Below, one piece after another: positions 1 through 64,000 of a stretch of DNA of 64,000 nucleotides. The stretch's first letter is position 1. Every line of letters begins with the position of its first letter. Source of the stretch: a virus; the IMG/VR virus record IMGVR_UViG_3300047287_000420, positions 20,286 to 84,285 of that record; one strand, given 5' to 3'. Made by a program: the position numbers and the translations under genes. The notes beneath the pieces are model-generated. The model made no database searches, was not told the DNA's origin, and saw only the letters and a list, made by a program, of their open reading frames with translations.

Positions 1-467
1 TGCAACCTTTATAGATCTGGTGTGGCCTGACGCAATAGCCCGTCCTACCCAGCTCGGGCACAATTTAACTTTCTCAAACGCAGGGATGCTGTGTCCAGAG
101 TATCTGTCCCTCACACAGGTACGCTGGACAAAGCCCGTAGGAGTTCTTTCTACGGTCATCGTCTCTGCAGCCAAGCCCGCAAGCCTTTAATTTTGCAGGT
201 TTGGCACAATTTAATAGCTTTTGTGCGCATAATGTGCGCCATAACTGACTTTAATTTGAGGTCAGTTTCCCGATTTCACTCTTTAGTGGGGCCTGGTATT
301 ACCTACCGGGCTCTACTTAAAGGTGGGATTCTTTGTATTCGTGATCACATTTGATCATGGTGCAAAGTTTCGTTTCTGCGTTTGTGTGTGACGCTCTCAC
401 TGTGTGTTACGATGCACACTGAGGGCCTCTACCCTCACCTTTTAGTACAGTTTCACAGGTACATCGT

Positions 468-773
468 ATGACTGAACTGACAATTAAGACCAACAATCAG
501 CCACGCCCGCTGTTCAATCCCTGCGAACTTTCGCAGTCTCAGCGTGCCAAACTGCGCCACCAATTTGATTGGATGAGCGATGAAGAGTTTGACCACAACT
601 GTTCATTCTTTCTCTATCGCGGTTGGTATTACAACCTCTCTGACTTCCTGACTAACACTAACCCTGACGGTCCGTTTAAGGGTTGGCACGGTATCGCTAG
701 CGATTCTTACTTCAGCGGAACGCTAGTCAAACTGTGCGGCAACGATGTTGTCGTCGGTCGCTATTGCTGCTGA
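468..773 (+). CDS. hypothetical early phage protein
   Basis: First ORF of a tightly packed + strand cluster of small genes; ATG start. Confidence 0.75.
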   Translation: MTELTIKTNNQPRPLFNPCELSQSQRAKLRHQFDWMSDEEFDHNCSFFLYRGWYYNLSDFLTNTNPDGPFKGWHGIASDSYFSGTLVKLCGNDVVVGRYCC

Positions 774-804
774 TAACTGTAACTAACACCATCGCAATCT
801 GATC

Positions 805-1203
805 ATGACAACCACATTCACACAATCCAAACTCGAATGGAGTGCTTATTGGCAGTGGGATGGTGAGCCTGAGATCGGTGGAATCTACACTCAGGACGTT
901 AGTTTTTACACAGACGATAATTATAAGTTCACTGTGTCATTCCGTATCGGTGAGGGTAGGACTCTTGGCCTACTGTTCGCCGAGGTTATAACTGTTAATC
1001 CACAGTTTGAAACACAGACAATGCACTATTGTTTCGGTCAGTTCTACAGAAACTCTGGAGCTAAGGTGTTCACACAGTTTGCACTTGATCACTTTATGCA
1101 AACTGAAACGTGGTCTGCGTGCCCGTCGTTTAACTGCGTTGATTACATCAACGGCGACCCATACACCCTCTCGGGTGATGAAATTGTTAGCGACATTGAT
1201 TGA
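805..1203 (+). CDS. hypothetical early protein
   Basis: 132-aa ORF with ATG in TGATCATG context, packed with neighbours. Confidence 0.7.
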   Translation: MTTTFTQSKLEWSAYWQWDGEPEIGGIYTQDVSFYTDDNYKFTVSFRIGEGRTLGLLFAEVITVNPQFETQTMHYCFGQFYRNSGAKVFTQFALDHFMQTETWSACPSFNCVDYINGDPYTLSGDEIVSDID

Positions 1204-1205
1204 TC

Positions 1206-1367
1206 ATGCAACCGATCCCGCACTTTAACTTCGTTAGTCGTCGCGAGGTTGAGTTTACTCTCGCTGCGCTTAATCGACTCGCACAATCTGGCGAGATTGA
1301 TCCTATTGAGCAAGACGAGTTTTACAACTTCTTAGACGCTTTTCAAACATTCGCCCTGCAAGTCTGA
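1206..1367 (+). CDS. small hypothetical protein (53 aa, not in ORF track)
   Basis: ATG 2 nt after the upstream TGA; MQPIPHFNFVSRREVEF...FALQV* exactly fills the gap to 1373. Confidence 0.6.
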   Translation: MQPIPHFNFVSRREVEFTLAALNRLAQSGEIDPIEQDEFYNFLDAFQTFALQV

Positions 1368-1372
1368 TCACA

Positions 1373-1684
1373 ATGGCTTACACAATCGACACAGTTGCTG
1401 CACGCGAACTAGAAGTGTACGCAGTCAACTTCTCATCTGCTCACTACAACACAGTGGGCAAGACTCTATCTAAGTTCTACAAGCAAGGTACATTCAGTCT
1501 CGACCGGGCTATTGCTTACATTGAGCGTTATTTACTTGTGCCAGCTGCTAAAGATTACAAACTCTGCTACGGCTCTATGTCTACATCGTGGAACTCTATG
1601 TTTCCCAAACCTGAGCGCCTTGTGGCTGCAGAATCTATCGCCCACAGCTTCGTTTCTGAGTTTCGTTTAGGTAACTTCTGGTGA
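1373..1684 (+). CDS. hypothetical early protein
   Basis: 103-aa ORF; stop overlaps the next start (GTGATG). Confidence 0.7.
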   Translation: MAYTIDTVAARELEVYAVNFSSAHYNTVGKTLSKFYKQGTFSLDRAIAYIERYLLVPAAKDYKLCYGSMSTSWNSMFPKPERLVAAESIAHSFVSEFRLGNFW

Positions 1685-1908
1685 TGACTAACAACATCGA
1701 CGACACTTACATCATCATGGACGATCTCATCAACAAGCAATTCACCATACAGCGTGATGTTCTGGCTAGCTGGAATGAACTACACAAGATGAAGCTCAAG
1801 CACGAGGCTTTGTTATCCGAACTGCGCAACGTTCGTGAGCAGATTAAGTATGAATCAGAGCCTTCTCTGTTTGATCAAATGTTCGGCGAAGTAGAACCTA
1901 ACCGCTAA
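1681..1908 (+). CDS. hypothetical coiled-coil protein
   Basis: ORF coupled to the upstream gene. Confidence 0.6.
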   Translation: MMTNNIDDTYIIMDDLINKQFTIQRDVLASWNELHKMKLKHEALLSELRNVREQIKYESEPSLFDQMFGEVEPNR

Positions 1909-1950
1909 CGCGGGCCAACTCACACAATACCAACAACATCACCATGAAAC
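1899..1950 (+). repeat. intergenic hairpin+leader repeat, copy 1
   Basis: TAACCGCTAACGCGGGCCAACTCACACAAT...CAACATCACCATGAAAC, nearly identical to 3159-3211. Confidence 0.8.
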
Positions 1951-2225
1951 TTTCCGTCTTTGATCTTCATCGTGGCTGCACAGAATACGTACAACTACCG
2001 TCAGGTAGGTGCGTTAATGTCCACGTTGCTCGCTTAGCTAACACCACAGAGGTTCACGTTCAAGCTAACAACGAACAGTGGCCGCAAGAATACAGCGACA
2101 CGTTTCTACATTGCAAGCGTTGTGTGAATGTGTTTCACAGTGCATCGAAGTCACTAACTCACGAAGACATTGAGTATCTACAGGATCGCTACTTCCGTCC
2201 CTACGAAGAACTTACCTTCGCCTGA
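1944..2225 (+). CDS. hypothetical early protein
   Basis: 93-aa ORF following the repeated leader. Confidence 0.7.
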   Translation: MKLSVFDLHRGCTEYVQLPSGRCVNVHVARLANTTEVHVQANNEQWPQEYSDTFLHCKRCVNVFHSASKSLTHEDIEYLQDRYFRPYEELTFA

Positions 2226-2227
2226 CT

Positions 2228-2428
2228 ATGTTTAAGCAACTCAAAGTAAATCTCACAATCTCCGCTGAACAACTCGAACTCTTGCACTTTCTTCTATGTA
2301 ACGACCGCATGAGAATCATGCGTGACAATCCAGACTCATTCAACAATCCTGGCTCTTATGCGGAACAGATCGAACAACTGTGGGCTTTAGTTACCCACAC
2401 TCGTGACAACAACCTAACCGCTGACTAA
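2228..2428 (+). CDS. hypothetical protein
   Basis: Coupled via TGACTATG. Confidence 0.65.
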   Translation: MFKQLKVNLTISAEQLELLHFLLCNDRMRIMRDNPDSFNNPGSYAEQIEQLWALVTHTRDNNLTAD

Positions 2429-2430
2429 TC

Positions 2431-2628
2431 ATGCAACTTCAAGTAACTGAGATCGAGTTCGACTTCGATGATGAGGATCCTGTGACTGCTGAGTATGCAC
2501 AGTTTATGCACACTGAAACTATCGGCCAGATCTGGGAAGTCGACGACGAAGATGATCTCATCGAAGAGATAACTTGCGCTACAGGTTGGTGTATCAAGTC
2601 AATCAACTACCGTCACATTCTCACCTGA
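2431..2628 (+). CDS. small acidic hypothetical protein
   Basis: EIEFDF...DDEDDLIEEITCATGWCI; coupled via TAATCATG. Confidence 0.7.
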   Translation: MQLQVTEIEFDFDDEDPVTAEYAQFMHTETIGQIWEVDDEDDLIEEITCATGWCIKSINYRHILT

Positions 2629-2630
2629 TC

Positions 2631-2798
2631 ATGTACTACATCCAACGCCGTTCAATCAACCACAACTACCTAGAAACTGTTGACGAGTTCGAGTCTCACA
2701 AAGAGGCTAAAGCCACGCTGCATGAGTATCAAATCTGTGATTACTCAGCCGACTACTACATCAGTTCACGTTGCTGTAAAGCATGGAGGGAATCGTGA
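2631..2798 (+). CDS. hypothetical protein
   Basis: ATG at 2631 after TGATC; 3' part of track ORF 2574..2798. Confidence 0.65.
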   Translation: MYYIQRRSINHNYLETVDEFESHKEAKATLHEYQICDYSADYYISSRCCKAWRES

Positions 2799-2974
2799 CA
2801 CAGACACAGTTTGACAAACTCTACACAGCTATCTACGAAGCTTATGAGTTTGCAGCACTTAAAGATGAGTACATTCGGTCGACTTTAGGTGACGCGCTTG
2901 ATCACATGATCTTGCTCAAACAGCAGAAACTTATCTACCCAGACAATGAAACAATCAGCCAACCTAGTCCGTGA
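2783..2974 (+). CDS. hypothetical protein
   Basis: Packed ORF; start may be GTG at 2795. Confidence 0.55.
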   Translation: MEGIVTQTQFDKLYTAIYEAYEFAALKDEYIRSTLGDALDHMILLKQQKLIYPDNETISQPSP

Positions 2975-3161
2975 ACAAACTAGAGCAATAGATCTGTGGA
3001 CACTACTGCACGATGCTGAGCAACTTGTAGTTAATCACGAGTATCTCCACGCTCGTATGCACCAACGTCTACAAGATCTTATGAATGTCGTTGAGTCTTA
3101 TCAAGAAGCGATTGAGCTAAAGCTTGAGCAAGACAACATCGACAGCGACTACTTAGCTTAA
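2946..3161 (+). CDS. hypothetical helical protein
   Basis: Packed ORF ending at the repeated hairpin. Confidence 0.6.
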   Translation: MKQSANLVREQTRAIDLWTLLHDAEQLVVNHEYLHARMHQRLQDLMNVVESYQEAIELKLEQDNIDSDYLA

Positions 3162-3211
3162 CCCGCTAGCGCGGGGCCAACTCACACAATCACTTCAACA
3201 TCACATGAAAC
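3159..3211 (+). repeat. intergenic hairpin+leader repeat, copy 2
   Basis: TAACCCGCTAGCGCGGGGCCAACTCACACAAT...CAACATCACATGAAAC. Confidence 0.8.
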
Positions 3212-3522
3212 GATTGCTTTTGTTGTTCCCTATGATGTTCATCAACCCAGTTAGTGCTCGCCCAGTTACTGCAACTGTTTACCACGAGTGGTATCACGCG
3301 AGAGAAACTTACTGCGGTCAAACTTACCAGCATTGGGGTATTTCAGCTGCTCACCCTTGGCTACCTTGCGGCACAAAGGTTCGCGTTCAGCACAAAGGCC
3401 GAAGCCTAACTGTACCGATCACAGATCGCTGTGAATGTAACTCGATCGACTTGTCGGCTGGCGCAGCCTATCGCCTAGGTGTACCGATTAATGGTATCGC
3501 AACAGTATCCATACACTACTAG
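3205..3522 (+). CDS. RlpA-like double-psi beta-barrel (lytic transglycosylase-like) secreted protein
   Basis: Signal peptide; SAAHPWLPCGTKVRV...V.ITDRC...IDLSAGAA..LG matches the RlpA DPBB pattern. Confidence 0.85.
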   Translation: MKRLLLLFPMMFINPVSARPVTATVYHEWYHARETYCGQTYQHWGISAAHPWLPCGTKVRVQHKGRSLTVPITDRCECNSIDLSAGAAYRLGVPINGIATVSIHY

Positions 3523-3531
3523 CACAGTGCC

Positions 3532-3559
3532 TTGACTGTTCCGACAGGCATGGTATAGT
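3532..3559 (+). promoter_or_regulatory. sigma70-type promoter
   Basis: TTGACT-16 bp-TATAGT with TG extended -10, intergenic. Confidence 0.7.
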
Positions 3560-3608
3560 GTAGCGGCCTCTCGCTGCATCACATCTTCTACGGTCATCAT
3601 TTTTGATC

Positions 3609-3833
3609 ATGACAAATCACATTCCTTACGATCTTTACAACTTGAGCTGGCACTCTCTCGCGTATCACTCTCTCGCTCGCTTCAAGCAAATCGTGCGGAA
3701 CGATTGCACGATTCCTCCAGATGTAGTCGAGCAGATCGAAGACAACATCATCCCTGCCCTTGAGTATCTCGAAGGGTGGGAACCTACAGATGACATGATT
3801 CAAACCTACATCGACTCTCACGGGATGATCTGA
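3609..3833 (+). CDS. hypothetical protein
   Basis: ORF downstream of promoter; TGATG coupling to the next gene. Confidence 0.65.
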   Translation: MTNHIPYDLYNLSWHSLAYHSLARFKQIVRNDCTIPPDVVEQIEDNIIPALEYLEGWEPTDDMIQTYIDSHGMI

Positions 3834-4036
3834 TGATTCAAATTGTCGTTGACGATGAGTATGGCGCACCGTTCGCCATTGATACCTTCCTAACCATTGA
3901 GGATGCTCGTCACGCTCTAAATGAGCTGGAGTGCTCTCTTGAAGACTGCATGACACCAGCGCGTGCGCATCGCCTTATACAGGCAATAGATCAACTTAAG
4001 ACATCCATTGCAGACCATGAAGATGGTGACGATTAA
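3833..4036 (+). CDS. hypothetical protein
   Basis: Coupled ORF. Confidence 0.6.
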   Translation: MIQIVVDDEYGAPFAIDTFLTIEDARHALNELECSLEDCMTPARAHRLIQAIDQLKTSIADHEDGDD

Positions 4037-4388
4037 CACGAACGAAGGCGCTTTCAAGATCCCTACTAAGTGGATGGGAGAAGCCTTGGCTGTCCACCGC
4101 CCAGTTGTCGGTTTCGGTGGCAAACTCAGCAAAGAGAAATGCACCTGGACAATCACTCACATTGAGTCAGGAATGACGGCCGGTAGGTATAACGGCCCTA
4201 TGAACGAAGCAATCAAGCTAGCTAAGGCATGGGATCTCACGTTCAGAGATGAACTACCTGGCCCCGAACCTGATGCGAAAGCTTGGGTACGCAAAGATCA
4301 ATGGCTAAACCAAATCCGGCAGTTCAGCCCAATCGCAGCACCCGATTCCTTTGAAGCTGTAGTCAACCATTACAACACTGAATCATGA
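4017..4388 (+). CDS. hypothetical protein
   Basis: ORF with ATGA overlap to the next gene. Confidence 0.7.
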   Translation: MKMVTINTNEGAFKIPTKWMGEALAVHRPVVGFGGKLSKEKCTWTITHIESGMTAGRYNGPMNEAIKLAKAWDLTFRDELPGPEPDAKAWVRKDQWLNQIRQFSPIAAPDSFEAVVNHYNTES

Positions 4389-4750
4389 GAACCATCGAAA
4401 AGAAGATGCTCAGCGCAATCATCGAGCGCAAGAACTTCAGCCTGGATAACACTCGCGTTGAGTGTATTAACTTTCCACATCCTGTGGATTCTGAAGATCG
4501 CATCATCGACCGCTGCAATGTCTACCTGCACAACAACCTCATCGCCACGGTGACTCCTGACGATGTAACAGTCAACAACTGTGGGTGGAGGACAAACACA
4601 ACTAAGTCTCGCCTGCACGTTATCTTGCGTGAGTTCTGCGGTGCTTGTGTGTCACAAACTAATTTCGAGTGGTTTCTGACTACACAGAACGAAGTGATCC
4701 CCATGGTCGACAAGCAGGATTACACTGTTAGCCGAGTTCCAATGCACTAA
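4385..4750 (+). CDS. conserved phage hypothetical protein
   Basis: VYLHNNLIA...GWRTNTTKSRL motif of a type seen in phage early genes. Confidence 0.75.
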   Translation: MRTIEKKMLSAIIERKNFSLDNTRVECINFPHPVDSEDRIIDRCNVYLHNNLIATVTPDDVTVNNCGWRTNTTKSRLHVILREFCGACVSQTNFEWFLTTQNEVIPMVDKQDYTVSRVPMH

Positions 4751-5004
4751 TGCCTCTGCCTAACCTGCGAACCAACCAACGTAATCTCATACGTTTGGTA
4801 GCACAACACGAACACCGTTACCCCGATGAACCCTGCTACCTCGGCAAAGTCACAGCAAGTAGGCAAAACGTCTTTCTAAAAGCTGTTGCTTCACTGGAAG
4901 AACGGAAACTTGTAGAAATCGACCGCACAAGTAACAACTTCAGGGCCTGGACAATTAAGCTTCTAGTTCCTCTCGAAGATGTAATCCCTCAGTCCCTCAA
5001 CTAA
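4750..5004 (+). CDS. hypothetical protein, possible winged helix
   Basis: KAVASLEERKLVEI resembles a wHTH recognition helix and wing. Confidence 0.55.
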   Translation: MPLPNLRTNQRNLIRLVAQHEHRYPDEPCYLGKVTASRQNVFLKAVASLEERKLVEIDRTSNNFRAWTIKLLVPLEDVIPQSLN

Positions 5005-5006
5005 CC

Positions 5007-5285
5007 ATGAAACTCCTTACTTCCTTACTCCTTTCTTCTTTCGCTTCGTTCCTCATCGCCACGCCGGCTAAAGCTCAATGGGCGATGACTTGCACTCGTG
5101 ACTACAACAGCTCAGTAAATCTGCGGACACAACCATCAACACGAGCAACAGTTATTGCTTCGATCCCGAACGAAAGTTATCTCCGTGCACTGACTTGGGT
5201 ATGGGGCGGAGACAAACTGCGCTGGTGGAAGGTTGAGTACAACGGCCTCGTGGGTTGGATGCGTTCTGATTACCTATGCAGATAA
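5007..5285 (+). CDS. secreted bacterial SH3-domain protein
   Basis: Signal peptide (AKA-Q); VNLRTQPS...WWKVEYNGLVGWMRSDYL is an SH3b signature. Confidence 0.85.
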   Translation: MKLLTSLLLSSFASFLIATPAKAQWAMTCTRDYNSSVNLRTQPSTRATVIASIPNESYLRALTWVWGGDKLRWWKVEYNGLVGWMRSDYLCR

Positions 5286-5310
5286 TTTCTACACACTACA
5301 AGGTTTAACA

Positions 5311-5646
5311 ATGACTCAAGAACACCCGATTACTCCGCCGCCTAAGCTGATACGCAAGTGGAACGAAGAAGCTGCCAACACGCCAATGGCAGATCAGCGG
5401 TACATCGCCACCCAAGCAGCTCGCTGGGGTGCTGATCAGGAGCTGGAGGCGTGCTGTGCAGACCTGCGAATGGTTCTTGGACCCGACCAAGCTGATTGGC
5501 TGCGCTCCGTGCGCCGCCCCAAGCCGCCGAGCTTGAAAGAGCAGGCGCTACTTCAGTTAGACACACTCAACGCAGATTTGTCTATGCACGGGATGGGTTG
5601 TGACCTATCTCAGATCCGCCGCGCTCTTGAATCTCTGCCTGAGTAA
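5311..5646 (+). CDS. hypothetical protein (HPITPPP...RALE type)
   Basis: ATG at 5311; higher GC than neighbours, cassette-like. Confidence 0.7.
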   Translation: MTQEHPITPPPKLIRKWNEEAANTPMADQRYIATQAARWGADQELEACCADLRMVLGPDQADWLRSVRRPKPPSLKEQALLQLDTLNADLSMHGMGCDLSQIRRALESLPE

Positions 5647-5651
5647 TTACC

Positions 5652-5867
5652 ATGGCCCATCAGATTGAACCCGTTGAATTTATCAAACCTGATTTTGCTT
5701 ACATTTATGCAAAAGTTGCTCGTCACGTGGCTGCGGCTTATGCCGTGTGCGGCTATGACGAAGATGTGGTGGCAAAAGAACTCGGGTTAGCGATGAAAGC
5801 CATTGAAACATTTGAGCACGCAAGCATGACTATTTACTCCGTTGTTCCAAGTTCTGAAGGCCAGTAG
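5652..5867 (+). CDS. hypothetical protein
   Basis: ORF ending in CCAGTAGTC motif. Confidence 0.6.
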   Translation: MAHQIEPVEFIKPDFAYIYAKVARHVAAAYAVCGYDEDVVAKELGLAMKAIETFEHASMTIYSVVPSSEGQ

Positions 5868-5890
5868 TCAACTCCCCTAACGAGATCACT

Positions 5891-6289
5891 ATGTTTCGCA
5901 AATTAGGTTGGGTAGCAGTAGGCGTTGGTGCCTTCTTCGTGGCTTCGATCTGCGTAAGTCTCGGGGGCATGGTTGTATCAGCTTTGATACCTGGCCCTTC
6001 TAAAGACAAACCAGGGAAACTCGAAGCTGACCCACAGCAGGCGGCAAAATCTGAGTGGCTGCAGCAGCTCGAAGGTGGTGGCCCGACCGCTTCGAAAGAA
6101 GCTAAGGAAACACCAGAGGCAGAGGCACCGAAGGAACAACAACCAGCGCCCGAAACTGCTGTGTTTCAACAAGCTGACCCAACACCTGCTGCTGCCCCGC
6201 CAGCGCCTACAGTGGGTCCGGGCAACTTCGAATCACCTACCCCTTACCTACCTCCTCCGGCTACACAATCAGGCCCTGGGAACATGTAA
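5891..6289 (+). CDS. membrane-anchored Pro/Ala/Glu-rich protein
   Basis: N-terminal hydrophobic helix followed by a low-complexity tail. Confidence 0.7.
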   Translation: MFRKLGWVAVGVGAFFVASICVSLGGMVVSALIPGPSKDKPGKLEADPQQAAKSEWLQQLEGGGPTASKEAKETPEAEAPKEQQPAPETAVFQQADPTPAAAPPAPTVGPGNFESPTPYLPPPATQSGPGNM

Positions 6290-6292
6290 CTA

Positions 6293-7036
6293 ATGAAACT
6301 CAAGATGTACGCTTTAGTTGGATCACTTAGTGGCGTTGTTCTAGCGCTCGGCTTTCACCAAGGGCAACAGTTTTTCAAATCAAGAGAAGAAGTTAGCGAG
6401 TATCACCAGCAGATGCTGCTCGCAATGGAACAACCTTTAGAGTTGGGCAGCGATCCGGCTCGAACTTATCCCGATGGTGGGCTACCTCTGGACGCTACAC
6501 CTGAACCAGGTTACCCAGACGAACCAGGATCTCTACGCCCGTCCATACAGTTCACACATCAACCTCCACCACTTCCTCCGCTATCTAACACACCGTTCCT
6601 CGTACTTAAAAAATCATCGCAGTCGATCAAGTCAACTAAGGATCCTATTTGGACACTCCAGCTGATCAGTAAGGATGGAACTGTCCTAGATAGCCTGCAG
6701 GCTGTGACGGGTAGAGCGTCCCGACAAGCAGTTAATCGTCACATCGCTGGCACAAAGGCCCCTCTGCCTGTCGGAACTTACCGGATTGATCGAGCAGGAA
6801 TCGAACGCGGACCCTTCAGCGATCCCGAATTAGGTCGCGGCTATTGGGTGCCGATCACTCCTCTGTTCGCCACAGGGCGATCCGAGCTTGGCTTTCACGT
6901 TGATCCTTCCTGGGGCAAACTCAACGGAGAGTCAGGCACTAGCGGTTGTATCGGTCTTGAGAACGTCGACGCAACTGTAAAGCTCGTGACGTGGATCAAG
7001 CACTTCAACGTATCCAAACTCATTGTTCAATCGTGA
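6293..7036 (+). CDS. L,D-transpeptidase (YkuD-like) with N-terminal membrane anchor
   Basis: PLPVGTY motif and GFH...TSGCIGL His/Cys catalytic motif. Confidence 0.85.
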   Translation: MKLKMYALVGSLSGVVLALGFHQGQQFFKSREEVSEYHQQMLLAMEQPLELGSDPARTYPDGGLPLDATPEPGYPDEPGSLRPSIQFTHQPPPLPPLSNTPFLVLKKSSQSIKSTKDPIWTLQLISKDGTVLDSLQAVTGRASRQAVNRHIAGTKAPLPVGTYRIDRAGIERGPFSDPELGRGYWVPITPLFATGRSELGFHVDPSWGKLNGESGTSGCIGLENVDATVKLVTWIKHFNVSKLIVQS

Positions 7037-7194
7037 TGCGCACCACTTACCAGAAACTGCAGATCCTCGCCCTGATCTTCTCTGCTTCAATTCTGTTGAG
7101 TGCTGTGATGCGAGGAGGGACAGTGGCGAAAACGGATTCGATGCAATGCCCAGTTGCCCCCAACGGCAAACTCTATTACGGACCTGGTTGCTGA
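7036..7194 (+). CDS. small membrane/secreted protein
   Basis: TGATG coupling; hydrophobic N-terminus and two Cys. Confidence 0.55.
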   Translation: MRTTYQKLQILALIFSASILLSAVMRGGTVAKTDSMQCPVAPNGKLYYGPGC

Positions 7195-7431
7195 TGAAGA
7201 TTCAACCTTAAACTCAACCCGAAACCTCCGGCTGCTTGTGACTTCCCCAATCACCATCGTTCTTCATTCTCAGATCAGCAGCAAACACATCACCTACACA
7301 AACATCAGCCCTCAAACATTGCTCTCTGTGATCAAGGGCAGCAAGAGCAAGCCGGCTCGTGAGTTAGCAAACCGACTCATCCCAATCTTGGAAGACCTAT
7401 CCAAGTAGACTTCTGACGCACATCCCTCAGC

Positions 7432-7554
7432 ATGAAGCTCCTCACTAACCTCATCCTGATCTCAATCAGTCTTGTTTCTTTTAGCTCTGTGGCTGCCCAC
7501 GCGCATCACACCGGGCAACACACCGAAGTCAACCAAGAACAATGTCAGAAGTAA
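7432..7554 (+). CDS. small secreted His-rich peptide (40 aa, not in track)
   Basis: MKLLTNLILISISLVSFSSVAAHA-HHTGQHTEVNQEQCQK*; signal peptide with AxA site. Confidence 0.5.
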   Translation: MKLLTNLILISISLVSFSSVAAHAHHTGQHTEVNQEQCQK

Positions 7555-7739
7555 GCTTCACGCTCAAGGACATTCTCACCCTCCGGCGTGCTCTGAATGC
7601 TTTGGTTGTAAGGCAGGAACTTAACTTGCTGTCTGCCTCTGAGTCGATGAAAGAAGAGATCACAGCGACCTTGCTGGATCTGCACAACTTGGACATCAAA
7701 TTACTACAGTTAAAACCTGAATGCTCTCGCTCGCAATAG
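7542..7739 (+). CDS. hypothetical protein
   Basis: Leu-rich helical ORF. Confidence 0.55.
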   Translation: MSEVSFTLKDILTLRRALNALVVRQELNLLSASESMKEEITATLLDLHNLDIKLLQLKPECSRSQ

Positions 7740-8035
7740 AACCCTTTGCTCGGTACAATCCGCGTGAAGTATCCTGTACAACACTACTTATCTTTCTTGC
7801 CGTAGGGGAGTCTCAAGAGGGGCTCCTTCAGACGGACATAGCCCGGAAGCTGGACATCCCAAAGTCAAGCGTTAGTAGAAATTGCAGCATCCTGGATTCA
7901 CAAACTCAAAAGGGTGAACCTGGTATGGGCCTCATCAGCAGGGAGCCCTGGCACGCAGATCAAAGAATCAAGTTTGTGAAACTAACAGAGAAGGGTCGCG
8001 CACTCTTTGATGAAATTCACAGCAAACTGAGTTAG
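7721..8035 (+). CDS. MarR-family winged-helix regulator
   Basis: QTDIARKLDIPKSSVSRNC...DQRIKFVKLTEKG. Confidence 0.85.
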   Translation: MLSLAIEPFARYNPREVSCTTLLIFLAVGESQEGLLQTDIARKLDIPKSSVSRNCSILDSQTQKGEPGMGLISREPWHADQRIKFVKLTEKGRALFDEIHSKLS

Positions 8036-8060
8036 TCTCTCTGTCAGCTTATTGCTTCTT

Positions 8061-8576
8061 ATGGTGCTTCCGGACTGGCGGATCACAGCTCTCTGCCAAG
8101 GTGGAATGATCGAACCGTTCGATCCCACGATGGTCAACCCGGCCAGTCTGGACATAACTCTCGGAACAAACATCTTCGTAGAGGTTGAAGACGGAGGTCT
8201 GCTACCTAAAGACATTTCAGATCACACAAGATCTAATCCGTACCTACTGCTTCCTAACGAGTTCATCCTGGCTCAAAGCGCGGAAGTCTTCAACATCCCA
8301 GACTTTATCTGTGCTCAGTTTGCGCTTAAGTCATCCCTCGCCCGTGCAGGATTAGAGCACCTGATGGCGGGCTACATCGACCCAGGCTTCAACAACTCTG
8401 TGCTAACGCTCGAGTTCAAGAACGCTAAAAGGTTTAGTGCTTTCCCTCTGTGGCCTGGTATGCGGTGCGGTCAGATCATCTTTACTGAAATGTCTGACAC
8501 GCCTCAGGTTAGCTACAGATACACAGGCAGATACAATCACGATGCCAAGGTAGCCAGATCGAAGGGTCTCCTCTGA
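8061..8576 (+). CDS. dcd: dCTP deaminase
   Basis: NPASLDITLG, KSSLARAG, IDPGF, RCGQIIF and Y.GRY motifs. Confidence 0.9.
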   Translation: MVLPDWRITALCQGGMIEPFDPTMVNPASLDITLGTNIFVEVEDGGLLPKDISDHTRSNPYLLLPNEFILAQSAEVFNIPDFICAQFALKSSLARAGLEHLMAGYIDPGFNNSVLTLEFKNAKRFSAFPLWPGMRCGQIIFTEMSDTPQVSYRYTGRYNHDAKVARSKGLL

Positions 8577-8745
8577 TCTAAACGGATCTCTGCAGGGAGA
8601 TCCCGTAAGACTCAGATGAGAAAGATAAAAGTATTTAAGTATGTCCAGGTTTGTTGATAATCTTTTTATAGAAAAAGAAATTTAACTATGAAAAGTTACA
8701 CATAGTACCCCGCCAAGCGTGTACAGATAAATTTCTGCGCAAGGG

Positions 8746-8774
8746 TTGACACGGTAAGCTGAGTGATGTACATT
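8746..8774 (+). promoter_or_regulatory. sigma70-type promoter of the AAA/VWA operon
   Basis: TTGACA-17 bp-TACATT, downstream of an AT-rich tract. Confidence 0.75.
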
Positions 8775-8831
8775 GCTCTGCATGGGCGGCACCGGCCCTA
8801 AACGTGGTGCGCCTCCTTCGAATCACATCAA

Positions 8832-9257
8832 ATGACTAAGGTCACTACACAATCCCTGGTCGAACAGGGGCGCATCAGTGCAGAGCGTTACGATGCGTGC
8901 GACAACGCCCTGGCCGAGCTGAACGGAAGTTTCGGGACAGAGTACGAAGCTGCTCGGAGCAACCTCACAACCATGCTCTGCCACGCAGATCACTTCGGGT
9001 TGGATCTGTCCGTCTTCAAGGGCGACGACTCTCTGTTTAAGTTTCCTGAGTTCCGTACGAACATCGTTGTACGTATCGACCGGAGCCCCTCGCCTCACAT
9101 CAAACTCGACAAGATCAACGACAAGATCGCAGACCTGGAGCGCAAGCTGAAGCTGGCGAAGATCGAACGCGACAGCTTGATTAAACAACTCAACTTGACC
9201 GGGGCAGTCGATCTGGTCACTGACAAAATCACCGCAGTCTTCCGTCGTCTTAAGTGA
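8832..9257 (+). CDS. hypothetical coiled-coil protein
   Basis: First gene after the promoter; C-terminal coiled coil. Confidence 0.8.
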   Translation: MTKVTTQSLVEQGRISAERYDACDNALAELNGSFGTEYEAARSNLTTMLCHADHFGLDLSVFKGDDSLFKFPEFRTNIVVRIDRSPSPHIKLDKINDKIADLERKLKLAKIERDSLIKQLNLTGAVDLVTDKITAVFRRLK

Positions 9258-9259
9258 TC

Positions 9260-10471
9260 ATGAATAACGAAAAGATCTTCCTGATTCACTGCTCTGTAAG
9301 TGCCTCTGTTCGACAGAGCACTCAGATAAAGATGGCAGACCTGCAACTGCCTGGTGCTGTTATCGACGTACTCGAGAAACAACAATCAGTCTCGGTGCGT
9401 CCTACGCTCTCTGGGAGATTGAAGGAGTTCCTTAATCTTCTGAGGATCGAACAACGTAAGTTGTACGACGAGTGCACAATCCACAATGGTGACGTTCACT
9501 TCCTTCACGAGGACTACTTTGAAGAAGCTATGGAGCGGATCGCCAAGATTCGTTCTGACGCTGCGAAGTACAACGAACAGCTGAACGAACTTTGGCTGGA
9601 AGAATACACTCGCTGGTCGAACACAGTCGAAGGCTTTCTCGAGCCGTTGTTCCGTGATGACCCCGAAGGTTTCAAGCTAGCTAAAGAAGCTTACTTAACT
9701 ATCTTTCCTACCAAGCAGGAGTTCGAGAATCCAATCAGAGTCTTTGTGGTCGGACCAAACCCGATCAGCATGGTTGTCGCCGAAAACAAAGAGGAGCACG
9801 CCATTGCCACAGCGATTCAGGAAGCCGCTCTGTTCAACACAAACGAAGTTCTTGAAGCTGCCCGTGAGGGTGCTGCTGATCGGGCACTGGCTAAAGCAGC
9901 CGAACTTCTCGATGACTTAGACGTTCGAGTCTCTTCTAAGGTTGGTGAGCGCCAAACCGGCGGAGCTCGGCGGCGCGGTTCGTGGCAGATCACAGCGGAA
10001 ACTCTGCAGCTGATCACTAGACACTGCCCAGGTTTCGAAGATCTATTCAAACTTTCGGAGGATTTACTCGATGTAGGTGTAAGGCTTCAGAGTGATTCTG
10101 CAAAGGTAAAGAACCAAGCCTTTAAAGATTATGCGGATCTGAAGGGCAAGATTCGTAATGAACTCGAAGCAATCGTCAGCTCTCGAAACTCCAGCGACGG
10201 ACTTGAGTCCTTGAAGAAATCGCTGGCTCTTTCTAATACCTATCGTGACCTACTCACGAAGATAAACACAGCAGAAACACAAGAGCAATTAGATGAGCTC
10301 CACCAGGAACTCCAAGTAGAAAAAGATGTCTATCAACAGCGAGCTAAGCATCTACAAACTCTGTTCGACCAACGAACTGAGCTAGTGAAAGCTCAATCAG
10401 CAAACCTGGATGATCTGATCAACGAGGTAAAAACCATTGAAGCAGAAACCACCGATGAACTTGACTTCTAA
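9260..10471 (+). CDS. helical protein, possibly DUF3150-like
   Basis: ~400-aa helical ORF upstream of an AAA+VWA pair; family assignment from context only. Confidence 0.6.
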   Translation: MNNEKIFLIHCSVSASVRQSTQIKMADLQLPGAVIDVLEKQQSVSVRPTLSGRLKEFLNLLRIEQRKLYDECTIHNGDVHFLHEDYFEEAMERIAKIRSDAAKYNEQLNELWLEEYTRWSNTVEGFLEPLFRDDPEGFKLAKEAYLTIFPTKQEFENPIRVFVVGPNPISMVVAENKEEHAIATAIQEAALFNTNEVLEAAREGAADRALAKAAELLDDLDVRVSSKVGERQTGGARRRGSWQITAETLQLITRHCPGFEDLFKLSEDLLDVGVRLQSDSAKVKNQAFKDYADLKGKIRNELEAIVSSRNSSDGLESLKKSLALSNTYRDLLTKINTAETQEQLDELHQELQVEKDVYQQRAKHLQTLFDQRTELVKAQSANLDDLINEVKTIEAETTDELDF

Positions 10472-10595
10472 TCTGGATCAAAAAGCAATCGTTCTGCTGC
10501 TAGCAACGAAAAGCCTGAGTGGACCTTACCGCGACACGCGTAAGAAAAACTTCTTCAAGACTCTCGCCAAGACCCTTTACAAAATCTTCGACTGA
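10455..10595 (+). CDS. small basic protein (46 aa, not in track)
   Basis: MNLTSNLDQKAIVLLL...KIFD*; TGATG-coupled to the ATPase. Confidence 0.45.
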   Translation: MNLTSNLDQKAIVLLLATKSLSGPYRDTRKKNFFKTLAKTLYKIFD

Positions 10596-11779
10596 TGAAC
10601 GACACTCTCTTTGCAAACCTCCAAGGCTTCCGCTCTTCGCTTAACACCAGCTTCCTGGAACGCGAAGACATTGTTGACGGACTTCTGGCTTCGCTTATCA
10701 CTAAACAAAATTGCTTCTTGTTTGGATTGCCTGGTACGGGTAAATCCGAATTGGTGCGAGCTGTTTCGAACGGATTCAAAGGATCTCAGTTCTTTGGTTA
10801 CCTGCTCTCGCCCACAACGGACCCGAGTGAACTGTTCGGCCCGGTGGCAGTTTCGAAGCTCCTAAAAGACGAGTATGTACGTGATGTCTCTGGATACTTA
10901 CCCAGTGCCAACATTGCATTCTTAGATGAGCTGTTCCGTGGCAGCTCTGCTGTACTTAACTCTCTCCTGACTATCCTCAACGAGCGTATCTTCAACAACG
11001 GTCGCGAAGTAATCGAAACTCCGATTCAATCAATCGTTGCTGCTACGAACAGTTTCCCTCAAGAGGAATCTCTTCAAGCCTTCTGTGATCGATTCTTGTT
11101 TAGACCGACAGTAGATCTTCTCAAAAAACCCACATCGAAGCGCACGCTTGACGCATGGGCCCTCGGTCTCAAGGACAGACCGACCGTTAAGTCAGATCTA
11201 ACTTTCGAAGATCTTCAACAGTTACAACAGGAGGTTGTATCAATCAAAGCTAGCGATGAGTTTCTTGATTCCTTCTCGCAAGTAATTGACCTTCTGGCCA
11301 CGCGGGGAATCACGATCAGCGACCGCCGCCGAGTTCAGATTCTTAAGTTCTTGCGTGGTTGGGCACTTGTGCAGGGAGATGAAGAACTCTATCCAGAGCA
11401 CCTGCACAGATCCTTAGTGCACATTGTGTACCAAACACAAGACGATGTACAAGTAATTAAGGAAGTTCTAGAGCAAGCAGTACCTACAGCAGAACGTCTC
11501 CTGGAAAGCATTAAGCGTGCTCACAGCGGGATCCTGACGGAATACCACGCGGTTCATTCGCAGGAATCTAAAAGCGTAGAGGATCTGAATCGGCTGGTAG
11601 GGAAGCTGCGAAAGATGCACCGTGATCTGGATACACTCTCTAACAAACTAGACAACATCTTAGAATCAGGTCAGTATCGAATCAGTGCAGGTGCTAGACA
11701 AACTGCTACCAAGCTCGCTCAAGCAATCGAATCCTCCTCTCAATCTGTAGCTACATCCATTTCGAACCTCTCCTCATGA
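10595..11779 (+). CDS. MoxR/RavA-family AAA+ ATPase
   Basis: Walker A GLPGTGKS, ELFGP, Walker B FLDE, LNSLLTILNER, AFCDRF, SDRR. Confidence 0.92.
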   Translation: MNDTLFANLQGFRSSLNTSFLEREDIVDGLLASLITKQNCFLFGLPGTGKSELVRAVSNGFKGSQFFGYLLSPTTDPSELFGPVAVSKLLKDEYVRDVSGYLPSANIAFLDELFRGSSAVLNSLLTILNERIFNNGREVIETPIQSIVAATNSFPQEESLQAFCDRFLFRPTVDLLKKPTSKRTLDAWALGLKDRPTVKSDLTFEDLQQLQQEVVSIKASDEFLDSFSQVIDLLATRGITISDRRRVQILKFLRGWALVQGDEELYPEHLHRSLVHIVYQTQDDVQVIKEVLEQAVPTAERLLESIKRAHSGILTEYHAVHSQESKSVEDLNRLVGKLRKMHRDLDTLSNKLDNILESGQYRISAGARQTATKLAQAIESSSQSVATSISNLSS

Positions 11780-13317
11780 AAACAAACACCGAGTTCCTCC
11801 GCCTGATAAACAACGAACCTTTGGTTCTTGCTGTTTCTCCGCTGTCGGACTTTCTGTGGGATGACTTTGTTCGGGACACTCGGCCAATCGTTAAGTATCT
11901 GGAGGATCGGTACAACATCAAACAGCTCTCTCGTTTCGGGAAAGAGTTATTCGACTTCCTGTACAACGGCGGTCAATGCACTACGGTCATCACTCTGGAT
12001 GAAGCTGAAACGTACTTTCGTGCGAAACAGAACGGCCAGAACCCAGAGTTCCCAAAGGGCTACAAGCCTGAATCAGCTTTTTGGGTGAACCTGTTCATTC
12101 AAGTGTGTGAGTCACCGGCATGGCCACGGCTGATGGGTCTTTCGGTCGGCGACCAGTTCACTGCAGGAAACAATGCTGTTAATGTACTCAATGAGCTGAG
12201 TGAAGTAATCGAATCTCAAATCGAACAGGGGATTCTTGACGTCGCATTACTGGCAGACGCAGGCAAAGAGCTGCAGGATATCCGTGAGCAGTTCATGGCC
12301 GCTAAAAAAGAAGGGGACAACGCAAAGGCAGCTCAACTTCGCCAGAAAGGAAAGGAGCTAGGTCAGCAGCTCGAAGAGTCTGTCCAACGAGCAGGTGAAG
12401 CTCTCCAGCCACAAGTGGATAAAGCGATTGATAAAGCGCACCAAAGCGCTAAGGACACTCAGGAAGCAATGAGCCAGCTTGCTGGTTCCGAAGCAGGGAA
12501 GGGCGTGGCGCTGAACGACCTGGAGCAGAAGCGCAAGCTTGCACGGAGGCTTAGTGCAAACCCCGGCCTCAAGCAACTAGTTCGGAAGTTAGGTGCTCTG
12601 CGTCAAGCTTGGGCGGATCGGAAGCGTGCACGTAAAGCACAGACAAAATACAGTGACATCGTTGGAGCGAAATTCTCTGATGAAGTCATCAAAGCGTACC
12701 CAGCTGAGATTGCGCTGGCTGCCACAGAGCAAGGGCGGGCCTTGTTTGCTCTCAAGTACAGCCAAAAGACTCTGCTCACTAAGGACTACGAAGCAAAGAT
12801 CAAAGAGCTCGATAAAGGTCCTGTTGTTATGTACATCGACATCAGCGGATCGATGGCAGGTGAGTCAGAGCTCTGGTCGAAAGCTATGGCTTACGTCATC
12901 GCAGAGGAATGCTTGAAGCAAAACAGGGCAACACACATTCACCTATTCGACACGGTGGTTCAGAAAAGTATTCATCTGGAGAAAGACAGAGCCGACAACG
13001 AAAAACTTCTGAACTTTGTTCTTAGTTGGACAACGAAAGGCGGAACTTCGTTCTGCTCGGTGATCGACCACGCGCTGACAAAGATCAATTTCGTTGAGAA
13101 AGCAGACATTTTGATGATTACAGATGGGAACGCCGAGGTATCTGATTCCTTCGTGCGGCGCCTAAATGCGTTCAAACAAGAGCACGGTGTTCAGTGGAAC
13201 AGCTTCTGCATAGGCAGACAAGCCCGTGTGCTCAAAGAGTTCAGTGATAATGTGCACACTGTAGATCCTCTAGATGACCCAAGCAGTGCCGAACTGTTTC
13301 AAGACGCGATGCGATAA
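11776..13317 (+). CDS. ViaA-like VWA-domain protein
   Basis: MIDAS DISGS, GGTSF and ITDG in the C-terminal domain; ATGA overlap with the ATPase. Confidence 0.9.
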   Translation: MKTNTEFLRLINNEPLVLAVSPLSDFLWDDFVRDTRPIVKYLEDRYNIKQLSRFGKELFDFLYNGGQCTTVITLDEAETYFRAKQNGQNPEFPKGYKPESAFWVNLFIQVCESPAWPRLMGLSVGDQFTAGNNAVNVLNELSEVIESQIEQGILDVALLADAGKELQDIREQFMAAKKEGDNAKAAQLRQKGKELGQQLEESVQRAGEALQPQVDKAIDKAHQSAKDTQEAMSQLAGSEAGKGVALNDLEQKRKLARRLSANPGLKQLVRKLGALRQAWADRKRARKAQTKYSDIVGAKFSDEVIKAYPAEIALAATEQGRALFALKYSQKTLLTKDYEAKIKELDKGPVVMYIDISGSMAGESELWSKAMAYVIAEECLKQNRATHIHLFDTVVQKSIHLEKDRADNEKLLNFVLSWTTKGGTSFCSVIDHALTKINFVEKADILMITDGNAEVSDSFVRRLNAFKQEHGVQWNSFCIGRQARVLKEFSDNVHTVDPLDDPSSAELFQDAMR

Positions 13318-13370
13318 AACACAGCCCAGATAAACCAGGTTTAAATTAGGGGACAAGCGCTGTCTCCTAA

Positions 13371-13799
13371 GTGAACCGACAAGCTGAAGCAGCCGCTATT
13401 AAAAGATTAGAAGCAGAGTATTCTCCTGCCACGGAGAGATTTGAGCTCGAGGATTGGGTAGCTCAACAATTATTCGATACGTACCATAACTTAACTGAGA
13501 ACCAGTCGGCATTATTTAGGTTCCGAGAAGCAGTTATTATCTATGTCCCAACAACAGAACTATTCAACATAACGAGATTGGTAGATAAAGATATAACAGA
13601 ACACTGTATTCTGCTGAGCAGCTTTTTACATAAGAATTACGGTGTACGCAAACTTAGCAACAAAGCAGAGGTAGAGATGGCTCTGATGCTGAGCGAGCAT
13701 GACTTTGAGTTGATGTCGATGCAGATAGTGACGGATATGCTGCACTGGTACGACCTTATGACACTAGCGAACGAAGTGCTGACGAGTAAACCGCATTAA
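13371..13799 (+). CDS. hypothetical protein
   Basis: 142-aa GTG-start ORF. Confidence 0.65.
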   Translation: MNRQAEAAAIKRLEAEYSPATERFELEDWVAQQLFDTYHNLTENQSALFRFREAVIIYVPTTELFNITRLVDKDITEHCILLSSFLHKNYGVRKLSNKAEVEMALMLSEHDFELMSMQIVTDMLHWYDLMTLANEVLTSKPH

Positions 13800-13880
13800 C
13801 TAAAACCTTAAGATAATCTGAAGTATTCGGCTGGGTGTGCATTGGAAAGATAGGCTTCTCTCGTTCCATTTTTTCATTAC

Positions 13881-14693
13881 ATGAACTTCAAGTTCAAAAT
13901 CGGTGAAACCAGCCTGGACAACAGCGAAGCTCGTGCTCTCTTGAGTGCAGCAGGCCGTGATAGCGCAATTGTCGTAGACATTGCCGAGCACATCGATCCA
14001 ACAATGATCGACGCCAAAAAGCTGTTCTCGATCAGCGTGGAAACCAAAAACCCCACGCTTGCTTCCTTGGCAGCACGCTTTGCTATTGAAGGCGTCGAGA
14101 CTCCTAAGAAGCGTACGTATACGCGTACGGACGCAAACCGGATCTCAAGGATTGAAGTTAAAGAGACCTTCAGCCAGCCGGCTCAAGCAATCGACGCTCT
14201 TTGTCAGATGAAGAGCTTGAAAGCAATCGGAGCTGCCATGATTCTCGATGGTGTTTCGGATGGCAACAGCCGCACCCTGCGGCAAATCGCCACCAGCTGC
14301 GTTAACGGGATGGCCTACCGGGGATCTGTGAGCCCGGACTCGCAGTGCTTCATGGGCTTCGTAAAGGATGGAGACGGACACTACCGCACTCTGAACCAGG
14401 GACCGAACATCCCTCGGTCTGCCTGCTACCACGCCTCTCCGATGTATAACGCGGTCCGTGACGGGGCAGCTCTGCTGAAGGAGTGGGGGCTCATCGAAAT
14501 GAGCGAACACATTGAGTTCGGCAGCAAGGATAAAGATCTGGATGAAAACAGCCGTCAGCTGCGCCGGACTGTTTATGCTGTGACTCCAACGGCGATGGGG
14601 CAGAAGGTGGCGCACGAATGGGGCGACATCTCAGATTTCATCAGCCACCAGTGGAGCAGCCGCATCCGCGAAAGAAGGGTCTACGCTGCTTAA
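13881..14693 (+). CDS. hypothetical protein, possible winged-helix DNA-binding domain
   Basis: 270-aa ORF; LLKEWGLIE...RRTVYAVTPTAMG resembles a wHTH wing; followed by a terminator. Confidence 0.75.
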   Translation: MNFKFKIGETSLDNSEARALLSAAGRDSAIVVDIAEHIDPTMIDAKKLFSISVETKNPTLASLAARFAIEGVETPKKRTYTRTDANRISRIEVKETFSQPAQAIDALCQMKSLKAIGAAMILDGVSDGNSRTLRQIATSCVNGMAYRGSVSPDSQCFMGFVKDGDGHYRTLNQGPNIPRSACYHASPMYNAVRDGAALLKEWGLIEMSEHIEFGSKDKDLDENSRQLRRTVYAVTPTAMGQKVAHEWGDISDFISHQWSSRIRERRVYAA

Positions 14694-14718
14694 AGCTTCA
14701 TCCAACAACCACAAAAAC

Positions 14719-14742
14719 GGGGCGTCGAAAGGCGCCCTTTTT
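14719..14742 (+). terminator. Rho-independent terminator
   Basis: GGGCGTC-GAAA-GGCGCCC followed by TTTTT. Confidence 0.8.
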
Positions 14743-14749
14743 AAGTCAC

Positions 14750-16639
14750 ATGCAGATCCGTTACATCACAAGCAACAGCGAGTACCAGAAAGCTCTTGGG
14801 GAACTGCAGCTGATCCCCAAGGTATGCCTGGATTTGGAAACAACCGGCTTGGACTCACACGTGGCTAAAGCTCGGTTGCTTCAGCTGTGTACGACAGAGA
14901 ATATCGAAAGAACGGTGTACGTTCTTGATCTCTTCAAAATCACTGATACCAGTGGGCTGAAGGAATTTATTGAAAGCCGGGAGATGATTCTCGGCCACAA
15001 CTTAAATTTCGATTTTCAGTTTCTGCTGTCTCTCGGCATCGACTATCAAGGAAAGGTATTCGATACTTATGTAGCTGAGCGTTGTTTGCGGGCTGGTTTT
15101 AAGGAAAAGAAAGTTAGCCCGAAACTTCAGAAGCCATATTTCGATGACGTTAGCTGCTCACTGAAGGCTGTTGTTGAGAGACGACTCGAGATTGAAATTA
15201 GTAAAGAACAACAGGTTTCTGACTGGAGCAAACCTGATTTAGACATAGAGCAACTCGAATACGCAGCAAAGGACGTTGATCTCCTCCCCACGATCGCTGC
15301 GGATCAACTTAAAGAGCTAGCAGAAGAAGCTCTGCTCGATGTCTACTCGCTGGAATCTAAGTGCGTACGCCCCGTGGCACTGATGTGTCACAAAGGATTC
15401 AACGTAGATGTTACTAAGTTAGTAGCCCTAAAGCATACGATTGAGAAAAAGCTAGATGAAGTTACTCTAGAATTCTGCACTAAGCTTGACGACGCACTAC
15501 CAGAGGATCTAAAGCTACCCAGGAGAACCGATGGATCACTGGCAATTGGAAAAAACCTACGCAAAGAGTTCAACCCCGGATCCGGTGTCCAATGCACAAA
15601 GTGTTTCGAAGCACTTGGCATTGCACTTCCAACAAATCCAGGAACAGGAAAGAGCACTCTTAATCAGATCCAGCTCGCGGAATTTGATTCGGATGACCCG
15701 CTCCTAAACCTCTACCGAAAGCGCACAAAAATCGAAACTCAACTCGAACACGCAGAAAAACTAATCGCAAATATCAACCCTATAACACACAGAATTCACT
15801 CAGGTTATAACCAGTACGGAGCAAACTCCGGAAGATTCACTTCAAGCGGAGCTAAGAAAACAGCGGCCAAGAAAGTTAAAAGTCAGTTTGCGATCAACGC
15901 TCAACAGATTCCGAGAGACAAAGAGTTTCGGGAATGTTTCGTAGCCACGCCTGGTTACAAGCTGATCATCTGTGACTTCAGTCAGATTGAGTTACGCCTC
16001 GGTGCGGAGCTGATCGGAATCCCTCAGATGATTGAGGCATTTAAACAAGGTCATGATCTCCATACAGTTACCGCTAGTTTGATCTACAACATACCTCTAG
16101 AAGAAGTTCAGAAGAACCAGCGACAAGAAGGTAAAACGCTTAACTTTGCGTTGCTATACGGTATGGGCTTCCGTAAGTACAAAACATACGCAGCTCAAAG
16201 CGGGAAGATCATTTCCCTGTCTGAGGCAAAAGTAGCTCACACAGCGTTCCACAACGCATACCCACGCCTAAGGCAGTGGCACCGAGAGCGTGCTGCCATG
16301 GTCGAAGATGGGTGGACTTTCGTAAGAACTCCGTTAGGTCGCAGGCGTCTGCTTTCTTACTCAGATGCAACCATGACTGCCTGTGCCAATACGCTTATAC
16401 AAGGTGCCGGTGCTGATATCCTTAAGCTGTCGTTAGCCAAGCTCAACCCTTATCTGTGCGATGAAGCTTACTTAGTTGCCTGTGTCCACGATGAAATCGT
16501 TCTAGAGGCTGCAGAAACAAAAGTTGAGTACTACAAGGAAGTACTTGAGCGCTGTATGAAAGAAGCCGCTGAAACGATTTTAAAAGAGGTACCAGCTAAA
16601 GCAGACGCTAGCTACGGAGACACCTGGTCTGAAAAATGA
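14750..16639 (+). CDS. polA: family A DNA polymerase with 3'-5' exonuclease
   Basis: DLETTG (ExoI), YAAKD (ExoIII), DFSQIELR (motif A), KTLNFALLYG (motif B), VHDEI (motif C); ATG 14750 lies after the terminator. Confidence 0.95.
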   Translation: MQIRYITSNSEYQKALGELQLIPKVCLDLETTGLDSHVAKARLLQLCTTENIERTVYVLDLFKITDTSGLKEFIESREMILGHNLNFDFQFLLSLGIDYQGKVFDTYVAERCLRAGFKEKKVSPKLQKPYFDDVSCSLKAVVERRLEIEISKEQQVSDWSKPDLDIEQLEYAAKDVDLLPTIAADQLKELAEEALLDVYSLESKCVRPVALMCHKGFNVDVTKLVALKHTIEKKLDEVTLEFCTKLDDALPEDLKLPRRTDGSLAIGKNLRKEFNPGSGVQCTKCFEALGIALPTNPGTGKSTLNQIQLAEFDSDDPLLNLYRKRTKIETQLEHAEKLIANINPITHRIHSGYNQYGANSGRFTSSGAKKTAAKKVKSQFAINAQQIPRDKEFRECFVATPGYKLIICDFSQIELRLGAELIGIPQMIEAFKQGHDLHTVTASLIYNIPLEEVQKNQRQEGKTLNFALLYGMGFRKYKTYAAQSGKIISLSEAKVAHTAFHNAYPRLRQWHRERAAMVEDGWTFVRTPLGRRRLLSYSDATMTACANTLIQGAGADILKLSLAKLNPYLCDEAYLVACVHDEIVLEAAETKVEYYKEVLERCMKEAAETILKEVPAKADASYGDTWSEK

Positions 16640-17532
16640 GTAACACCAAAAAGCGCGAACGTCCCCTCTCACCAAGCAAGCTCAAAATTGGTGATCGAGT
16701 CACATTAGGTATCAAGAACATCACTTGCTACAGTGAGTTCTCTGATCAAAAGCTTAAGGACAAGATCGCTGGCTACGTGAACAACACGCGGCTAGGAACA
16801 GTGAAAGAAGTATTTGTCAAAACAAACAAAAGAGGAGACAGGAGGCATTTCGCTTCGATCCTATGGGATGGAATGAAATCGACCACTGAACACGAACAGA
16901 ATCGCTTGAAAGTCCACGAGGCTTCTGTCGTCGCACAAGAACTAGAGAAGCCAATCAAAGTAGATGTAGCCCCCAAGCAAAGTACAAAGAAGTCGACAAC
17001 TTCTGTGACTATCTTTAACTTGCAAGTGGTTGAGGATAAAGAAGTATTCACCGCAAAAACGGAAAACGGTTACGTCGGTTGTGCCCGTACAACTAACGGA
17101 ATCTGCTTCACGTCTGATGTTTTTTCGAGTGCACTAGAGGCAGCTAACAAAGCACGAAACCTCAAGAGGCTACTGGAAAACCCGACAGAGCAAGATTGTA
17201 AAGAAACCAAAAAAAAGACAAAAGAAACTACAAAATGTGTAGTCAAGAAAACTAATAAAAAGGTAACCTTAAGGTCGAGACTGTACACACTCGACGAGAC
17301 CAAGGCGATGCCGCTCCTGCGTTTCCAAGAAGTGTGGGTAATTATTAAAGACTCGATGTATGTAAGTGAGTGCTTAGATAAGGAAAGGCGCAATTTAGTA
17401 AGTTACACATCAAATAAAGAGAAAGCTATGTACTTCACATGTCACGAAAAAGCTAAAATGACTATGCGTGTTCTGAAGGGTACGGTAGGTCCAGGGTTTG
17501 ACCTCAAGAGGTTCTTTATAGAAAATAAGTAG
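16636..17532 (+). CDS. basic hypothetical multidomain protein
   Basis: 298-aa Lys-rich ORF with ATGA overlap to the polymerase. Confidence 0.75.
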   Translation: MSNTKKRERPLSPSKLKIGDRVTLGIKNITCYSEFSDQKLKDKIAGYVNNTRLGTVKEVFVKTNKRGDRRHFASILWDGMKSTTEHEQNRLKVHEASVVAQELEKPIKVDVAPKQSTKKSTTSVTIFNLQVVEDKEVFTAKTENGYVGCARTTNGICFTSDVFSSALEAANKARNLKRLLENPTEQDCKETKKKTKETTKCVVKKTNKKVTLRSRLYTLDETKAMPLLRFQEVWVIIKDSMYVSECLDKERRNLVSYTSNKEKAMYFTCHEKAKMTMRVLKGTVGPGFDLKRFFIENK

Positions 17533-17557
17533 AATCTAAGGACTGAGGACTCCGTAG

Positions 17558-17821
17558 ATGGCAACCAGATACGCAGGTGATTACTTCGGAATTTCCCTGG
17601 GTAATTCCGGAGGTGCCTCCTCAGTCCTTTTGGATTACTACCCAGAGCTTCGAAACCCAGCAAAGAAGACTGAGGTGACTCCCACGGCGCCTAGGTCTGT
17701 GGGTGGGACAGAGGCCGCAAAGGTATTTACTGGTTTTAAAACCTTTGAAGAGAAGCAGGGACCCAAGGCAGCAGCCCCTGTATTTACAGGTTTCAAAACG
17801 ATCGAGAAGCCAAAGCGGTGA
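17558..17821 (+). CDS. hypothetical protein with internal VFTGFKT repeat
   Basis: Two copies of VFTGFKT; TAGAAT at 17530 upstream. Confidence 0.65.
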   Translation: MATRYAGDYFGISLGNSGGASSVLLDYYPELRNPAKKTEVTPTAPRSVGGTEAAKVFTGFKTFEEKQGPKAAAPVFTGFKTIEKPKR

Positions 17822-17994
17822 CGCCGAGCGTCTGAACGCTTACGCTTGAGTAGTTATCGGAAAGAGGATAGTGAAACTTTTTAAAAAGCTGTTGGAAGGT
17901 CGGTTCGGCAGATGGCTGAATCTTTATCCGATCTTCGCAGCTAACGAGGAGGACCGCAGGCGTATCTTAGAGGCGGCCGACTTCCAGCCAAACG

Positions 17995-18552
17995 ATGTCT
18001 ACTAGCTATTGCTTGGTACTAGGTAAGGCAGATAGCACTTTAGAGATAGCTTTAGCTGCGAACGACGCTGGCCACGCGCAGGCACAATCCTCCGATATAG
18101 CCAGAGCTCTGCAGGCAGATACATTTGCCCTGACATACAAGAGCGTAAAAGAAAGCAAGTTGTCCTATTTATTCAGGCGGCTGGCTACGAGCGATTTCAA
18201 GCACGAGGAGTGCGATGAGTGGTGGGGCAAGTTTTGCAACAAGTCTCCAGTCATCTATGCCCTGAAACAGAAATATTACGTGCGTCCACTGATCTTAGAT
18301 TACTTGGAAATAAATAAAGATGGTTGTGTAAAACCGTCATGCTCAAACTCATTGTGTGTAAACCCTTACCACAATTCTTACAAAAAAATGAAGGCCTCAA
18401 AACTGGGGGACGCGGACGTGAATTTGGTACTAGCCTTCTCCAGCCAGGGCGTCCCTGCTAGGGAAATCGCCAAGGCGCTCAACGTACATCGCTCAACGAT
18501 TTACCGGACGTTAAACCGTGAACATCTTCACACTCGGGCTCCGCGTCACTGA
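17995..18552 (+). CDS. degenerate HNH/Zn-loop domain fused to C-terminal HTH
   Basis: CSNSLCVNPYH plus AREIAKALNVHRSTIYRTL. Confidence 0.75.
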   Translation: MSTSYCLVLGKADSTLEIALAANDAGHAQAQSSDIARALQADTFALTYKSVKESKLSYLFRRLATSDFKHEECDEWWGKFCNKSPVIYALKQKYYVRPLILDYLEINKDGCVKPSCSNSLCVNPYHNSYKKMKASKLGDADVNLVLAFSSQGVPAREIAKALNVHRSTIYRTLNREHLHTRAPRH

Positions 18553-19165
18553 TGGCGCCGACACCGACGAAAACAAAATCACACACGTACTCGCCGAGTC
18601 CCTTCCTTCCAGCGACAAGCGGGTAGCCACAAAGGTCCAGCTTTCAATGAAAGAGGACCATTACGTCGGCAAGATCCTCAAAACTCTCGAAGAAAATCAA
18701 ACGATTCTTGCAATCGGGCCAACCAAGACAACACCGGATGGGGTGCTGCAGATGCAGCCCATGCTGGTTGTCACAGATAAAAACTGGGATGACCTGCTGG
18801 CAGTGAACCTGTTCATCTCCACAGGTGGTCTCGGTCCTGCGACTGAAGAAACTCAGCTCGGGGACAACACAGTTACTAACCGTTCGCTGGCCTGGCAAGA
18901 CGAAAAAGGTGAAACCGCTTGGTTCAAGCTGACAGCTTGGGACAGCCTCTCAACTCAACTTGCCGAACTTGCGCCGGGCACACCGACTATTGCTGTGGGT
19001 CGCGTAAGTACTTCCGAAAAGGAAGATCGCAAGTATCTTAATTACGGTGTAGAGAAAATTCTCTACCTGCCTCGCAGCAAGAAAGCTGCTCCCGCCAAAG
19101 CGGCAGACCCTGATAAAGGTCGCGTCTCTACGGCTGCTCTCGGATCACTGGACTTCTCTCTCTGA
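18518..19165 (+). CDS. ssb: single-stranded DNA-binding protein (probable tandem OB folds)
   Basis: ETAWFKLTAWDSL...LAPGTPTIAVGRV SSB pattern; acidic/hydrophobic tip LDFSL. Confidence 0.75.
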   Translation: MNIFTLGLRVTDGADTDENKITHVLAESLPSSDKRVATKVQLSMKEDHYVGKILKTLEENQTILAIGPTKTTPDGVLQMQPMLVVTDKNWDDLLAVNLFISTGGLGPATEETQLGDNTVTNRSLAWQDEKGETAWFKLTAWDSLSTQLAELAPGTPTIAVGRVSTSEKEDRKYLNYGVEKILYLPRSKKAAPAKAADPDKGRVSTAALGSLDFSL

Positions 19166-19174
19166 TTAACAATC

Positions 19175-20005
19175 ATGGTTTTTATTGCTGGCAAATTTTC
19201 GGCTGATGAAATTCTCTGCCAAATTCCGCCCCACACGCTCCGAATCGATCTTCAAGCACGCCGTTGGAAATCCGATACTGACCCTGATGCGGCCATCACG
19301 GACTCCAACGACAACGGTATACCGATTGAATTCATCCTTCTTGGGTTCACGCCGTATTTCGGCAACCTCGGTATGCGGTCGCACGAAGAGTTTATTCGTA
19401 TTAGTTACATTGGTGTCACACCTTCTCATCGTCTGCTTCCTCCACGCTGCGTATGCACTAGCATCGTCAGCGGTAAATCGAGTCAAAAGAACTTTATCTC
19501 CTACTTCCAGACGCTCTATAACAATCGGATTAACGTTGGTGAGGTAATCACATCGACTAAATTCGTTCAGAAGTCCTTCAATGAGAGGGACCCAATGACG
19601 GGGGCCGATGGAGCCAAGATCAACTACAACGCACTGGAATTCAAAGATCGGCCTGCGCAAACCGACGAAGAGCGCAAGCTCATCGAGGATATTGCAGCGT
19701 GGCTTGATGCTGGCTCAGGAGATCTGGTGGCATCTGCACTACGTTCTTCTATCCCCGGTTCGAATCTGGTTGAGCTTCCTCTGGGAGAAGACCACGCGGC
19801 GATTAAGGAAGCCTTCATAGAGGCGAACCCCAAACGTCTCGAGGGAACAGCGCCTGCGGGTCTTGCGGCTCTGCCAGCTGGTGCAGGTACACCAGGAGCC
19901 AAGCCTGAAGCCGCCGAACCACCGGCTCCCAAAAAGGCAACCGCCAAAAAGGAGCTGACAGAAGAGCAGAAAGCAGCTCTCCAAGCAGCAGGTCTGGACT
20001 TCTAA
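19175..20005 (+). CDS. replication/recombination-associated hypothetical protein
   Basis: 276-aa ORF after SSB, ending GLDF; followed by a terminator. Confidence 0.7.
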   Translation: MVFIAGKFSADEILCQIPPHTLRIDLQARRWKSDTDPDAAITDSNDNGIPIEFILLGFTPYFGNLGMRSHEEFIRISYIGVTPSHRLLPPRCVCTSIVSGKSSQKNFISYFQTLYNNRINVGEVITSTKFVQKSFNERDPMTGADGAKINYNALEFKDRPAQTDEERKLIEDIAAWLDAGSGDLVASALRSSIPGSNLVELPLGEDHAAIKEAFIEANPKRLEGTAPAGLAALPAGAGTPGAKPEAAEPPAPKKATAKKELTEEQKAALQAAGLDF

Positions 20006-20030
20006 TGAATTAGTCGTCAAAAGACACCAC

Positions 20031-20061
20031 AAAGGGACGCTGCAATAGCGTCCTTTTTTTT
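20031..20061. terminator. bidirectional terminator
   Basis: GGACGCT-GCAAT-AGCGTCC plus a T-run, between convergent genes. Confidence 0.85.
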
Positions 20062-20065
20062 GTGA

Positions 20066-20299
20066 TCACATGTCTATGAGGTCGCCAAACGATGGTAAAT
20101 AAACACCGTACGCAACACAGTAATCTATGATCTTCTCGAGCAGCTTGCCGCGAATTAGGTAGTTTGCATATACAATCTCAAGAACCTCGCGAGCTTCCTG
20201 CGGGTTCAGCTTTTCAAACCCATCTAGAAACGCACGGTGCGTAAAACTCTGCTCAAGAGTCAAGTGTGATTTAAGTTTATCCAGCAACCCTTTCGACAT
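20066..20299 (-). CDS. nblA: NblA-like phycobilisome degradation protein
   Basis: LTLEQSF...LNPQEAREVLEIVYANYLIR matches the NblA L(S/T)LEQxF helix-loop-helix pattern. Confidence 0.65.
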   Translation of the reverse strand: MSKGLLDKLKSHLTLEQSFTHRAFLDGFEKLNPQEAREVLEIVYANYLIRGKLLEKIIDYCVAYGVYLPSFGDLIDM

Positions 20300-20834
20300 G
20301 TCCAACTTCTACACCGTTCCTCGTTATATCTTTGATCCTATCGGGAACAGCAATCTGATCGAAGGTGTGGTTTTACTGCCTTGCGACTTCAGTGGGCAGC
20401 TCGAAAAGCAGATCAGAAAGAAAGGAATAACAGATATCAAGTCAAACGATAACGAAGAGAACCTAGTCGATCTCGACTGGTGGGCTACACACAAAAACAG
20501 TGTGGACTGGACGATAGCAATTACGCAAGGTATGAAAGACTACACAAAGTGGATAACAGAGTGTGGACTTCAGATCTCTAGAAAAGGTGTGTGCATCTTA
20601 GATCGTTTAACGTTCTTGGAGCCCACACGGGCACGAGAAGATTTCTTACAAGATTCATCTCTCACAAACATTAAGATCTTGAGTCCCCGGCCTTCATTTC
20701 GTGCCGATGGTACAACTGCAAAAGATCCTGTGACTTCTGCGTGGTTTGTTTTTCAGAAAGCAGGAGCAGCTGCTGTCAATACACAAATAGATTTCGAAGT
20801 AGGCTGGCACCGCCCTCAAGATTTAAAGCTGTGA
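20298..20834 (+). CDS. adenine methyltransferase-fold protein with degenerate motifs
   Basis: NFYT, LTFLEPTRAR, PRPSF, D.VTSAWFVF; NPPF position reads ITQG. Confidence 0.7.
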   Translation: MSNFYTVPRYIFDPIGNSNLIEGVVLLPCDFSGQLEKQIRKKGITDIKSNDNEENLVDLDWWATHKNSVDWTIAITQGMKDYTKWITECGLQISRKGVCILDRLTFLEPTRAREDFLQDSSLTNIKILSPRPSFRADGTTAKDPVTSAWFVFQKAGAAAVNTQIDFEVGWHRPQDLKL

Positions 20835-21151
20835 GCAAGCGTCTGTACAAGCAGCTCGATCATTTAATTGAACTTCAAAAAGAACAGAACATCTTATTAG
20901 ATAAGATCAGTGCGTTGCTTGTGGGTCAGCAGCTTTTAACCGAGTGTGTTGATTACCAGGGCAATGCACGCACCGCAGAAGAGTGTGCAGACATCACTAT
21001 AGAAAGTTTCTCTGCGGCACTTTGCTTAATGTCTGAGCTCGAGCAGCGCAATAGGGACTATCAGTATCAAAAACAAGAATTCTTCCTCGGTGGTGACGAC
21101 GAGGACGATGAAGATGAAGACGAAGGAACTATGATCTCAAGTTCATTCTAA
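20831..21151 (+). CDS. hypothetical protein with acidic tail
   Basis: GTGA overlap; DDEDDEDEDE C-terminus. Confidence 0.7.
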   Translation: MSKRLYKQLDHLIELQKEQNILLDKISALLVGQQLLTECVDYQGNARTAEECADITIESFSAALCLMSELEQRNRDYQYQKQEFFLGGDDEDDEDEDEGTMISSSF

Positions 21152-21177
21152 GCTGAGAAAGAATTGACACCTTTATT

Positions 21178-21957
21178 GTGTCCGATACACGCGTAACGGT
21201 TAATGGTTTAAGGCACTACGTTTGTAACGGCGTTCCCAAACCTCTACCTTCAGTCACTTCTATTCTCAGCGCTACTCAGACAGAAGCCACGCGGGCAAAG
21301 CTGGCTCACTGGAATGCGTTAAATCCAGGAGCTGCTGATGCAGCTGCTACTAGAGGAACTTGGATTCACAACAGCGTAGAAGATTATTTGAGGGGTCTCC
21401 GAGTAATACCGTCAGAGCAATACAAACCATATTGGGACGGAGTACCAGAACTCTTAGATGACCTTTTAGAAGGTGGTCGAGTGCTGTGGTCTGAGAAACC
21501 TTTTAATCAGCCACGCTGGGCTAGATATGTTGGTGACGACGGTGTCGGTCGTATCCACTATTACGATGAAAAAACAGGGCACGGGTATGCCGGCTGTTGC
21601 GACTTGATCTACATGAACGCAAACGCTGAGATTGTCCTCGCCGACTTCAAGACGAGTAACGGACCTTACTCAGCTAGATTCCCGAACAAAAATCAGAACA
21701 TCGACGAGAGAACTCGAAAGGCTTTGATCTCTGGAGTATTTAAAACAAAGAAGACCAGACTGCAGCTAGCAGCTTATAAAGCAGCCGCAGAAGCTTGCTT
21801 AGGAATTAAAATAAGTAAAACACAAATTATTGTCACTACGGCGATCAAAGAATTCAACACTCAGATATTTACATTTGGAGGCGAAGAAATAGAAAAAGAC
21901 GAAGAAAGTTGGTTCCAAGTTGTCAAACAATACTACGAACTAAACCCGGCAGCGTAG
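21178..21957 (+). CDS. PD-(D/E)XK exonuclease (Cas4/RecB-like)
   Basis: PSVTSIL, RGTWIH, YAGCCD, LADFKTS and QLAAY motifs. Confidence 0.9.
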   Translation: MSDTRVTVNGLRHYVCNGVPKPLPSVTSILSATQTEATRAKLAHWNALNPGAADAAATRGTWIHNSVEDYLRGLRVIPSEQYKPYWDGVPELLDDLLEGGRVLWSEKPFNQPRWARYVGDDGVGRIHYYDEKTGHGYAGCCDLIYMNANAEIVLADFKTSNGPYSARFPNKNQNIDERTRKALISGVFKTKKTRLQLAAYKAAAEACLGIKISKTQIIVTTAIKEFNTQIFTFGGEEIEKDEESWFQVVKQYYELNPAA

Positions 21958-22059
21958 AATCAATCGCACCGGAAGGCAGGCGGGCTCTGGGTTCTTCAGC
22001 ATTTCTTCGGTTCCAAAAGCCCCAAACCAGGTCATACTAGAAGCGCTCAGCGACAACCC

Positions 22060-24831
22060 ATGAAGTTCATTTGCTCTGTAAACCTCGGGGTGGTCCCTCA
22101 CCTCCATCCCGAGCTGGGCAAGATCGCTGATGGTGGCAACTTCTCTGCGTTCAACTCGAACTGGGATGCCTGCGAGCTCACCACGGATGAGCTGGCTTCT
22201 GTCTTGGGTCAGCAAGCGGGCCTGTGTGCCTGGCATTTGCAGGACGGTAAACGACAGAGAAACTCAACTGGCGTTATAAAAGCTGGACTGATCATTGTCG
22301 ATATTGATAACCAAGCAGACCATAAAGATCAGGACGGTAACAAAGTACAAAAGCAAGAGCTAACTGTTGAGCAAGCTCTTGAACTTGATATCTGTAAAAA
22401 ATATCTAACGCTCGGGTATTATTCGCCGTCCACGCGGGAAGACTGGCCTCGCTTCCGATTGGTTTTTGGGTTAGAAACTACGGTCATCAATCCAAGTTTC
22501 TACCAGTGGTTCTGTAAGCAGATATATTCTCAGATTCCTGGTTCCGACGTTCGAGCAACAACGGTACCGAATCTTTTTTACGGACCAAAAAATAAAGAAG
22601 CTATCTTTGCAACGCCTGGTAAATACATTCCCAAGGAAAAAATCTCGGAAGCCATCAGGGCATTTGCGGCACTGCCTCCAGATGAAACTGATCTAGGTGG
22701 GGATCCCTCTGAGTTTTTAAATAAGGTAACCATCCGAGAAAACGGGATGGATCTGGAGAGGCTCGTGTCAAACACGGTCCGGTCCGTGCTGGAAGGAGAG
22801 GAGGTCGGAGATCGCAGCTCCACCATGGCTGCTGTTTTCAAGGAACTTTTAGGGTGGTCGAACTGGTGTGAGTCAAATAAAATCGCTTTATGCGTTTCAC
22901 CCTTGACAGTGGCGCATCGTGCGTTCTATAACATATATGGTTACCCGCACGACATCGATGGCAAGTTCGATCGAATCCTCAACTCCATCCGGAATCCAGA
23001 GGAATTACTACCTGCCGTAGCCCTGGCGTCGGAGCTTGGAGAGCTCGGCACTTGGAAAAAGATCAGGCGTATCAGCCGATCTGTTTTTGATACACACGCT
23101 TCTGATGAAGTCAAAGAAGCACTAGCTCAAGCAAAACGAGAAGCAGCTGTAAACGCTGTGCTCGATATGTCTGAGTTTGATCTCAGTACACCTGAGGTAA
23201 CAACATCAAAATCAACAACAAAAACTAAACAGAAAACTGAAGACATGAACACTCCTTCCACGCCCACGCAGCTTGTAAACCTTCAAGGTGGGACTAAAAA
23301 CAGAGAATTCTCTGAGAACGATGTTGCTGACATCATCGTCACCAACCAGGGAGATCAATTTATATACGACAGCTATTTAGATCAGTTCTATCATTACGAT
23401 GAAGATCAAGACATCTGGTATCACCAGGATGAGCAGCACATTAAGCGCAGAATCGTAAAAGCTCTTGATTCGTTCGTGACTGCTGGTGTGCTCTCAAAGT
23501 ACAACGCGGCCATGATCAACAGCGTGTTCTCGATCCTGAAAGCCAAGCTGCTCCGTTCAGCTGATGGAGGTCGTCGCAGTATCTGGACAAAAGCCCGTGG
23601 CTACATTCCTTTCCGAAACGGTGTACTAGATACAACGACTCTGGAGTTTGAAGAAGGTCGGCATAAAGAGCTTTATCTGCGTCACAAACTACCCTATGAG
23701 TACGATGCTAAAGCTCAGTGTCCTGAGTTTATGCGCTGGATCACTTCTGCGCTGGATAAAGGGCAAGAAGTTTTAATCCAGGCTTTCGCGCGAGCACTCC
23801 TGACTGGCTACACAGCTGGTGAGAGATTCCTGCATTTGGTTGGCCCTGGCGGTACAGGCAAGTCAACGATGCAGCAGCTCATGGTGGCTCTCGCTGGTTT
23901 CCACGGCACTCACACGTCGAGCTTGGAGGTCATTGAAACTAATAAATTTGAAAGCTACAACCTGATCGGAAAGAAGCTTCTGCTCCTGACTGATGAATCC
24001 AACTACAACCGGCGGATGGACGTCCTCAAGAAGCTGACGTCAGCTTCGGACACACTGCGTGCAGAAAGAAAGTATGGAAAAGAAATCATCAGCTTTAAAC
24101 CTGAATGTTTAGTCTGTATCGCAAGTAACGAGCACATCACATCAAACGATTCGAGTAGCGGCCTGGAGCGTCGGCGCTTAACAATCGTTATGGATAAGGT
24201 CGTAGATCCCAGTCTGCGTAAAGAACTTATCAGCGTCTTCGACGATCGCATCGAAGGGGCCTTTGTTCCGGAGATGAGCGGCATTGTCACGTGGGCTTTA
24301 TCAATGCCTTACGCAACGATGAAGGATGTTCTGGCGAATCCCACGAAGCACGTTCCGTCGCTCAATAAAACAAACATCGAAGCACTCCTCTTCAACAATC
24401 AGTTTGTTGCGTGGCTGCACGATTGCTGCCTGTACGCACCCAACAGCATCGCCCCTGTGGGACAAGGTGCACGGAAGCCAAACACTGATGAAGCGGAAAA
24501 GGGTATGTATGTAGCTAATGCTTACGGTGCTCTCTATCCGAGCTATGCCAACTTCTGCAAATCATGTGGCTACAAGCCCGCCGCAAAACATCGTTTTGTT
24601 GAACGGACTAAAGAAGCTATGACGAACATTCTGAAAATACCAAACGTAAAAGTAGTGTTAAATGACGGCATTCCTGGTATAAAGGGGCTTCGGATCAAAG
24701 CTTTTGACTTACAATCCGATCGCGCAGCTAAAGGACCTGATCGACTGCCCTCACCCGTGGAGTTCGCTCAGGACATGAACAGCACTCGTTGGGACACAGC
24801 TTTCCAAAAACATGACCCGGTCAAACCCTAA
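22060..24831 (+). CDS. primase-helicase (AEP-like N-terminus, P4/D5 SF3 helicase)
   Basis: IVDIDN and SPS..PRFRLVF primase motifs; IPFRNGVLD (D5_N); GPGGTGKS Walker A; LTDES; AERKY; IASN. Confidence 0.92.
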   Translation: MKFICSVNLGVVPHLHPELGKIADGGNFSAFNSNWDACELTTDELASVLGQQAGLCAWHLQDGKRQRNSTGVIKAGLIIVDIDNQADHKDQDGNKVQKQELTVEQALELDICKKYLTLGYYSPSTREDWPRFRLVFGLETTVINPSFYQWFCKQIYSQIPGSDVRATTVPNLFYGPKNKEAIFATPGKYIPKEKISEAIRAFAALPPDETDLGGDPSEFLNKVTIRENGMDLERLVSNTVRSVLEGEEVGDRSSTMAAVFKELLGWSNWCESNKIALCVSPLTVAHRAFYNIYGYPHDIDGKFDRILNSIRNPEELLPAVALASELGELGTWKKIRRISRSVFDTHASDEVKEALAQAKREAAVNAVLDMSEFDLSTPEVTTSKSTTKTKQKTEDMNTPSTPTQLVNLQGGTKNREFSENDVADIIVTNQGDQFIYDSYLDQFYHYDEDQDIWYHQDEQHIKRRIVKALDSFVTAGVLSKYNAAMINSVFSILKAKLLRSADGGRRSIWTKARGYIPFRNGVLDTTTLEFEEGRHKELYLRHKLPYEYDAKAQCPEFMRWITSALDKGQEVLIQAFARALLTGYTAGERFLHLVGPGGTGKSTMQQLMVALAGFHGTHTSSLEVIETNKFESYNLIGKKLLLLTDESNYNRRMDVLKKLTSASDTLRAERKYGKEIISFKPECLVCIASNEHITSNDSSSGLERRRLTIVMDKVVDPSLRKELISVFDDRIEGAFVPEMSGIVTWALSMPYATMKDVLANPTKHVPSLNKTNIEALLFNNQFVAWLHDCCLYAPNSIAPVGQGARKPNTDEAEKGMYVANAYGALYPSYANFCKSCGYKPAAKHRFVERTKEAMTNILKIPNVKVVLNDGIPGIKGLRIKAFDLQSDRAAKGPDRLPSPVEFAQDMNSTRWDTAFQKHDPVKP

Positions 24832-25381
24832 TCTGGCGATCGCCCTGGCTGCTACTGCTGCAGTTGGGATTACCACAGCGATCACGGCTCCTCAGTTTGT
24901 CGGAGCTTCTCTGGCTTTTGCTGGTGGTTTAATCGGCGGTGCTGGGCTGGGGCGCGAACGTGTGCTCCGCAAGCAACGTACTGACGAAGTTGCAACACGA
25001 GTGACGTCTTGCTTCACTGCCTTGTACGAAGCAAATCGAGGGGTCGTTGATCCTGCTCAGCTTGGACTTCTCGCAAACATCCCTGGAGATCGAGCTCACG
25101 CATTCTTGAACGATCTGGCTGAAACCACGAACGGTCAAAAAATTACAGTACGGCAGGGTGGCGGCGTTATCTTTGCTTTCCCGCATTCCCAATCAGCACT
25201 CGATGAGCTGACTGCGAATGCCCGGAAGTGGGCAGAGGCACAAACACAACAGCTGGCTGCGGAGTTAAACCAACACAAACAAGCTCTGCAGTACATGCAA
25301 CTTCAACAGGCAGCGGCAACAGCTCCTAAGTCTCCAGCTCCCATTAGTGAAATAAGTCCTTGGGAGAATGTAAATCCTTAA
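24812..25381 (+). CDS. membrane protein
   Basis: Two N-terminal hydrophobic segments, a soluble domain and a coiled coil. Confidence 0.7.
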   Translation: MTRSNPNLAIALAATAAVGITTAITAPQFVGASLAFAGGLIGGAGLGRERVLRKQRTDEVATRVTSCFTALYEANRGVVDPAQLGLLANIPGDRAHAFLNDLAETTNGQKITVRQGGGVIFAFPHSQSALDELTANARKWAEAQTQQLAAELNQHKQALQYMQLQQAAATAPKSPAPISEISPWENVNP

Positions 25382-25482
25382 AACCACTAACATTTTTGTG
25401 CAGAGCGGATCTGACAAACACATTTTTTTGAAAACAAACTTGTTTTTAGACATACCCTTAGCTCTACACACTTCTCTTTCTC

Positions 25483-25737
25483 ATGACTGACTCTCGCTAC
25501 CCGTACACATACTCTTGCGATTTCATCAGAAGCCTTGGCCCCGTCTCAACTGGCGGAGTTGTCTTGAGCCGCTCCGACGCTTCGCAGATCCGCCAAGGCA
25601 TTGCCAAGGCTTTGGGCATTGAAGACGACGAGTTAGCACGCAAACTGGCTGATGCGCAGCTTGAGAACCAATCCGACCCTGCAGAAGCGAAGCGCCAGGC
25701 AGAGCGTCTTCTTCTTGCTTGCGGGTACACCCAGTAG
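25483..25737 (+). CDS. hypothetical protein
   Basis: SRYPYTYSCDFIR...LSRSDASQIR; ends in CCAGTAGTC. Confidence 0.7.
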   Translation: MTDSRYPYTYSCDFIRSLGPVSTGGVVLSRSDASQIRQGIAKALGIEDDELARKLADAQLENQSDPAEAKRQAERLLLACGYTQ

Positions 25738-25751
25738 TCAACATCACTTCT

Positions 25752-25949
25752 ATGACCGAACTTTCACCCGCCGCTGAAGCCGTCCTCGATGCGGCGTTGC
25801 CTCACGTGGTTCACCGCTACTCCGTCGCCGCCGCCCTGCGTGCTGCTGCGGATCAAGGAGAGATTTTATTTGATGCGTATGACAGCCCGGTCCAGGCTGT
25901 GACTGTCGATGATCTCCTGGCCATCGCTGACGAGCTTGAAGCCCAGTAG
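25752..25949 (+). CDS. hypothetical protein (LSPAA...IADELE type)
   Basis: ATG at 25752; paralog of 26104..26349. Confidence 0.7.
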   Translation: MTELSPAAEAVLDAALPHVVHRYSVAAALRAAADQGEILFDAYDSPVQAVTVDDLLAIADELEAQ

Positions 25950-26103
25950 TCCGATCAACTAACCATTTTGTTGGTGTCACCAAAAAGGTCCCCTGCTACA
26001 CTCAATCTCGATAGAGCCTGAGCCCCTGTTCCGTCCTTATGAGGCGGTTCACGCTCAGGCCATCAACAATCTCAATGTTTACCGTTTATAAAGAACTCAA
26101 CTA

Positions 26104-26349
26104 ATGGCAAAAGGACTTTCAGCTGACGCATACGCTGTAATCAAAAAAGCTCATGAAGTTGATTGGTGCAATAAAAAGGCTATAGCTGCTGTCCTCCGAG
26201 AAGTGGCTTACAGGCTGAGCTTCGGCCACGCCACAGGTGACGGAATCATCTGCGAAGACGATCTGCGAGCCTTGGCTAATGAACTTGATTCTTACGAAGA
26301 GCTAATTGACGTAACCCCAGTAAACAAAGCTACTGAGGAAGATACCTAA
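26104..26349 (+). CDS. hypothetical protein, paralog of 25752..25949
   Basis: LSADAYAV...IAAVLRE...DDLRALANELD. Confidence 0.65.
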   Translation: MAKGLSADAYAVIKKAHEVDWCNKKAIAAVLREVAYRLSFGHATGDGIICEDDLRALANELDSYEELIDVTPVNKATEEDT

Positions 26350-27028
26350 GGAAATCCCAACCCTTAAGGGATGGATCTTCGGACGCCCTAACTGCTTTCA
26401 CAACAGTAGGAAGCTCGCGGGCAAGGCGGTAACCAATCGATCTAGCAATCTGGCGGTGCTCAGCCTGAGTATCATCCTTGCCGCGTAAACCAACATAATG
26501 CAGGAAACTACGCACAGTGCCACTCATGTGCATACGAGTGGGTGTGTACAAGGGCAAAACATTCCTTGCGCACTCACGGGCCACGCCGGCATCGAGCATC
26601 TCCTTATACAGCCCCTGGATCTGATTATCGACGATCTCAAGTCGCTCCCAGAACGACTCGCACATATAAACCGGCAGCCGGTCCACGCTGCTCTGACGGT
26701 TCTTAGAAGCTTGGAACCTCAGCTCAAACTGAAAGGGTTTCTCTTCTAAATCGAGTGTTTCGTTAGGCTCACAGTAACGCTGAGACAGTTCTTGAAATAC
26801 AAAGCTCCTGTGCCTCAAGACTTGAGGTGAGATAGCTCGAGTTGTACTGATCTCAAAGCTGGCCGAAGCTTGCTCGAATACACTATGATGTCCATGTTTG
26901 ATACAGTATACTAAAAGTTTTTCATACTCTTCACGATCAGGGTTTTTTGTGGAAACTCTAGCGTGTCGCGCAATTACTCGTTCTGCTTCTGGAGTTATCC
27001 AATCTAATTGAGCAGTATGGAGTTGCAT
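26330..27028 (-). CDS. thyX: flavin-dependent thymidylate synthase
   Basis: GHHSVFEQ, QVLRHRSFVFQELSQRY, ARECARNVLP, QAEHR. Confidence 0.95.
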   Translation of the reverse strand: MQLHTAQLDWITPEAERVIARHARVSTKNPDREEYEKLLVYCIKHGHHSVFEQASASFEISTTRAISPQVLRHRSFVFQELSQRYCEPNETLDLEEKPFQFELRFQASKNRQSSVDRLPVYMCESFWERLEIVDNQIQGLYKEMLDAGVARECARNVLPLYTPTRMHMSGTVRSFLHYVGLRGKDDTQAEHRQIARSIGYRLARELPTVVKAVRASEDPSLKGWDFLRYLPQ

Positions 27029-27053
27029 GAGTTGTTTGTACAGATGTGTGGGT

Positions 27054-27629
27054 CTATTGTAGTGCGTCTATATCGATCCAGTTAGCATCCCAAGCGTCTT
27101 CGGAAAAATATTGAAGCACACCTGCCCACCGGGCTTCGGCCGCTTCCCGAAGAGTCAAATATGTCCCTAAATGATATGTAATACGATTTACTTTTATAGT
27201 AACTTTGTACCTCTTCTCTCTTTTATTCCAATACACACCGCGCACACCAGTCTTATTATTTTTATTGTGTTTTCTATTTTGCATTTGTATACCTTTTGTA
27301 GAAACTCTTAAATTGTCTAGCGCGTTATATAACGAGTTAACGTTTATGTGATCTATCTCAAGAGGGTATGAATCAATTTTATTAGACATAAAATAAATAA
27401 CTCGTGCGACATTTAATCTTTTATTGTCTGCGGTTACGTACCACTTAGCATGTCCGTGGGCGTTAGTACTTATAGACCCAGCCCAATCCCCTGCTTTTAT
27501 TCGATTACTTGTACTAACTCTCCATTTCAAGCCTGATTCTTTATCAACTTTCAAAAGGCAAGGTCGAGAAACTTTAAAAAGCTCGTGACATCTCTCGTAA
27601 CTAATGCCTAGAGGCTTGATACCTGCCAT
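27054..27629 (-). CDS. HNH-AP2 homing endonuclease
   Basis: EIDHIN..NALDNLR and NKTGVRGVYW..YHLGTY AP2 domain; markedly AT-richer than flanks. Confidence 0.85.
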   Translation of the reverse strand: MAGIKPLGISYERCHELFKVSRPCLLKVDKESGLKWRVSTSNRIKAGDWAGSISTNAHGHAKWYVTADNKRLNVARVIYFMSNKIDSYPLEIDHINVNSLYNALDNLRVSTKGIQMQNRKHNKNNKTGVRGVYWNKREKRYKVTIKVNRITYHLGTYLTLREAAEARWAGVLQYFSEDAWDANWIDIDALQ

Positions 27630-27796
27630 CTAAAGCCTGCAAGAAGCAGTTCGACTATATCAGCTCTTAGGAAAAGCCTGTTGATACCTGAGACGAGCAG
27701 TAATCTCGCTCGGGTTCGATACCATTCGAGCGAGGTCAGCAGGTCCCAAACCGAGACGCATCCCAGCCATGCGAACCTTATCAGCATCCTGGTGCA

Positions 27797-28312
27797 TCAT
27801 TTTTTAATTTTGACAGGGAGCTGAAGAGGTAAGGTTCCTGCTGTGTTGAGATTCTGCGGGATCATCGCCATCGTCGGATCCATCGCATTCAGGAAGTTCT
27901 GCTGCGGAACCGTCGTCAGAATCTTCAACTTATTACGCATCTCAGGGTTCAAGGTGTTCTGGGTTTTCACCAGGTATTCACCCTTGCTCATATCAGCAGG
28001 CCGCTCCGGGATCACTAAGTTATCCCTGTGGTTGTAACCAGCAGGCCCTGTCAACTGCTGGCTAGGAACGATATTGCTGGCCTGGACATCTGTAGGTCCC
28101 ACGGGCTCCCGTGCGTACTCTCCAATATCGTGCTGATACTGAGAATATACTCGGTTGATGTTGTCTAAACCGGTTGCCCGGTTCAGCTCAATCATCTCAG
28201 GAGTGTTCTGATACAGCGAGGGGTTACCTGTAGCCAAGCTACCGAGTGGTTTCACTCGAGCAGCCATAGGGCCTAAGCCACCGGGGCGCTGTAAGAAGTT
28301 TTGGCCGTTCAT
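27797..28312 (-). CDS. hypothetical protein
   Basis: 171-aa ORF in the late strand. Confidence 0.7.
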   Translation of the reverse strand: MNGQNFLQRPGGLGPMAARVKPLGSLATGNPSLYQNTPEMIELNRATGLDNINRVYSQYQHDIGEYAREPVGPTDVQASNIVPSQQLTGPAGYNHRDNLVIPERPADMSKGEYLVKTQNTLNPEMRNKLKILTTVPQQNFLNAMDPTMAMIPQNLNTAGTLPLQLPVKIKK

Positions 28313-28326
28313 AGTTTTATCTTAGC

Positions 28327-28560
28327 TCAATCAGGTTTCCTAGATCTATTTCTCGAAGCGTCCATTACCCTTAAGTTAGAGGGCGAATTGTTGTGCGGGT
28401 TCCGATCTTTATGGTCGACATCTTTACCATCACCTTTATGGACCCGACCTTCGCGTTCCATAAAGCGCCGCGCTTTATTTCTAGCTGCACGGCGCTTCTT
28501 TACTTTCTCGGTACCATCGTAGTTACGGTACTCTTCCTTATAGTCTCTCTTATACGCCAT
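28327..28560 (-). CDS. small HNH endonuclease
   Basis: DGKDVDHKD.NP.NN..SNLRV..NR. Confidence 0.85.
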   Translation of the reverse strand: MAYKRDYKEEYRNYDGTEKVKKRRAARNKARRFMEREGRVHKGDGKDVDHKDRNPHNNSPSNLRVMDASRNRSRKPD

Positions 28561-28575
28561 CAGCTGACTAAGTTT

Positions 28576-28815
28576 TTACAATTCTAAGCCAGCACGGAAC
28601 AACTCAGCTACTTCCATGCCCCGCATGGTAACCAGGTGCCGAGCAAACTCAGCCAAATCGGACTGAAAACGCTGGAAGAGCCCGGAGTACAGACCGTTAT
28701 TACAGCCATAGAACTCATAAAGCGCATCTAAGAAATCTGCCTTGCTTTGCTCATCAGTAACACTCCAGTTATCCAGAATCTTCTGATAATCGAACTCAGC
28801 GCCGACAGAAACCAT
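28576..28815 (-). CDS. hypothetical protein
   Basis: KADFLDALYEFY...GLYSGLFQ. Confidence 0.65.
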   Translation of the reverse strand: MVSVGAEFDYQKILDNWSVTDEQSKADFLDALYEFYGCNNGLYSGLFQRFQSDLAEFARHLVTMRGMEVAELFRAGLEL

Positions 28816-28844
28816 GGCTCGAGGGAGAGAGTACGAAGTCTACC

Positions 28845-30080
28845 TCAGCTAGCCAGGATTACCCAGCCACTCTTAGGCCCTTCGACAAGGAATCGAGGTC
28901 CCAAGTTTTTCTTGGAATACAAGCGGTACTTCCCATCAGTAGAAACGTAAGACCCACCAATCAGATCGAGATCGCCGAAAGGATCATGCACCCAGAGTTT
29001 CTGGCGGTCTGCGGTGATGCCCACGCAGCAGATCCAGTGGCCGCCTCCAACAGGATTGGAGACCGGACCTTTGTGGAGGATGCCCATCGGAACAGGGATG
29101 CCTCGCTTGAGTTGTTGCTCGACGGTATCCCAGCTCGCATTCTGGACAAACTTAGCGTCGACACCAAAGTGCTTCAGAGTGTCCAGCTGAGCTGTAGCCG
29201 ATGTGGTATCACCGTACTTATACACCTCATTAATGTACTCATCGTCAGTCTCAATTGCGTCAGGATCGAGAGCCGCCAGGAGCATCGCACAACTGCTAGA
29301 GAAGCAGGTGCGCATGGGATCTTTCTTGTTATCTCGTTGAGAGAAGTAGGGAACAACTAGTTTGATCTCACCGTCTGTCTTAGGTGGTGTCTCCTGCGTC
29401 TCTAAGTCGTTAATAATCTTCCAGTGATCCGGGAAGAACCACCATTCAACTTCCGGTTGCTTTTCTAAAAGCACTCGTTGGTGGGCCTCGCCGGCATACA
29501 TCCTGATTTCAGTCCACTGCCACGCGCTGCCCTTAGGGACAAAAAGCTTCTCCTCAGCCTTCAGGGTGCTGGAGTCAACAGGGTGACGCTTGAGCCAAGT
29601 ATCACGCTTCGCAAGGAGAGACTTAGCCAAGAGAGGATGCTTCACCTTCTCTAAGAATAACTTTTTCTCCTCTTCCCGGCGCCTAACCAGGCCAGGGACA
29701 GCTTCATCACTGCCGGCTTTGACCCATCTGGCGAATTCACCTGCTACGACCTTGCGATCAGCTCCATGATTAAGCAGACGCAGCATTGTGCTGTTGACGA
29801 ACGCTGTCGGCCCGACATTAAACGTAAAAGAAACTAGTGCATCATATTCATTCTGATTAAGTTTTACGCTTACAAAACTACTGACTGTCTGCTGCGCACT
29901 CTCGGTGTCGGCCCACAGCAGACGCTCAGCTTCCTCTTCGGTGATGCGCATTCCTGGTTGCACATCAGAACCAGTATGCCCATAGCCGATAGTCAATACA
30001 CCGGCAGGACAGACATAGGCTGTCAGCCGAATACCTTCAAACTTTTTGATTAAATCTATCCCCTTCTGCGAAATACGCAT
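28845..30080 (-). CDS. modular endolysin: GH24 lysozyme plus C39-like peptidase
   Basis: FEG..AYVCPAGVLTIGYGHT, GLVRRR; C-terminal VPYFSQRDN..TCFSSSCAM, GGGHW, VHDPFG. Confidence 0.92.
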   Translation of the reverse strand: MRISQKGIDLIKKFEGIRLTAYVCPAGVLTIGYGHTGSDVQPGMRITEEEAERLLWADTESAQQTVSSFVSVKLNQNEYDALVSFTFNVGPTAFVNSTMLRLLNHGADRKVVAGEFARWVKAGSDEAVPGLVRRREEEKKLFLEKVKHPLLAKSLLAKRDTWLKRHPVDSSTLKAEEKLFVPKGSAWQWTEIRMYAGEAHQRVLLEKQPEVEWWFFPDHWKIINDLETQETPPKTDGEIKLVVPYFSQRDNKKDPMRTCFSSSCAMLLAALDPDAIETDDEYINEVYKYGDTTSATAQLDTLKHFGVDAKFVQNASWDTVEQQLKRGIPVPMGILHKGPVSNPVGGGHWICCVGITADRQKLWVHDPFGDLDLIGGSYVSTDGKYRLYSKKNLGPRFLVEGPKSGWVILAS

Positions 30081-30142
30081 TTGTCAAAATCTGCCTGTAT
30101 TTACTCTGGCAGAGTTTGACAATATGCGGCGTGAAATTTTAA

Positions 30143-30541
30143 TTAAGCGGCTGTAATTGTAACCCGGTACTCAGTCTCACTACGACCGGTACGGAACACA
30201 TAGAGAGTAGCGGTGTCGCCGTTGGTGACGCTATAAGTGAAGCTAGAGCTGCTGCGACGGGTGATCTTAGGGGCCTCAGCTGTGCCTGCCACGGTGCCGT
30301 CAGCTTTATAGACTTCCACTTTTTTCACAGCAAAAGCTTCAGCATCTAAGGTGATAGTCGCGGTGCCAGAGGTACCGAAAGTCAGGCTAAAAACGTCTGC
30401 CAGACCTAAGCCGCCATCACCAGCAAAAGAGCGGTAGTTGCCGATGGTGACGTTATTACCGTTCAGAGTGCGAAACTGGCCAAAACGAGTAATCCCTTCA
30501 GGGGCGACTCCCGTCTCACGATTGAAGGTAACTTCGGCCAT
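30143..30541 (-). CDS. putative virion beta-sandwich protein
   Basis: Thr/Gly-rich beta-strand pattern. Confidence 0.6.
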   Translation of the reverse strand: MAEVTFNRETGVAPEGITRFGQFRTLNGNNVTIGNYRSFAGDGGLGLADVFSLTFGTSGTATITLDAEAFAVKKVEVYKADGTVAGTAEAPKITRRSSSSFTYSVTNGDTATLYVFRTGRSETEYRVTITAA

Positions 30542-30580
30542 GGCTAAATTGGAGACACCTCGATATAAAGATTCTAAGGT

Positions 30581-30928
30581 ATGTATAACAAAGTAAACGC
30601 ACTTATCTACGAGCTGATTACCTTCTTATGTAGGTTTTATCCACTAAAACAAAAACCTTGGATCAGACGAATACTGGATTACTGCCGCCCAGATTGGGCT
30701 GCTTTTAGAGCTGAAGTTGCGATTAAAGAAGTCGACAAGCAAGTAGAAGCGCTCCACGAAGCGTGGGATAAGGAAGAAAAAGAAAAACAGAAGCCTATCT
30801 ACACCGAACTTCCGCCAGACGGAACTAAGGCGCAAGAGCTCTTAGGTGGTGAGATGCGACTCAGCGCCCCTTGGACTGTTGAGACTTCTGATAAGACTGA
30901 GCCTTCTTCTTCGCACGAACGCAATTAG
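30581..30928 (+). CDS. hypothetical protein
   Basis: 115-aa ORF; AQELLGGEMRL. Confidence 0.6.
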   Translation: MYNKVNALIYELITFLCRFYPLKQKPWIRRILDYCRPDWAAFRAEVAIKEVDKQVEALHEAWDKEEKEKQKPIYTELPPDGTKAQELLGGEMRLSAPWTVETSDKTEPSSSHERN

Positions 30929-31001
30929 GTACGTTCCGGCCGTCCTTCTTTTTGTAGCCTTCCTGAACGTAACCGTCCCAACAGGGTCCTTGCTTAACCA
31001 T
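30861..31001 (-). CDS. small basic protein (PCWDGY...VPNCV type, not in track)
   Basis: MVKQGPCWDGYVQEGYKKKDGRNVPNCVRAKKK...*. Confidence 0.65.
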   Translation of the reverse strand: MVKQGPCWDGYVQEGYKKKDGRNVPNCVRAKKKAQSYQKSQQSKGR

Positions 31002-31209
31002 TGTTCTTAGATTGCTTGTAGGCACGAGCTTTTCGACCAGCCCGCTTGGCCGCTTCCGTGTTTGCGACCTGAGTGTTCACGGGCTTGCCACGGGTGGCTT
31101 GTTTTTTCTTCTCGTCGGTCGCACGACGCTCTTCCGGGGACAGCGACGCCCAAGCTGCCCGAGGTAAATACCGCTCAGTACGGCCTTTTTCGCGTGCTAG
31201 GTCAGCCAT
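30994..31209 (-). CDS. small basic protein
   Basis: ERYLPRAAWASLSPEERRATD.KK. Confidence 0.7.
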   Translation of the reverse strand: MADLAREKGRTERYLPRAAWASLSPEERRATDEKKKQATRGKPVNTQVANTEAAKRAGRKARAYKQSKNNG

Positions 31210-31637
31210 TACTGGATCGGGCCTCCATAAAGCCAGGCGTCACAGCTTCGTTTAGCTGCGCACTTGAACTTGAAAAGCTGGCAGTAACCTAAGTCGGCTA
31301 ACTCCAGAACATCACGCGGATCCGCTGCGTTTGTTTCGTTTATACCTTTAAGTATGCACTGTTGGATTTGTGGCGACTGATCAAACGCCGCGCAGTTACC
31401 GCAGAGGGCCGACTTTGCGTGCTCGATATCTGTATTCCACAGGTCAGCTTTGTGCTCCCAGAAACCAGGATCCGGATAATCTGGGTTCAGAGGCCCGTAA
31501 GCAAACTTATCAATAGTCCAGTTACGATTTTCTGTGTTCTCCTCAACGTCTAACGTTGCCGTAGGGCAGCTGGGAGACTTTGAAGTAATTTCTTTTTCAA
31601 GAAATACCTGAGAGCGAATAGGAGTACTTGGTTCCAT
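31209..31637 (-). CDS. Cys-rich protein (possible metal/Fe-S binding)
   Basis: CGNCAAF...GYCQLFKFKCAAKRSCDAW. Confidence 0.75.
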   Translation of the reverse strand: MEPSTPIRSQVFLEKEITSKSPSCPTATLDVEENTENRNWTIDKFAYGPLNPDYPDPGFWEHKADLWNTDIEHAKSALCGNCAAFDQSPQIQQCILKGINETNAADPRDVLELADLGYCQLFKFKCAAKRSCDAWLYGGPIQ

Positions 31638-31867
31638 CAGGACTCACCGCCTTTTTCGTACTCTTCCCGAGTCTGCCAATCTTCCTTAGACCATTTGCTC
31701 AGGCGGTTTTCAGAAGACTTTTTGCCCTCGTAACGCCCACCGGACTCCTTGTAGTACTTCGTTGCCAATTGCATGGCACGTGCAGAATGGCCGCCAAGCT
31801 TTTTCCGTGCTTTAGCTTTGGCTCTGGCCCACTTTTCGGGATCTTTTTTCTGAGCTACTTCAGCCAT
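31637..31867 (-). CDS. small basic protein
   Basis: SARAMQLA..YK..GG.Y.G, L.KW.KEDW. Confidence 0.7.
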   Translation of the reverse strand: MAEVAQKKDPEKWARAKAKARKKLGGHSARAMQLATKYYKESGGRYEGKKSSENRLSKWSKEDWQTREEYEKGGES

Positions 31868-32127
31868 CAGTCCCGACCTTCCGTATTACGTTCAAACTTA
31901 CGGCCGGCTTTACGCTCTTCTTTATATTTTTTGGCCCGCGTTTTGGCACGCGTAGCTTTAGACATCTCGCCGCGCCGATCACCTTTTTTAGTCGCCTCCT
32001 GGGTGCCTTCTTTCAGGTCGCCGGAGCGCTGAAGTTGCTTGGTTGCGATTGCATAAGCCGAAGATTCCGACATCTTCGGATTTTCTTTCATAATCGACTT
32101 GACTGCGTCGTCGAGTATGGCGGGCAT
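31867..32127 (-). CDS. small basic protein
   Basis: SAYAIATKQLQ.G; Lys/Arg-rich tail. Confidence 0.7.
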   Translation of the reverse strand: MPAILDDAVKSIMKENPKMSESSAYAIATKQLQRSGDLKEGTQEATKKGDRRGEMSKATRAKTRAKKYKEERKAGRKFERNTEGRD

Positions 32128-32171
32128 AGATATATAAATGCTCTTAGAATTCTACTAGCTGGATTAGAACC

Positions 32172-32351
32172 ATGATTAATCATCTTACGGAAAACTGGAC
32201 CGAAATCGTAGGTGTTTTGGCCGCTCTGCACATGCTGGCGCTAGCCATCGTCAACGTCACTCCGACGCCAAAAGACGATGAACTCTATGGCAAACTGTAT
32301 AAGGTTATCGAAGTAATTGCTGGTATCATTACCAAGCTGGCTAAAAAATAA
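32172..32351 (+). CDS. holin-like small membrane protein (59 aa, not in track)
   Basis: MINHLTENWTEIVGVLAALHMLALAIVNVTPTPKDDELYGK...LAKK*; TM helix followed by TPTPKDD. Confidence 0.65.
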   Translation: MINHLTENWTEIVGVLAALHMLALAIVNVTPTPKDDELYGKLYKVIEVIAGIITKLAKK

Positions 32352-32717
32352 TTAGGCGGCCACGGGGCTCGGTTCCCAGTAAACAGGCACTAACGAAAAA
32401 GGAGCGTCTTCTTGTTGGTTGACCCAACACAGAATACGCTCCTCTCTTTCTGGTGTCCAGAAGTACTGAGACCTGTACCAGGTGCACCAGTCTTCTGAAC
32501 TTTTAAGGATGTTGCAATCGCCGCAGGCTGCGATGAGGTTTTTTCTAGTGGTAGCTCCCCCACGGGCTTTTGGCACAACGTGATCTAACGTTGTCGGATT
32601 TTCTTTACCGCAATAAGCGCAACAGCCCCAATCCTCAAATATTTGCTTTCGAAATCTCTTTTTGGCAAACCGCTTCTGTAAACAAGAAAGGTCAAAAAGA
32701 AGATCCCGTTCGCTCAC
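32352..32717 (-). CDS. McrA-type HNH endonuclease
   Basis: CAYCG, TLDHVVPKARGG, NLIAACGDCN..K. Confidence 0.9.
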   Translation of the reverse strand: MSERDLLFDLSCLQKRFAKKRFRKQIFEDWGCCAYCGKENPTTLDHVVPKARGGATTRKNLIAACGDCNILKSSEDWCTWYRSQYFWTPEREERILCWVNQQEDAPFSLVPVYWEPSPVAA

Positions 32718-32828
32718 AAGTGTGAGTGCGGCTACACTTATTCTACCGAAATAATCGTAATTTACAGCTCGGCACTATCCACATCTATTAAAAAACAATC
32801 TGTGAGTTTGTAGTGCTTCCTTTAAAGT

Positions 32829-33356
32829 TTAAATAATCAAGTTTGTACCGGTCTCGCCAGAAGGAGCTGGTTGCGCGGGAGGCCATTGGGGCCAGTAGCT
32901 GTAGTCTGTTGTAGATCCACCGGATGGAGTTGCGTAAGTTATGTAATTAGCAAGTTGGTCCGTGGTTTGAGTATTTCGAATTTCTAAAACTTTTGTTTCG
33001 CAGTAAACACGGATCTCCTGGCGCCAACTTTTAAGTCCACTCGGTACTGGAGTTCCGTTATCTGTTTCCCGGATAACAGTCCAATCGGACGGAACTAAAA
33101 TAGTATTAGCAGTATAACGAGTTTGATCAACCCAACCAGATACTAAAACTCCATGATCTTTGGGGATTAGAGTACCGCTTGCGGTATAACCCCAATAAAA
33201 CCGTTGATCGTAATACGGAGGATCTGGTACTTCAGTAATTCCAATCGCTTCGCGCTCCTCGACAGAGGAAAGACGCAGCCAGTTAGCTGGGTACTGAATA
33301 CCGTTATGAGTAAAAGCCTGATCAGGAGACAGAGGCTTACCGTCTAACAGAAACAT
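32829..33356 (-). CDS. tail fibre assembly/chaperone-like protein
   Basis: GIQYPANWLRL, YDQRFYWG, SDWTVIR; directly downstream of the fibre gene. Confidence 0.7.
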   Translation of the reverse strand: MFLLDGKPLSPDQAFTHNGIQYPANWLRLSSVEEREAIGITEVPDPPYYDQRFYWGYTASGTLIPKDHGVLVSGWVDQTRYTANTILVPSDWTVIRETDNGTPVPSGLKSWRQEIRVYCETKVLEIRNTQTTDQLANYITYATPSGGSTTDYSYWPQWPPAQPAPSGETGTNLII

Positions 33357-33439
33357 AACTCAGCCTTTTTTGTAATTATAGCCTACAACAATAAGTTGAC
33401 TGGTGCTAACCTCTGCCCACGCTGTAATCGTGTTAACTA

Positions 33440-35761
33440 CTAGCGGGCGCGGGCGTATTGGAAGGGGTTTTCTGCGAAGGCAGCGTATAAATACGTATTG
33501 GACGCCCCATTGACCAAAATATTACTGGATCTGATCTTAAATCCATTCGAAAGAATATCAGTGCCATACGCTGCGTTGTCATCTTCGCCCAGATTTAAGT
33601 TGGGGAACAACGCACGAGAAGCAACATTGAAAGAAGAGCGTTGCGTATCCAAAACTAGCCAGTTGTTTGTGTTACTGGCGGTGTAGTTTTTGATCATTAT
33701 CCATCTTGGCCTGAATCCTGTATAAACAAACGCGCCATCGGTGGTGCCAGTGCCAGTGTAACTGCCAAATGCGCTGTACCCAGCTACTGGGGCAAAGCAG
33801 TAGGCGACAAAAGTTCCGCCCGAGCCATTCACGTCTCCTTCAGAACCAAGGGTAAAAACTGTTGAACTCGGTGCTGTATCGTTAAACTGGCCCGCAGACC
33901 TAAAAGCTGCAGTAGCTGTAAAGAAAATTCCATTAAGCCACGTTAGGCTGGTGTGTCCTATGTACCAGTTTGTTGATGTGCTTCTCCGTTTGATAATGAT
34001 CATGCCATTGCTGAGGCCGACTAAGCCGCCGTGCCCCACAGTTGCTCCAGCGGAACCTGTCCCCGTATAAGTAACAATCGAAAAGCCTGCACTAGTATTA
34101 GCCCTCACTTGCGAGCTGATCGTGCCGCTAGTGTTGGTGACTGTTGATGAGCCGGCGTCCCAGCACCATCCTGCAAAGGTGCCGTTGTTTACATTGTAAG
34201 ATGAGTTACCTCCTAATGAAAATCCATCACTCGTAAAGGCGGTCAATCCGTTGACCTCGGTAGTCTCTAGATCAAGTTTGTTGGGTCTGAGTTCTTTTGT
34301 GGCACCGCGAACTACATCAGTCATTAAGTGGTCGTAGGTGCTGCTGCGCGATTTAATCCAAACTAGATCCGGCGAGAATCCCAGTCCAGAAATCGTCCTC
34401 GCTGCACCGGTGCCGGTGTAGAGCGTCACATCCATCACCGTGTTACCTTTGGCAATCGTCGGCGTTGGCAGGTTGGTGTCGCACAGAGCCTTGAAGCCGC
34501 TGGGGGCGGTGTAGGCGAAGGGGCGTTGGCCGAAGTTGACCCAAGCCGAGCTGCCGCCAGAACTCAGCGCGGGGAAGTAATCATTAGCTGGAATGCCAGA
34601 GAAGGTATAAACAGACGCACCGTTTTTGTATATGGTTGCTGTACCAGAGTCCGCGTTAAAAGCAACGCCAACAACATCGCCAGCAGCGTATGTAACGGTA
34701 GAGCCCGACGCAGTAATACCCGCGCTAGAACGACGCCCTCCTGTGGTGTCTAAGCCAAAATAGGCAGTGCCGCCTGATCCGATGTAGTCTTTACCCCAAT
34801 CGCTTGTAACAAAGCCAGTGGTTATCCCGTAAGAGATAAATGAGTCTATTGACGCTTCAAAATACCATTTGCCTGTCCGTACTCCGAACGTGGCAAAAGT
34901 TCCGTAGTTGGTACCGGCACTTGCTAGCGATAAGTTGAGATTGCCATTGCTAAGGTTTGCGTTCGAGTCTCTGTTTAGTGGATTAAGCGTGCAGTAGTTC
35001 CCCCTCACCTCCCCACCAGCGCCTGAATCACCGCCATAAGAAGTTGGGCTATCTACCAGGGAATCGTTGCCTACACCAGCGGTGACGCTGAGGTTATTGG
35101 GCGTCCAGTTATTGCCGTTACCACTGGTGTCTTTACCTAGCGTGGTGGCGGTGTTGCTGCTGTTATCCGCAAACTTGAGCTGGAAGCCGTTGTTGCCGTA
35201 GCTGCCGTTGTATGCCTTGGGCACCCACTGGCCGGTGGTGGCGTTGGTTTCAGCGAAGCTCGACGGGGTTAGGGCTTGGCCATCGATGAAGTGGATGTCA
35301 GCAAGATAGCCATTGAAGAACTGAGCAGAATTGCCGCCAATGCGATGCACGGCCGCCGAATTGATTGAAGTATTTGTAAAAGTACCACTAGCGACGCTTA
35401 CATTGTTGACGTAAATTGTATGCAATGTGCCGCTTTGCGTAAAAACAATATGATACCAAGCGCTAAAATCGCGAAAAACAGCATCTGTAAGCAACTGCTG
35501 AGTCCCTGAAACAGTCATGCTCAGGAACTCGCTATTGAAGCGCCAGCAGTTAGAAGAATCGACGCCAAATATGTGCTGTGCTCCAGAAGCAGATGTTCGC
35601 TTGCACCAGAATGAAAAGGTGTAAGTGCCTTGGGATGTCGGGGTGCTGAACGTGCGACTTAAGCTAGTCGAATCCGCCGAGTTAAACCGCAACGACCGGC
35701 TGATCTGATACCCTGTATCTGCCGCAGAACCTAAAAGAAGCTCAGAACCAATAATACTCAT
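33440..35761 (-). CDS. tail fibre / receptor-binding protein with LamG and SPRY-like domains
   Basis: SRSLRFNS, WYHIV, GKWYFE SPRY-like segment, YTGTG repeats, PDLVWIKSR, YAAFAENPF terminus. Confidence 0.85.
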   Translation of the reverse strand: MSIIGSELLLGSAADTGYQISRSLRFNSADSTSLSRTFSTPTSQGTYTFSFWCKRTSASGAQHIFGVDSSNCWRFNSEFLSMTVSGTQQLLTDAVFRDFSAWYHIVFTQSGTLHTIYVNNVSVASGTFTNTSINSAAVHRIGGNSAQFFNGYLADIHFIDGQALTPSSFAETNATTGQWVPKAYNGSYGNNGFQLKFADNSSNTATTLGKDTSGNGNNWTPNNLSVTAGVGNDSLVDSPTSYGGDSGAGGEVRGNYCTLNPLNRDSNANLSNGNLNLSLASAGTNYGTFATFGVRTGKWYFEASIDSFISYGITTGFVTSDWGKDYIGSGGTAYFGLDTTGGRRSSAGITASGSTVTYAAGDVVGVAFNADSGTATIYKNGASVYTFSGIPANDYFPALSSGGSSAWVNFGQRPFAYTAPSGFKALCDTNLPTPTIAKGNTVMDVTLYTGTGAARTISGLGFSPDLVWIKSRSSTYDHLMTDVVRGATKELRPNKLDLETTEVNGLTAFTSDGFSLGGNSSYNVNNGTFAGWCWDAGSSTVTNTSGTISSQVRANTSAGFSIVTYTGTGSAGATVGHGGLVGLSNGMIIIKRRSTSTNWYIGHTSLTWLNGIFFTATAAFRSAGQFNDTAPSSTVFTLGSEGDVNGSGGTFVAYCFAPVAGYSAFGSYTGTGTTDGAFVYTGFRPRWIMIKNYTASNTNNWLVLDTQRSSFNVASRALFPNLNLGEDDNAAYGTDILSNGFKIRSSNILVNGASNTYLYAAFAENPFQYARAR

Positions 35762-36855
35762 GATAAGTTACTAATAAAGGCAGCAGCAATATTAGACGAG
35801 GTGCGAGTTGCGTATGCAATTACGTCAACACCAGAAACAGTGGTGGTTAAAGTTGGGGGTGTTCCGTCTTTAAAGTCCCACTCAGATGCGTAGCTGGCTG
35901 TGCGGCTACCAACGGAATCTTGTTGAATATAGATTACACCAGACTGACCCTCTTTTAAATCAGAGGGAGTATTTAAAGTCGAAGTTCCTCCAAGAATCAT
36001 CGAAAAGTTATTGGCTGCCGAGAAATCAAGGGTTACCGTCCCACTAACGAGACCCAGACCACTAACCACGCCGCGCTGGGCTCGCTGGAAAAGCTGTACT
36101 TTTTCTAATGTTGCTTCGGTTTGCCAATTGATCGGATGGTTTGTATAAACCTCTACCCCAGATGTAACAGTGTTATATCGAAGGATGCCTAAATTTCCAG
36201 CAGGTCGTTGACTATTGTCTCCCTGAGGTATGTCAACCCCTCTAGATGATGTAAAACTGGCGACACCGCTAGCGTCGACTTTAAAGACTTGAACACCGCC
36301 AGCTGTAAGTGCTAGTTCATCAGTAGCACTAAGATATAGACCTGTATTAGTGTCGCCCACGCCGATGCCTGGCGACGCGGCAGAACCAGCAACAAATACA
36401 ATCTGTCCAGTTGCCGTATCTCCGCTTCGAATTAAACGAGTATCGGCCGAAGATAAAGCTGCATTACCGGAAGATAAAGCAGTCGAAGCAAGCGATAAAG
36501 CTGAATTACCACTTGCAAGTGCGGTTTGTGCAGTTGTCTGAGCAGACGCCGCATTAGTAAGAGCTGCGTTCCCCGAAGCCAACGCCGCCGTACCGACAGT
36601 TAAAGCAGCATTACCCGATGCCTGAGCTCTCCCGTCTATACCAAGTTGGGCAGAATCTCCAGTTTGAACCCAAATTAAACCGCTGGGATTAACAGCTAAC
36701 TCAACATCTAAACGAATATTTGTACTTACATCACCGCCGCCGGCTAAACCGCTTCCTGCAGTTACAACACCAGCCGAGACTCCAATAACGGAATCACCAT
36801 CAGGTAACTCAGAAGTTAAACCACTGACTAAAACTAGCGGCCGACGCTGAGCCAT
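35758..36855 (-). CDS. tail fibre stalk with heptad (A/S)SGN(A/S)AL repeats
   Basis: Four repeats spaced 14/21/14 aa; C-terminal domain shared with 39949..41466. Confidence 0.75.
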   Translation of the reverse strand: MAQRRPLVLVSGLTSELPDGDSVIGVSAGVVTAGSGLAGGGDVSTNIRLDVELAVNPSGLIWVQTGDSAQLGIDGRAQASGNAALTVGTAALASGNAALTNAASAQTTAQTALASGNSALSLASTALSSGNAALSSADTRLIRSGDTATGQIVFVAGSAASPGIGVGDTNTGLYLSATDELALTAGGVQVFKVDASGVASFTSSRGVDIPQGDNSQRPAGNLGILRYNTVTSGVEVYTNHPINWQTEATLEKVQLFQRAQRGVVSGLGLVSGTVTLDFSAANNFSMILGGTSTLNTPSDLKEGQSGVIYIQQDSVGSRTASYASEWDFKDGTPPTLTTTVSGVDVIAYATRTSSNIAAAFISNLS

Positions 36856-36883
36856 GATTTAAAACCTCTTTAGTAAGTATAAC

Positions 36884-37387
36884 TCAGGGTACGAGAATGA
36901 CGGGCGCTGATATTTCAATTTGAAGTTCAGTCGCACTTACAGCTGTACCTAGAATTACAAGTGCACCATACCCACTTGCTGCAACAACTGTACCAGAGCT
37001 AGTGGCGTAACGAGTTAACTTACCTTTGTACTTCGAAAGATAATAAGTATCGCCAGGTACTAAAGAAGATTCGCCAATAATATTTGCTGACGACACCGTA
37101 GCAGTATCATCAAGAATTATACCGACAGTTGCGTTCTGCGAGGCAGAAGTAGCAGTAAGTCCCACTGCATTATATTCAGCGGCAGAAGCACCAGAAGCAG
37201 CAGTCGCGGGTACAGCCCACGTGCCGCTCACAAAAACAACGTCACCCTGCGCCAGATCTTGCGCAGCCAACAAGTTCTGTGTGCTACTTAAAGTGGTCGA
37301 AACACTAGACCCATTAAGCAACCAAACTTCAGTACCGTTCGGGGTATACGAGGTGTAGCGCCGATTAAATAACGATCTGTCCGTCAT
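36884..37387 (-). CDS. virion decoration/fibre-base protein
   Basis: AQGDVVFV, LVPGDTYYLS, LGTAVS; paralog of 37437..37826. Confidence 0.65.
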   Translation of the reverse strand: MTDRSLFNRRYTSYTPNGTEVWLLNGSSVSTTLSSTQNLLAAQDLAQGDVVFVSGTWAVPATAASGASAAEYNAVGLTATSASQNATVGIILDDTATVSSANIIGESSLVPGDTYYLSKYKGKLTRYATSSGTVVAASGYGALVILGTAVSATELQIEISAPVILVP

Positions 37388-37436
37388 GCGCCGACACGAA
37401 CTAATACTGCTCTAACAATATTAGACGATTAAATTA

Positions 37437-37826
37437 CTACAGACCGGAGGCGCTGACAAAAAGAGGATTACTTACTTCAACTTCAAGCCCCGAGCTGCTA
37501 ACAGCGCGGCCGACGCGTGTTAAGTAAGCACCGACAAGCGAGCTACCAGCTAAAGAAGTAATCCAGCTGGGATACTGAGTGATCGAACCGGACGTTAAAG
37601 AGAGATATTGGTACTCACCAGGAGTAAACCCGCTAAATGTTGTAGAAACACTATCGGGGTTTACTCGAATAAGGGAGCCGACAGAGCCTGAATCAAGAGC
37701 GATGCCGGCCACAGTGGCCTGAGGTGCAGTTAAAGCACTTGCTTTATAAACCAAACCATTAGAGCTGACGTAGACAGCGTTATTAGCAGAGATTGTTTCT
37801 CCAGCTACAAAAGAAAGAAGCGCCAC
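37437..37826 (-). CDS. virion decoration/fibre-base protein (paralog)
   Basis: AGETISANNAVYV, FTPGEYQYLS, VGRAVS. Confidence 0.65.
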   Translation of the reverse strand: MALLSFVAGETISANNAVYVSSNGLVYKASALTAPQATVAGIALDSGSVGSLIRVNPDSVSTTFSGFTPGEYQYLSLTSGSITQYPSWITSLAGSSLVGAYLTRVGRAVSSSGLEVEVSNPLFVSASGL

Positions 37827-37852
37827 TACGCACCTTAACAGTTAGTGTAATT

Positions 37853-37978
37853 TTACTTCCCTTGGCCTCTGTAGCGTTTCTTCCCCCGTCGTTCTGGACG
37901 GGAGTTAATTCCGTGTCCAATCGATGTTGTCTTAGGCTTGGACTCAATTTTGTTAAGTACGCCTTTTGGTTTAGCCAT
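37853..37978 (-). CDS. small basic peptide (41 aa, not in track)
   Basis: MAKPKG...KKRYRGQGK*. Confidence 0.55.
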   Translation of the reverse strand: MAKPKGVLNKIESKPKTTSIGHGINSRPERRGKKRYRGQGK

Positions 37979-38025
37979 AAAAAAGAATTTGATCAGGCAC
38001 GACTATAGGAGATAAAACCCTCAAG

Positions 38026-38826
38026 TCAAGAAACGTTGTTCATTGTCACAATAACAGAAGGAATACCAGGAATTGAAGGCGATACAGAACCACTAGCAGC
38101 CACTAACTTTACATTAGTATCAGAAGAGTACCAGTATATTTGGGCGTATTCATTTGTGTTCATGCTTAAGAAAAAGTTCCACGCGGCAACTTGGCGCTCA
38201 GAAGAACCCTCTACAACAACTGTTGTGTTACTCCAAGGCACATCAGTTCCATTCTTGCGTAACCAAATATCAACAGTTGCTTTATTAGCACTAGATTTTT
38301 CTAATTGCGTAGAGAACTGTATGTCATATACCCCTGAGTTGGCGACACGGAGCATCGAGCCAGAAACAACTGTGATTCCACGCGAATCGGCGATGTTGTT
38401 ATACGTAAAAGCGTTGCCACTCACAGAGGCATTCGTCTGAGTTGTGGTGTCAAAAGCATTAAGTAGATAGGTTTGATAAACAGCGCCGCTAGGACCAGTG
38501 GCTCCTGTCGAACCTATAACTCCGGTGGGACCTGTAACCCCTAATGGGCCGGTAGGGCCGATTGGACCGGTCGCACCAACAAAACCAGAAGCAACAATGT
38601 TTGACGCTATACCGCTGACAGCAACAGTAAAACCTGGAAGTTTTTCAAGAGAATTCTGAATTCCGCTAAGTGAGATTTGTTTGGGTTGTGCAAGTGCTTG
38701 AACTTCTTCAAGATCAAGCACAAGGAATACATCATCAGTTGTTACTTCACGAGTCTCATTAAGATCTACGAGCGACTGAGACAGACGATTAAAGTCCAGA
38801 GCTTTATTAAGATTCTTCCTAACCAT
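38026..38826 (-). CDS. short collagen-repeat protein with BclA/C1q-like C-terminal domain
   Basis: About 10 G-X-Y triplets then a beta-rich head ([19 protein letters not shown]). Confidence 0.8.
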
Positions 38827-38833
38827 TTTTCGG

Positions 38834-39919
38834 TTAACTATTACTTCTAAGTGTATACCAACCCTGTTCGTGAAGATTAGTTAAATCAGTAAACACACGG
38901 TTGTACTTATCGCCGCAGGCTTCAAGACTGTACTTTTCTCTAGCAGTCTCGGAAATAACCTTGCGATCTAGCGAGTCTGCTTTATCAACAGCATCAAGCC
39001 AATCTTGAAGAGTCCGGCACCTAAATCCTGTAACACCATCAATAACCGTTTCAGTAAAAGCCCCGTAATCAACCGAGATTAAAGGAGTACCGCAAAGCAT
39101 AGCTTCGACTCCACTGCCCCCAAACGGCTCCGTGAAGACAGTTGGCATTAAAGCAGCCCGAGCGTTCTTTAAAAACTCAGATCGTTTCTTACCGCTTATA
39201 GGGCCACCATAATGAATATTCGGATGAGTCCAAGGTGTCGGATCGCCTTGTCCGTGAAGGATTATCGGCCACGGGGATCTCTGAGCGATTTCGTAAATGG
39301 TGTCCAAGCCTTTTAAGGAAGTTATACGACCTAGAAAAGCTAAATAACTACCCGGTTCATAAGATGCTTCCCAGTCATCTACATCAAAATAGTTTGGAAT
39401 AACCCACTCATAATTCTTTCCTCCTCGGTTTTCCTTACCTTGATGGACGTGCATCCAAGCGTAAGATTCATAGATATGAAAAGCATCAGACATCGTTGTT
39501 GGGTACCCGATGCCAGTTTCTACATGTTGATGATTAGGGAAAATCTCTAACAAACGACTATGGGCGTGACCAAAGGGATGGCAAATAATATCCTTTGGTT
39601 TTAAACGACTCTGTAATCGAGGTATTAGCTTACTTTCAAACAACTGATGGCCTTCACTACCAACCACGGCGACATCGCCGTAAAACTCTGATTTTCGACG
39701 GGAACCGTAAAGAGATTCAAACTCAGACTCATCTAAAATTTGAACATGCTCACAGGCTTCAGATTCACTACCGTAATTACTATATTCGATGACATCATAT
39801 CCTTGCGCTTTAAGCATTTTAGAAAAGCGCAAGACTTTTCCAGTAAAAGCACAATGTGAAAACTCTTGAGTAACTTTAGTGTGAAATAAACCTATTAAAT
39901 GAAGTGTAGGTTTGTTCAA
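38834..39919 (-). CDS. GT-B glycosyltransferase (GT4-like)
   Basis: FLGRITSLKG and EPFGGSGVEAMLCGTPLIS (E-x7-E), GVTGF. Confidence 0.9.
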   Translation of the reverse strand: MNKPTLHLIGLFHTKVTQEFSHCAFTGKVLRFSKMLKAQGYDVIEYSNYGSESEACEHVQILDESEFESLYGSRRKSEFYGDVAVVGSEGHQLFESKLIPRLQSRLKPKDIICHPFGHAHSRLLEIFPNHQHVETGIGYPTTMSDAFHIYESYAWMHVHQGKENRGGKNYEWVIPNYFDVDDWEASYEPGSYLAFLGRITSLKGLDTIYEIAQRSPWPIILHGQGDPTPWTHPNIHYGGPISGKKRSEFLKNARAALMPTVFTEPFGGSGVEAMLCGTPLISVDYGAFTETVIDGVTGFRCRTLQDWLDAVDKADSLDRKVISETAREKYSLEACGDKYNRVFTDLTNLHEQGWYTLRSNS

Positions 39920-39948
39920 CGGTAGGACTAAGGCACTATGTTGAGATC

Positions 39949-41466
39949 TTACTGCATGTCATTCAACATTCGGCAAGCAAGCCTTGTCGATGACTGAACG
40001 TAGTAACAAAGAACATCAACTTTTCCGACGCCGACAGACAGAGTTGGTGCGGTTCCTCCGGGGAAATCGTAATAAGAAGCGTAAGCAAGCGTGCCACCAG
40101 TCGAGCCCTGGGTAATAACAATCACCCCAGCTTGACCTTCTACAACGTTTGTCGGATTTCCTAAAGTTCTATTGCCGTTGATAGTGAGAGTAAAATTATT
40201 CCGAGTATTTAAATCTACTGAAACCGTTGCAGCGTCAGTAAGTGCTGTTGGCGTAATTCTATTAGCGCCTGTAAAACTCTGTGTGTTAGCAAGAATAGCT
40301 GCACCGGAAGGCTGAGGTCCTGTTGGGCCTGTTGCGCCTTGTGTACCCGTTACGCCTTGGGGTCCAGTAGCGCCGGTCGTACCTACTCCCGTAGCGCCAG
40401 TGACTCCCACGGCGCCTTGAACGCCGGTAGCTCCTGTTACACCAACAACACCAGTAGCGCCAGTTACGCCAACAACACCTGTTGCTCCAGTAACCCCCAC
40501 AGCGCCTTGAGGACCAGTGGCACCTGTTACACCGACAACACCTTGGACACCTGTTGCTCCGGTAACTCCCACGGCGCCTTGAGGACCAGTGGCACCTGTT
40601 TCACCTACGGCTCCTGTGGCACCAGATACACCAACAATTCCCTGAGGACCGGTTGGTCCCGTAATGCCTTGCGGGCCAGTAGCTCCTGTTTCCCCGACAG
40701 CACCTTGAACACCGGTAGCTCCCGTTACACCGACAACGCCGGTGGCCCCGCTAATCCCAACAACGCCGGTCGCGCCTGTGTCCCCGGTTGGTCCTTGAGC
40801 GCCAGTGGCACCAGTTACTCCAATTGGGCCGGTTTCTCCAATAGGTCCAGTAGCTCCAGTAACGCCTACAACACCAGTTGCTCCACTAACACCAACAACA
40901 CCAGTAGCTCCCGTGACACCAACTGGGCCGGTAACGCCAGTAGACCCAACCGGACCCGTAGCTCCAGTGGCCCCTCCAGGATCACCTTGAGGTCCCGTAG
41001 CTCCGGTAGTACCTGCAGGCCCTGTGGCTCCTGTTATGCCACGGGGGCCTGTGGCTCCAATGTTTCCTTGCGGTCCTGTAGCTCCTGAGATACCAATAGG
41101 ACCCGTCGCTCCGGTGGGTCCCTCTACACCTGTCGGGCCGGTCGCACCGCCGGGGCTACCCTGAGGACCGGTTGCGCCGGTTGTACCTACTCCAGTTGCT
41201 CCGGTAGCGCCAACAGAACCAGAGGCACCTGTAGCACCAGTCGCGCCGGCGGCGCCTGTCGCACCGGAGGGGCCGCCAGAAGGACCAGTAGGTCCCTGAG
41301 GACCTGTAGCACCGGTTGCCCCAGACCCTGCAATTGTTACAACAGAGCCAGAAAGATTTTTAGTCTGTAAACCACCTGTTGAGGTGTTGATAACTATCTG
41401 ACCTACTTCTATTTCGCTAGCGTCTACACCAGAGGGACTTGTGTTGAAATAAACTTTATTTGCCAT
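39949..41466 (-). CDS. long collagen-like fibre protein (G-X-T rich)
   Basis: Roughly 330 aa of G-X-Y repeats (GAT/GVT/GPT/GPQ) between N- and C-terminal globular domains. Confidence 0.9.
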
Positions 41467-41469
41467 TGC

Positions 41470-42300
41470 TTAAATAGCCCCTCCACTAATTGTAATGTCT
41501 GCCCAAGAAGTTCCGTTCCATACTTTAATTTGCTCAGAAGTTGAATTAAACCAACCTGCACCAGGAACTGAAGGCGCAGGAGCTGAAGGTCCGTAAGCAA
41601 AACTTCTCGTGCTTCCTGTTTCGTACCAACCACTAGAAGTGGCATCGTAAACAAACAAATTACCCATAAGGGTATTGAACCAAAGAGAACCATCGCGAGG
41701 TGGGGCATTAAGCCCAGTTCCAGAAGGAGGAACTTCGCCTTTAACGGCAATTGCTTCGCTATTGGTTTGCAGCCAGCCTGAGGCTTCTGCATAAACAAGT
41801 AATCTTCCTTCAGCTGTATCGAACCACAAGGCTCCGTTAGTTTCAACAGGAGCGTTGTCTTGTACGTATACAGCTGATTGAACACCACTAATTGTGGCGG
41901 TTGAGTTTATTTCTAAACGACCATTTGATAAGTAATCAAAGTTGATATTAGATCCGGCTACAAGCGCACCAGATACAATAGCACCGTAGTTAGCATTTAC
42001 AATACTATAAATGCCACTTGACGTAAGGTATATACCAGACCCACCTACAACATTAGAACCTCCGCCTCCACCTTGGATTCCGCTCATCGAAGCGTTGAGA
42101 TCCTCGAGTGCTCGGACAACACCCTCAAAGTTATAAGGATATCCGTAAGGGCATCGAGTGTATGTAGAGGTTCCCACGACGCCGCTTACAGTTAAAAGGA
42201 TCTCATCAATGACGGTGACGATACCCTCGAAGTTCTCGCTATGAAGAGCACGAGGGAGCGTACCGTGAAGTGGACAGGCGGGTACGTTAGTTTCAGTCAT
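41470..42300 (-). CDS. virion fibre-associated protein
   Basis: Three G.LWF(D/N)T...L.VY...W-type repeats. Confidence 0.75.
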   Translation of the reverse strand: MTETNVPACPLHGTLPRALHSENFEGIVTVIDEILLTVSGVVGTSTYTRCPYGYPYNFEGVVRALEDLNASMSGIQGGGGGSNVVGGSGIYLTSSGIYSIVNANYGAIVSGALVAGSNINFDYLSNGRLEINSTATISGVQSAVYVQDNAPVETNGALWFDTAEGRLLVYAEASGWLQTNSEAIAVKGEVPPSGTGLNAPPRDGSLWFNTLMGNLFVYDATSSGWYETGSTRSFAYGPSAPAPSVPGAGWFNSTSEQIKVWNGTSWADITISGGAI

Positions 42301-42919
42301 CTAAAAACGTAATCCCTCCCGTATTCTCCAGTTTAACCGAGAGAGATTAAATTCTACGTCTTTGTGCTACTGCGAGAAACTTTAAATACGAGCTCGCCGT
42401 TTCGCTCATGCACAGCAAAACTCTCCGCAAGTTTCCAGGCGGGAATACCGAGCACAGTAGCTCTATGGCGCAGGCCTTCCCAAGTAATCTCTTCTACGGG
42501 CTGGACGGTAGTTTTCGACACAAAGCACCTCTACGTTTCACAAAGTCTATATCTTTTTAAAGATATATCAAACCCACGGGCTGGCCGGTTGTTTTTGAAC
42601 GCTGTCCTAAAAAAAATTCTCCTCAAAACTTTTTGTGGAAGTCGGCGTTCTCAACGAAACTGGATCGTTACTGTAGGAGATAAATTATTTGAATTAAATT
42701 TAGATAAACGTACTTAGTTAGTTTCTTGTAAAACTACTCAGGAAACATTAAGGAGACGTCTCAATAAAGATAAAAAGCTGTGTCTCAGCCCAGTCTCGTA
42801 TTGGAATACCTTAAAAAAGAAAGTATTAATCCTATGGGGTTCTGCACTAGCTATCCTTCTGTGCGCTCTATGGGTTCTGTAAGCTCCATAGTCTTTTAAC
42901 AGTCCCTGAAGCACCCTCG

Positions 42920-43642
42920 GTGCTACGATGCGCCCAAGATGCGACCCTTGGCATGGCTTTAAACCTGCGGGCAGTTGCGTTACTAGGTCTTTTAGATCTG
43001 GACGACACGGACTCGCCAACCCCCACCGGGGCTCCTGAGACAATCGAGAGACTCGGTCACTGGCACATCGAGCACTACGCAAACGTCTCGGCCTGGCGCT
43101 GTCTCTGCGGTAGATCTGAGCCCTTGCTGGTCCCTGCGGCGTTCCGTAAGCGCGTCCGTCTACCTCATGACCTTGTTCAGGCTTGCGAGGTGTGCAGGCT
43201 TGAGCTGGCCAGTACCTCTAGTCGAGCTGGTCGCCTTCACGCTTGGCTCGAGCGGCACCGCCCGCTGATCGACAGAGTCGAGCACTTGGAGTATCCGGAG
43301 GATCGGGGCTTCACTTACAGTGAGGATGACGGCCAGTGCACGCGTACTAGGCGGTTTATCTACGAAGCATTCTTTAAGACAAAACTAAGATCAAGTGACT
43401 ACGTGCGCTCCAGGTGCTCTAATCCATTCTGTATAAACCCATACCACCTATGTACCACACCGAGCCCGAATCAAAAAGCTACCCCTCAGATCGAAAAGCT
43501 GATTCACCACCTTCAAGAGCTGGGTATTTCGGCGAAGATCACGCAAAAGGTTTTACAAGAGAAGCACGGAACGAAATTATCGCTTTCCACAATCCAAGGC
43601 ATCAGGGCCGCGTCCAAGCAATTACTCGCCACAGCGGCTTGA
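42920..43642 (+). CDS. Zn-finger + degenerate HNH + HTH protein
   Basis: WRCLCG, CEVC, CSNPFCINPYHL and a C-terminal HTH-like segment. Confidence 0.7.
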   Translation: MLRCAQDATLGMALNLRAVALLGLLDLDDTDSPTPTGAPETIERLGHWHIEHYANVSAWRCLCGRSEPLLVPAAFRKRVRLPHDLVQACEVCRLELASTSSRAGRLHAWLERHRPLIDRVEHLEYPEDRGFTYSEDDGQCTRTRRFIYEAFFKTKLRSSDYVRSRCSNPFCINPYHLCTTPSPNQKATPQIEKLIHHLQELGISAKITQKVLQEKHGTKLSLSTIQGIRAASKQLLATAA

Positions 43643-43851
43643 TTCTCGATTTACAGCAGATTATGCCTGCTAGTATTTCGGAGATTGCCGAAGTAGTCGG
43701 TCAATCGACGAGCACAGTTCGCAATCACTTGAGGCAGTTAATTCAACTAGACCTCGTAATTAAAACTTCTTTCGAGCAACACTCACTTTATTGTTTAAAT
43801 GGTTGTTACAACGTACACATCGCCCGCATACTCACAGAGCTCTTCGACTGA
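43639..43851 (+). CDS. ArsR-like winged-helix protein
   Basis: PASISEIAEVVGQSTSTVRNHLRQL..LDLV; TTGA overlap. Confidence 0.75.
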   Translation: MILDLQQIMPASISEIAEVVGQSTSTVRNHLRQLIQLDLVIKTSFEQHSLYCLNGCYNVHIARILTELFD

Positions 43852-44254
43852 GCTAAAGCGGCCTTGTCTCTGGGACGAAGAAGTCCGTATTGAGAATCTT
43901 CCAGGCTGGATTTATACAGATAACCAGCCGCCTGCCAGTTTTAAAGACTGTCAAGCGAAGATCAGCTCACTTGAGTACACGATCAAGGACATCGAGCTTC
44001 AGATTGAAATTCGAGAACTTGAACTTAAAACAGGATCTAGTCGCCACAGCAACGCTTTTGATTTCGAGCGCTGGAAAGTTGGTGCTCTCAAAGCTAAACA
44101 AACCCATTATTACCTGCTAAACGCATATAGTTACTGGTTGATCAAGAACACGCCTAATGTGGTTGACACCACTTCTAAGCTTGATAAACTGATCGCACTT
44201 CTCATCGAGGACCCAGCCGACTTCGAGACAAAAGCCTCAGCACTCTTAGACTAA
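43799..44254 (+). CDS. hypothetical coiled-coil protein
   Basis: 151-aa ORF. Confidence 0.65.
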   Translation: MVVTTYTSPAYSQSSSTELKRPCLWDEEVRIENLPGWIYTDNQPPASFKDCQAKISSLEYTIKDIELQIEIRELELKTGSSRHSNAFDFERWKVGALKAKQTHYYLLNAYSYWLIKNTPNVVDTTSKLDKLIALLIEDPADFETKASALLD

Positions 44255-44385
44255 ACAGACCACTGCGTAACAAAGGCCGTAGTGGTTCGAGGGGTGCTGT
44301 GTTCGTTTTAGCCTTTTCCGACCAGCAGTAATTCGCTCTGGTTGCCTGGCGCCAGGTGATCAAGAGGAGCCCCTCTCTTATTTAC

Positions 44386-44709
44386 ATGGATCAAACTCTT
44401 AAAGAAATCAAAACGATTCGAGAAGCACTCACCAGCATCGACATCTCACTACAGTTGTTGGTTTCTCAAAAAGAAGGGAAAACAACAAGTGCATTTGTAA
44501 GCAAAAAGACGATAAGCCAACGACTCAACATCCCTTCAGTAGCTATAGATAAATTGATACACCAGGGAATTGTCTCAGGAGGATCCTCCGGACTTGTGGA
44601 GGGTAAGCACTATTGCAAAGTAGACCCTACTGAGCGAAACTCTTCTAAGTTTCTGTATGATCCACACGCGGTTATGGAAGCCGCATGGAAGAACTTCACC
44701 AATGTCTGA
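44386..44709 (+). CDS. HTH (excisionase/MerR-like) DNA-binding protein
   Basis: FVSKKTISQRLNIPSVAIDKL...LVEGKHY. Confidence 0.6.
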   Translation: MDQTLKEIKTIREALTSIDISLQLLVSQKEGKTTSAFVSKKTISQRLNIPSVAIDKLIHQGIVSGGSSGLVEGKHYCKVDPTERNSSKFLYDPHAVMEAAWKNFTNV

Positions 44710-45121
44710 CCTTTCTCGCGGCGCAACTGCCTTAATCAAAAACCTCTTCGGAGGTAATGAAACAGAGCGCATGATCAGTGCAGGCGTAGTCCGCACGATC
44801 CTTTCTGATATCACACGACTTTACTTTGAAAATCGAGCAGCAAGAGGTGAAGGCATTCTGGTATTCAATCCAGAAGATCCGGAGAACTCGAAGTACCTAA
44901 CCAAAAATGAACTTGAGAACGATCTTGCAGTAGCGCAAGAGGGTATGGACGAAAAAGCGGAAGCTTTATTCGCAAAAGTAATTCAAGTAATCGAGAAAGA
45001 GTCAGAGTCAGATCTTGCTCTGGTAGCGATGGTTCAATCGAACGAGATTGCAATCCACTTGATTGACCCAATCGAAGCCAACAAAAAGATCGATGAGTTT
45101 TCAAACAGTCTCATTCTCTGA
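44702..45121 (+). CDS. hypothetical protein
   Basis: ATG at 44702, overlapping both neighbours. Confidence 0.7.
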   Translation: MSDLSRGATALIKNLFGGNETERMISAGVVRTILSDITRLYFENRAARGEGILVFNPEDPENSKYLTKNELENDLAVAQEGMDEKAEALFAKVIQVIEKESESDLALVAMVQSNEIAIHLIDPIEANKKIDEFSNSLIL

Positions 45122-45680
45122 TGATGATTATGTCTCACCTTCAGACTTAACAGCAACCACGGCTGCTTTTTTCGGCGGTTCGATTGAACTAGATCCAGCT
45201 TCAAGTGAAGTTGCTAACTCAGTGATTCAAGCTGAGCGTTATTTCACTTGGCGTGAAAACGGTTTAATCCAACCGTGGAAAGCTAAGAACGTTTATCTGT
45301 TTCCTCCAAGAAGTACCTTGGCTGGAGACGAACAACCAAAGAACACGCGGCTCTTTCAAAAGAACTACAGGTTCAAGAAATCAGCTCAACGGATCTGGTT
45401 GGAACTCTGTTATCGGAAGTGGCTTCACAACGAATTTGAACAAGCCATAGTCTTTTTAACTTCTTCTGAAGTTGCTCTTCTAGTTGCGCAAAAGATAAAC
45501 TTTGACTTTCCTCTGTGCGTTTTAGCTAGTAAACCTAAGTTACTTAAGGAGAAAGATTTAGAACCAATAAAAACTAAAGTTCTTGGTTTTGTTTATTACT
45601 TACCACCTAGATCAAACTACGAACAAAGTATACAGACTTTCTCTGAATACTTTAGTACGCTTGGGAGGGTGTATATCTGA
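45093..45680 (+). CDS. phage Dam-like N6-adenine methyltransferase fold with degenerate catalytic motif
   Basis: IELDPASS, YFT..ENGL.QPW; VYLFPPR where NPPY is expected. Confidence 0.75.
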   Translation: MSFQTVSFSDDDYVSPSDLTATTAAFFGGSIELDPASSEVANSVIQAERYFTWRENGLIQPWKAKNVYLFPPRSTLAGDEQPKNTRLFQKNYRFKKSAQRIWLELCYRKWLHNEFEQAIVFLTSSEVALLVAQKINFDFPLCVLASKPKLLKEKDLEPIKTKVLGFVYYLPPRSNYEQSIQTFSEYFSTLGRVYI

Positions 45681-45933
45681 TTGGATCTTTCGTATCCCAG
45701 GAATCATCTGGGCCGAATTGATCTTTCTCACCAAACCCTAAACCTACGCCACGCGCAGACTGTAGTCTTTGCCGGGCTTTCGTTTCTTGCTGTCGAGTTC
45801 TATCACGAAGCTCTACGCCAAATAACTCTCCAGCAAATCGATGAAAAGAAGGGTCACGATCGACGTGGTGTTGACGACGCCGACCGTAACTCTCTGCTCG
45901 CTTCTCTATACCTAGCTTTGCGATGCTTCGCAT
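45652..45933 (-). CDS. hypothetical protein
   Basis: TGATG-coupled to the upstream - strand gene. Confidence 0.55.
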   Translation of the reverse strand: MRSIAKLGIEKRAESYGRRRQHHVDRDPSFHRFAGELFGVELRDRTRQQETKARQRLQSARGVGLGFGEKDQFGPDDSWDTKDPIRYTPSQAY

Positions 45934-46667
45934 CAGCCAAGGCTGCCGTAGTTCATCAAACCAGACACATCGCCACTTGTGTTGTAGTAGCGGCCAATGG
46001 CATCAGCTGTATTACGAGACCCGTAAATAAACTGTTGAGTTTGAGGATCTTGGTAATCGTACATTGCTTTGTACTTACCTTTAATCTGATTGCTGGTGGG
46101 GTCAACCCAATCAGCAACATCTCGAATAGAACCAACATTCATCGAAACCACCGGGGGGTCGAGCGCTAACTTTTCGTAACCGCCTAAACGACCAGCTAAA
46201 GAATATTGATTTTGAATATTCTGAACACGATCGTTTAATCGATTGTATTCACTAGAGATATCGGGAGAGATACCAAGATCAGCCCGACCCTGAGTTGCGA
46301 CATTAGCTACGGTGTCCGCAAAAGCGTCGTAGTACTTATTTAAAGCTTCTTCACCAGTCATCCCGGTAAGTTCGGGATAAATGTTTTCGATGCGCCGATT
46401 GATTTTTTTTGTAGTTCGACGTTGTTCTTGTTTAAGTGTTTTTGTGGCTTCTTTTATGTAATCTTCAATAGATCCAGCGGTACCGCCGCCGAACAAACCA
46501 CCGAGGCTTCCGGCGAGCCGAGTTAAATTGTCTAAATTGAAAACGTTTTCATTACTACCAATAGGAGCCCCTGAAAACCCAATCTTTCCTTCTCCAGGAG
46601 CGGAAGAAATCGGCTCCGAAACATTCTGCCAAGAAGTATTCGGAAAATCAGCAGCAGTGGCGGCCAT
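45933..46667 (-). CDS. putative internal virion/ejection protein
   Basis: GSLGGLFGG glycine segment plus helical body. Confidence 0.55.
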   Translation of the reverse strand: MAATAADFPNTSWQNVSEPISSAPGEGKIGFSGAPIGSNENVFNLDNLTRLAGSLGGLFGGGTAGSIEDYIKEATKTLKQEQRRTTKKINRRIENIYPELTGMTGEEALNKYYDAFADTVANVATQGRADLGISPDISSEYNRLNDRVQNIQNQYSLAGRLGGYEKLALDPPVVSMNVGSIRDVADWVDPTSNQIKGKYKAMYDYQDPQTQQFIYGSRNTADAIGRYYNTSGDVSGLMNYGSLG

Positions 46668-46687
46668 GTTTGTTCTCGGTGGGTAAA

Positions 46688-46969
46688 TCAGGAGATAGTA
46701 GATTTGCCGGGTTTAAAGGCATCGACTGCCTGCCGAATAAGAATCCCTAGTAAGTCTCTGGTCTGATCCGTGTATGACGGACGGCTGCTATAACCACCGG
46801 GGGTTCCGGGGGTTCTTCCTAACCCACCTAAAATACCTTTACCAAGACCACTTAAGAAGTCCGAACCAAACTGACCCAGACTATATCCGCTGTTGGGACC
46901 GGTATTAACAGCCATCCCGACAGGGGTTTGACTAACCGGTACGTCAATCCCAGCAGCAAAGGGATTCAT
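46688..46969 (-). CDS. putative small internal virion protein
   Basis: Gly-zipper-like LGQFGSDFLSGLGKGILGG. Confidence 0.55.
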   Translation of the reverse strand: MNPFAAGIDVPVSQTPVGMAVNTGPNSGYSLGQFGSDFLSGLGKGILGGLGRTPGTPGGYSSRPSYTDQTRDLLGILIRQAVDAFKPGKSTIS

Positions 46970-47001
46970 AGGTAACGCACTAACCTCTATTGATTATACG
47001 T

Positions 47002-47826
47002 TTAAATAACAGAGGAAGGAGCACTAAAAGCACCTAAAGCTTGAGCTAGAAGTTCGGCCTTAGCTACCTCCGCCGCTGCTACGTTACTTTGGAGATTTCT
47101 CGCCAAATCCTGCTCAACTGCCTGTTGATACTGTTCAGTGTTTTGACGCCCTTTATACGCATCTAGTATTATTCCAAGCTCTTGCTGCGCTGGGCTGACG
47201 GAGCTCTCAGAATAATCCGGCATTTCCGGAGTAGGTAAAGCGGAGCGCTGGCCGAACCCACGGCCGCCCATCACTCCCATCATGTCGATAAATTTGTTTA
47301 GTAAACCTATCCCTAGTCCAGAACTTTTAGCAGCTGCATCCTGCTGAGATGTGGGTTTAGCTGCGGCGGCTGCAGTAGCTCCTTGCTTTTCAGCAAACTG
47401 ACGCAGAGACTCAAAACTTTTTACCGGCTGCCCATAAGCACTTTTGCCTTGCAACGTGGGCAAAGAAGCCCAAGTTCCCGATAACTTAGCAACAGTCTCT
47501 TTAGTGATCGGGTCACGATCAGGGTTTACTCCCTTTGATCGAATAAGCGCTAGTGCAGCAATATCTTGAGATCTCGGCCCAAAATCTTTAAGTCCCTGCT
47601 GCTTGGCTACACCAGCCCAGGTATCAGGCATAAACTGATAAGCACCAGCCGCTGCACTGGAGTACTTACCGCCGTGAACCACTTGGTTCGGATGACGGCT
47701 TAGATCCTTGATTGGTTTATATCCAAACGTAATATCGTAACGTGGCGCAGAACCTCCCCAAGTACCCTCAGCGTAAGAAAGCAGATTTAGCCAACGACGC
47801 GCGTTAGGGCTTATAGGATCACTCAT
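47002..47826 (-). CDS. virion-associated muramidase (lambda R/GH104-like)
   Basis: LSYAEGT, SAAAGAYQF, F.P.SQD..A, WASLP...YGQ; Ala/Gln-rich tail. Confidence 0.88.
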   Translation of the reverse strand: MSDPISPNARRWLNLLSYAEGTWGGSAPRYDITFGYKPIKDLSRHPNQVVHGGKYSSAAAGAYQFMPDTWAGVAKQQGLKDFGPRSQDIAALALIRSKGVNPDRDPITKETVAKLSGTWASLPTLQGKSAYGQPVKSFESLRQFAEKQGATAAAAAKPTSQQDAAAKSSGLGIGLLNKFIDMMGVMGGRGFGQRSALPTPEMPDYSESSVSPAQQELGIILDAYKGRQNTEQYQQAVEQDLARNLQSNVAAAEVAKAELLAQALGAFSAPSSVI

Positions 47827-48052
47827 CCTCTTCTTCGTCGAATATATCTATATTAGTGTCAATAGCCACGCCGATTTCCTCCATAACTGATTTAAAAGCC
47901 CGTTCGCGACATACAAATCTAAAAATTGTTTTCCATAAATACTGATCTCGATCTTCTCCTTTGAGAGCGTGGGCGGCGTTCTTTAGCCGTGTCAGGGTGA
48001 AGTCGTCTTCTAAAGTCAGGCCGACGTGAAGCTGCCCTTTCTCGTCTCTCAC
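47819..48052 (-). CDS. second NblA-like protein
   Basis: LTLEDDFTLTRL...DQYLWKTIFRFVCRERAFKSVM aligns by eye with the NblA pattern. Confidence 0.5.
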   Translation of the reverse strand: MRDEKGQLHVGLTLEDDFTLTRLKNAAHALKGEDRDQYLWKTIFRFVCRERAFKSVMEEIGVAIDTNIDIFDEEEDE

Positions 48053-48106
48053 CGCCCGAAGTGCATCTAACCTCAGTTTAAATCAAATCATAATTTTGCT
48101 TAAGGC

Positions 48107-48355
48107 TCACCAACTCTTGCAGGCCCAATAACGAGCTTTCAGCTTACTGCCAGGGTTATCGCAGTTATGGCGTGCTCTAAAGTTTTCACGACGTTCTGGA
48201 ATGTGTTTTTTGATCGTCATGTTAGGATCTCCAAACCGAACGAGACGAACCTCATCACCTTCCTTGGCGGCCACGGCGAACTTCTTGCCTCCGTCTGAGT
48301 CCCGGCGAGGCTGGTTGTACCCCTTGAAAATCTCGCCAGCGATGCGGATCGCCAT
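48107..48355 (-). CDS. small basic conserved phage protein
   Basis: VRFGDPNM...FRARHNC...ARYWACK.W. Confidence 0.75.
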   Translation of the reverse strand: MAIRIAGEIFKGYNQPRRDSDGGKKFAVAAKEGDEVRLVRFGDPNMTIKKHIPERRENFRARHNCDNPGSKLKARYWACKSW

Positions 48356-48490
48356 AGCCCTGGTCTAGTGCGTCTCCTCAGTCTACTGGGTTCAAACATA
48401 AAATTAACCTTAAGCTCAGAATCACAGATTCACTTCATGAAGATTCCTGCTAACCTTTTCGCGTTGTCTTCATTCACAACGCCACATTAA

Positions 48491-48742
48491 ATGGAATCCG
48501 CAAGGCTCTTGACAATCGCCCAGACCGCTGAGCTGCTGAACTGCTCTGCAGGCTTTGTACGTAAGCGTATCTCTCTGACTGAATCCAACCAGCCCGGAGG
48601 CTGGCCCAAGGGCATCTTCGTCAACCTGCAGCCCAACGGAGCCAAGTCCCTCTATCGCATCAATAAGGATGCACTTGAGGCTTACCTGAGTTCTAACGAA
48701 GAAGAGGCTAAAGTAGAAGAAAGCGCTGCTTGCGCTGTCTGA
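48491..48742 (+). CDS. excisionase-like HTH protein
   Basis: LLTIAQTAELLNCSAGFVRK...YRINKDALEAYL. Confidence 0.8.
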   Translation: MESARLLTIAQTAELLNCSAGFVRKRISLTESNQPGGWPKGIFVNLQPNGAKSLYRINKDALEAYLSSNEEEAKVEESAACAV

Positions 48743-48751
48743 TAGGTAGCC

Positions 48752-49291
48752 ATGAACTCCTCCTTAGCAAACATTTTCCAAAGCGCAGCTCAGGCTCCGA
48801 CTCAAGAAATTGTTAAGGAGGAGCTCATTCTTACAAAGGAGGCCACGCCTGATAACCTCGCTTATCAGATGGTCTCCTTTGCCTCCTATTTATATCAATT
48901 AAACGTCCAAGCTCATCTGTTGCACCTGAACGTAGAGTGCTCTAACTTCTTAGCCGTTCATGAGTTCTTAAAAGGACAATACGAACAGCACATTGGAGAC
49001 TTCGATACTCTGGCCGAGTTAGTCCGCAGCATGGACTATCTGATGCCAATGTGTCAGTGCGGCCTGTTCGACGCTTATAAAAAGTTCCCGTCTGTGAAGA
49101 CCTACGATGCACGCGAAGGTCTCACTCTGTACACCAAGAATCTTGAAGCTGGAGCGATGCTCGCTAAAGATCTTGTCGAAGCAGCACGCGAAACCGGAGC
49201 TCCTGACGTTGAAAATTATGCTGCGGACACCTGTGGCCGGTTATTTAAAGGAGCTTGGATGTTAAAAGCCACGCTGCGTGGATCTATGTGA
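48752..49291 (+). CDS. dps: Dps/ferritin-like protein
   Basis: HLNV...F..VHEFL..QY....D.LAE.VR ferroxidase-centre pattern; WML. Confidence 0.8.
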   Translation: MNSSLANIFQSAAQAPTQEIVKEELILTKEATPDNLAYQMVSFASYLYQLNVQAHLLHLNVECSNFLAVHEFLKGQYEQHIGDFDTLAELVRSMDYLMPMCQCGLFDAYKKFPSVKTYDAREGLTLYTKNLEAGAMLAKDLVEAARETGAPDVENYAADTCGRLFKGAWMLKATLRGSM

Positions 49292-49778
49292 GGATCCAGC
49301 CGCCATTAGCGGAAACATAAAGGCCGCTCGCACCCGAATTTAAATAAACAGTCAATCCGTCAGAAGCTGGCGGAAGAGCAGCAACAACTGCAATTCCGCT
49401 GGCTGTGACTGCAGAATTTGCTCTATTTGCGGTAGTAGCTGTCGTAGCACTTGTTGCTGAGTCAGCAAAGCCAGCACCAACTTTTTGCCAAGCACTTCCT
49501 GTCCATACCCTTAAGTAATAGCTTGAGGTAGAAGAATCAGTCCAAGTTTCTCCGACTGAATTCCCGACAGAGCCTACAGGGGCAGAATTAGGTGCAGTTG
49601 TGCCGTAGTGATTCGATCCAAACTTACGAATAGCCCCAGCCGAATCTTTGAAGTAAAGACCAGGATCAGAGGCACCAAAGCTCATAGCCGTCTCTCCGGC
49701 TTGAACTGTTGAAGTATTGGGCCTGTCGGAAGAGTTACCGCTGCGCTTAGTGAGAATAATTACCGGCGTGGAAGCCAT
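49284..49778 (-). CDS. tail fibre/spike adaptor protein
   Basis: KRSG...RP....GE...LYFKD fibre-attachment N-terminus; VWTGSAW. Confidence 0.7.
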   Translation of the reverse strand: MASTPVIILTKRSGNSSDRPNTSTVQAGETAMSFGASDPGLYFKDSAGAIRKFGSNHYGTTAPNSAPVGSVGNSVGETWTDSSTSSYYLRVWTGSAWQKVGAGFADSATSATTATTANRANSAVTASGIAVVAALPPASDGLTVYLNSGASGLYVSANGGWILT

Positions 49779-49779
49779 C

Positions 49780-51324
49780 TTAGTAAGTTCCTCCGTTGAT
49801 CAATGAAGGATAAGACGGGTAAGGAATTAGTGCGCCATTAGCGTACTGACCTCCGTCATAAATTAAGACGGCACCGCTTACAAGCACACCGTTGTTATAA
49901 GTTCCGCCATCTAACTTTGGAGTTACACCTGGATCCGGTGGCGCAAAAGGATCATACTGATCGATGTTGAACATCTCAAATCCACTCGCCGTCATAGCGC
50001 TGGATGTACCGGACGCTAACGTATCAAAGTTAAGCGTCTTCACCATAGTTGGGTGCATATCCGGATACATCATGTGCACCGGAACCGTATCCCGCGAAGG
50101 AGAGTATTTCTCCCACCAACGAAGATGCTGCTGACGTTTATCGAAAGTAGTTTGCTTAGCTAGGTTAATTTCAAACTCATCTCGATACCTATCATCCATT
50201 GGCTCATCGGTGGGCTGAGCCAACCACGCGGGAGGGAACATATCAGAACCAAACCTGTTCTGCATGTCCCAGAATGTTGCATAGATGTGCTTACACCATC
50301 TCGGAGCAAAATAAATTAAATTAGGGTCGGAATAAACTTTGCTGCTATCTGTGTAAGTAGGAAGATTCAACAGCTGCTTGACATACAGAAAACCAAAGTC
50401 ACGGGTGAAGCCAGGAAAATCCCTGCTATTAGACTCCCGAGAACTTAAGAAATCTTCACCTGCGTCATACTGACCCGGTTTGGCATCTTGAGGCAGTGTG
50501 TATGGATACTTTCGCTTTAAGTTGTATTCATAAAGGTTGAAGTCTTCACGAGCTAAGTAATCTGGGCAGTTGCACCCAAATCGCATCTCAGTTGTGAAGT
50601 AATCTCCTGGAGTAGGTAAAGAAGCAGGCGCAGCTAACGTCTCGTTATCGATAACAGACCAACTGTTATCTGTATCGAGAGAGATAAAAATACTATTGAA
50701 TACTGGAGCGAAGCTAGGAGTAAGCGGCGTAGTTCCGTTGCCCACGCCAGTGACTACATAATTGTTGTAGGTTGTTTTCTCCGCACCAGTTGAATCAAAG
50801 CGATCAGAAAGTATTTCGCCTGTAAAGAACGAAATCGGAGGGCCGAAATTACTAGACAGCTGAACGGCGTAGGTCGTACCGCTTGTCTGTGTTACTGATT
50901 TGATCGAGTAACCGAAATCAAGAAAGTTAAACGAATCGCGTGGGCGGACAGCAACCATCCGCATGGCCATATCCTGGCTCATGGATGGGTACATGTAACA
51001 AACACCGGGAAGCGCAGCGCCGATCCCCACGGTGCCTGTTGTCCAATATCTGAACGAATAGTTGAGACCAACGTACGCCTGGTTTGCATACATGTACAGT
51101 TCATATCCTCTACGCCAGCGCGTCCACATAGACGCGTAGTTGTAGTCGTAAAGGATACTGAAGTCTTTTAAGTTAAAGTCAGGTCTAAATTTTCTTTTAA
51201 AAGGCATCGGCGTTGCGAGCTGATGCCTTGAGCTAGCGCCTTCGACAGCTTTAAACCCAAAGTTCGATTTCTTTGGCCGGTGATTGTGCCAGCCAAAATC
51301 ATCCGAGCCTTTGTGTTTAGCCAC
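49780..51324 (-). CDS. virion-cluster protein with SWIM-type Zn finger
   Basis: CNCPDY ... WCKHIYA; C-terminal DGGTY repeats. Confidence 0.7.
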   Translation of the reverse strand: MAKHKGSDDFGWHNHRPKKSNFGFKAVEGASSRHQLATPMPFKRKFRPDFNLKDFSILYDYNYASMWTRWRRGYELYMYANQAYVGLNYSFRYWTTGTVGIGAALPGVCYMYPSMSQDMAMRMVAVRPRDSFNFLDFGYSIKSVTQTSGTTYAVQLSSNFGPPISFFTGEILSDRFDSTGAEKTTYNNYVVTGVGNGTTPLTPSFAPVFNSIFISLDTDNSWSVIDNETLAAPASLPTPGDYFTTEMRFGCNCPDYLAREDFNLYEYNLKRKYPYTLPQDAKPGQYDAGEDFLSSRESNSRDFPGFTRDFGFLYVKQLLNLPTYTDSSKVYSDPNLIYFAPRWCKHIYATFWDMQNRFGSDMFPPAWLAQPTDEPMDDRYRDEFEINLAKQTTFDKRQQHLRWWEKYSPSRDTVPVHMMYPDMHPTMVKTLNFDTLASGTSSAMTASGFEMFNIDQYDPFAPPDPGVTPKLDGGTYNNGVLVSGAVLIYDGGQYANGALIPYPSYPSLINGGTY

Positions 51325-51327
51325 GAA

Positions 51328-51885
51328 TTAATAGAATCCGCCTTGCGCCATGATACAAACGCCAGACGTACTCAAACCACCAGACACAGCAGCGGGGCCG
51401 TTGCCTAAATAACCTACGCAAAGAATGTATCCTTTTTCGAGATACATAGCTTCAGACTTACCGCGTTCAATGGGATACACGGTTGTCGTATCGCCGACCT
51501 GAGGCGTGGGAGCCACAGTGGCGGGGAGTTCGACTCGCTGAATCAAACCATCAGTAGAACCAGAAAGACCGACCTGGAACTTACCAACTAACAGCGGGGT
51601 CGAAGTTGAGGGAGCTGCCTGGTTAGGTGCATAAACATACACACCGAAAGCAGCAGTGCGGACACCGCTTCGATCAGGGTAACCTTCAGACGAAACAACA
51701 AAAATATCTTCGACAAGAGCACCATCCTCAGAAGGAAGGTCACCCACACGCACAAGCTGAACCAGCTGGCTGAAATCTGGGTTACTGGGAGAAGTAACTA
51801 CAGGTGTGCTGCTGTTGATCCGGGCACCCCTAAAAAAGGGGCGATCAACCATTAAGGGTTGTTTGTTAGTTGAAGTCGAGGCCAT
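51328..51885 (-). CDS. putative tail structural protein
   Basis: 185-aa beta-rich ORF in the structural cluster. Confidence 0.65.
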   Translation of the reverse strand: MASTSTNKQPLMVDRPFFRGARINSSTPVVTSPSNPDFSQLVQLVRVGDLPSEDGALVEDIFVVSSEGYPDRSGVRTAAFGVYVYAPNQAAPSTSTPLLVGKFQVGLSGSTDGLIQRVELPATVAPTPQVGDTTTVYPIERGKSEAMYLEKGYILCVGYLGNGPAAVSGGLSTSGVCIMAQGGFY

Positions 51886-51906
51886 TGGGTGCGCTCCGTG
51901 AGCTTA

Positions 51907-52413
51907 TTACTTAGGTTGAGGCGCCCCTGGGGCAGGAGCCTGTGAGGGGAGTCTATCTTGGGGTTTAATAGACTCAAAACCTCCAGTTTTCAAAGCTTCA
52001 AGAGCTTCTTTCCAAGAAATATCGCCTTTCTCAACACCAGCAAGAATTAAACGTTGACGCAAATCAGATTCACGAGCACTCTCGCGCTCCATACGAGCAC
52101 GCTCTTCAGATTGTTCGTTACGAGCCCGCATATCTTCCAGCACTTGGAAGATGAAGCGATCACCGGCCATCCGAGGATCATCAACACCACGGCCCGGTAA
52201 AGGGTAGCCTTGATAGCCTTGCTTAAAGGCGACGGCTGCCTCAACGATAGGGGCAAGTTTGCCAGCGATATCGTTTAAGCGGCCAAGGAAGCCGAGGTTC
52301 GAGTCGGCTTGCACCGGCTCGGAACTCATCGACACACCATAAGCACGAGCGTCGCGAGGATCTGCTTCGCCAGAGTAGTCATAACTCCGAGGAGCCATTA
52401 AAGGTGCAGCCAT
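51907..52413 (-). CDS. putative internal virion protein
   Basis: Helical ORF with position typical of ejection proteins. Confidence 0.55.
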   Translation of the reverse strand: MAAPLMAPRSYDYSGEADPRDARAYGVSMSSEPVQADSNLGFLGRLNDIAGKLAPIVEAAVAFKQGYQGYPLPGRGVDDPRMAGDRFIFQVLEDMRARNEQSEERARMERESARESDLRQRLILAGVEKGDISWKEALEALKTGGFESIKPQDRLPSQAPAPGAPQPK

Positions 52414-52455
52414 ACGCTTACCTAAATCGACGCAGATCCTGCAGTTATTTTACTA

Positions 52456-54216
52456 TCAATAGCCGGCGTACATTGCTGCACGCGGTGCTTGAGTACGGAT
52501 AAAATCCTGCACCCGCTGAAGATTGGGTTGGACGTTAGGCGTTGTTGCATACTTCAAGGCTTGAGCTTCTTGAGTTCCCTTAAGAGCGGCGTCTGCTGTA
52601 GCTTCAGCATTGCCCACAGCGTTTGCGGCTGTCTCCGAACCCATAGGGGTCGTCACAACAGTGGTCGTAATGGATTCAGAGCTTTGCTGATTAGCTGCTG
52701 GGTTAACCAGTTGACGACGCTGATATTCGTAAGCTAGTGCAGGGTTTGCTTGCGCCCAGCTAGCCAGTTGACTGCCGACAGCAGAAGACTGACCGCCCAT
52801 GTAGCGCATGAGTTCCCGACGCTTATCAGCGGAGCCGGCGTAAGCCTGACGCGCAGCGTAGTAATCCTCAATGCTCTTATAACGCTCAGGGCTCATGGGC
52901 TCTGTGGCGCGTTGGACTGCGGCAGCAGCTGGGGCATTCTGAGCAAGAGCAGCGCGAATAGCGCTTTCACGCTCAAGGCCACCGCTAGTGATCACGGGGG
53001 CGGGAGCCGTGGGGTCGATGTTGCCAGGAGCAGGAGGGTTCGGAGGTGCTACAGCAGGAGCTCCCTCTCCAAGAGGAGTTCCGTCTGACTCAGTAAATAG
53101 GGGTGCGCTCACCGAGGGAGGTAGCGGCAGCTCAGGAGGTGCACCAGCAGTCGTCTCGCCAGTGCGATTCCCACCCATCGACATGCCTGCGATACCGGCA
53201 CCGAAGAGACCTAAACCGGCTGCACCTGTGGCAGCACGGAATGCAGGATTATTAAGAAGAGCACCGAGATCAACAAGCTCAGCACCGCTCGCGGCGTTAC
53301 GAGCAAAAGCCATGGCGGCTGCCGGATCCACGGGGGCGGGACCTGCATCAGGGCCAAATGCAGGACGGGGAGCAACAGGACCTAAGTCAGCCGCTTCGCG
53401 GATCATTGAAGTGCCGATACGCTCTTGCACTTCCTTAGGAAGTTGACGGATGAGTTCTGGACGCATCCGGAACCCACCGCTCCAAATATCAGGAACGTTA
53501 TCCAGGAAAAAAGAACCTTGAACTCCTGCAGCTTCCGAAGGCCCCTGCATAGGTGCGCGACCAGGACCTTGCAGCGCAGGAGGATTAAAAACTTCTAAGT
53601 TTGCCTGCGAAGCAACAGGACCACCGCGATAAGGTTGGCCACCAATTGGAGTGCCTTCTGGGCGAAGGGCTCCTTTAGCCGTGGTGAACTCAGTAGTCGA
53701 ACGTGCCCCAGACGGGAAACGAAGATCAAGCTGACCTTGAACAGGAGTACCCGTCATCGAAGGCCCTTGCATCGGAGCACGTTGAGCTCCCTGCATTGTG
53801 GGCTGGCTGATCAGATCTTCAGTGAACTGAGTGCGAGTAGTAGGAGCAGCTGCAGGAGCCTGAGTCCTTACAAGCTCGCCGCCGCGAGTGCGCGGACCTT
53901 GGAAAGGCTGAGTGACAAGAGTATTGGTTGGACGTGCCCCCACAGGTACTGCGGGATTGTTTGCACCAGGACCGAAAGCGGGCTTAGGTGCTTGGCCTAG
54001 CTGGCGGGAAGTTTTAACTTCTAAAGTCCCAAGCAGCCCCGGACCAGGTTGGCTGGGAACTGAAGCGCCCATCTTACGGAGAGCGTTAGTGGTGTTTTCT
54101 ACCAACACCCGATCACCAGTTTGCAAAACCATCGGCAGAACCCGCTCTGCAAGATCCTGAGCAGATTGAATGCCAAGCTTCTTGGCAAATCCGAACGCCT
54201 TCCCGAATAAGGACAT
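52456..54216 (-). CDS. Pro/Ala/Gln-rich putative internal virion (ejection) protein
   Basis: Low complexity, repeated RAPMQGPS and PAFGP, central hydrophobic Gly/Ala segment. Confidence 0.65.
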   Translation of the reverse strand: MSLFGKAFGFAKKLGIQSAQDLAERVLPMVLQTGDRVLVENTTNALRKMGASVPSQPGPGLLGTLEVKTSRQLGQAPKPAFGPGANNPAVPVGARPTNTLVTQPFQGPRTRGGELVRTQAPAAAPTTRTQFTEDLISQPTMQGAQRAPMQGPSMTGTPVQGQLDLRFPSGARSTTEFTTAKGALRPEGTPIGGQPYRGGPVASQANLEVFNPPALQGPGRAPMQGPSEAAGVQGSFFLDNVPDIWSGGFRMRPELIRQLPKEVQERIGTSMIREAADLGPVAPRPAFGPDAGPAPVDPAAAMAFARNAASGAELVDLGALLNNPAFRAATGAAGLGLFGAGIAGMSMGGNRTGETTAGAPPELPLPPSVSAPLFTESDGTPLGEGAPAVAPPNPPAPGNIDPTAPAPVITSGGLERESAIRAALAQNAPAAAAVQRATEPMSPERYKSIEDYYAARQAYAGSADKRRELMRYMGGQSSAVGSQLASWAQANPALAYEYQRRQLVNPAANQQSSESITTTVVTTPMGSETAANAVGNAEATADAALKGTQEAQALKYATTPNVQPNLQRVQDFIRTQAPRAAMYAGY

Positions 54217-54259
54217 AATTTAAAACGCCCGCTAGAACTGATGATTCTTAAGTCACAGT

Positions 54260-54880
54260 TTAGCGCCAATTAGCATAAAAGTAGAGTCGGTCCGAACGCG
54301 AAACATCCGGGGGACCAGGGATAGCTTGTATAAACTCACCGCCGCTTCTTTCGAAACGATAACGAGCTGCCACAGGATCGCGATAGTTCGGCACGTAGAG
54401 CATGTGAGCTAAGCGATCACACTCAAACTGATAATTCTCTCTCCAGATACGTGCTGTTTCCCTCTTATCCTGAATGCTGATAGAACGAGACACGTCACCA
54501 AGAATTGTTTCTTGACGACTCGTAGCCCGCCCCGTGGCCAGCTCAGTTAAGCGCTCGGCTTCCTCGCAACGCTCAACCTGTTGAACAATCTTGTCAAAGT
54601 AAAACTCACTAGGGACGCTATTGCAAGCTTCTAATAACCTTGCGTAGTCTCCAGCAGGTACAGTTGCAATATTGTAACCTAAGTGATACGCAACACGACT
54701 AAAGTTAAAGTCGTCTAACGCGTATCCAAATACTTGTGCAGGGTTTCTAGTTAGCTGATTAACAGCCGAGTAGATTACTTCTCGTTTAGTGGCGTCAGTA
54801 GTTGTCGCCTGAAAAACAACACCCTGCTGAGCTAGATAAGACTGAATCTGCTCTAACTCATTCTGGCTCAGCTGCGCCAC
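54260..54880 (-). CDS. putative head-tail connector/neck protein
   Basis: Helical 206-aa ORF downstream of the capsid genes. Confidence 0.55.
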   Translation of the reverse strand: MAQLSQNELEQIQSYLAQQGVVFQATTTDATKREVIYSAVNQLTRNPAQVFGYALDDFNFSRVAYHLGYNIATVPAGDYARLLEACNSVPSEFYFDKIVQQVERCEEAERLTELATGRATSRQETILGDVSRSISIQDKRETARIWRENYQFECDRLAHMLYVPNYRDPVAARYRFERSGGEFIQAIPGPPDVSRSDRLYFYANWR

Positions 54881-54902
54881 AACTAGAAACCCTTACATTT
54901 TT

Positions 54903-55358
54903 CTATTCTACGTACACAACGCCAGTAGCAAAAACTTCAGACCATTCGACCCTTTTAATGCTTTCTAATTGCTCAAGCTTAGTAAAACGTTCCCCAGGCA
55001 AAGACTGACGAAGTTCAACAATCTCTTTGGCTGTTTTCAAGCCAACGCCAGGCAGACATTGGGTTAAACCTTCAGGAGTCAGGTTATTAAGGTTGATGCG
55101 ATTATCAACCGGAGGTAAAGGCTTAACTACAGCTACCTCTTCGCCATCCTTCTTGACTGTGCGGCGGCCACGGCGTGTTTGAACTGTATTACCAGCCGGT
55201 TTGGGGTCTAGATCTTCTTTAAATTCATCAACTTGATCCTTGTGAGCGAAAAAAACTTTACCAGTGGTGCTGGAGCGCACCATGAAGTACTCGCCGTCAT
55301 CATGAGTAGAGATTACGTCGATCTTCACCCCACTGGGCTTATAAACTTTGGCGGACAT
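54903..55358 (-). CDS. helix-hairpin-helix (ComEA-like) DNA-binding protein
   Basis: INLN...LPGVGLKTAKEIVELR...F..LEQL. Confidence 0.85.
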   Translation of the reverse strand: MSAKVYKPSGVKIDVISTHDDGEYFMVRSSTTGKVFFAHKDQVDEFKEDLDPKPAGNTVQTRRGRRTVKKDGEEVAVVKPLPPVDNRINLNNLTPEGLTQCLPGVGLKTAKEIVELRQSLPGERFTKLEQLESIKRVEWSEVFATGVVYVE

Positions 55359-55401
55359 CTGAAAAAGTCAGTATGTGAGCAGTAGTTTAGAGCAGATTAG
55401 C

Positions 55402-55665
55402 TCACTCCTCACGCATACGCTTCAGGTCTTTTTCGAAATTACCCAAAAACTCAGCTCGTTTCTCCCAGGTATCTCCTCCTACGCACCCCTTTTTAGGATT
55501 AATGCACTGAGGGTCAGACACACGGTTACAAACCAGCCCCGCAAGGTCTAGTTCATTACCTTTATAACCAGTCTTCCAGTGGTGTACGCCGTTAAGCCAC
55601 GTGGCGCCACATCTAGAGCACTCTCTACGCTCTAATTTAAGGTCTGAAAGCTCCCGATCGTCCAT
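55402..55665 (-). CDS. Cys-rich cyanophage-type hypothetical protein
   Basis: CSRCGATWLNG...DLAGLVCN...CINP..GGDTW. Confidence 0.75.
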   Translation of the reverse strand: MDDRELSDLKLERRECSRCGATWLNGVHHWKTGYKGNELDLAGLVCNRVSDPQCINPKKGCVGGDTWEKRAEFLGNFEKDLKRMREE

Positions 55666-55756
55666 AAATCTGGATAAATACGGTGTGCTTTATTAACTCT
55701 GACAGCGGAATGAACTGAATACTGTAAAAACTTAATTAAGAACAGGAAATAAAGAC

Positions 55757-55782
55757 AAAAAAAACCCCTTCCGAAGAAGGGG
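55757..55782 (-). terminator. Rho-independent terminator after the capsid operon
   Basis: On the - strand: CCCCTTC-TTCG-GAAGGGG followed by T8. Confidence 0.9.
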
Positions 55783-55807
55783 CCCCTGGTTTCGCGATCT
55801 GACTGTA

Positions 55808-56686
55808 TCAGGTCGGGGAAGTCGAGGTGTAAATCTGAGATTCGACAACACCTGCAGGCTGCAGAGCCAGATCAGAACGCTCGGGCGGCTGATCAGGAAC
55901 AATCCAGCACACTTCGCAGATGGCAAGAGCTTTGTTCTTGCCGGACAGCTTGCCAGCACCAGCACGGGGATCGTAGATACCCGAACCTTGAGCCAGACCA
56001 GAAGCGGCAACGCCGCCCAGGTTGGTGGTGGTGAACAGCTTCCACTGAGTATCAGCAGTCAGAGCAGACAGGCTGCTCGAGTTGATGATGTTGGTGGAGG
56101 CCACACTGCCGTTGGCGATGCGGCTGTCGGAACCAGTAACGGAAGTACCGAACTGGCCGGACACAACAGTGGTGGTGTTGCGGAGACCTTGACCCACAGC
56201 GGGGATCAGGGTCAGCTGAGGTGCGGCAGCGCCGCCGGCAACGCCGGAGCTCACCACATCGCCACCGTCCACACGCAGAGAAGTGCGGTACACGAAAGCA
56301 CCAGAAGGCACGGTGATGCCATCGGTGATGTCGGCCCGGACATCCTTGTGGAAATCGGGGGAAGGGATGATGATGTTGGCGTTCAGGAAGGGCTGGTTAG
56401 CCCCGTTCTGACCGGAACCATAAGGCTGGGTGTAGTAATCCAGCTGGTTATTGGTACCGAGAGCCTGATAGCTCAGGTCAACGTAACCGATGGCTTGCTG
56501 AGCAATCCAACCGGGACGGAACACCACGCCCACAGGGCCACCAACGGGTTGGTTGGTGTAGCTCGTTTGAACGCCATTGGCGTTCTCGAACTGCATGGTC
56601 TTTTCTTCGTGCCAGTAACGAAGAACGTTGGTGTAGTTGCCGGGATAAATCTTGGCAACCGAGATCTGGTTAGGGTTGATCGTCAT
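55808..56686 (-). CDS. minor capsid/decoration protein
   Basis: Directly after MCP with GGAGG RBS; same strong codon bias. Confidence 0.75.
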   Translation of the reverse strand: MTINPNQISVAKIYPGNYTNVLRYWHEEKTMQFENANGVQTSYTNQPVGGPVGVVFRPGWIAQQAIGYVDLSYQALGTNNQLDYYTQPYGSGQNGANQPFLNANIIIPSPDFHKDVRADITDGITVPSGAFVYRTSLRVDGGDVVSSGVAGGAAAPQLTLIPAVGQGLRNTTTVVSGQFGTSVTGSDSRIANGSVASTNIINSSSLSALTADTQWKLFTTTNLGGVAASGLAQGSGIYDPRAGAGKLSGKNKALAICEVCWIVPDQPPERSDLALQPAGVVESQIYTSTSPT

Positions 56687-56700
56687 TGTTAGTTACCTCC

Positions 56701-57816
56701 TCAAGCGTCGAAAGAGTAACCAACGGTGACGAAGTCAGCGTTCAGAAGTTCGAAACCTGCGTACAGGCTCCAAATCATCATGATGAAGCGGCTGAAGTCG
56801 TCGTTGTTGTTGAGGAGCACCTGGGCGTTGTTGCCACCGATGCCAACACCAACGGCCTGCGGACCAAAGAAGATACCAACGGCTGCGTTGTAAGCCTTGG
56901 CAACCGATGCGATGGTCGCGTTCTGGGTTTGAGTAGGCATGTTGGTGCTTTCGAAGAAGCGCACGCCTTCAAACACAAAGCCCGTGGGCATGATCGGCTC
57001 GCCAGCCACGAAGGTGGCTTGGCCGAAGCCTTGACCCATGTACAGGGCAGCGTTGGGCTGCATCCCGGACATGAGGGGGTTGATTTGACCGTTGCCAGGA
57101 TAACGAGCAACCTCGCGGAAGTCGCTGTTCTGACGAAGGTGCATCAGGAAGGTCGGATCGCAAACGCAGCGATAGAAACCATCCTGGAAGGTAGGAGTGT
57201 TCCGCTTACGCAGGCTCTTCACCACGCGAAGCAGGTCATCCTTAACGTCGAACTTAGCTTGCTCGGCGTTGGTATAGGTCAGAGCACCAGTGGCAAGGTC
57301 ACCAGGGAAGTAGTAACCGCCTTGGGTGTCAGAAGACTGACCCTTAGAAACAGCCTTCAGGAGTTCGTTGATGAACACCCGGTCGCGCCAACGACGATAG
57401 TCGTCGAGCAGCGTCAGGCTACCAATGGATTGGTGGAAGGTGGTGAGATTGCCGGTATCAAGAAGCAGACGCTGAGCAGTGATCAGCGTTTCACGTGCAA
57501 TCTTGAAAGTGCTGGGCTGAGTGGGATCACTCGGGTCAGCAGGACCGGTGTACTCGCGAAGCGTCACGAGCACCTTATCCTTCACGATATTGCGGCTGTT
57601 AGCAGTACCGATGGTCTGCTCAGCAGTACGCTCGCGAGATTCTTTGGAGCCGGGGTTACCGAAGAAGCGGTAACGGTCAAGCTGCACAGTCTGGCCGGGT
57701 TGCTTCGAAAAATCGTGAACAACCACAGGCTCCGCAGCCATCTCAACGATGTATGCGGGGTGAGGACGGTACAGTTCAGCACCAAGAATCTTCGGGAAGT
57801 CATTATCGATGAACAT
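56701..57816 (-). CDS. major capsid protein (HK97-fold inferred)
   Basis: 371 aa, high-expression codon bias, position after portal and scaffold, KQPGQTVQ and FEGVRFFES motifs. Confidence 0.85.
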   Translation of the reverse strand: MFIDNDFPKILGAELYRPHPAYIVEMAAEPVVVHDFSKQPGQTVQLDRYRFFGNPGSKESRERTAEQTIGTANSRNIVKDKVLVTLREYTGPADPSDPTQPSTFKIARETLITAQRLLLDTGNLTTFHQSIGSLTLLDDYRRWRDRVFINELLKAVSKGQSSDTQGGYYFPGDLATGALTYTNAEQAKFDVKDDLLRVVKSLRKRNTPTFQDGFYRCVCDPTFLMHLRQNSDFREVARYPGNGQINPLMSGMQPNAALYMGQGFGQATFVAGEPIMPTGFVFEGVRFFESTNMPTQTQNATIASVAKAYNAAVGIFFGPQAVGVGIGGNNAQVLLNNNDDFSRFIMMIWSLYAGFELLNADFVTVGYSFDA

Positions 57817-57900
57817 CGATAATATCCAGAAGAAACTACAAAGTTAATCTTAAAACCCTAGGAACGAGATAAGTAAAAACTTTGTCGCGTTCCTAGCGGT

Positions 57901-58704
57901 TTAGATTTTAGTGCCGGGGCTGAATGTGCGCACCATATTACGCACACCTTCACCAAGCACACCATATACAGATCCGTAATTCGGAGCGTAACGCAACGAT
58001 TTACCTCTGTAACTATTACGAGCCGGCGAACCCATCTGGCCAGGGACGCCCGTATACCTTGTTTCGGTAAGGGACTGGCAGTAGACGGGATAGTGATAAA
58101 CCCAGGCAGCACGAGACCCGGAGGTGTCGTTCGTGGGGTTTGTCAGAGTAGGTGACTGATTTGTGGGATGGGTAACCCCACCACCGGTGATGCCACCGCC
58201 ATCAATCGTGTTGTCGTTTGAGCTAGGTGTCTGGAACGGGCTATAAAGCTGGTTGTCCGGTATCTGTTCGCCGTACCAAGTGTGCGTGCCAAAGTTCCTG
58301 AGACCTGGCCGTGGCCCGAAAGCAGTTTGAACAGTCGCGTTAGCAGTGCTGTATAGACCTTGTGCTCTGAAACCAACGTAAGTATCTAAAAGCCCAGAAG
58401 CGTGAGGAAGCGTATTTTCGTAGTTTGTCCAATAACCAGATACGGCAGGCGGAACGGCTCTCCACTCAGTAGTGAAGTAACCGCTCAAGTTCGGAGGACC
58501 TACAGGAATACGCCCAAAGTCGGCTCCCTGATCATCAACTCCGTACCAAGTCTGAGTGAAACCTAGAGGCGTAACATATCCACTAGATACAACCAGATAA
58601 GTATCGGTTAAATCAAGATTATCACCCGTACGTTGCGGACCAGATTGAATAGGGTGGTACAGATTTTTGTCGTACTTCCAATTCGTCTGCGGCGTATACA
58701 CCAT
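57901..58704 (-). CDS. putative virion protein
   Basis: Tyr/Gly/Thr/Pro-rich ORF between scaffold and MCP; three SGY motifs. Confidence 0.65.
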   Translation of the reverse strand: MVYTPQTNWKYDKNLYHPIQSGPQRTGDNLDLTDTYLVVSSGYVTPLGFTQTWYGVDDQGADFGRIPVGPPNLSGYFTTEWRAVPPAVSGYWTNYENTLPHASGLLDTYVGFRAQGLYSTANATVQTAFGPRPGLRNFGTHTWYGEQIPDNQLYSPFQTPSSNDNTIDGGGITGGGVTHPTNQSPTLTNPTNDTSGSRAAWVYHYPVYCQSLTETRYTGVPGQMGSPARNSYRGKSLRYAPNYGSVYGVLGEGVRNMVRTFSPGTKI

Positions 58705-58768
58705 GATGACACTCCGAATAATTTAATTTTACTTGGTCTAAAATATTTAAGAGCTTTTAACAGGGCGA

Positions 58769-59107
58769 ATGTCCTCGCAGATAGAGAGAGCCCTGACGAT
58801 GTTTTTTGAGGATCCTGAAGCTTCTATAGCCTGTTTCTCAGGATCAATTACAGAAAGTTTGACGCACCCACGCGGAATTAAAAAAGTAATTCCTTACTTA
58901 ATCAAAGCTTCCATCGTCGGCTGGATGCTCGCTACGTTTGTAAGTCCAGCAATCGAGGAGCGATTCAAACTAACGAAGAACGAGTCAATCGCTACTTCTT
59001 TCATAATTGGATACGCCGGCATTCGGATACTGGCCGCTGCCGAACGTCTCGCAGAGAAAGAATTAGAAAGACGCGTAGGTACTAATAAAGACGACGAGAT
59101 CAGCTAA
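58769..59107 (+). CDS. holin-like membrane protein
   Basis: Hydrophobic helices (ASIVGWMLATFV; SFIIGYAGIRIL) and charged C-terminus. Confidence 0.65.
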   Translation: MSSQIERALTMFFEDPEASIACFSGSITESLTHPRGIKKVIPYLIKASIVGWMLATFVSPAIEERFKLTKNESIATSFIIGYAGIRILAAAERLAEKELERRVGTNKDDEIS

Positions 59108-59269
59108 TAACTATTGATTCATCAAAAATTTCAGACTTTTCAGCGGCAGGTGCGGATTCTTGCTCGACCGGCGTGGAAACTTCTTCTTTCTTTTGCTCGA
59201 CAGGAGTTTTCCGGCGGCGATCTGTAAGCGTATGCACGGCAGTAAACCTTTTGTTTAAAGAATAGCAAG

Positions 59270-59295
59270 AAAAAAGCCCTCATTTCTGAGGGCTT
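59270..59295 (-). terminator. terminator after the scaffold gene
   Basis: AAGCCCTCA-TTTC-TGAGGGCTT with an adjacent A-run. Confidence 0.8.
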
Positions 59296-59321
59296 ATCAA
59301 GACCTTGGCTTTCTCAGTCTA

Positions 59322-60245
59322 TCAAGCAGGATCCATGAAGAGGAGCTTGCTGCGAAGTGCTTCAGGACCCATTTGGCTCAGGTAACGCCAAGCGTTCTCA
59401 GGGCTGCGGTTCATGACTTCGCTGAACTGATTCCACTGTTGCTCAGGCTGTGTACCAGCAGTGGAACCGCCGGCACCTGCAGGAGGAGCGGGCATGTCAT
59501 AGCGGGGTTGATAAGCCTCAGCTTGCTGGTAACCGTAGGAGTTATCACCGTCGATATCCACGGGGACAACTTCAGTGAAATAACGATCAGTGTAGTTAGC
59601 CAGGTGATCAGGATCAGTCAGGATGGTTTGCATCGCATCGTGGCGAGCAGTAAGAACATCCAGCTGCTGAGCCTGCTCTACCAGGAGATCCTCAAGAGAA
59701 CAAGCGTACTGATTGAGGATGCCAGGAGCTTCGATACCGAAGTGACTAACGACCTCGGCGGTTACGGGGCTTACGCTCGTTTGCGGGGCCGTAGAAGTTT
59801 GCGAGGAAGTTTGGGTCGGAGAGGCGCTGGTAGGCCAGGTCTGCGCTGCCTGCTGTTCCTGGTAAGCCCAGGGTTGGGCCTGTAAATTCTGACTGCTCAG
59901 TTGAGTAGCCAGTTGCTGAGTTGCCTGGTAAGGCGACTGTTGAACCTGGCTGGGGGACTGAGAGTTCACCTGCGATAGCACCCGCTCCAGGGTACCCATC
60001 GCCGCTTCCCAGGGATTGCTGGGGGAGGATTGCGACGTTAACTGGTTGTACTGGCTGTTGATAGAAGGGTCCGTAGCCGGTGCCACCTGCGACGGCGGTT
60101 GGGCTGTAGGAACCGAAGCTACCGCCGGGGTAGAGGTTTGCGCCACCCACTGCGGGTAGGCGGTTGAGCCCTGGTCCGAAGTTACCGCCGGGGCTACCGC
60201 CGGGGAGACCGGGCTCGGGATCGAAGCTTGGATCTGCTGGCTCAT
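59322..60245 (-). CDS. putative capsid scaffolding protein
   Basis: Q/P/S-rich N-terminus, coiled-coil middle, helical C-terminus; located between portal and MCP. Confidence 0.7.
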   Translation of the reverse strand: MSQQIQASIPSPVSPAVAPAVTSDQGSTAYPQWVAQTSTPAVASVPTAQPPSQVAPATDPSINSQYNQLTSQSSPSNPWEAAMGTLERVLSQVNSQSPSQVQQSPYQATQQLATQLSSQNLQAQPWAYQEQQAAQTWPTSASPTQTSSQTSTAPQTSVSPVTAEVVSHFGIEAPGILNQYACSLEDLLVEQAQQLDVLTARHDAMQTILTDPDHLANYTDRYFTEVVPVDIDGDNSYGYQQAEAYQPRYDMPAPPAGAGGSTAGTQPEQQWNQFSEVMNRSPENAWRYLSQMGPEALRSKLLFMDPA

Positions 60246-61971
60246 AGCTACCCGAGTAAGTTAGTTCTTCCGCGAGGTGGTCGAATGTCCTGTAAAGGAG
60301 CGGAGTTATGTTCAGTCTAGGATCAGCCGCAAGTGGCTGATTAGGCGCAAGTGGATGCGGCGACTGCAACATCTGGCTTAATAATACCAGAAATTGTTGC
60401 ATTGCTGATTGTGTCTGTTGCACCATGCGGAAGGGGAAACCCTTCAACATTTCAGCTCGCTCAGAGTCAGTTTTCTCAGGAAAAAGGAATTTAAGAGCTT
60501 CGATGCTGTCCACACCAAGCTCTTGTAAGTTACGTACAACGATGGACTTCTGGTTTATATCGTAAGCGGTATCTTCATAGACATCGCCCTGATATCGGTA
60601 CGTAACAGTCCGATCCCCGTCTTCAGGAAGCCCGATAACTCCGGGCGGAACCTTATTTTCCTGGAGAGCTAACTGAATAGTCTGAGTAACTTTCGCCTCA
60701 AACTTAGCTAACGCGTTTTGATATTTCTCAATATTTTCTTCGGTTTGTTCCTTAGGCGGCTTGGGCTCTTTTAAGCCAGCAGCTGCAATAAAGGACTCAC
60801 GGAAAATAACTTCCTGGTGATAGATCATCATCTCTAAGAGACGATTGAATCCATACGTAAGGAAACTTTTGTTCTTCCGAAGAGCCGTGGCTTGAGCCCG
60901 ACCCATCAAGCCTTTAATTTCCGTGGCGGTAGCACCAGCAGAAATCGAAATTTCATCCACACCGCCTAAGGCTGTGCGGATTTCTTCGCGTAAAAGAAGG
61001 GCGTACCGGTTCATATCCCCGTTAACGGGGTCCGGCGTCATGTAACCGACTCGGTCAGACGGCTCAACGTTGGCAATAATGCGCGGAACACGCAAACCAC
61101 CGCCCATGCTCGAGCCAAAAGGCTCACTTACTCGAGTCGAGGGGCTGTCGACACCAGCAAAACCACTCTGACTGCTGATTGTGGGCCGGAAAGTGCTCTG
61201 AGCATCGCTAGCTTCGACCAGATCACTCCGTGGACGCGAACTAATCAGCGTTGGGTTGCCAAAAAACTCAATATTTTTGGCGATATTGCGCGTCAGCTCG
61301 TCATGTAAGCAAATTTGCTCCATAAAAGGGTCAAATTCGCCTTCACCTTCGGTACCACTGGCGTTCGGCTTGTTTAAAACCTCAACAGCGGGAATAAAAC
61401 CGAGCGTATTGGGTCTTTTTTTGGCTGGAGTAAGAACAGCACCGGGCTCTAGATCGAAACTCAGTTCGGTGTCGGTCTCAACCTCACTAATTTCATCCGC
61501 AGTAATAGTCAAGCGCACGTAGCGCTTGTTCTGTCCGTAAGAATTACTAGGTAAACCTAAGTTTGCATTCTTTACCTTATAGCTATAGACGATAATGACT
61601 TCTTCTACGTTACCGTTAACGTCATGATACACACGATATTGATTTTTATTAAAGAAATAAATCTGATATTTAAGCTTTGGATCTGGACGGAAGTAGAAAA
61701 GACCGCAACCGTCGATTAAAAAGTTGCGAATAATCGCAGGAAAACGAATATCTAACTTATTTAAAGCAATTATGTCTTCTAAAAATCGTGTACGACTTTT
61801 AAAAGTATCTTGATCACAATAAAAAGCCAGACCCTTCTTAATCATCAGAAGAGTCATTTGCTGAAGATGGCTTAAGACAACCATCGTCGAAGCTTGATTG
61901 CTTCGATCCTGAGTGCGCGAGGCCTCTAAGATTTCAGTAAATCTTTTTCGTGTTTCGGTCGAGCTGGCCAT
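59746..61971 (-). CDS. portal protein with overprinted C-terminal extension
   Basis: NTLGFIPAVEVLN, G.GEF, IEFFGNP and SAGATATEIK portal-type motifs. Confidence 0.8.
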   Translation of the reverse strand: MASSTETRKRFTEILEASRTQDRSNQASTMVVLSHLQQMTLLMIKKGLAFYCDQDTFKSRTRFLEDIIALNKLDIRFPAIIRNFLIDGCGLFYFRPDPKLKYQIYFFNKNQYRVYHDVNGNVEEVIIVYSYKVKNANLGLPSNSYGQNKRYVRLTITADEISEVETDTELSFDLEPGAVLTPAKKRPNTLGFIPAVEVLNKPNASGTEGEGEFDPFMEQICLHDELTRNIAKNIEFFGNPTLISSRPRSDLVEASDAQSTFRPTISSQSGFAGVDSPSTRVSEPFGSSMGGGLRVPRIIANVEPSDRVGYMTPDPVNGDMNRYALLLREEIRTALGGVDEISISAGATATEIKGLMGRAQATALRKNKSFLTYGFNRLLEMMIYHQEVIFRESFIAAAGLKEPKPPKEQTEENIEKYQNALAKFEAKVTQTIQLALQENKVPPGVIGLPEDGDRTVTYRYQGDVYEDTAYDINQKSIVVRNLQELGVDSIEALKFLFPEKTDSERAEMLKGFPFRMVQQTQSAMQQFLVLLSQMLQSPHPLAPNQPLAADPRLNITPLLYRTFDHLAEELTYSGSYEPADPSFDPEPGLPGGSPGGNFGPGLNRLPAVGGANLYPGGSFGSYSPTAVAGGTGYGPFYQQPVQPVNVAILPQQSLGSGDGYPGAGAIAGELSVPQPGSTVALPGNSATGYSTEQSEFTGPTLGLPGTAGSADLAYQRLSDPNFLANFYGPANERKPRNRRGR

Positions 61972-62151
61972 TTATACGCACGAATGAGGAGACCCAAAAA
62001 GGATCAGTTACGGAAAGTGCTTTCCTTAGCTTTACGAGCTTTAGCCACGGCTCGCTTACGCGTGGCAGAAGAACCAGAAATTTCTTGACCACTAGGAGCT
62101 TTTTTGGCCTCCCGGTCGGCTGCGAACTTCTTCAGAAGCTCCGCAGGCATA

Positions 62152-62967
62152 TTATTCGCCATCTGGGAGAAGGTACTTTTTGACTCTTTCCAGTTTAACC
62201 GCTTCCTCGGGTAAATCTCCGATGGAATAATAGGTAATCAAATGATCCTCACGACCCAACATATCTGTACTGCCTTCATTAGGTTCAAACTCATCGCACA
62301 TTTTCTGAACTTCTGGCTTATCCCAGATGTAATATTCAGCTATAGAGCGCAATTTTGTACGACGCTTATCTGAATCTCCCATCCAGCTCAGGTGCCAACC
62401 TGCGTCACGCGTACCAAAATACAAATTATCTTGGCTGGCACGCATAGAAGACAAAGTGCCTAGCTCTTTTAACTGCTTAACAGTACTCACAACGCCACAG
62501 CGCCAGTCAAATAACTCTCCCTCGGGAGACACAAGCTGTCGATCTGCGCGTCCATAGTGCATCGACATGCTCAGTCGCACTATTTTATCCGTGTTATTTC
62601 GTACAGTTTCCAGTAATTTTGGGAATCGCTTGGGGTTAGCTATCTCGTCGCAGTCAGAGCAAATAAAAACTGTGTCGTCAGGCATCATGTGAAGCCCGAC
62701 GCCTAAAGCATCTCGTTGACCTCGTTCGCGAATCCAAGGATCTGGAGCCTCCTCATACGACGGAAGCTCAACGTGAAGAACCTGAATCTTGTCCTCGTTA
62801 AGACCGAGTTCGCGGATGGTGTCTAAACACGTAAAAGGTTTTTCCTCGCCACGATGCGTTCGATTTGCATCGGTAATTAAAAAACCGTCAACATGATCCT
62901 CTAGTGTCTTGATGCGTAACTCAAGAATTTCCCGCTCGTTAAAGTACGGAAACGCGTCGATGAGCAC
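62152..62967 (-). CDS. glycosyltransferase family 17-like (GlcNAc-transferase III-like)
   Basis: IDAF.YFNE..ILELR, THRGEEKP, W.RE.GQRD, SDCDEI (DxD), GWHLSW. Confidence 0.88.
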   Translation of the reverse strand: MLIDAFPYFNEREILELRIKTLEDHVDGFLITDANRTHRGEEKPFTCLDTIRELGLNEDKIQVLHVELPSYEEAPDPWIRERGQRDALGVGLHMMPDDTVFICSDCDEIANPKRFPKLLETVRNNTDKIVRLSMSMHYGRADRQLVSPEGELFDWRCGVVSTVKQLKELGTLSSMRASQDNLYFGTRDAGWHLSWMGDSDKRRTKLRSIAEYYIWDKPEVQKMCDEFEPNEGSTDMLGREDHLITYYSIGDLPEEAVKLERVKKYLLPDGE

Positions 62968-62997
62968 TAGAGTCTAATGAGCTAGCAATATGGTAGC

Positions 62998-63291
62998 TCA
63001 ATCTCGTTCTTGCAGGTACTTTGCGACTTTGTGTTTAGCCCGCATTAACGAGCTGCCGTTATTTTGCTCCAGAATGCTCCCACCGTCAGGCTCCATTCCG
63101 GTGTACTGATCGTTGGGAGGAGCAGGTGCTTCCGGCGCGGGCGAGTAGTTGTAATCAGTCTCCTCATCATTCAAGATTTGAGCAAATGCGCTCGAGGAGG
63201 GTGCGTTTGCTTGCCGCTGTGCATCAGCAGCTTGCATGTTCATTTGGTATGCCTTAGCAAAACCAAAACCAGCTCTTGCGTAAGGATCCAT
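62998..63291 (-). CDS. hypothetical protein
   Basis: TAATG-coupled to the upstream gene. Confidence 0.65.
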   Translation of the reverse strand: MDPYARAGFGFAKAYQMNMQAADAQRQANAPSSSAFAQILNDEETDYNYSPAPEAPAPPNDQYTGMEPDGGSILEQNNGSSLMRAKHKVAKYLQERD

Positions 63292-63575
63292 TAGTAAAGA
63301 ACGAAAACGCCTTGAACACTACCGCTAATCATAGCAGTACAAGCAATAGGTATTAAAGTATTACCTTCTAAGTTAACCGCAGTAGACTGCTGTCCAGGAG
63401 CATCAGATAGTTCAACAGTCAAATAATCTTTAGAGTTTTGGGATTTGGCTTCGATAAAGATAGCCCGACAAGTGGCAAAGTTTTTCCGACCTAAAGCTGG
63501 TGCCCAACCAAATCCACTCGCATAAGGCAAAGCAGCAGACTGGCTGTATACAGATCCGAAAGCGCGGATATCCAT
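63291..63575 (-). CDS. putative small virion beta protein
   Basis: 94-aa beta-rich ORF ending VFVLY. Confidence 0.6.
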   Translation of the reverse strand: MDIRAFGSVYSQSAALPYASGFGWAPALGRKNFATCRAIFIEAKSQNSKDYLTVELSDAPGQQSTAVNLEGNTLIPIACTAMISGSVQGVFVLY

Positions 63576-63599
63576 TCGAAAAGATGATTTTGTTCTAGT

Positions 63600-63890
63600 T
63601 TAACGCGGCTCCTGGTTTTTCTCTAAGTAACCAATCAACCTATCTAAATACCACCGGGCTTTTTTCAGGTCTTCTAAACCGTTTTTATGTCGCTCGCGAG
63701 AGACATACTTCAGTACGTTTAACTTATAACCACCTCGTATCTCTTCATCTGTCAGACACGACTCCATGTAGTCGATGGTCTCGATAGTTCCGTGGGTGTA
63801 GTGATGAGGGTGGTTAACGGGATCAGGAGTGGGGCCCACGGTTGAAAGCTGTGGGCCTCCTTCCAGATTCTCGAAACTGCTTAACTGCAT
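63600..63890 (-). CDS. DUF3310-family protein
   Basis: DPVNHPHHYT.G.IETID, KYVSR..HKNGLEDLKKARWYL. Confidence 0.88.
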   Translation of the reverse strand: MQLSSFENLEGGPQLSTVGPTPDPVNHPHHYTHGTIETIDYMESCLTDEEIRGGYKLNVLKYVSRERHKNGLEDLKKARWYLDRLIGYLEKNQEPR

Positions 63891-63949
63891 TCTTGGGTTA
63901 GACCTGGAGATACAGCAGTTTACGGTGCGTTATCGGTAGAAGTCGATTA

Positions 63950-64000
63950 CTACTTCCGGCCGCCGCCACGGTTGCCGCCACCGCCGCCGCCGCCACCGCC
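63950..64000 (-). CDS. C-terminus of a Gly-rich protein truncated by the window edge
   Basis: - strand reads GGGGGGGGNRGGGRK*. Confidence 0.5.
   Translation of the reverse strand, partial: GGGGGGGGGNRGGGRK

Follow-up and report, generated by a model that had tools for sequence, protein, structure and literature searches.

A GT4 glycosyltransferase gene beside a Thr-rich collagen-like fibre gene, and a Ser-Gly excess independent of it, in an S-EIV1-like phage

In the S-EIV1-like phage described here, the gene for a GT4-family glycosyltransferase lies directly downstream of a long, Thr-rich collagen-like fibre gene, and the proteins of the same fibre module carry an excess of the dipeptide Ser-Gly (SG) that is independent of this enzyme. 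A first-pass annotation had drawn the two together into one virion glycosylation system, in which phage glycosyltransferases would O-glycosylate surface proteins at an SG sequon; the chances seem about even that it thereby fused two separate matters, a collagen/GT4 cassette and the SG excess. The explanation put forward here has two parts, glycosylation of the collagen-like fibre by the GT4 and a GT4-independent, structural SG motif, and as a whole it is held at evenly balanced confidence.

The window, that is, the whole stretch of DNA analysed, comprises 64,000 nt of the IMG/VR record IMGVR_UViG_3300047287_000420 (record positions 20,286-84,285), and the region of interest spans 32829..63575. 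Its major capsid and portal proteins share 69.5% and 42.6% identity, respectively, with their S-EIV1 counterparts. The features are given below with their SG counts, which were made on crude longest-ORF calls, and with p values from 2000 composition-preserving shuffles of each protein, uncorrected across about 100 tests.

41470..42300, minus strand: first protein of the fibre module, 276 aa; 10 SG against 4.0 expected, 5 GS; p 0.0025
39949..41466, minus strand: long collagen-like fibre protein, 505 aa; Pfam Collagen PF01391, E 1.9e-43; p 0.047
38834..39919, minus strand: GT4-family glycosyltransferase, 361 aa; PF00534, phrog_3408; longest ORF starts with TTG
38026..38826, minus strand: short collagen-like fibre protein, 266 aa, 12 triplets; 8 SG against 2.7 expected, 4 GS; p 0.0035
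37437..37826, minus strand: small fibre-module protein, 129 aa; 5 SG against 2.4 expected; not significant individually, p 0.06
36884..37387, minus strand: small fibre-module protein, 167 aa; 4 SG against 1.8 expected; not significant individually, p 0.10
35758..36855, minus strand: short fibre, 365 aa; phrog_4757 and a tail-fibre phrog; 14 SG against 5.4 expected, 3 GS; p 0.001
33440..35761, minus strand: large tail fibre, 773 aa; Laminin_G_3, SPRY, DUF7483; 15 SG against 11.4 expected; not significant individually, p 0.14
32829..33356, minus strand: last protein of the fibre module, 175 aa; 5 of its 12 Ser in SG, 1 GS; p 0.0005
55808..56686, minus strand: protein directly downstream of the major capsid protein, 292 aa; 7 SG against 2.9 expected; p 0.016
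56701..57816, minus strand: major capsid protein; phrog_1357, 2.2e-23; 1 SG
57901..58704, minus strand: protein between portal and major capsid protein, 267 aa; 6 SG against 2.35 expected, 3 GS; p 0.016
59746..61971, minus strand: portal protein; phrog_20475, 2.9e-168
62152..62967, minus strand: GT17-like glycosyltransferase of the head module, 271 aa; PF04724, E 4.3e-14

The assignment of 38834..39919 to GT4 was borne out: the protein passed Pfam Glycos_transf_1 (PF00534, 48.9 bits against a cut-off of 26.4, E 7.2e-13), and it was also matched by PF13692 (46.3 bits, cut-off 27) and over its full length by phrog_3408, 'glycosyltransferase' (8.2e-64). Its C-terminal domain contains EPFGGSGVE at residues 264-272, an instance of the E-x7-E motif of retaining GT-B enzymes, in which E264, P265, F266, G268, V271 and E272 are invariant among 14 homologs. 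The gene is indeed flanked by two collagen-like genes inside the fibre operon. The product of 39949..41466 (PF01391, 146.5 bits against a cut-off of 27.2) has 107 G-x-y triplets, 58 of which carry Thr at Y, and the GT4 gene follows it after a gap of 29 nt; the weaker 38026..38826 scores 24.8 bits, under the same cut-off, and its G-x-y triplets are contiguous.

Within the lineage the two genes come and go together. In the window and in the locus L006, the long collagen-like gene and the GT4 gene lie between the 41470 and 38026 genes, and in the relatives G001 and G002 the orthologs of these two genes directly abut. A genome search, and a tblastn in which G000 served as the positive control, found GT4 to be absent from G001, G002, G004 and G005, all 97-100% complete by CheckV, and the same four genomes lack a 39949 homolog save for its C-terminal 15-16%. 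The pair thus makes up an accessory cassette of two genes, inserted between two fibre genes that are conserved.

The linkage extends to other phages and to bacteria. Among the IMG/VR loci with this GT4, a 39949 homolog was present in 19 of 25, and in 17 of the 18 that have at least 3.5 kb upstream; the pair was also found in S-CBWM1 (L023), in the T4-like cyanomyophage ACG-2014f, in a prophage tail module (L165) and in a non-phage context (L186). Only runs of 7-8 collagen triplets lie near the GT4 of L026, and L014 has no collagen run within its 2.4 kb flank upstream of GT4. Bacterial loci outside Nocardia carry a collagen-like run 405-1430 bp upstream of the glycosyltransferase, on the same strand, in 31 of 49 cases (missing in 18), and Nocardia loci in only 2 of 22 (missing in 20). 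Thr occupies the Y position in 54% of 1518 bacterial and 55% of 1840 viral triplets, and a quick tree placed the GT4 of the window in a viral clade of 16 rows with an SH-aLRT of 100. From these sequences a collagen-linked GT4 subfamily can be proposed, whose gene would habitually lie directly downstream of a Thr-rich (G-x-T) collagen-like gene; the GT4 of the window has both the neighbour gene and the G-x-T partner.

The GT4 probably glycosylates the Thr-rich collagen-like fibre, by analogy with the SgtA/BclA3 pair of Clostridioides difficile (BclA-type exosporium glycoproteins), in which a glycosyltransferase gene likewise lies directly beside a G-x-T collagen-like gene. The modification would most likely be O-glycosylation in the cytoplasm prior to assembly, and the Thr (and Ser) at the Y position would serve as acceptor. 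According to the available text of PMC7157674, SgtA, encoded beside bclA3, adds GlcNAc to the Thr of GPT repeats and accepts Ser. The same text gives SgtA a GT-A type domain and a position upstream of bclA3, unlike the phage enzyme, which is a Glycos_transf_1 protein encoded downstream; the predicted substrate also differs, being a phage tail fibre here and a spore surface layer there. Because the enzyme families differ, the GT4 may work like the SgtA/BclA3 system but is not a member of it.

Since conserved neighbourhood ties the GT4 to the fibre protein 39949, virion glycosylation by a phage-encoded enzyme, as originally suggested, is a reasonable proposal for this collagen-like protein, whereas the choice of SG as the acceptor site of the two glycosyltransferases was not supported. 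Mycobacteriophages reportedly glycosylate their virions, in work attributed to Freeman and others (2023, Cell Host Microbe), with phage glycosyltransferases encoded in or near the structural genes. The likeness lies in this gene placement and in the idea of virion proteins O-glycosylated in the cytoplasm; the glycosyltransferase families, hosts and target proteins differ. For cyanophages, no virion glycosylation by phage glycosyltransferases was reported in the literature searched.

In aquatic phages, a glycosyltransferase gene close to tail-fibre genes is usually interpreted as serving to modify the host envelope, DNA or small molecules. Along this line, none of the enzymes would act on the virion: their targets would be host envelope glycans, phage DNA or small molecules, for instance an LPS or O-chain changed for superinfection exclusion or receptor masking, and SG would be structural. 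We consider this unlikely, though it has several points in its favour. Cyanophage and pelagiphage glycosyltransferases beside fibre genes are read as host-surface or DNA modifiers in the available text of PMC12801897 and PMC7029224, as well as in PMC10202952. The nearest solved relatives of the GT4 are cyanobacterial UDP-glucose:tetrahydrobiopterin glucosyltransferases (E 4e-18 to 2e-10), which act on a pterin, a small-molecule acceptor, although the match covers the C-terminal, donor-binding half only. Likewise, the NCBIfam matches of both GT-B enzymes of the phage are small-molecule or lipid glycosyltransferases (MshA, BshA, LPS GlcNAc transferase), all weak and far below cut-off. However, the GT4-collagen pair is kept across phage lineages, a prophage and non-phage bacterial contexts in several phyla, which is hard to explain unless the two products work together, and the joint gain and loss within the lineage speaks in the same direction. 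Moreover, Pfam scans of the genome found no genes for sugar-nucleotide synthesis, flippase or polymerase.

The SG excess of the fibre-module proteins is real across the wider S-EIV1-like group. The SG and GS counts of the first-pass annotation were all reproduced exactly, including the 2 SG of the primase, and the composition-preserving shuffles that it had suggested put SG in the fibre module well above chance (eight proteins, 72 against 35.3 expected, 2.04x, z 7.2), with GS at expectation. When nine named non-collagen proteins were pooled, SG topped all 400 dipeptides in over-representation (74 against 33.9, z 7.5), and GS (36 against 34.2), NG, DG, TG, PG and AG stayed at expectation. With protein categories picked independently of SG content, the ratio was 1.58x in the head module (four proteins), 1.23x in other tail genes (14 proteins) and 0.96x in the remaining 110 ORFs of the genome, and a general baseline of 1.27x was obtained from 118 distant fibre proteins. 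The signal acts at the protein level, because the Ser codons within SG include both TCN and AGY. In this one phage it is common to at least seven unrelated protein families; among 14 structural proteins only three paralog links were found, and these proteins include the paralogs 37437..37826 and 36884..37387 and the C-terminal domain that 35758..36855 shares with the 39949 protein.

This excess follows neither the GT4 nor the GT17-like gene. In the suggested comparison of orthologs with and without GT4, the fibre modules of the four near-complete relatives that lack the gene had ratios of 1.75, 2.01, 2.36 and 1.75x, equal or higher, and the 32829 orthologs of G001 and G002 were in excess too. 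Conversely, GT4-bearing loci of other phage lineages had 1.28x and 1.32x, the general fibre baseline. The SG excess is thus independent of GT4. SG as the sequon of the GT17-like enzyme is not supported either: S-EIV1 and G006 lack the GT17-like gene and have strongly SG-enriched proteins.

The GT17-like gene itself was rightly identified and rightly placed beside the portal. It passed PF04724 (52.8 bits against a cut-off of 26) over profile positions 76-255 of 348, has a D-x-D motif (DCD) at residue 105 and is separated from the portal gene downstream of it by about 180 nt. Among related loci with a complete portal it was upstream in 38 of 41, the other three having at most 243 nt upstream, hence in 38 of 38 with room. 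It is present in G001-G005, and it was not found in S-EIV1, G006, Syn5 or T7. Within this lineage it belongs to the core set of head-module genes. Its 211 homologs are all metagenomic, and 119 of the 120 listed are annotated with PF04724. GT17 denotes the beta-1,4-mannosyl-glycoprotein GlcNAc transferase (GnT-III), and the named homologs carry that name; no solved relative of the phage protein was found. To our knowledge, no bacterium offers an animal-type N-glycan substrate, and the name therefore says little about the acceptor.

Based on position, conservation and substitution pattern, the SG excess is best read as a structural motif, in which a small residue followed by Gly would be favoured at the C-terminal ends of helices, at the turns of beta-hairpins and within the tandem repeats of fibres. 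In the 35758 protein SG falls in 14-residue 'ALASGNAAL' tandem repeats, and in the 41470 protein, which also has an N-terminal two-helix domain and 'LWFDTxxGxLxVY..SGW' repeats, in 'SGIYxT' beta repeats; in a 590-aa repeat protein of G006, SG swaps with AG and TG at one repeat position. On the AF2 model of the 41470 protein, which is moderately confident (mean pLDDT 67.4, with 4 of the 10 SG in blocks with pLDDT below 50), SG sites mapped to helix ends (39/40, 73/74) and hairpin turns (95/96, 174/175, 223/224), and S39-G40 and S73-G74 are nearly invariant across 21 homologs. Sites remain fixed in orthologs as far as 44% identity, and four in the 55808 protein are almost invariant in 55 sequences. 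In the ortholog comparison, counted in cells that are not independent events, 66% of the cells at SG sites keep the Ser, compared with 40% for other Ser positions. Of 52 replacements of the Ser in SG, 27 are to N, D or G and only 10 to Thr, which argues against SG as a sequon; for other Ser, N, D or G account for 72 of 310 replacements (Fisher p 7e-5). Among 55808 orthologs the commonest replacement is Ala, not N, D or G. The structural reading leaves three things unaccounted for: the restriction of the enrichment to SG, with NG and DG at expectation; the size of the excess, about 2x against 1.27x in fibre proteins generally; and its presence in at least seven unrelated families of one phage.

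In a modified form of the first-pass idea, the Ser of SG might be an O-glycosylation acceptor for a core glycosyltransferase, not the GT4. We regard this as quite doubtful. The candidate enzyme is encoded at genome positions 3703-4875, outside the window, and its best solved relative is the GT-B protein B736L of chlorovirus NY-2A (PDB 3OY2), to which it aligns over its full length (E 2e-19) and whose virus adds glycans to its own capsid protein. An adjoining GH130-like gene, a GT2 and the GT17-like gene, all present in the source phage and its four relatives, would perhaps extend the glycan into a coat on fibres and head accessory proteins. Of the glycosyltransferases, only this B736L-like enzyme occurs in every one of the eight S-EIV1-like genomes examined (G000-G002, G004-G006 and S-EIV1 among them), all of which have strongly SG-enriched proteins. 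The specificity of the excess, its confinement to fibre and head accessory proteins, its spread over unrelated families, its height over the fibre baseline, the stronger conservation of the Ser in SG and the fixed place of the GT17-like gene beside the portal are also consistent with this role. Nevertheless, the co-occurrence may simply be inheritance, since no member of the lineage lacks the gene, and in the available text of PMC4691112 B736L binds GDP-mannose in vitro while its role in making the capsid glycan is only proposed. The non-acceptors N, D, G or A replace the Ser more often than Thr does, and SG alternates with AG inside repeats. SG-rich proteins also occur in Syn5 (gp54, 14 against 5.6 expected) and T7 (gp12, 10 against 5.0), where tblastn found no relative of the five glycosyltransferases considered; lambda J (12 against 6.4) and the 24 early-region ORFs of T7 (1.6x) are raised as well. 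Besides, a sequon of two residues would also be modified in many proteins outside the virion, yet SG is not avoided elsewhere in the genome (0.96x).

A further rival, in which composition, internal repeats or common descent would produce the SG excess as a side effect and SG itself would not be under selection, is very hard to sustain: some counts do come from the ASGNAAL repeats of 35758 and from triplets with Ser at Y in 39949, and pooled ortholog ratios are pseudo-replicated because the ortholog sets are highly related, but the excess survives the shuffles with GS at expectation, repeat-free proteins such as 32829 are the most significant, and the category ratios, few paralog links, mixed codons and sites fixed in distant orthologs largely refute it.

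The parallel with animal proteoglycans, where xylosyltransferases (GT14) modify a Ser-Gly dipeptide, was not upheld. The animal sequon needs acidic neighbours, whereas the SG flanks here are hydrophobic or small and acid-poor (up to four positions away from SG, Asp plus Glu make up 4.6% of residues, compared with 6.9% overall), and a Pfam scan of 84 proteins detected no GT14-type domain. Xylosyltransferase, moreover, acts on proteins passing through the secretory pathway, a route that phage virion proteins do not take. As for the two SG-rich head-side proteins, profile searches found no family match for 55808..56686, and 57901..58704, whose AF2 model has a pLDDT of 31, contains a repeated 'SGY[FWV]T' motif.

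The record is a single contig of 84,285 bp, whose bases 20286-84285 are analysed here. The major capsid protein (MCP; 56701-57816, minus strand) shows 69.5% identity to that of Synechococcus phage S-EIV1, its sole match in the phage collection, and the portal protein shows 42.6% identity to its S-EIV1 counterpart. More than 597 MCP relatives were found in IMG/VR, the best 80 at 91-99% identity. On the basis of these protein identities the phage is assigned to a very widespread S-EIV1-like lineage, and it is probably a cyanophage. Given the number of MCP relatives, any virion modification in this lineage would be ecologically common. Two regions are involved, both on the minus strand, and their proteins are named here by start coordinate:

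42300 down to 32829, minus strand: fibre module
GT17-like gene (62152-62967), then portal, p57901, MCP and p55808, minus strand: head module

The first-pass annotation had proposed the Ser-Gly dipeptide (SG) as an O-glycosylation sequon of the external virion proteins, served by phage-encoded glycosyltransferases (GTs). Every one of its counts of SG and of the reversed control GS was reproduced. Composition-preserving shuffles gave p ≤0.0035 for SG in four proteins and p <0.05 in three more, and in three of the named proteins SG was not individually significant. When nine non-collagen proteins were pooled, SG ranked first for enrichment among all 400 dipeptides (74 observed, 33.9 expected, z 7.5), with GS, NG, DG, TG, PG and AG all at expectation. 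Pooling by genome region, chosen to remove the selection bias of the first reading, located the signal in the fibre module and confirmed that the excess in these proteins is real.

Ser-Gly dipeptides by genome region (proteins; observed / expected; ratio)
Fibre module: 8 proteins; 72 / 35.3; 2.04x (z 7.2; GS 0.99x)
Head module: 4 proteins; 18 / 11.4; 1.58x
Other tail genes: 14 proteins; 26 / 21.2; 1.23x
All other ORFs: 110; 72 / 75.1; 0.96x

The only non-structural protein with a low SG p value is the family A DNA polymerase (14618-16639, plus strand; 6 SG against 1.8 expected, p 0.0065), a value compatible with chance among about 100 tests.

Several simple causes of the excess were considered. 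A general property of phage fibres is not sufficient. In 24 pooled virion proteins of T7, T4, lambda, Syn5 and P-SSP7, SG stood at 1.28x and GS at 1.08x, with SG reaching p <0.05 in 5 of the 24; 118 distant fibre proteins, which have only a 'WFDT' repeat in common with p41470, gave 1.27x and 1.21x, respectively, against 2.53x and 1.20x in 21 close relatives of p41470. The baseline elsewhere is thus 1.27-1.28x, with GS about equal, whereas the ratio in this phage is about 2x and GS stays at 1.0: slight SG enrichment is general, and the twofold excess with flat GS is a trait of the S-EIV1-like lineage. Caution is needed with such ratios, as the T7 early region (24 ORFs upstream of gene 8) reaches 1.60x (z 3.2), compared with 0.93 for the T7 virion genes. 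A generic beta-turn preference for x-Gly fails as the sole cause because NG, DG, PG and TG are not enriched, and common descent fails because only three paralog links were found among 14 structural proteins. A DNA-level motif is dismissed, since the serines of SG use both TCN and AGY codons and the commonest hexamer, TCTGGT, supplies only 16 of 85, which places the signal at the protein level. Among the comparison phages, the Syn5 structural protein gp54 (L030, 39335-41203) has 14 SG against 5.6 expected and only 3 GS; tblastn with five GTs found no relative in Syn5.

The interpretation that joined SG as a sequon to the GT4 gene of the fibre module is not supported. Genome search and tblastn (E ≤0.01, with the genome containing the window, G000, as positive control) found no GT4 in four near-complete relatives, G001, G002, G004 and G005 (CheckV 97-100%), and the SG excess persists in all four, at a level equal to or above that of the window. 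Their module limits were taken from ortholog positions, and every ORF of at least 100 aa within them was counted.

Fibre-module Ser-Gly in relatives without GT4 (observed / expected; ratio)
G001: 70 / 40.0; 1.75x
G002: 100 / 49.8; 2.01x
G004: 79 / 33.5; 2.36x
G005: 24 / 13.7; 1.75x

Conversely, GT4-bearing loci elsewhere lie near baseline when the fibre ORFs up to 8 kb upstream of the GT4 gene are pooled: 1.28x for six S-EIV1-like loci and 1.32x for seven loci of other lineages (eight entered; L005 gave no ORF). L006, close kin of the window, was the only GT4 locus to reach a value as high as 2.05x. The GT17-like gene, also proposed as a partner of SG, is missing from S-EIV1 and from G006, a further S-EIV1-like genome, yet both encode strongly SG-enriched proteins: five in S-EIV1 (e.g., 11 against 3.4 and 14 against 6.6 expected) and, in G006, a 590-aa repeat protein (L214-L217, 36220-37992, plus strand) with 30 SG against 8.3. 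Thus, SG enrichment is dissociated from GT4 in both directions, and the GT17-like gene is not needed for it.

The best-supported reading has two parts: a collagen-like fibre that comes with its own GT4 and, separately, an SG signature in the fibre proteins of the lineage, probably structural. The sites have the context [A/V/P/S]-S-G-[T/L/V/I], with acidic residues scarce around them, and many lie in tandem repeats. The 35758 family is built on a 14-residue 'ALASGNAAL' unit, present in relatives in up to 12 copies within 207 aa; the 41470 family has SG within 'SGIYxT' strand repeats; and the 590-aa protein of G006 consists almost wholly of 9-10-residue 'TGxTGxFT' repeats in which SG, AG and TG alternate at the same position. 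In p41470, S39-G40 and S73-G74 are nearly invariant among 21 homologs of 25-82% identity, and head-module orthologs as distant as 44% identity retain several SG sites unchanged. Across fibre-module orthologs, serine was kept in 102 of 154 SG cells, against 207 of 517 cells for other serines. Where the serine of SG was replaced, N, D or G took its place in 27 of 52 cells and Thr in 10 of 52, compared with 72 and 71 of 310 for other serines (Fisher p 7e-5 for the replacement comparison, the counts being cells and not independent events). The AF2 model of p41470 has a mean pLDDT of 67.4; it places five SG at the C-terminal ends of helices or in hairpin turns and one just ahead of a strand in a pLDDT-45 block. 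The other four are loop sites, of which three belong to blocks of low confidence. The model of p57901, with a pLDDT of 31, was set aside.

Taken together, these features suit a turn or capping motif more than an acceptor site. A structural role does not account for serine being favoured over Asn or Asp, and among orthologs of p55808 Ala is the commonest replacement of the SG serine. The excess is a clean, reproducible signature of the lineage's fibre modules that is only partly explained. Foldseek gave no usable PDB match for the p41470 model (best E 0.023), neither 35758 nor the 41470 profile retrieved any PDB sequence, and searches of the ESM Atlas with p55808 and p57901 returned only unnamed viral clusters or sub-threshold leads. 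Because no solved relatives were found, SG, if structural, is a mark of fibre repeat folds not yet described. In the 41470 family, the N-terminal domain (41470-42300, minus strand, residues 1-75) has CPxHG and CPxGY motifs that are widely conserved, along with a pair of helices, each ending in SG. As this domain occurs on many differently built fibre proteins, it may be the attachment module of this phage group and possibly binds metal.

Further glycan genes, along with two methyltransferases, are located outside the window:

Genome 3703-4875: B736L-like GT-B enzyme
Genome 4872-5960: GH130-like gene, adjoining the B736L-like GT; Pfam match below cut-off
Genome 9517-10290: GT2, outside the window
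Genome 11500-12213 and 14589-15173: two methyltransferases, outside the window

The B736L-like GT overlaps the GH130-like gene by 4 nt, beside the terminase (L003, genome 3703-5960), and has chlorovirus B736L as its best solved relative (full-length alignment, E 2e-19). The GT17-like protein matches PF04724 with 52.8 bits (cut-off 26), and its placement beside the portal proved general: of 41 related loci with a complete portal, 38 have the gene upstream of it, and the remaining three have at most 243 nt of sequence there. Together with GT2 and the GH130-like gene, it forms part of the core in G000-G005. Pfam scans of the phage proteins revealed no genes for sugar-nucleotide synthesis.

That a core GT glycosylates the SG of virion proteins is a live minority possibility. 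It draws on the B736L-like GT being common to the eight examined members of the wider group (G000-G002, G004-G006, S-EIV1), at 38% identity in S-EIV1, 42% in G006 and by tblastn in G005; in S-EIV1 it is the only one of these GTs. Against it, the co-occurrence with SG may simply reflect inheritance, as every member has the enzyme, and the function of B736L is itself described as unproven (PMC4691112). Its fullest form is a two-tier system, which taken as a whole is judged unlikely. In the first tier, the B736L-like GT, helped by the portal-side GT17-like gene, GT2 and the GH130-like enzyme, would O-glycosylate the serine of a minimal Ser-Gly sequon that selection would have introduced into numerous unrelated proteins of the fibres and head accessories; in the second, an exchangeable cassette would add the collagen-like fibre plus its own GT4. 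If SG were a sequon, it would represent a new kind of protein glycosylation in bacterial viruses.

The evidence for a GT4 dedicated to the collagen-like fibre comes from gene neighbourhood. The genes concerned, within the minus-strand fibre module, are:

39949-41466: long, strongly collagen-like fibre
38834-39919: GT4, a Glycos_transf_1 glycosyltransferase
38026-38826: short, weakly collagen-like protein

The position of GT4 between two collagen-like genes, as first described, holds. The enzyme scores 48.9 bits against Pfam Glycos_transf_1 (cut-off 26.4) and 8.2e-64 against phrog_3408, and has an E-x7-E motif at residue 264. The orthologs of the 41470 and 38026 genes abut in G001 and G002, but in the window and L006 they are separated by the 2.6 kb of the collagen-like gene and GT4. 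No long collagen-like fibre was found in the GT4-less relatives, and a 409-aa 'collagen-like' ORF of G005 was rejected as such, being G-x-G glycine-rich. Of 25 IMG/VR loci carrying a relative of GT4 at 47-77% identity, 19 have a homolog of the 39949 gene; of those without, five (L012, L014, L017, L020, L021) have at most 3 kb of upstream flank and L026 has only runs of 7-8 triplets. Since several of the 25 are near-duplicates, about a dozen are independent.

The pairing extends to cyanophages of three morphotype groups, prophages and bacterial chromosomes. S-CBWM1 has the same neighbourhood, as does the T4-like cyanomyophage ACG-2014f (GT4 relative at 35% identity), in the order collagen protein, two small genes, GT, 2OG-Fe(II) oxygenase and tail fibre. 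In this phage (L115, 6995-8672) the oxygenase directly follows the GT4 relative, with a 929-aa collagen protein nearby, an arrangement that recalls the hydroxylation and glycosylation of collagen. For bacteria, the best 80 of 190 confirmed relatives in genome contigs (79 distinct loci) were scored for a same-strand collagen-like run of at least 8 triplets where at least 600 bp upstream was available. Within this set, such a run was found upstream in 31 of 49 non-Nocardia loci and in only 2 of 22 Nocardia loci. In the non-Nocardia loci its distance from the start of the GT was 405-1430 bp, usually 500-650 bp. The pair was seen both on a chromosome away from phage genes (L186) and within the tail module of a prophage (L165). 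A quick tree placed the window GT4 in a viral clade (16 rows, SH-aLRT 100), beside a Bacillota-dominated clade with 29 of 36 collagen-linked and an Actinomycetota-dominated clade with 5 of 28; all 14 viral rows were labelled collagen-linked, including L012, L014 and L026, which lack clear evidence.

The partner proteins are of the G-x-T type: Thr occupies the Y position of 58 out of 107 triplets in this phage, and of 54% and 55% of the triplets in bacteria and viruses, respectively. SgtA, encoded beside bclA3, is described as a GT-A enzyme that transfers GlcNAc onto Thr of GPT repeats, with Ser also accepted (PMC7157674). The phage GT4 would therefore work like SgtA without being its relative. 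Against glycosylation of the collagen-like fibre, GT4 has its nearest solved relatives in tetrahydrobiopterin glucosyltransferases of cyanobacteria, although the alignment is confined to the donor-binding half. Where aquatic phages carry GTs close to fibre genes, these have usually been read as modifiers of the host surface or of DNA (PMC12801897, PMC7029224, PMC10202952), and no description of the collagen-GT4 pairing in phages was found in literature that covered few subscription journals. The pairing across these genomes offers a concrete candidate enzyme-substrate pair, and the association of a GT4 clade with collagen-like genes rich in Thr suggests instead that glycosylated fibres of the collagen-like kind are a common type of adhesin.

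Some minor features of the genome were also recorded. An antisense 378-aa ORF (56686-57822, plus strand) spans the entire MCP gene, and the S-EIV1 MCP locus is annotated as two hypothetical CDS on opposite strands (60784-61545, minus; 61540-62010, plus), which looks like a mis-annotation of the MCP. A 307-aa ORF (59322-60245, minus strand) covers, in a different reading frame, the final ~500 nt of the portal ORF and extends 420 nt beyond the portal stop; this extension, situated between the portal and p57901 genes, looks like a small helical, scaffold-like protein. Both contig ends (genome 1-60 and 84226-84285, the latter being window 63941-64000) consist of GGC/GGT-type repeats (CCACCGCC...); a search for exact overlaps of 20-400 nt between them gave none, and the assembly probably breaks within a glycine-rich gene of a circularly permuted genome. 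Finally, a MoxR-type AAA ATPase (bpMoxR, 7.5e-57) followed by a VWA-domain protein (10595-13317, plus strand) forms a gene pair kept in all four relatives (4/4).
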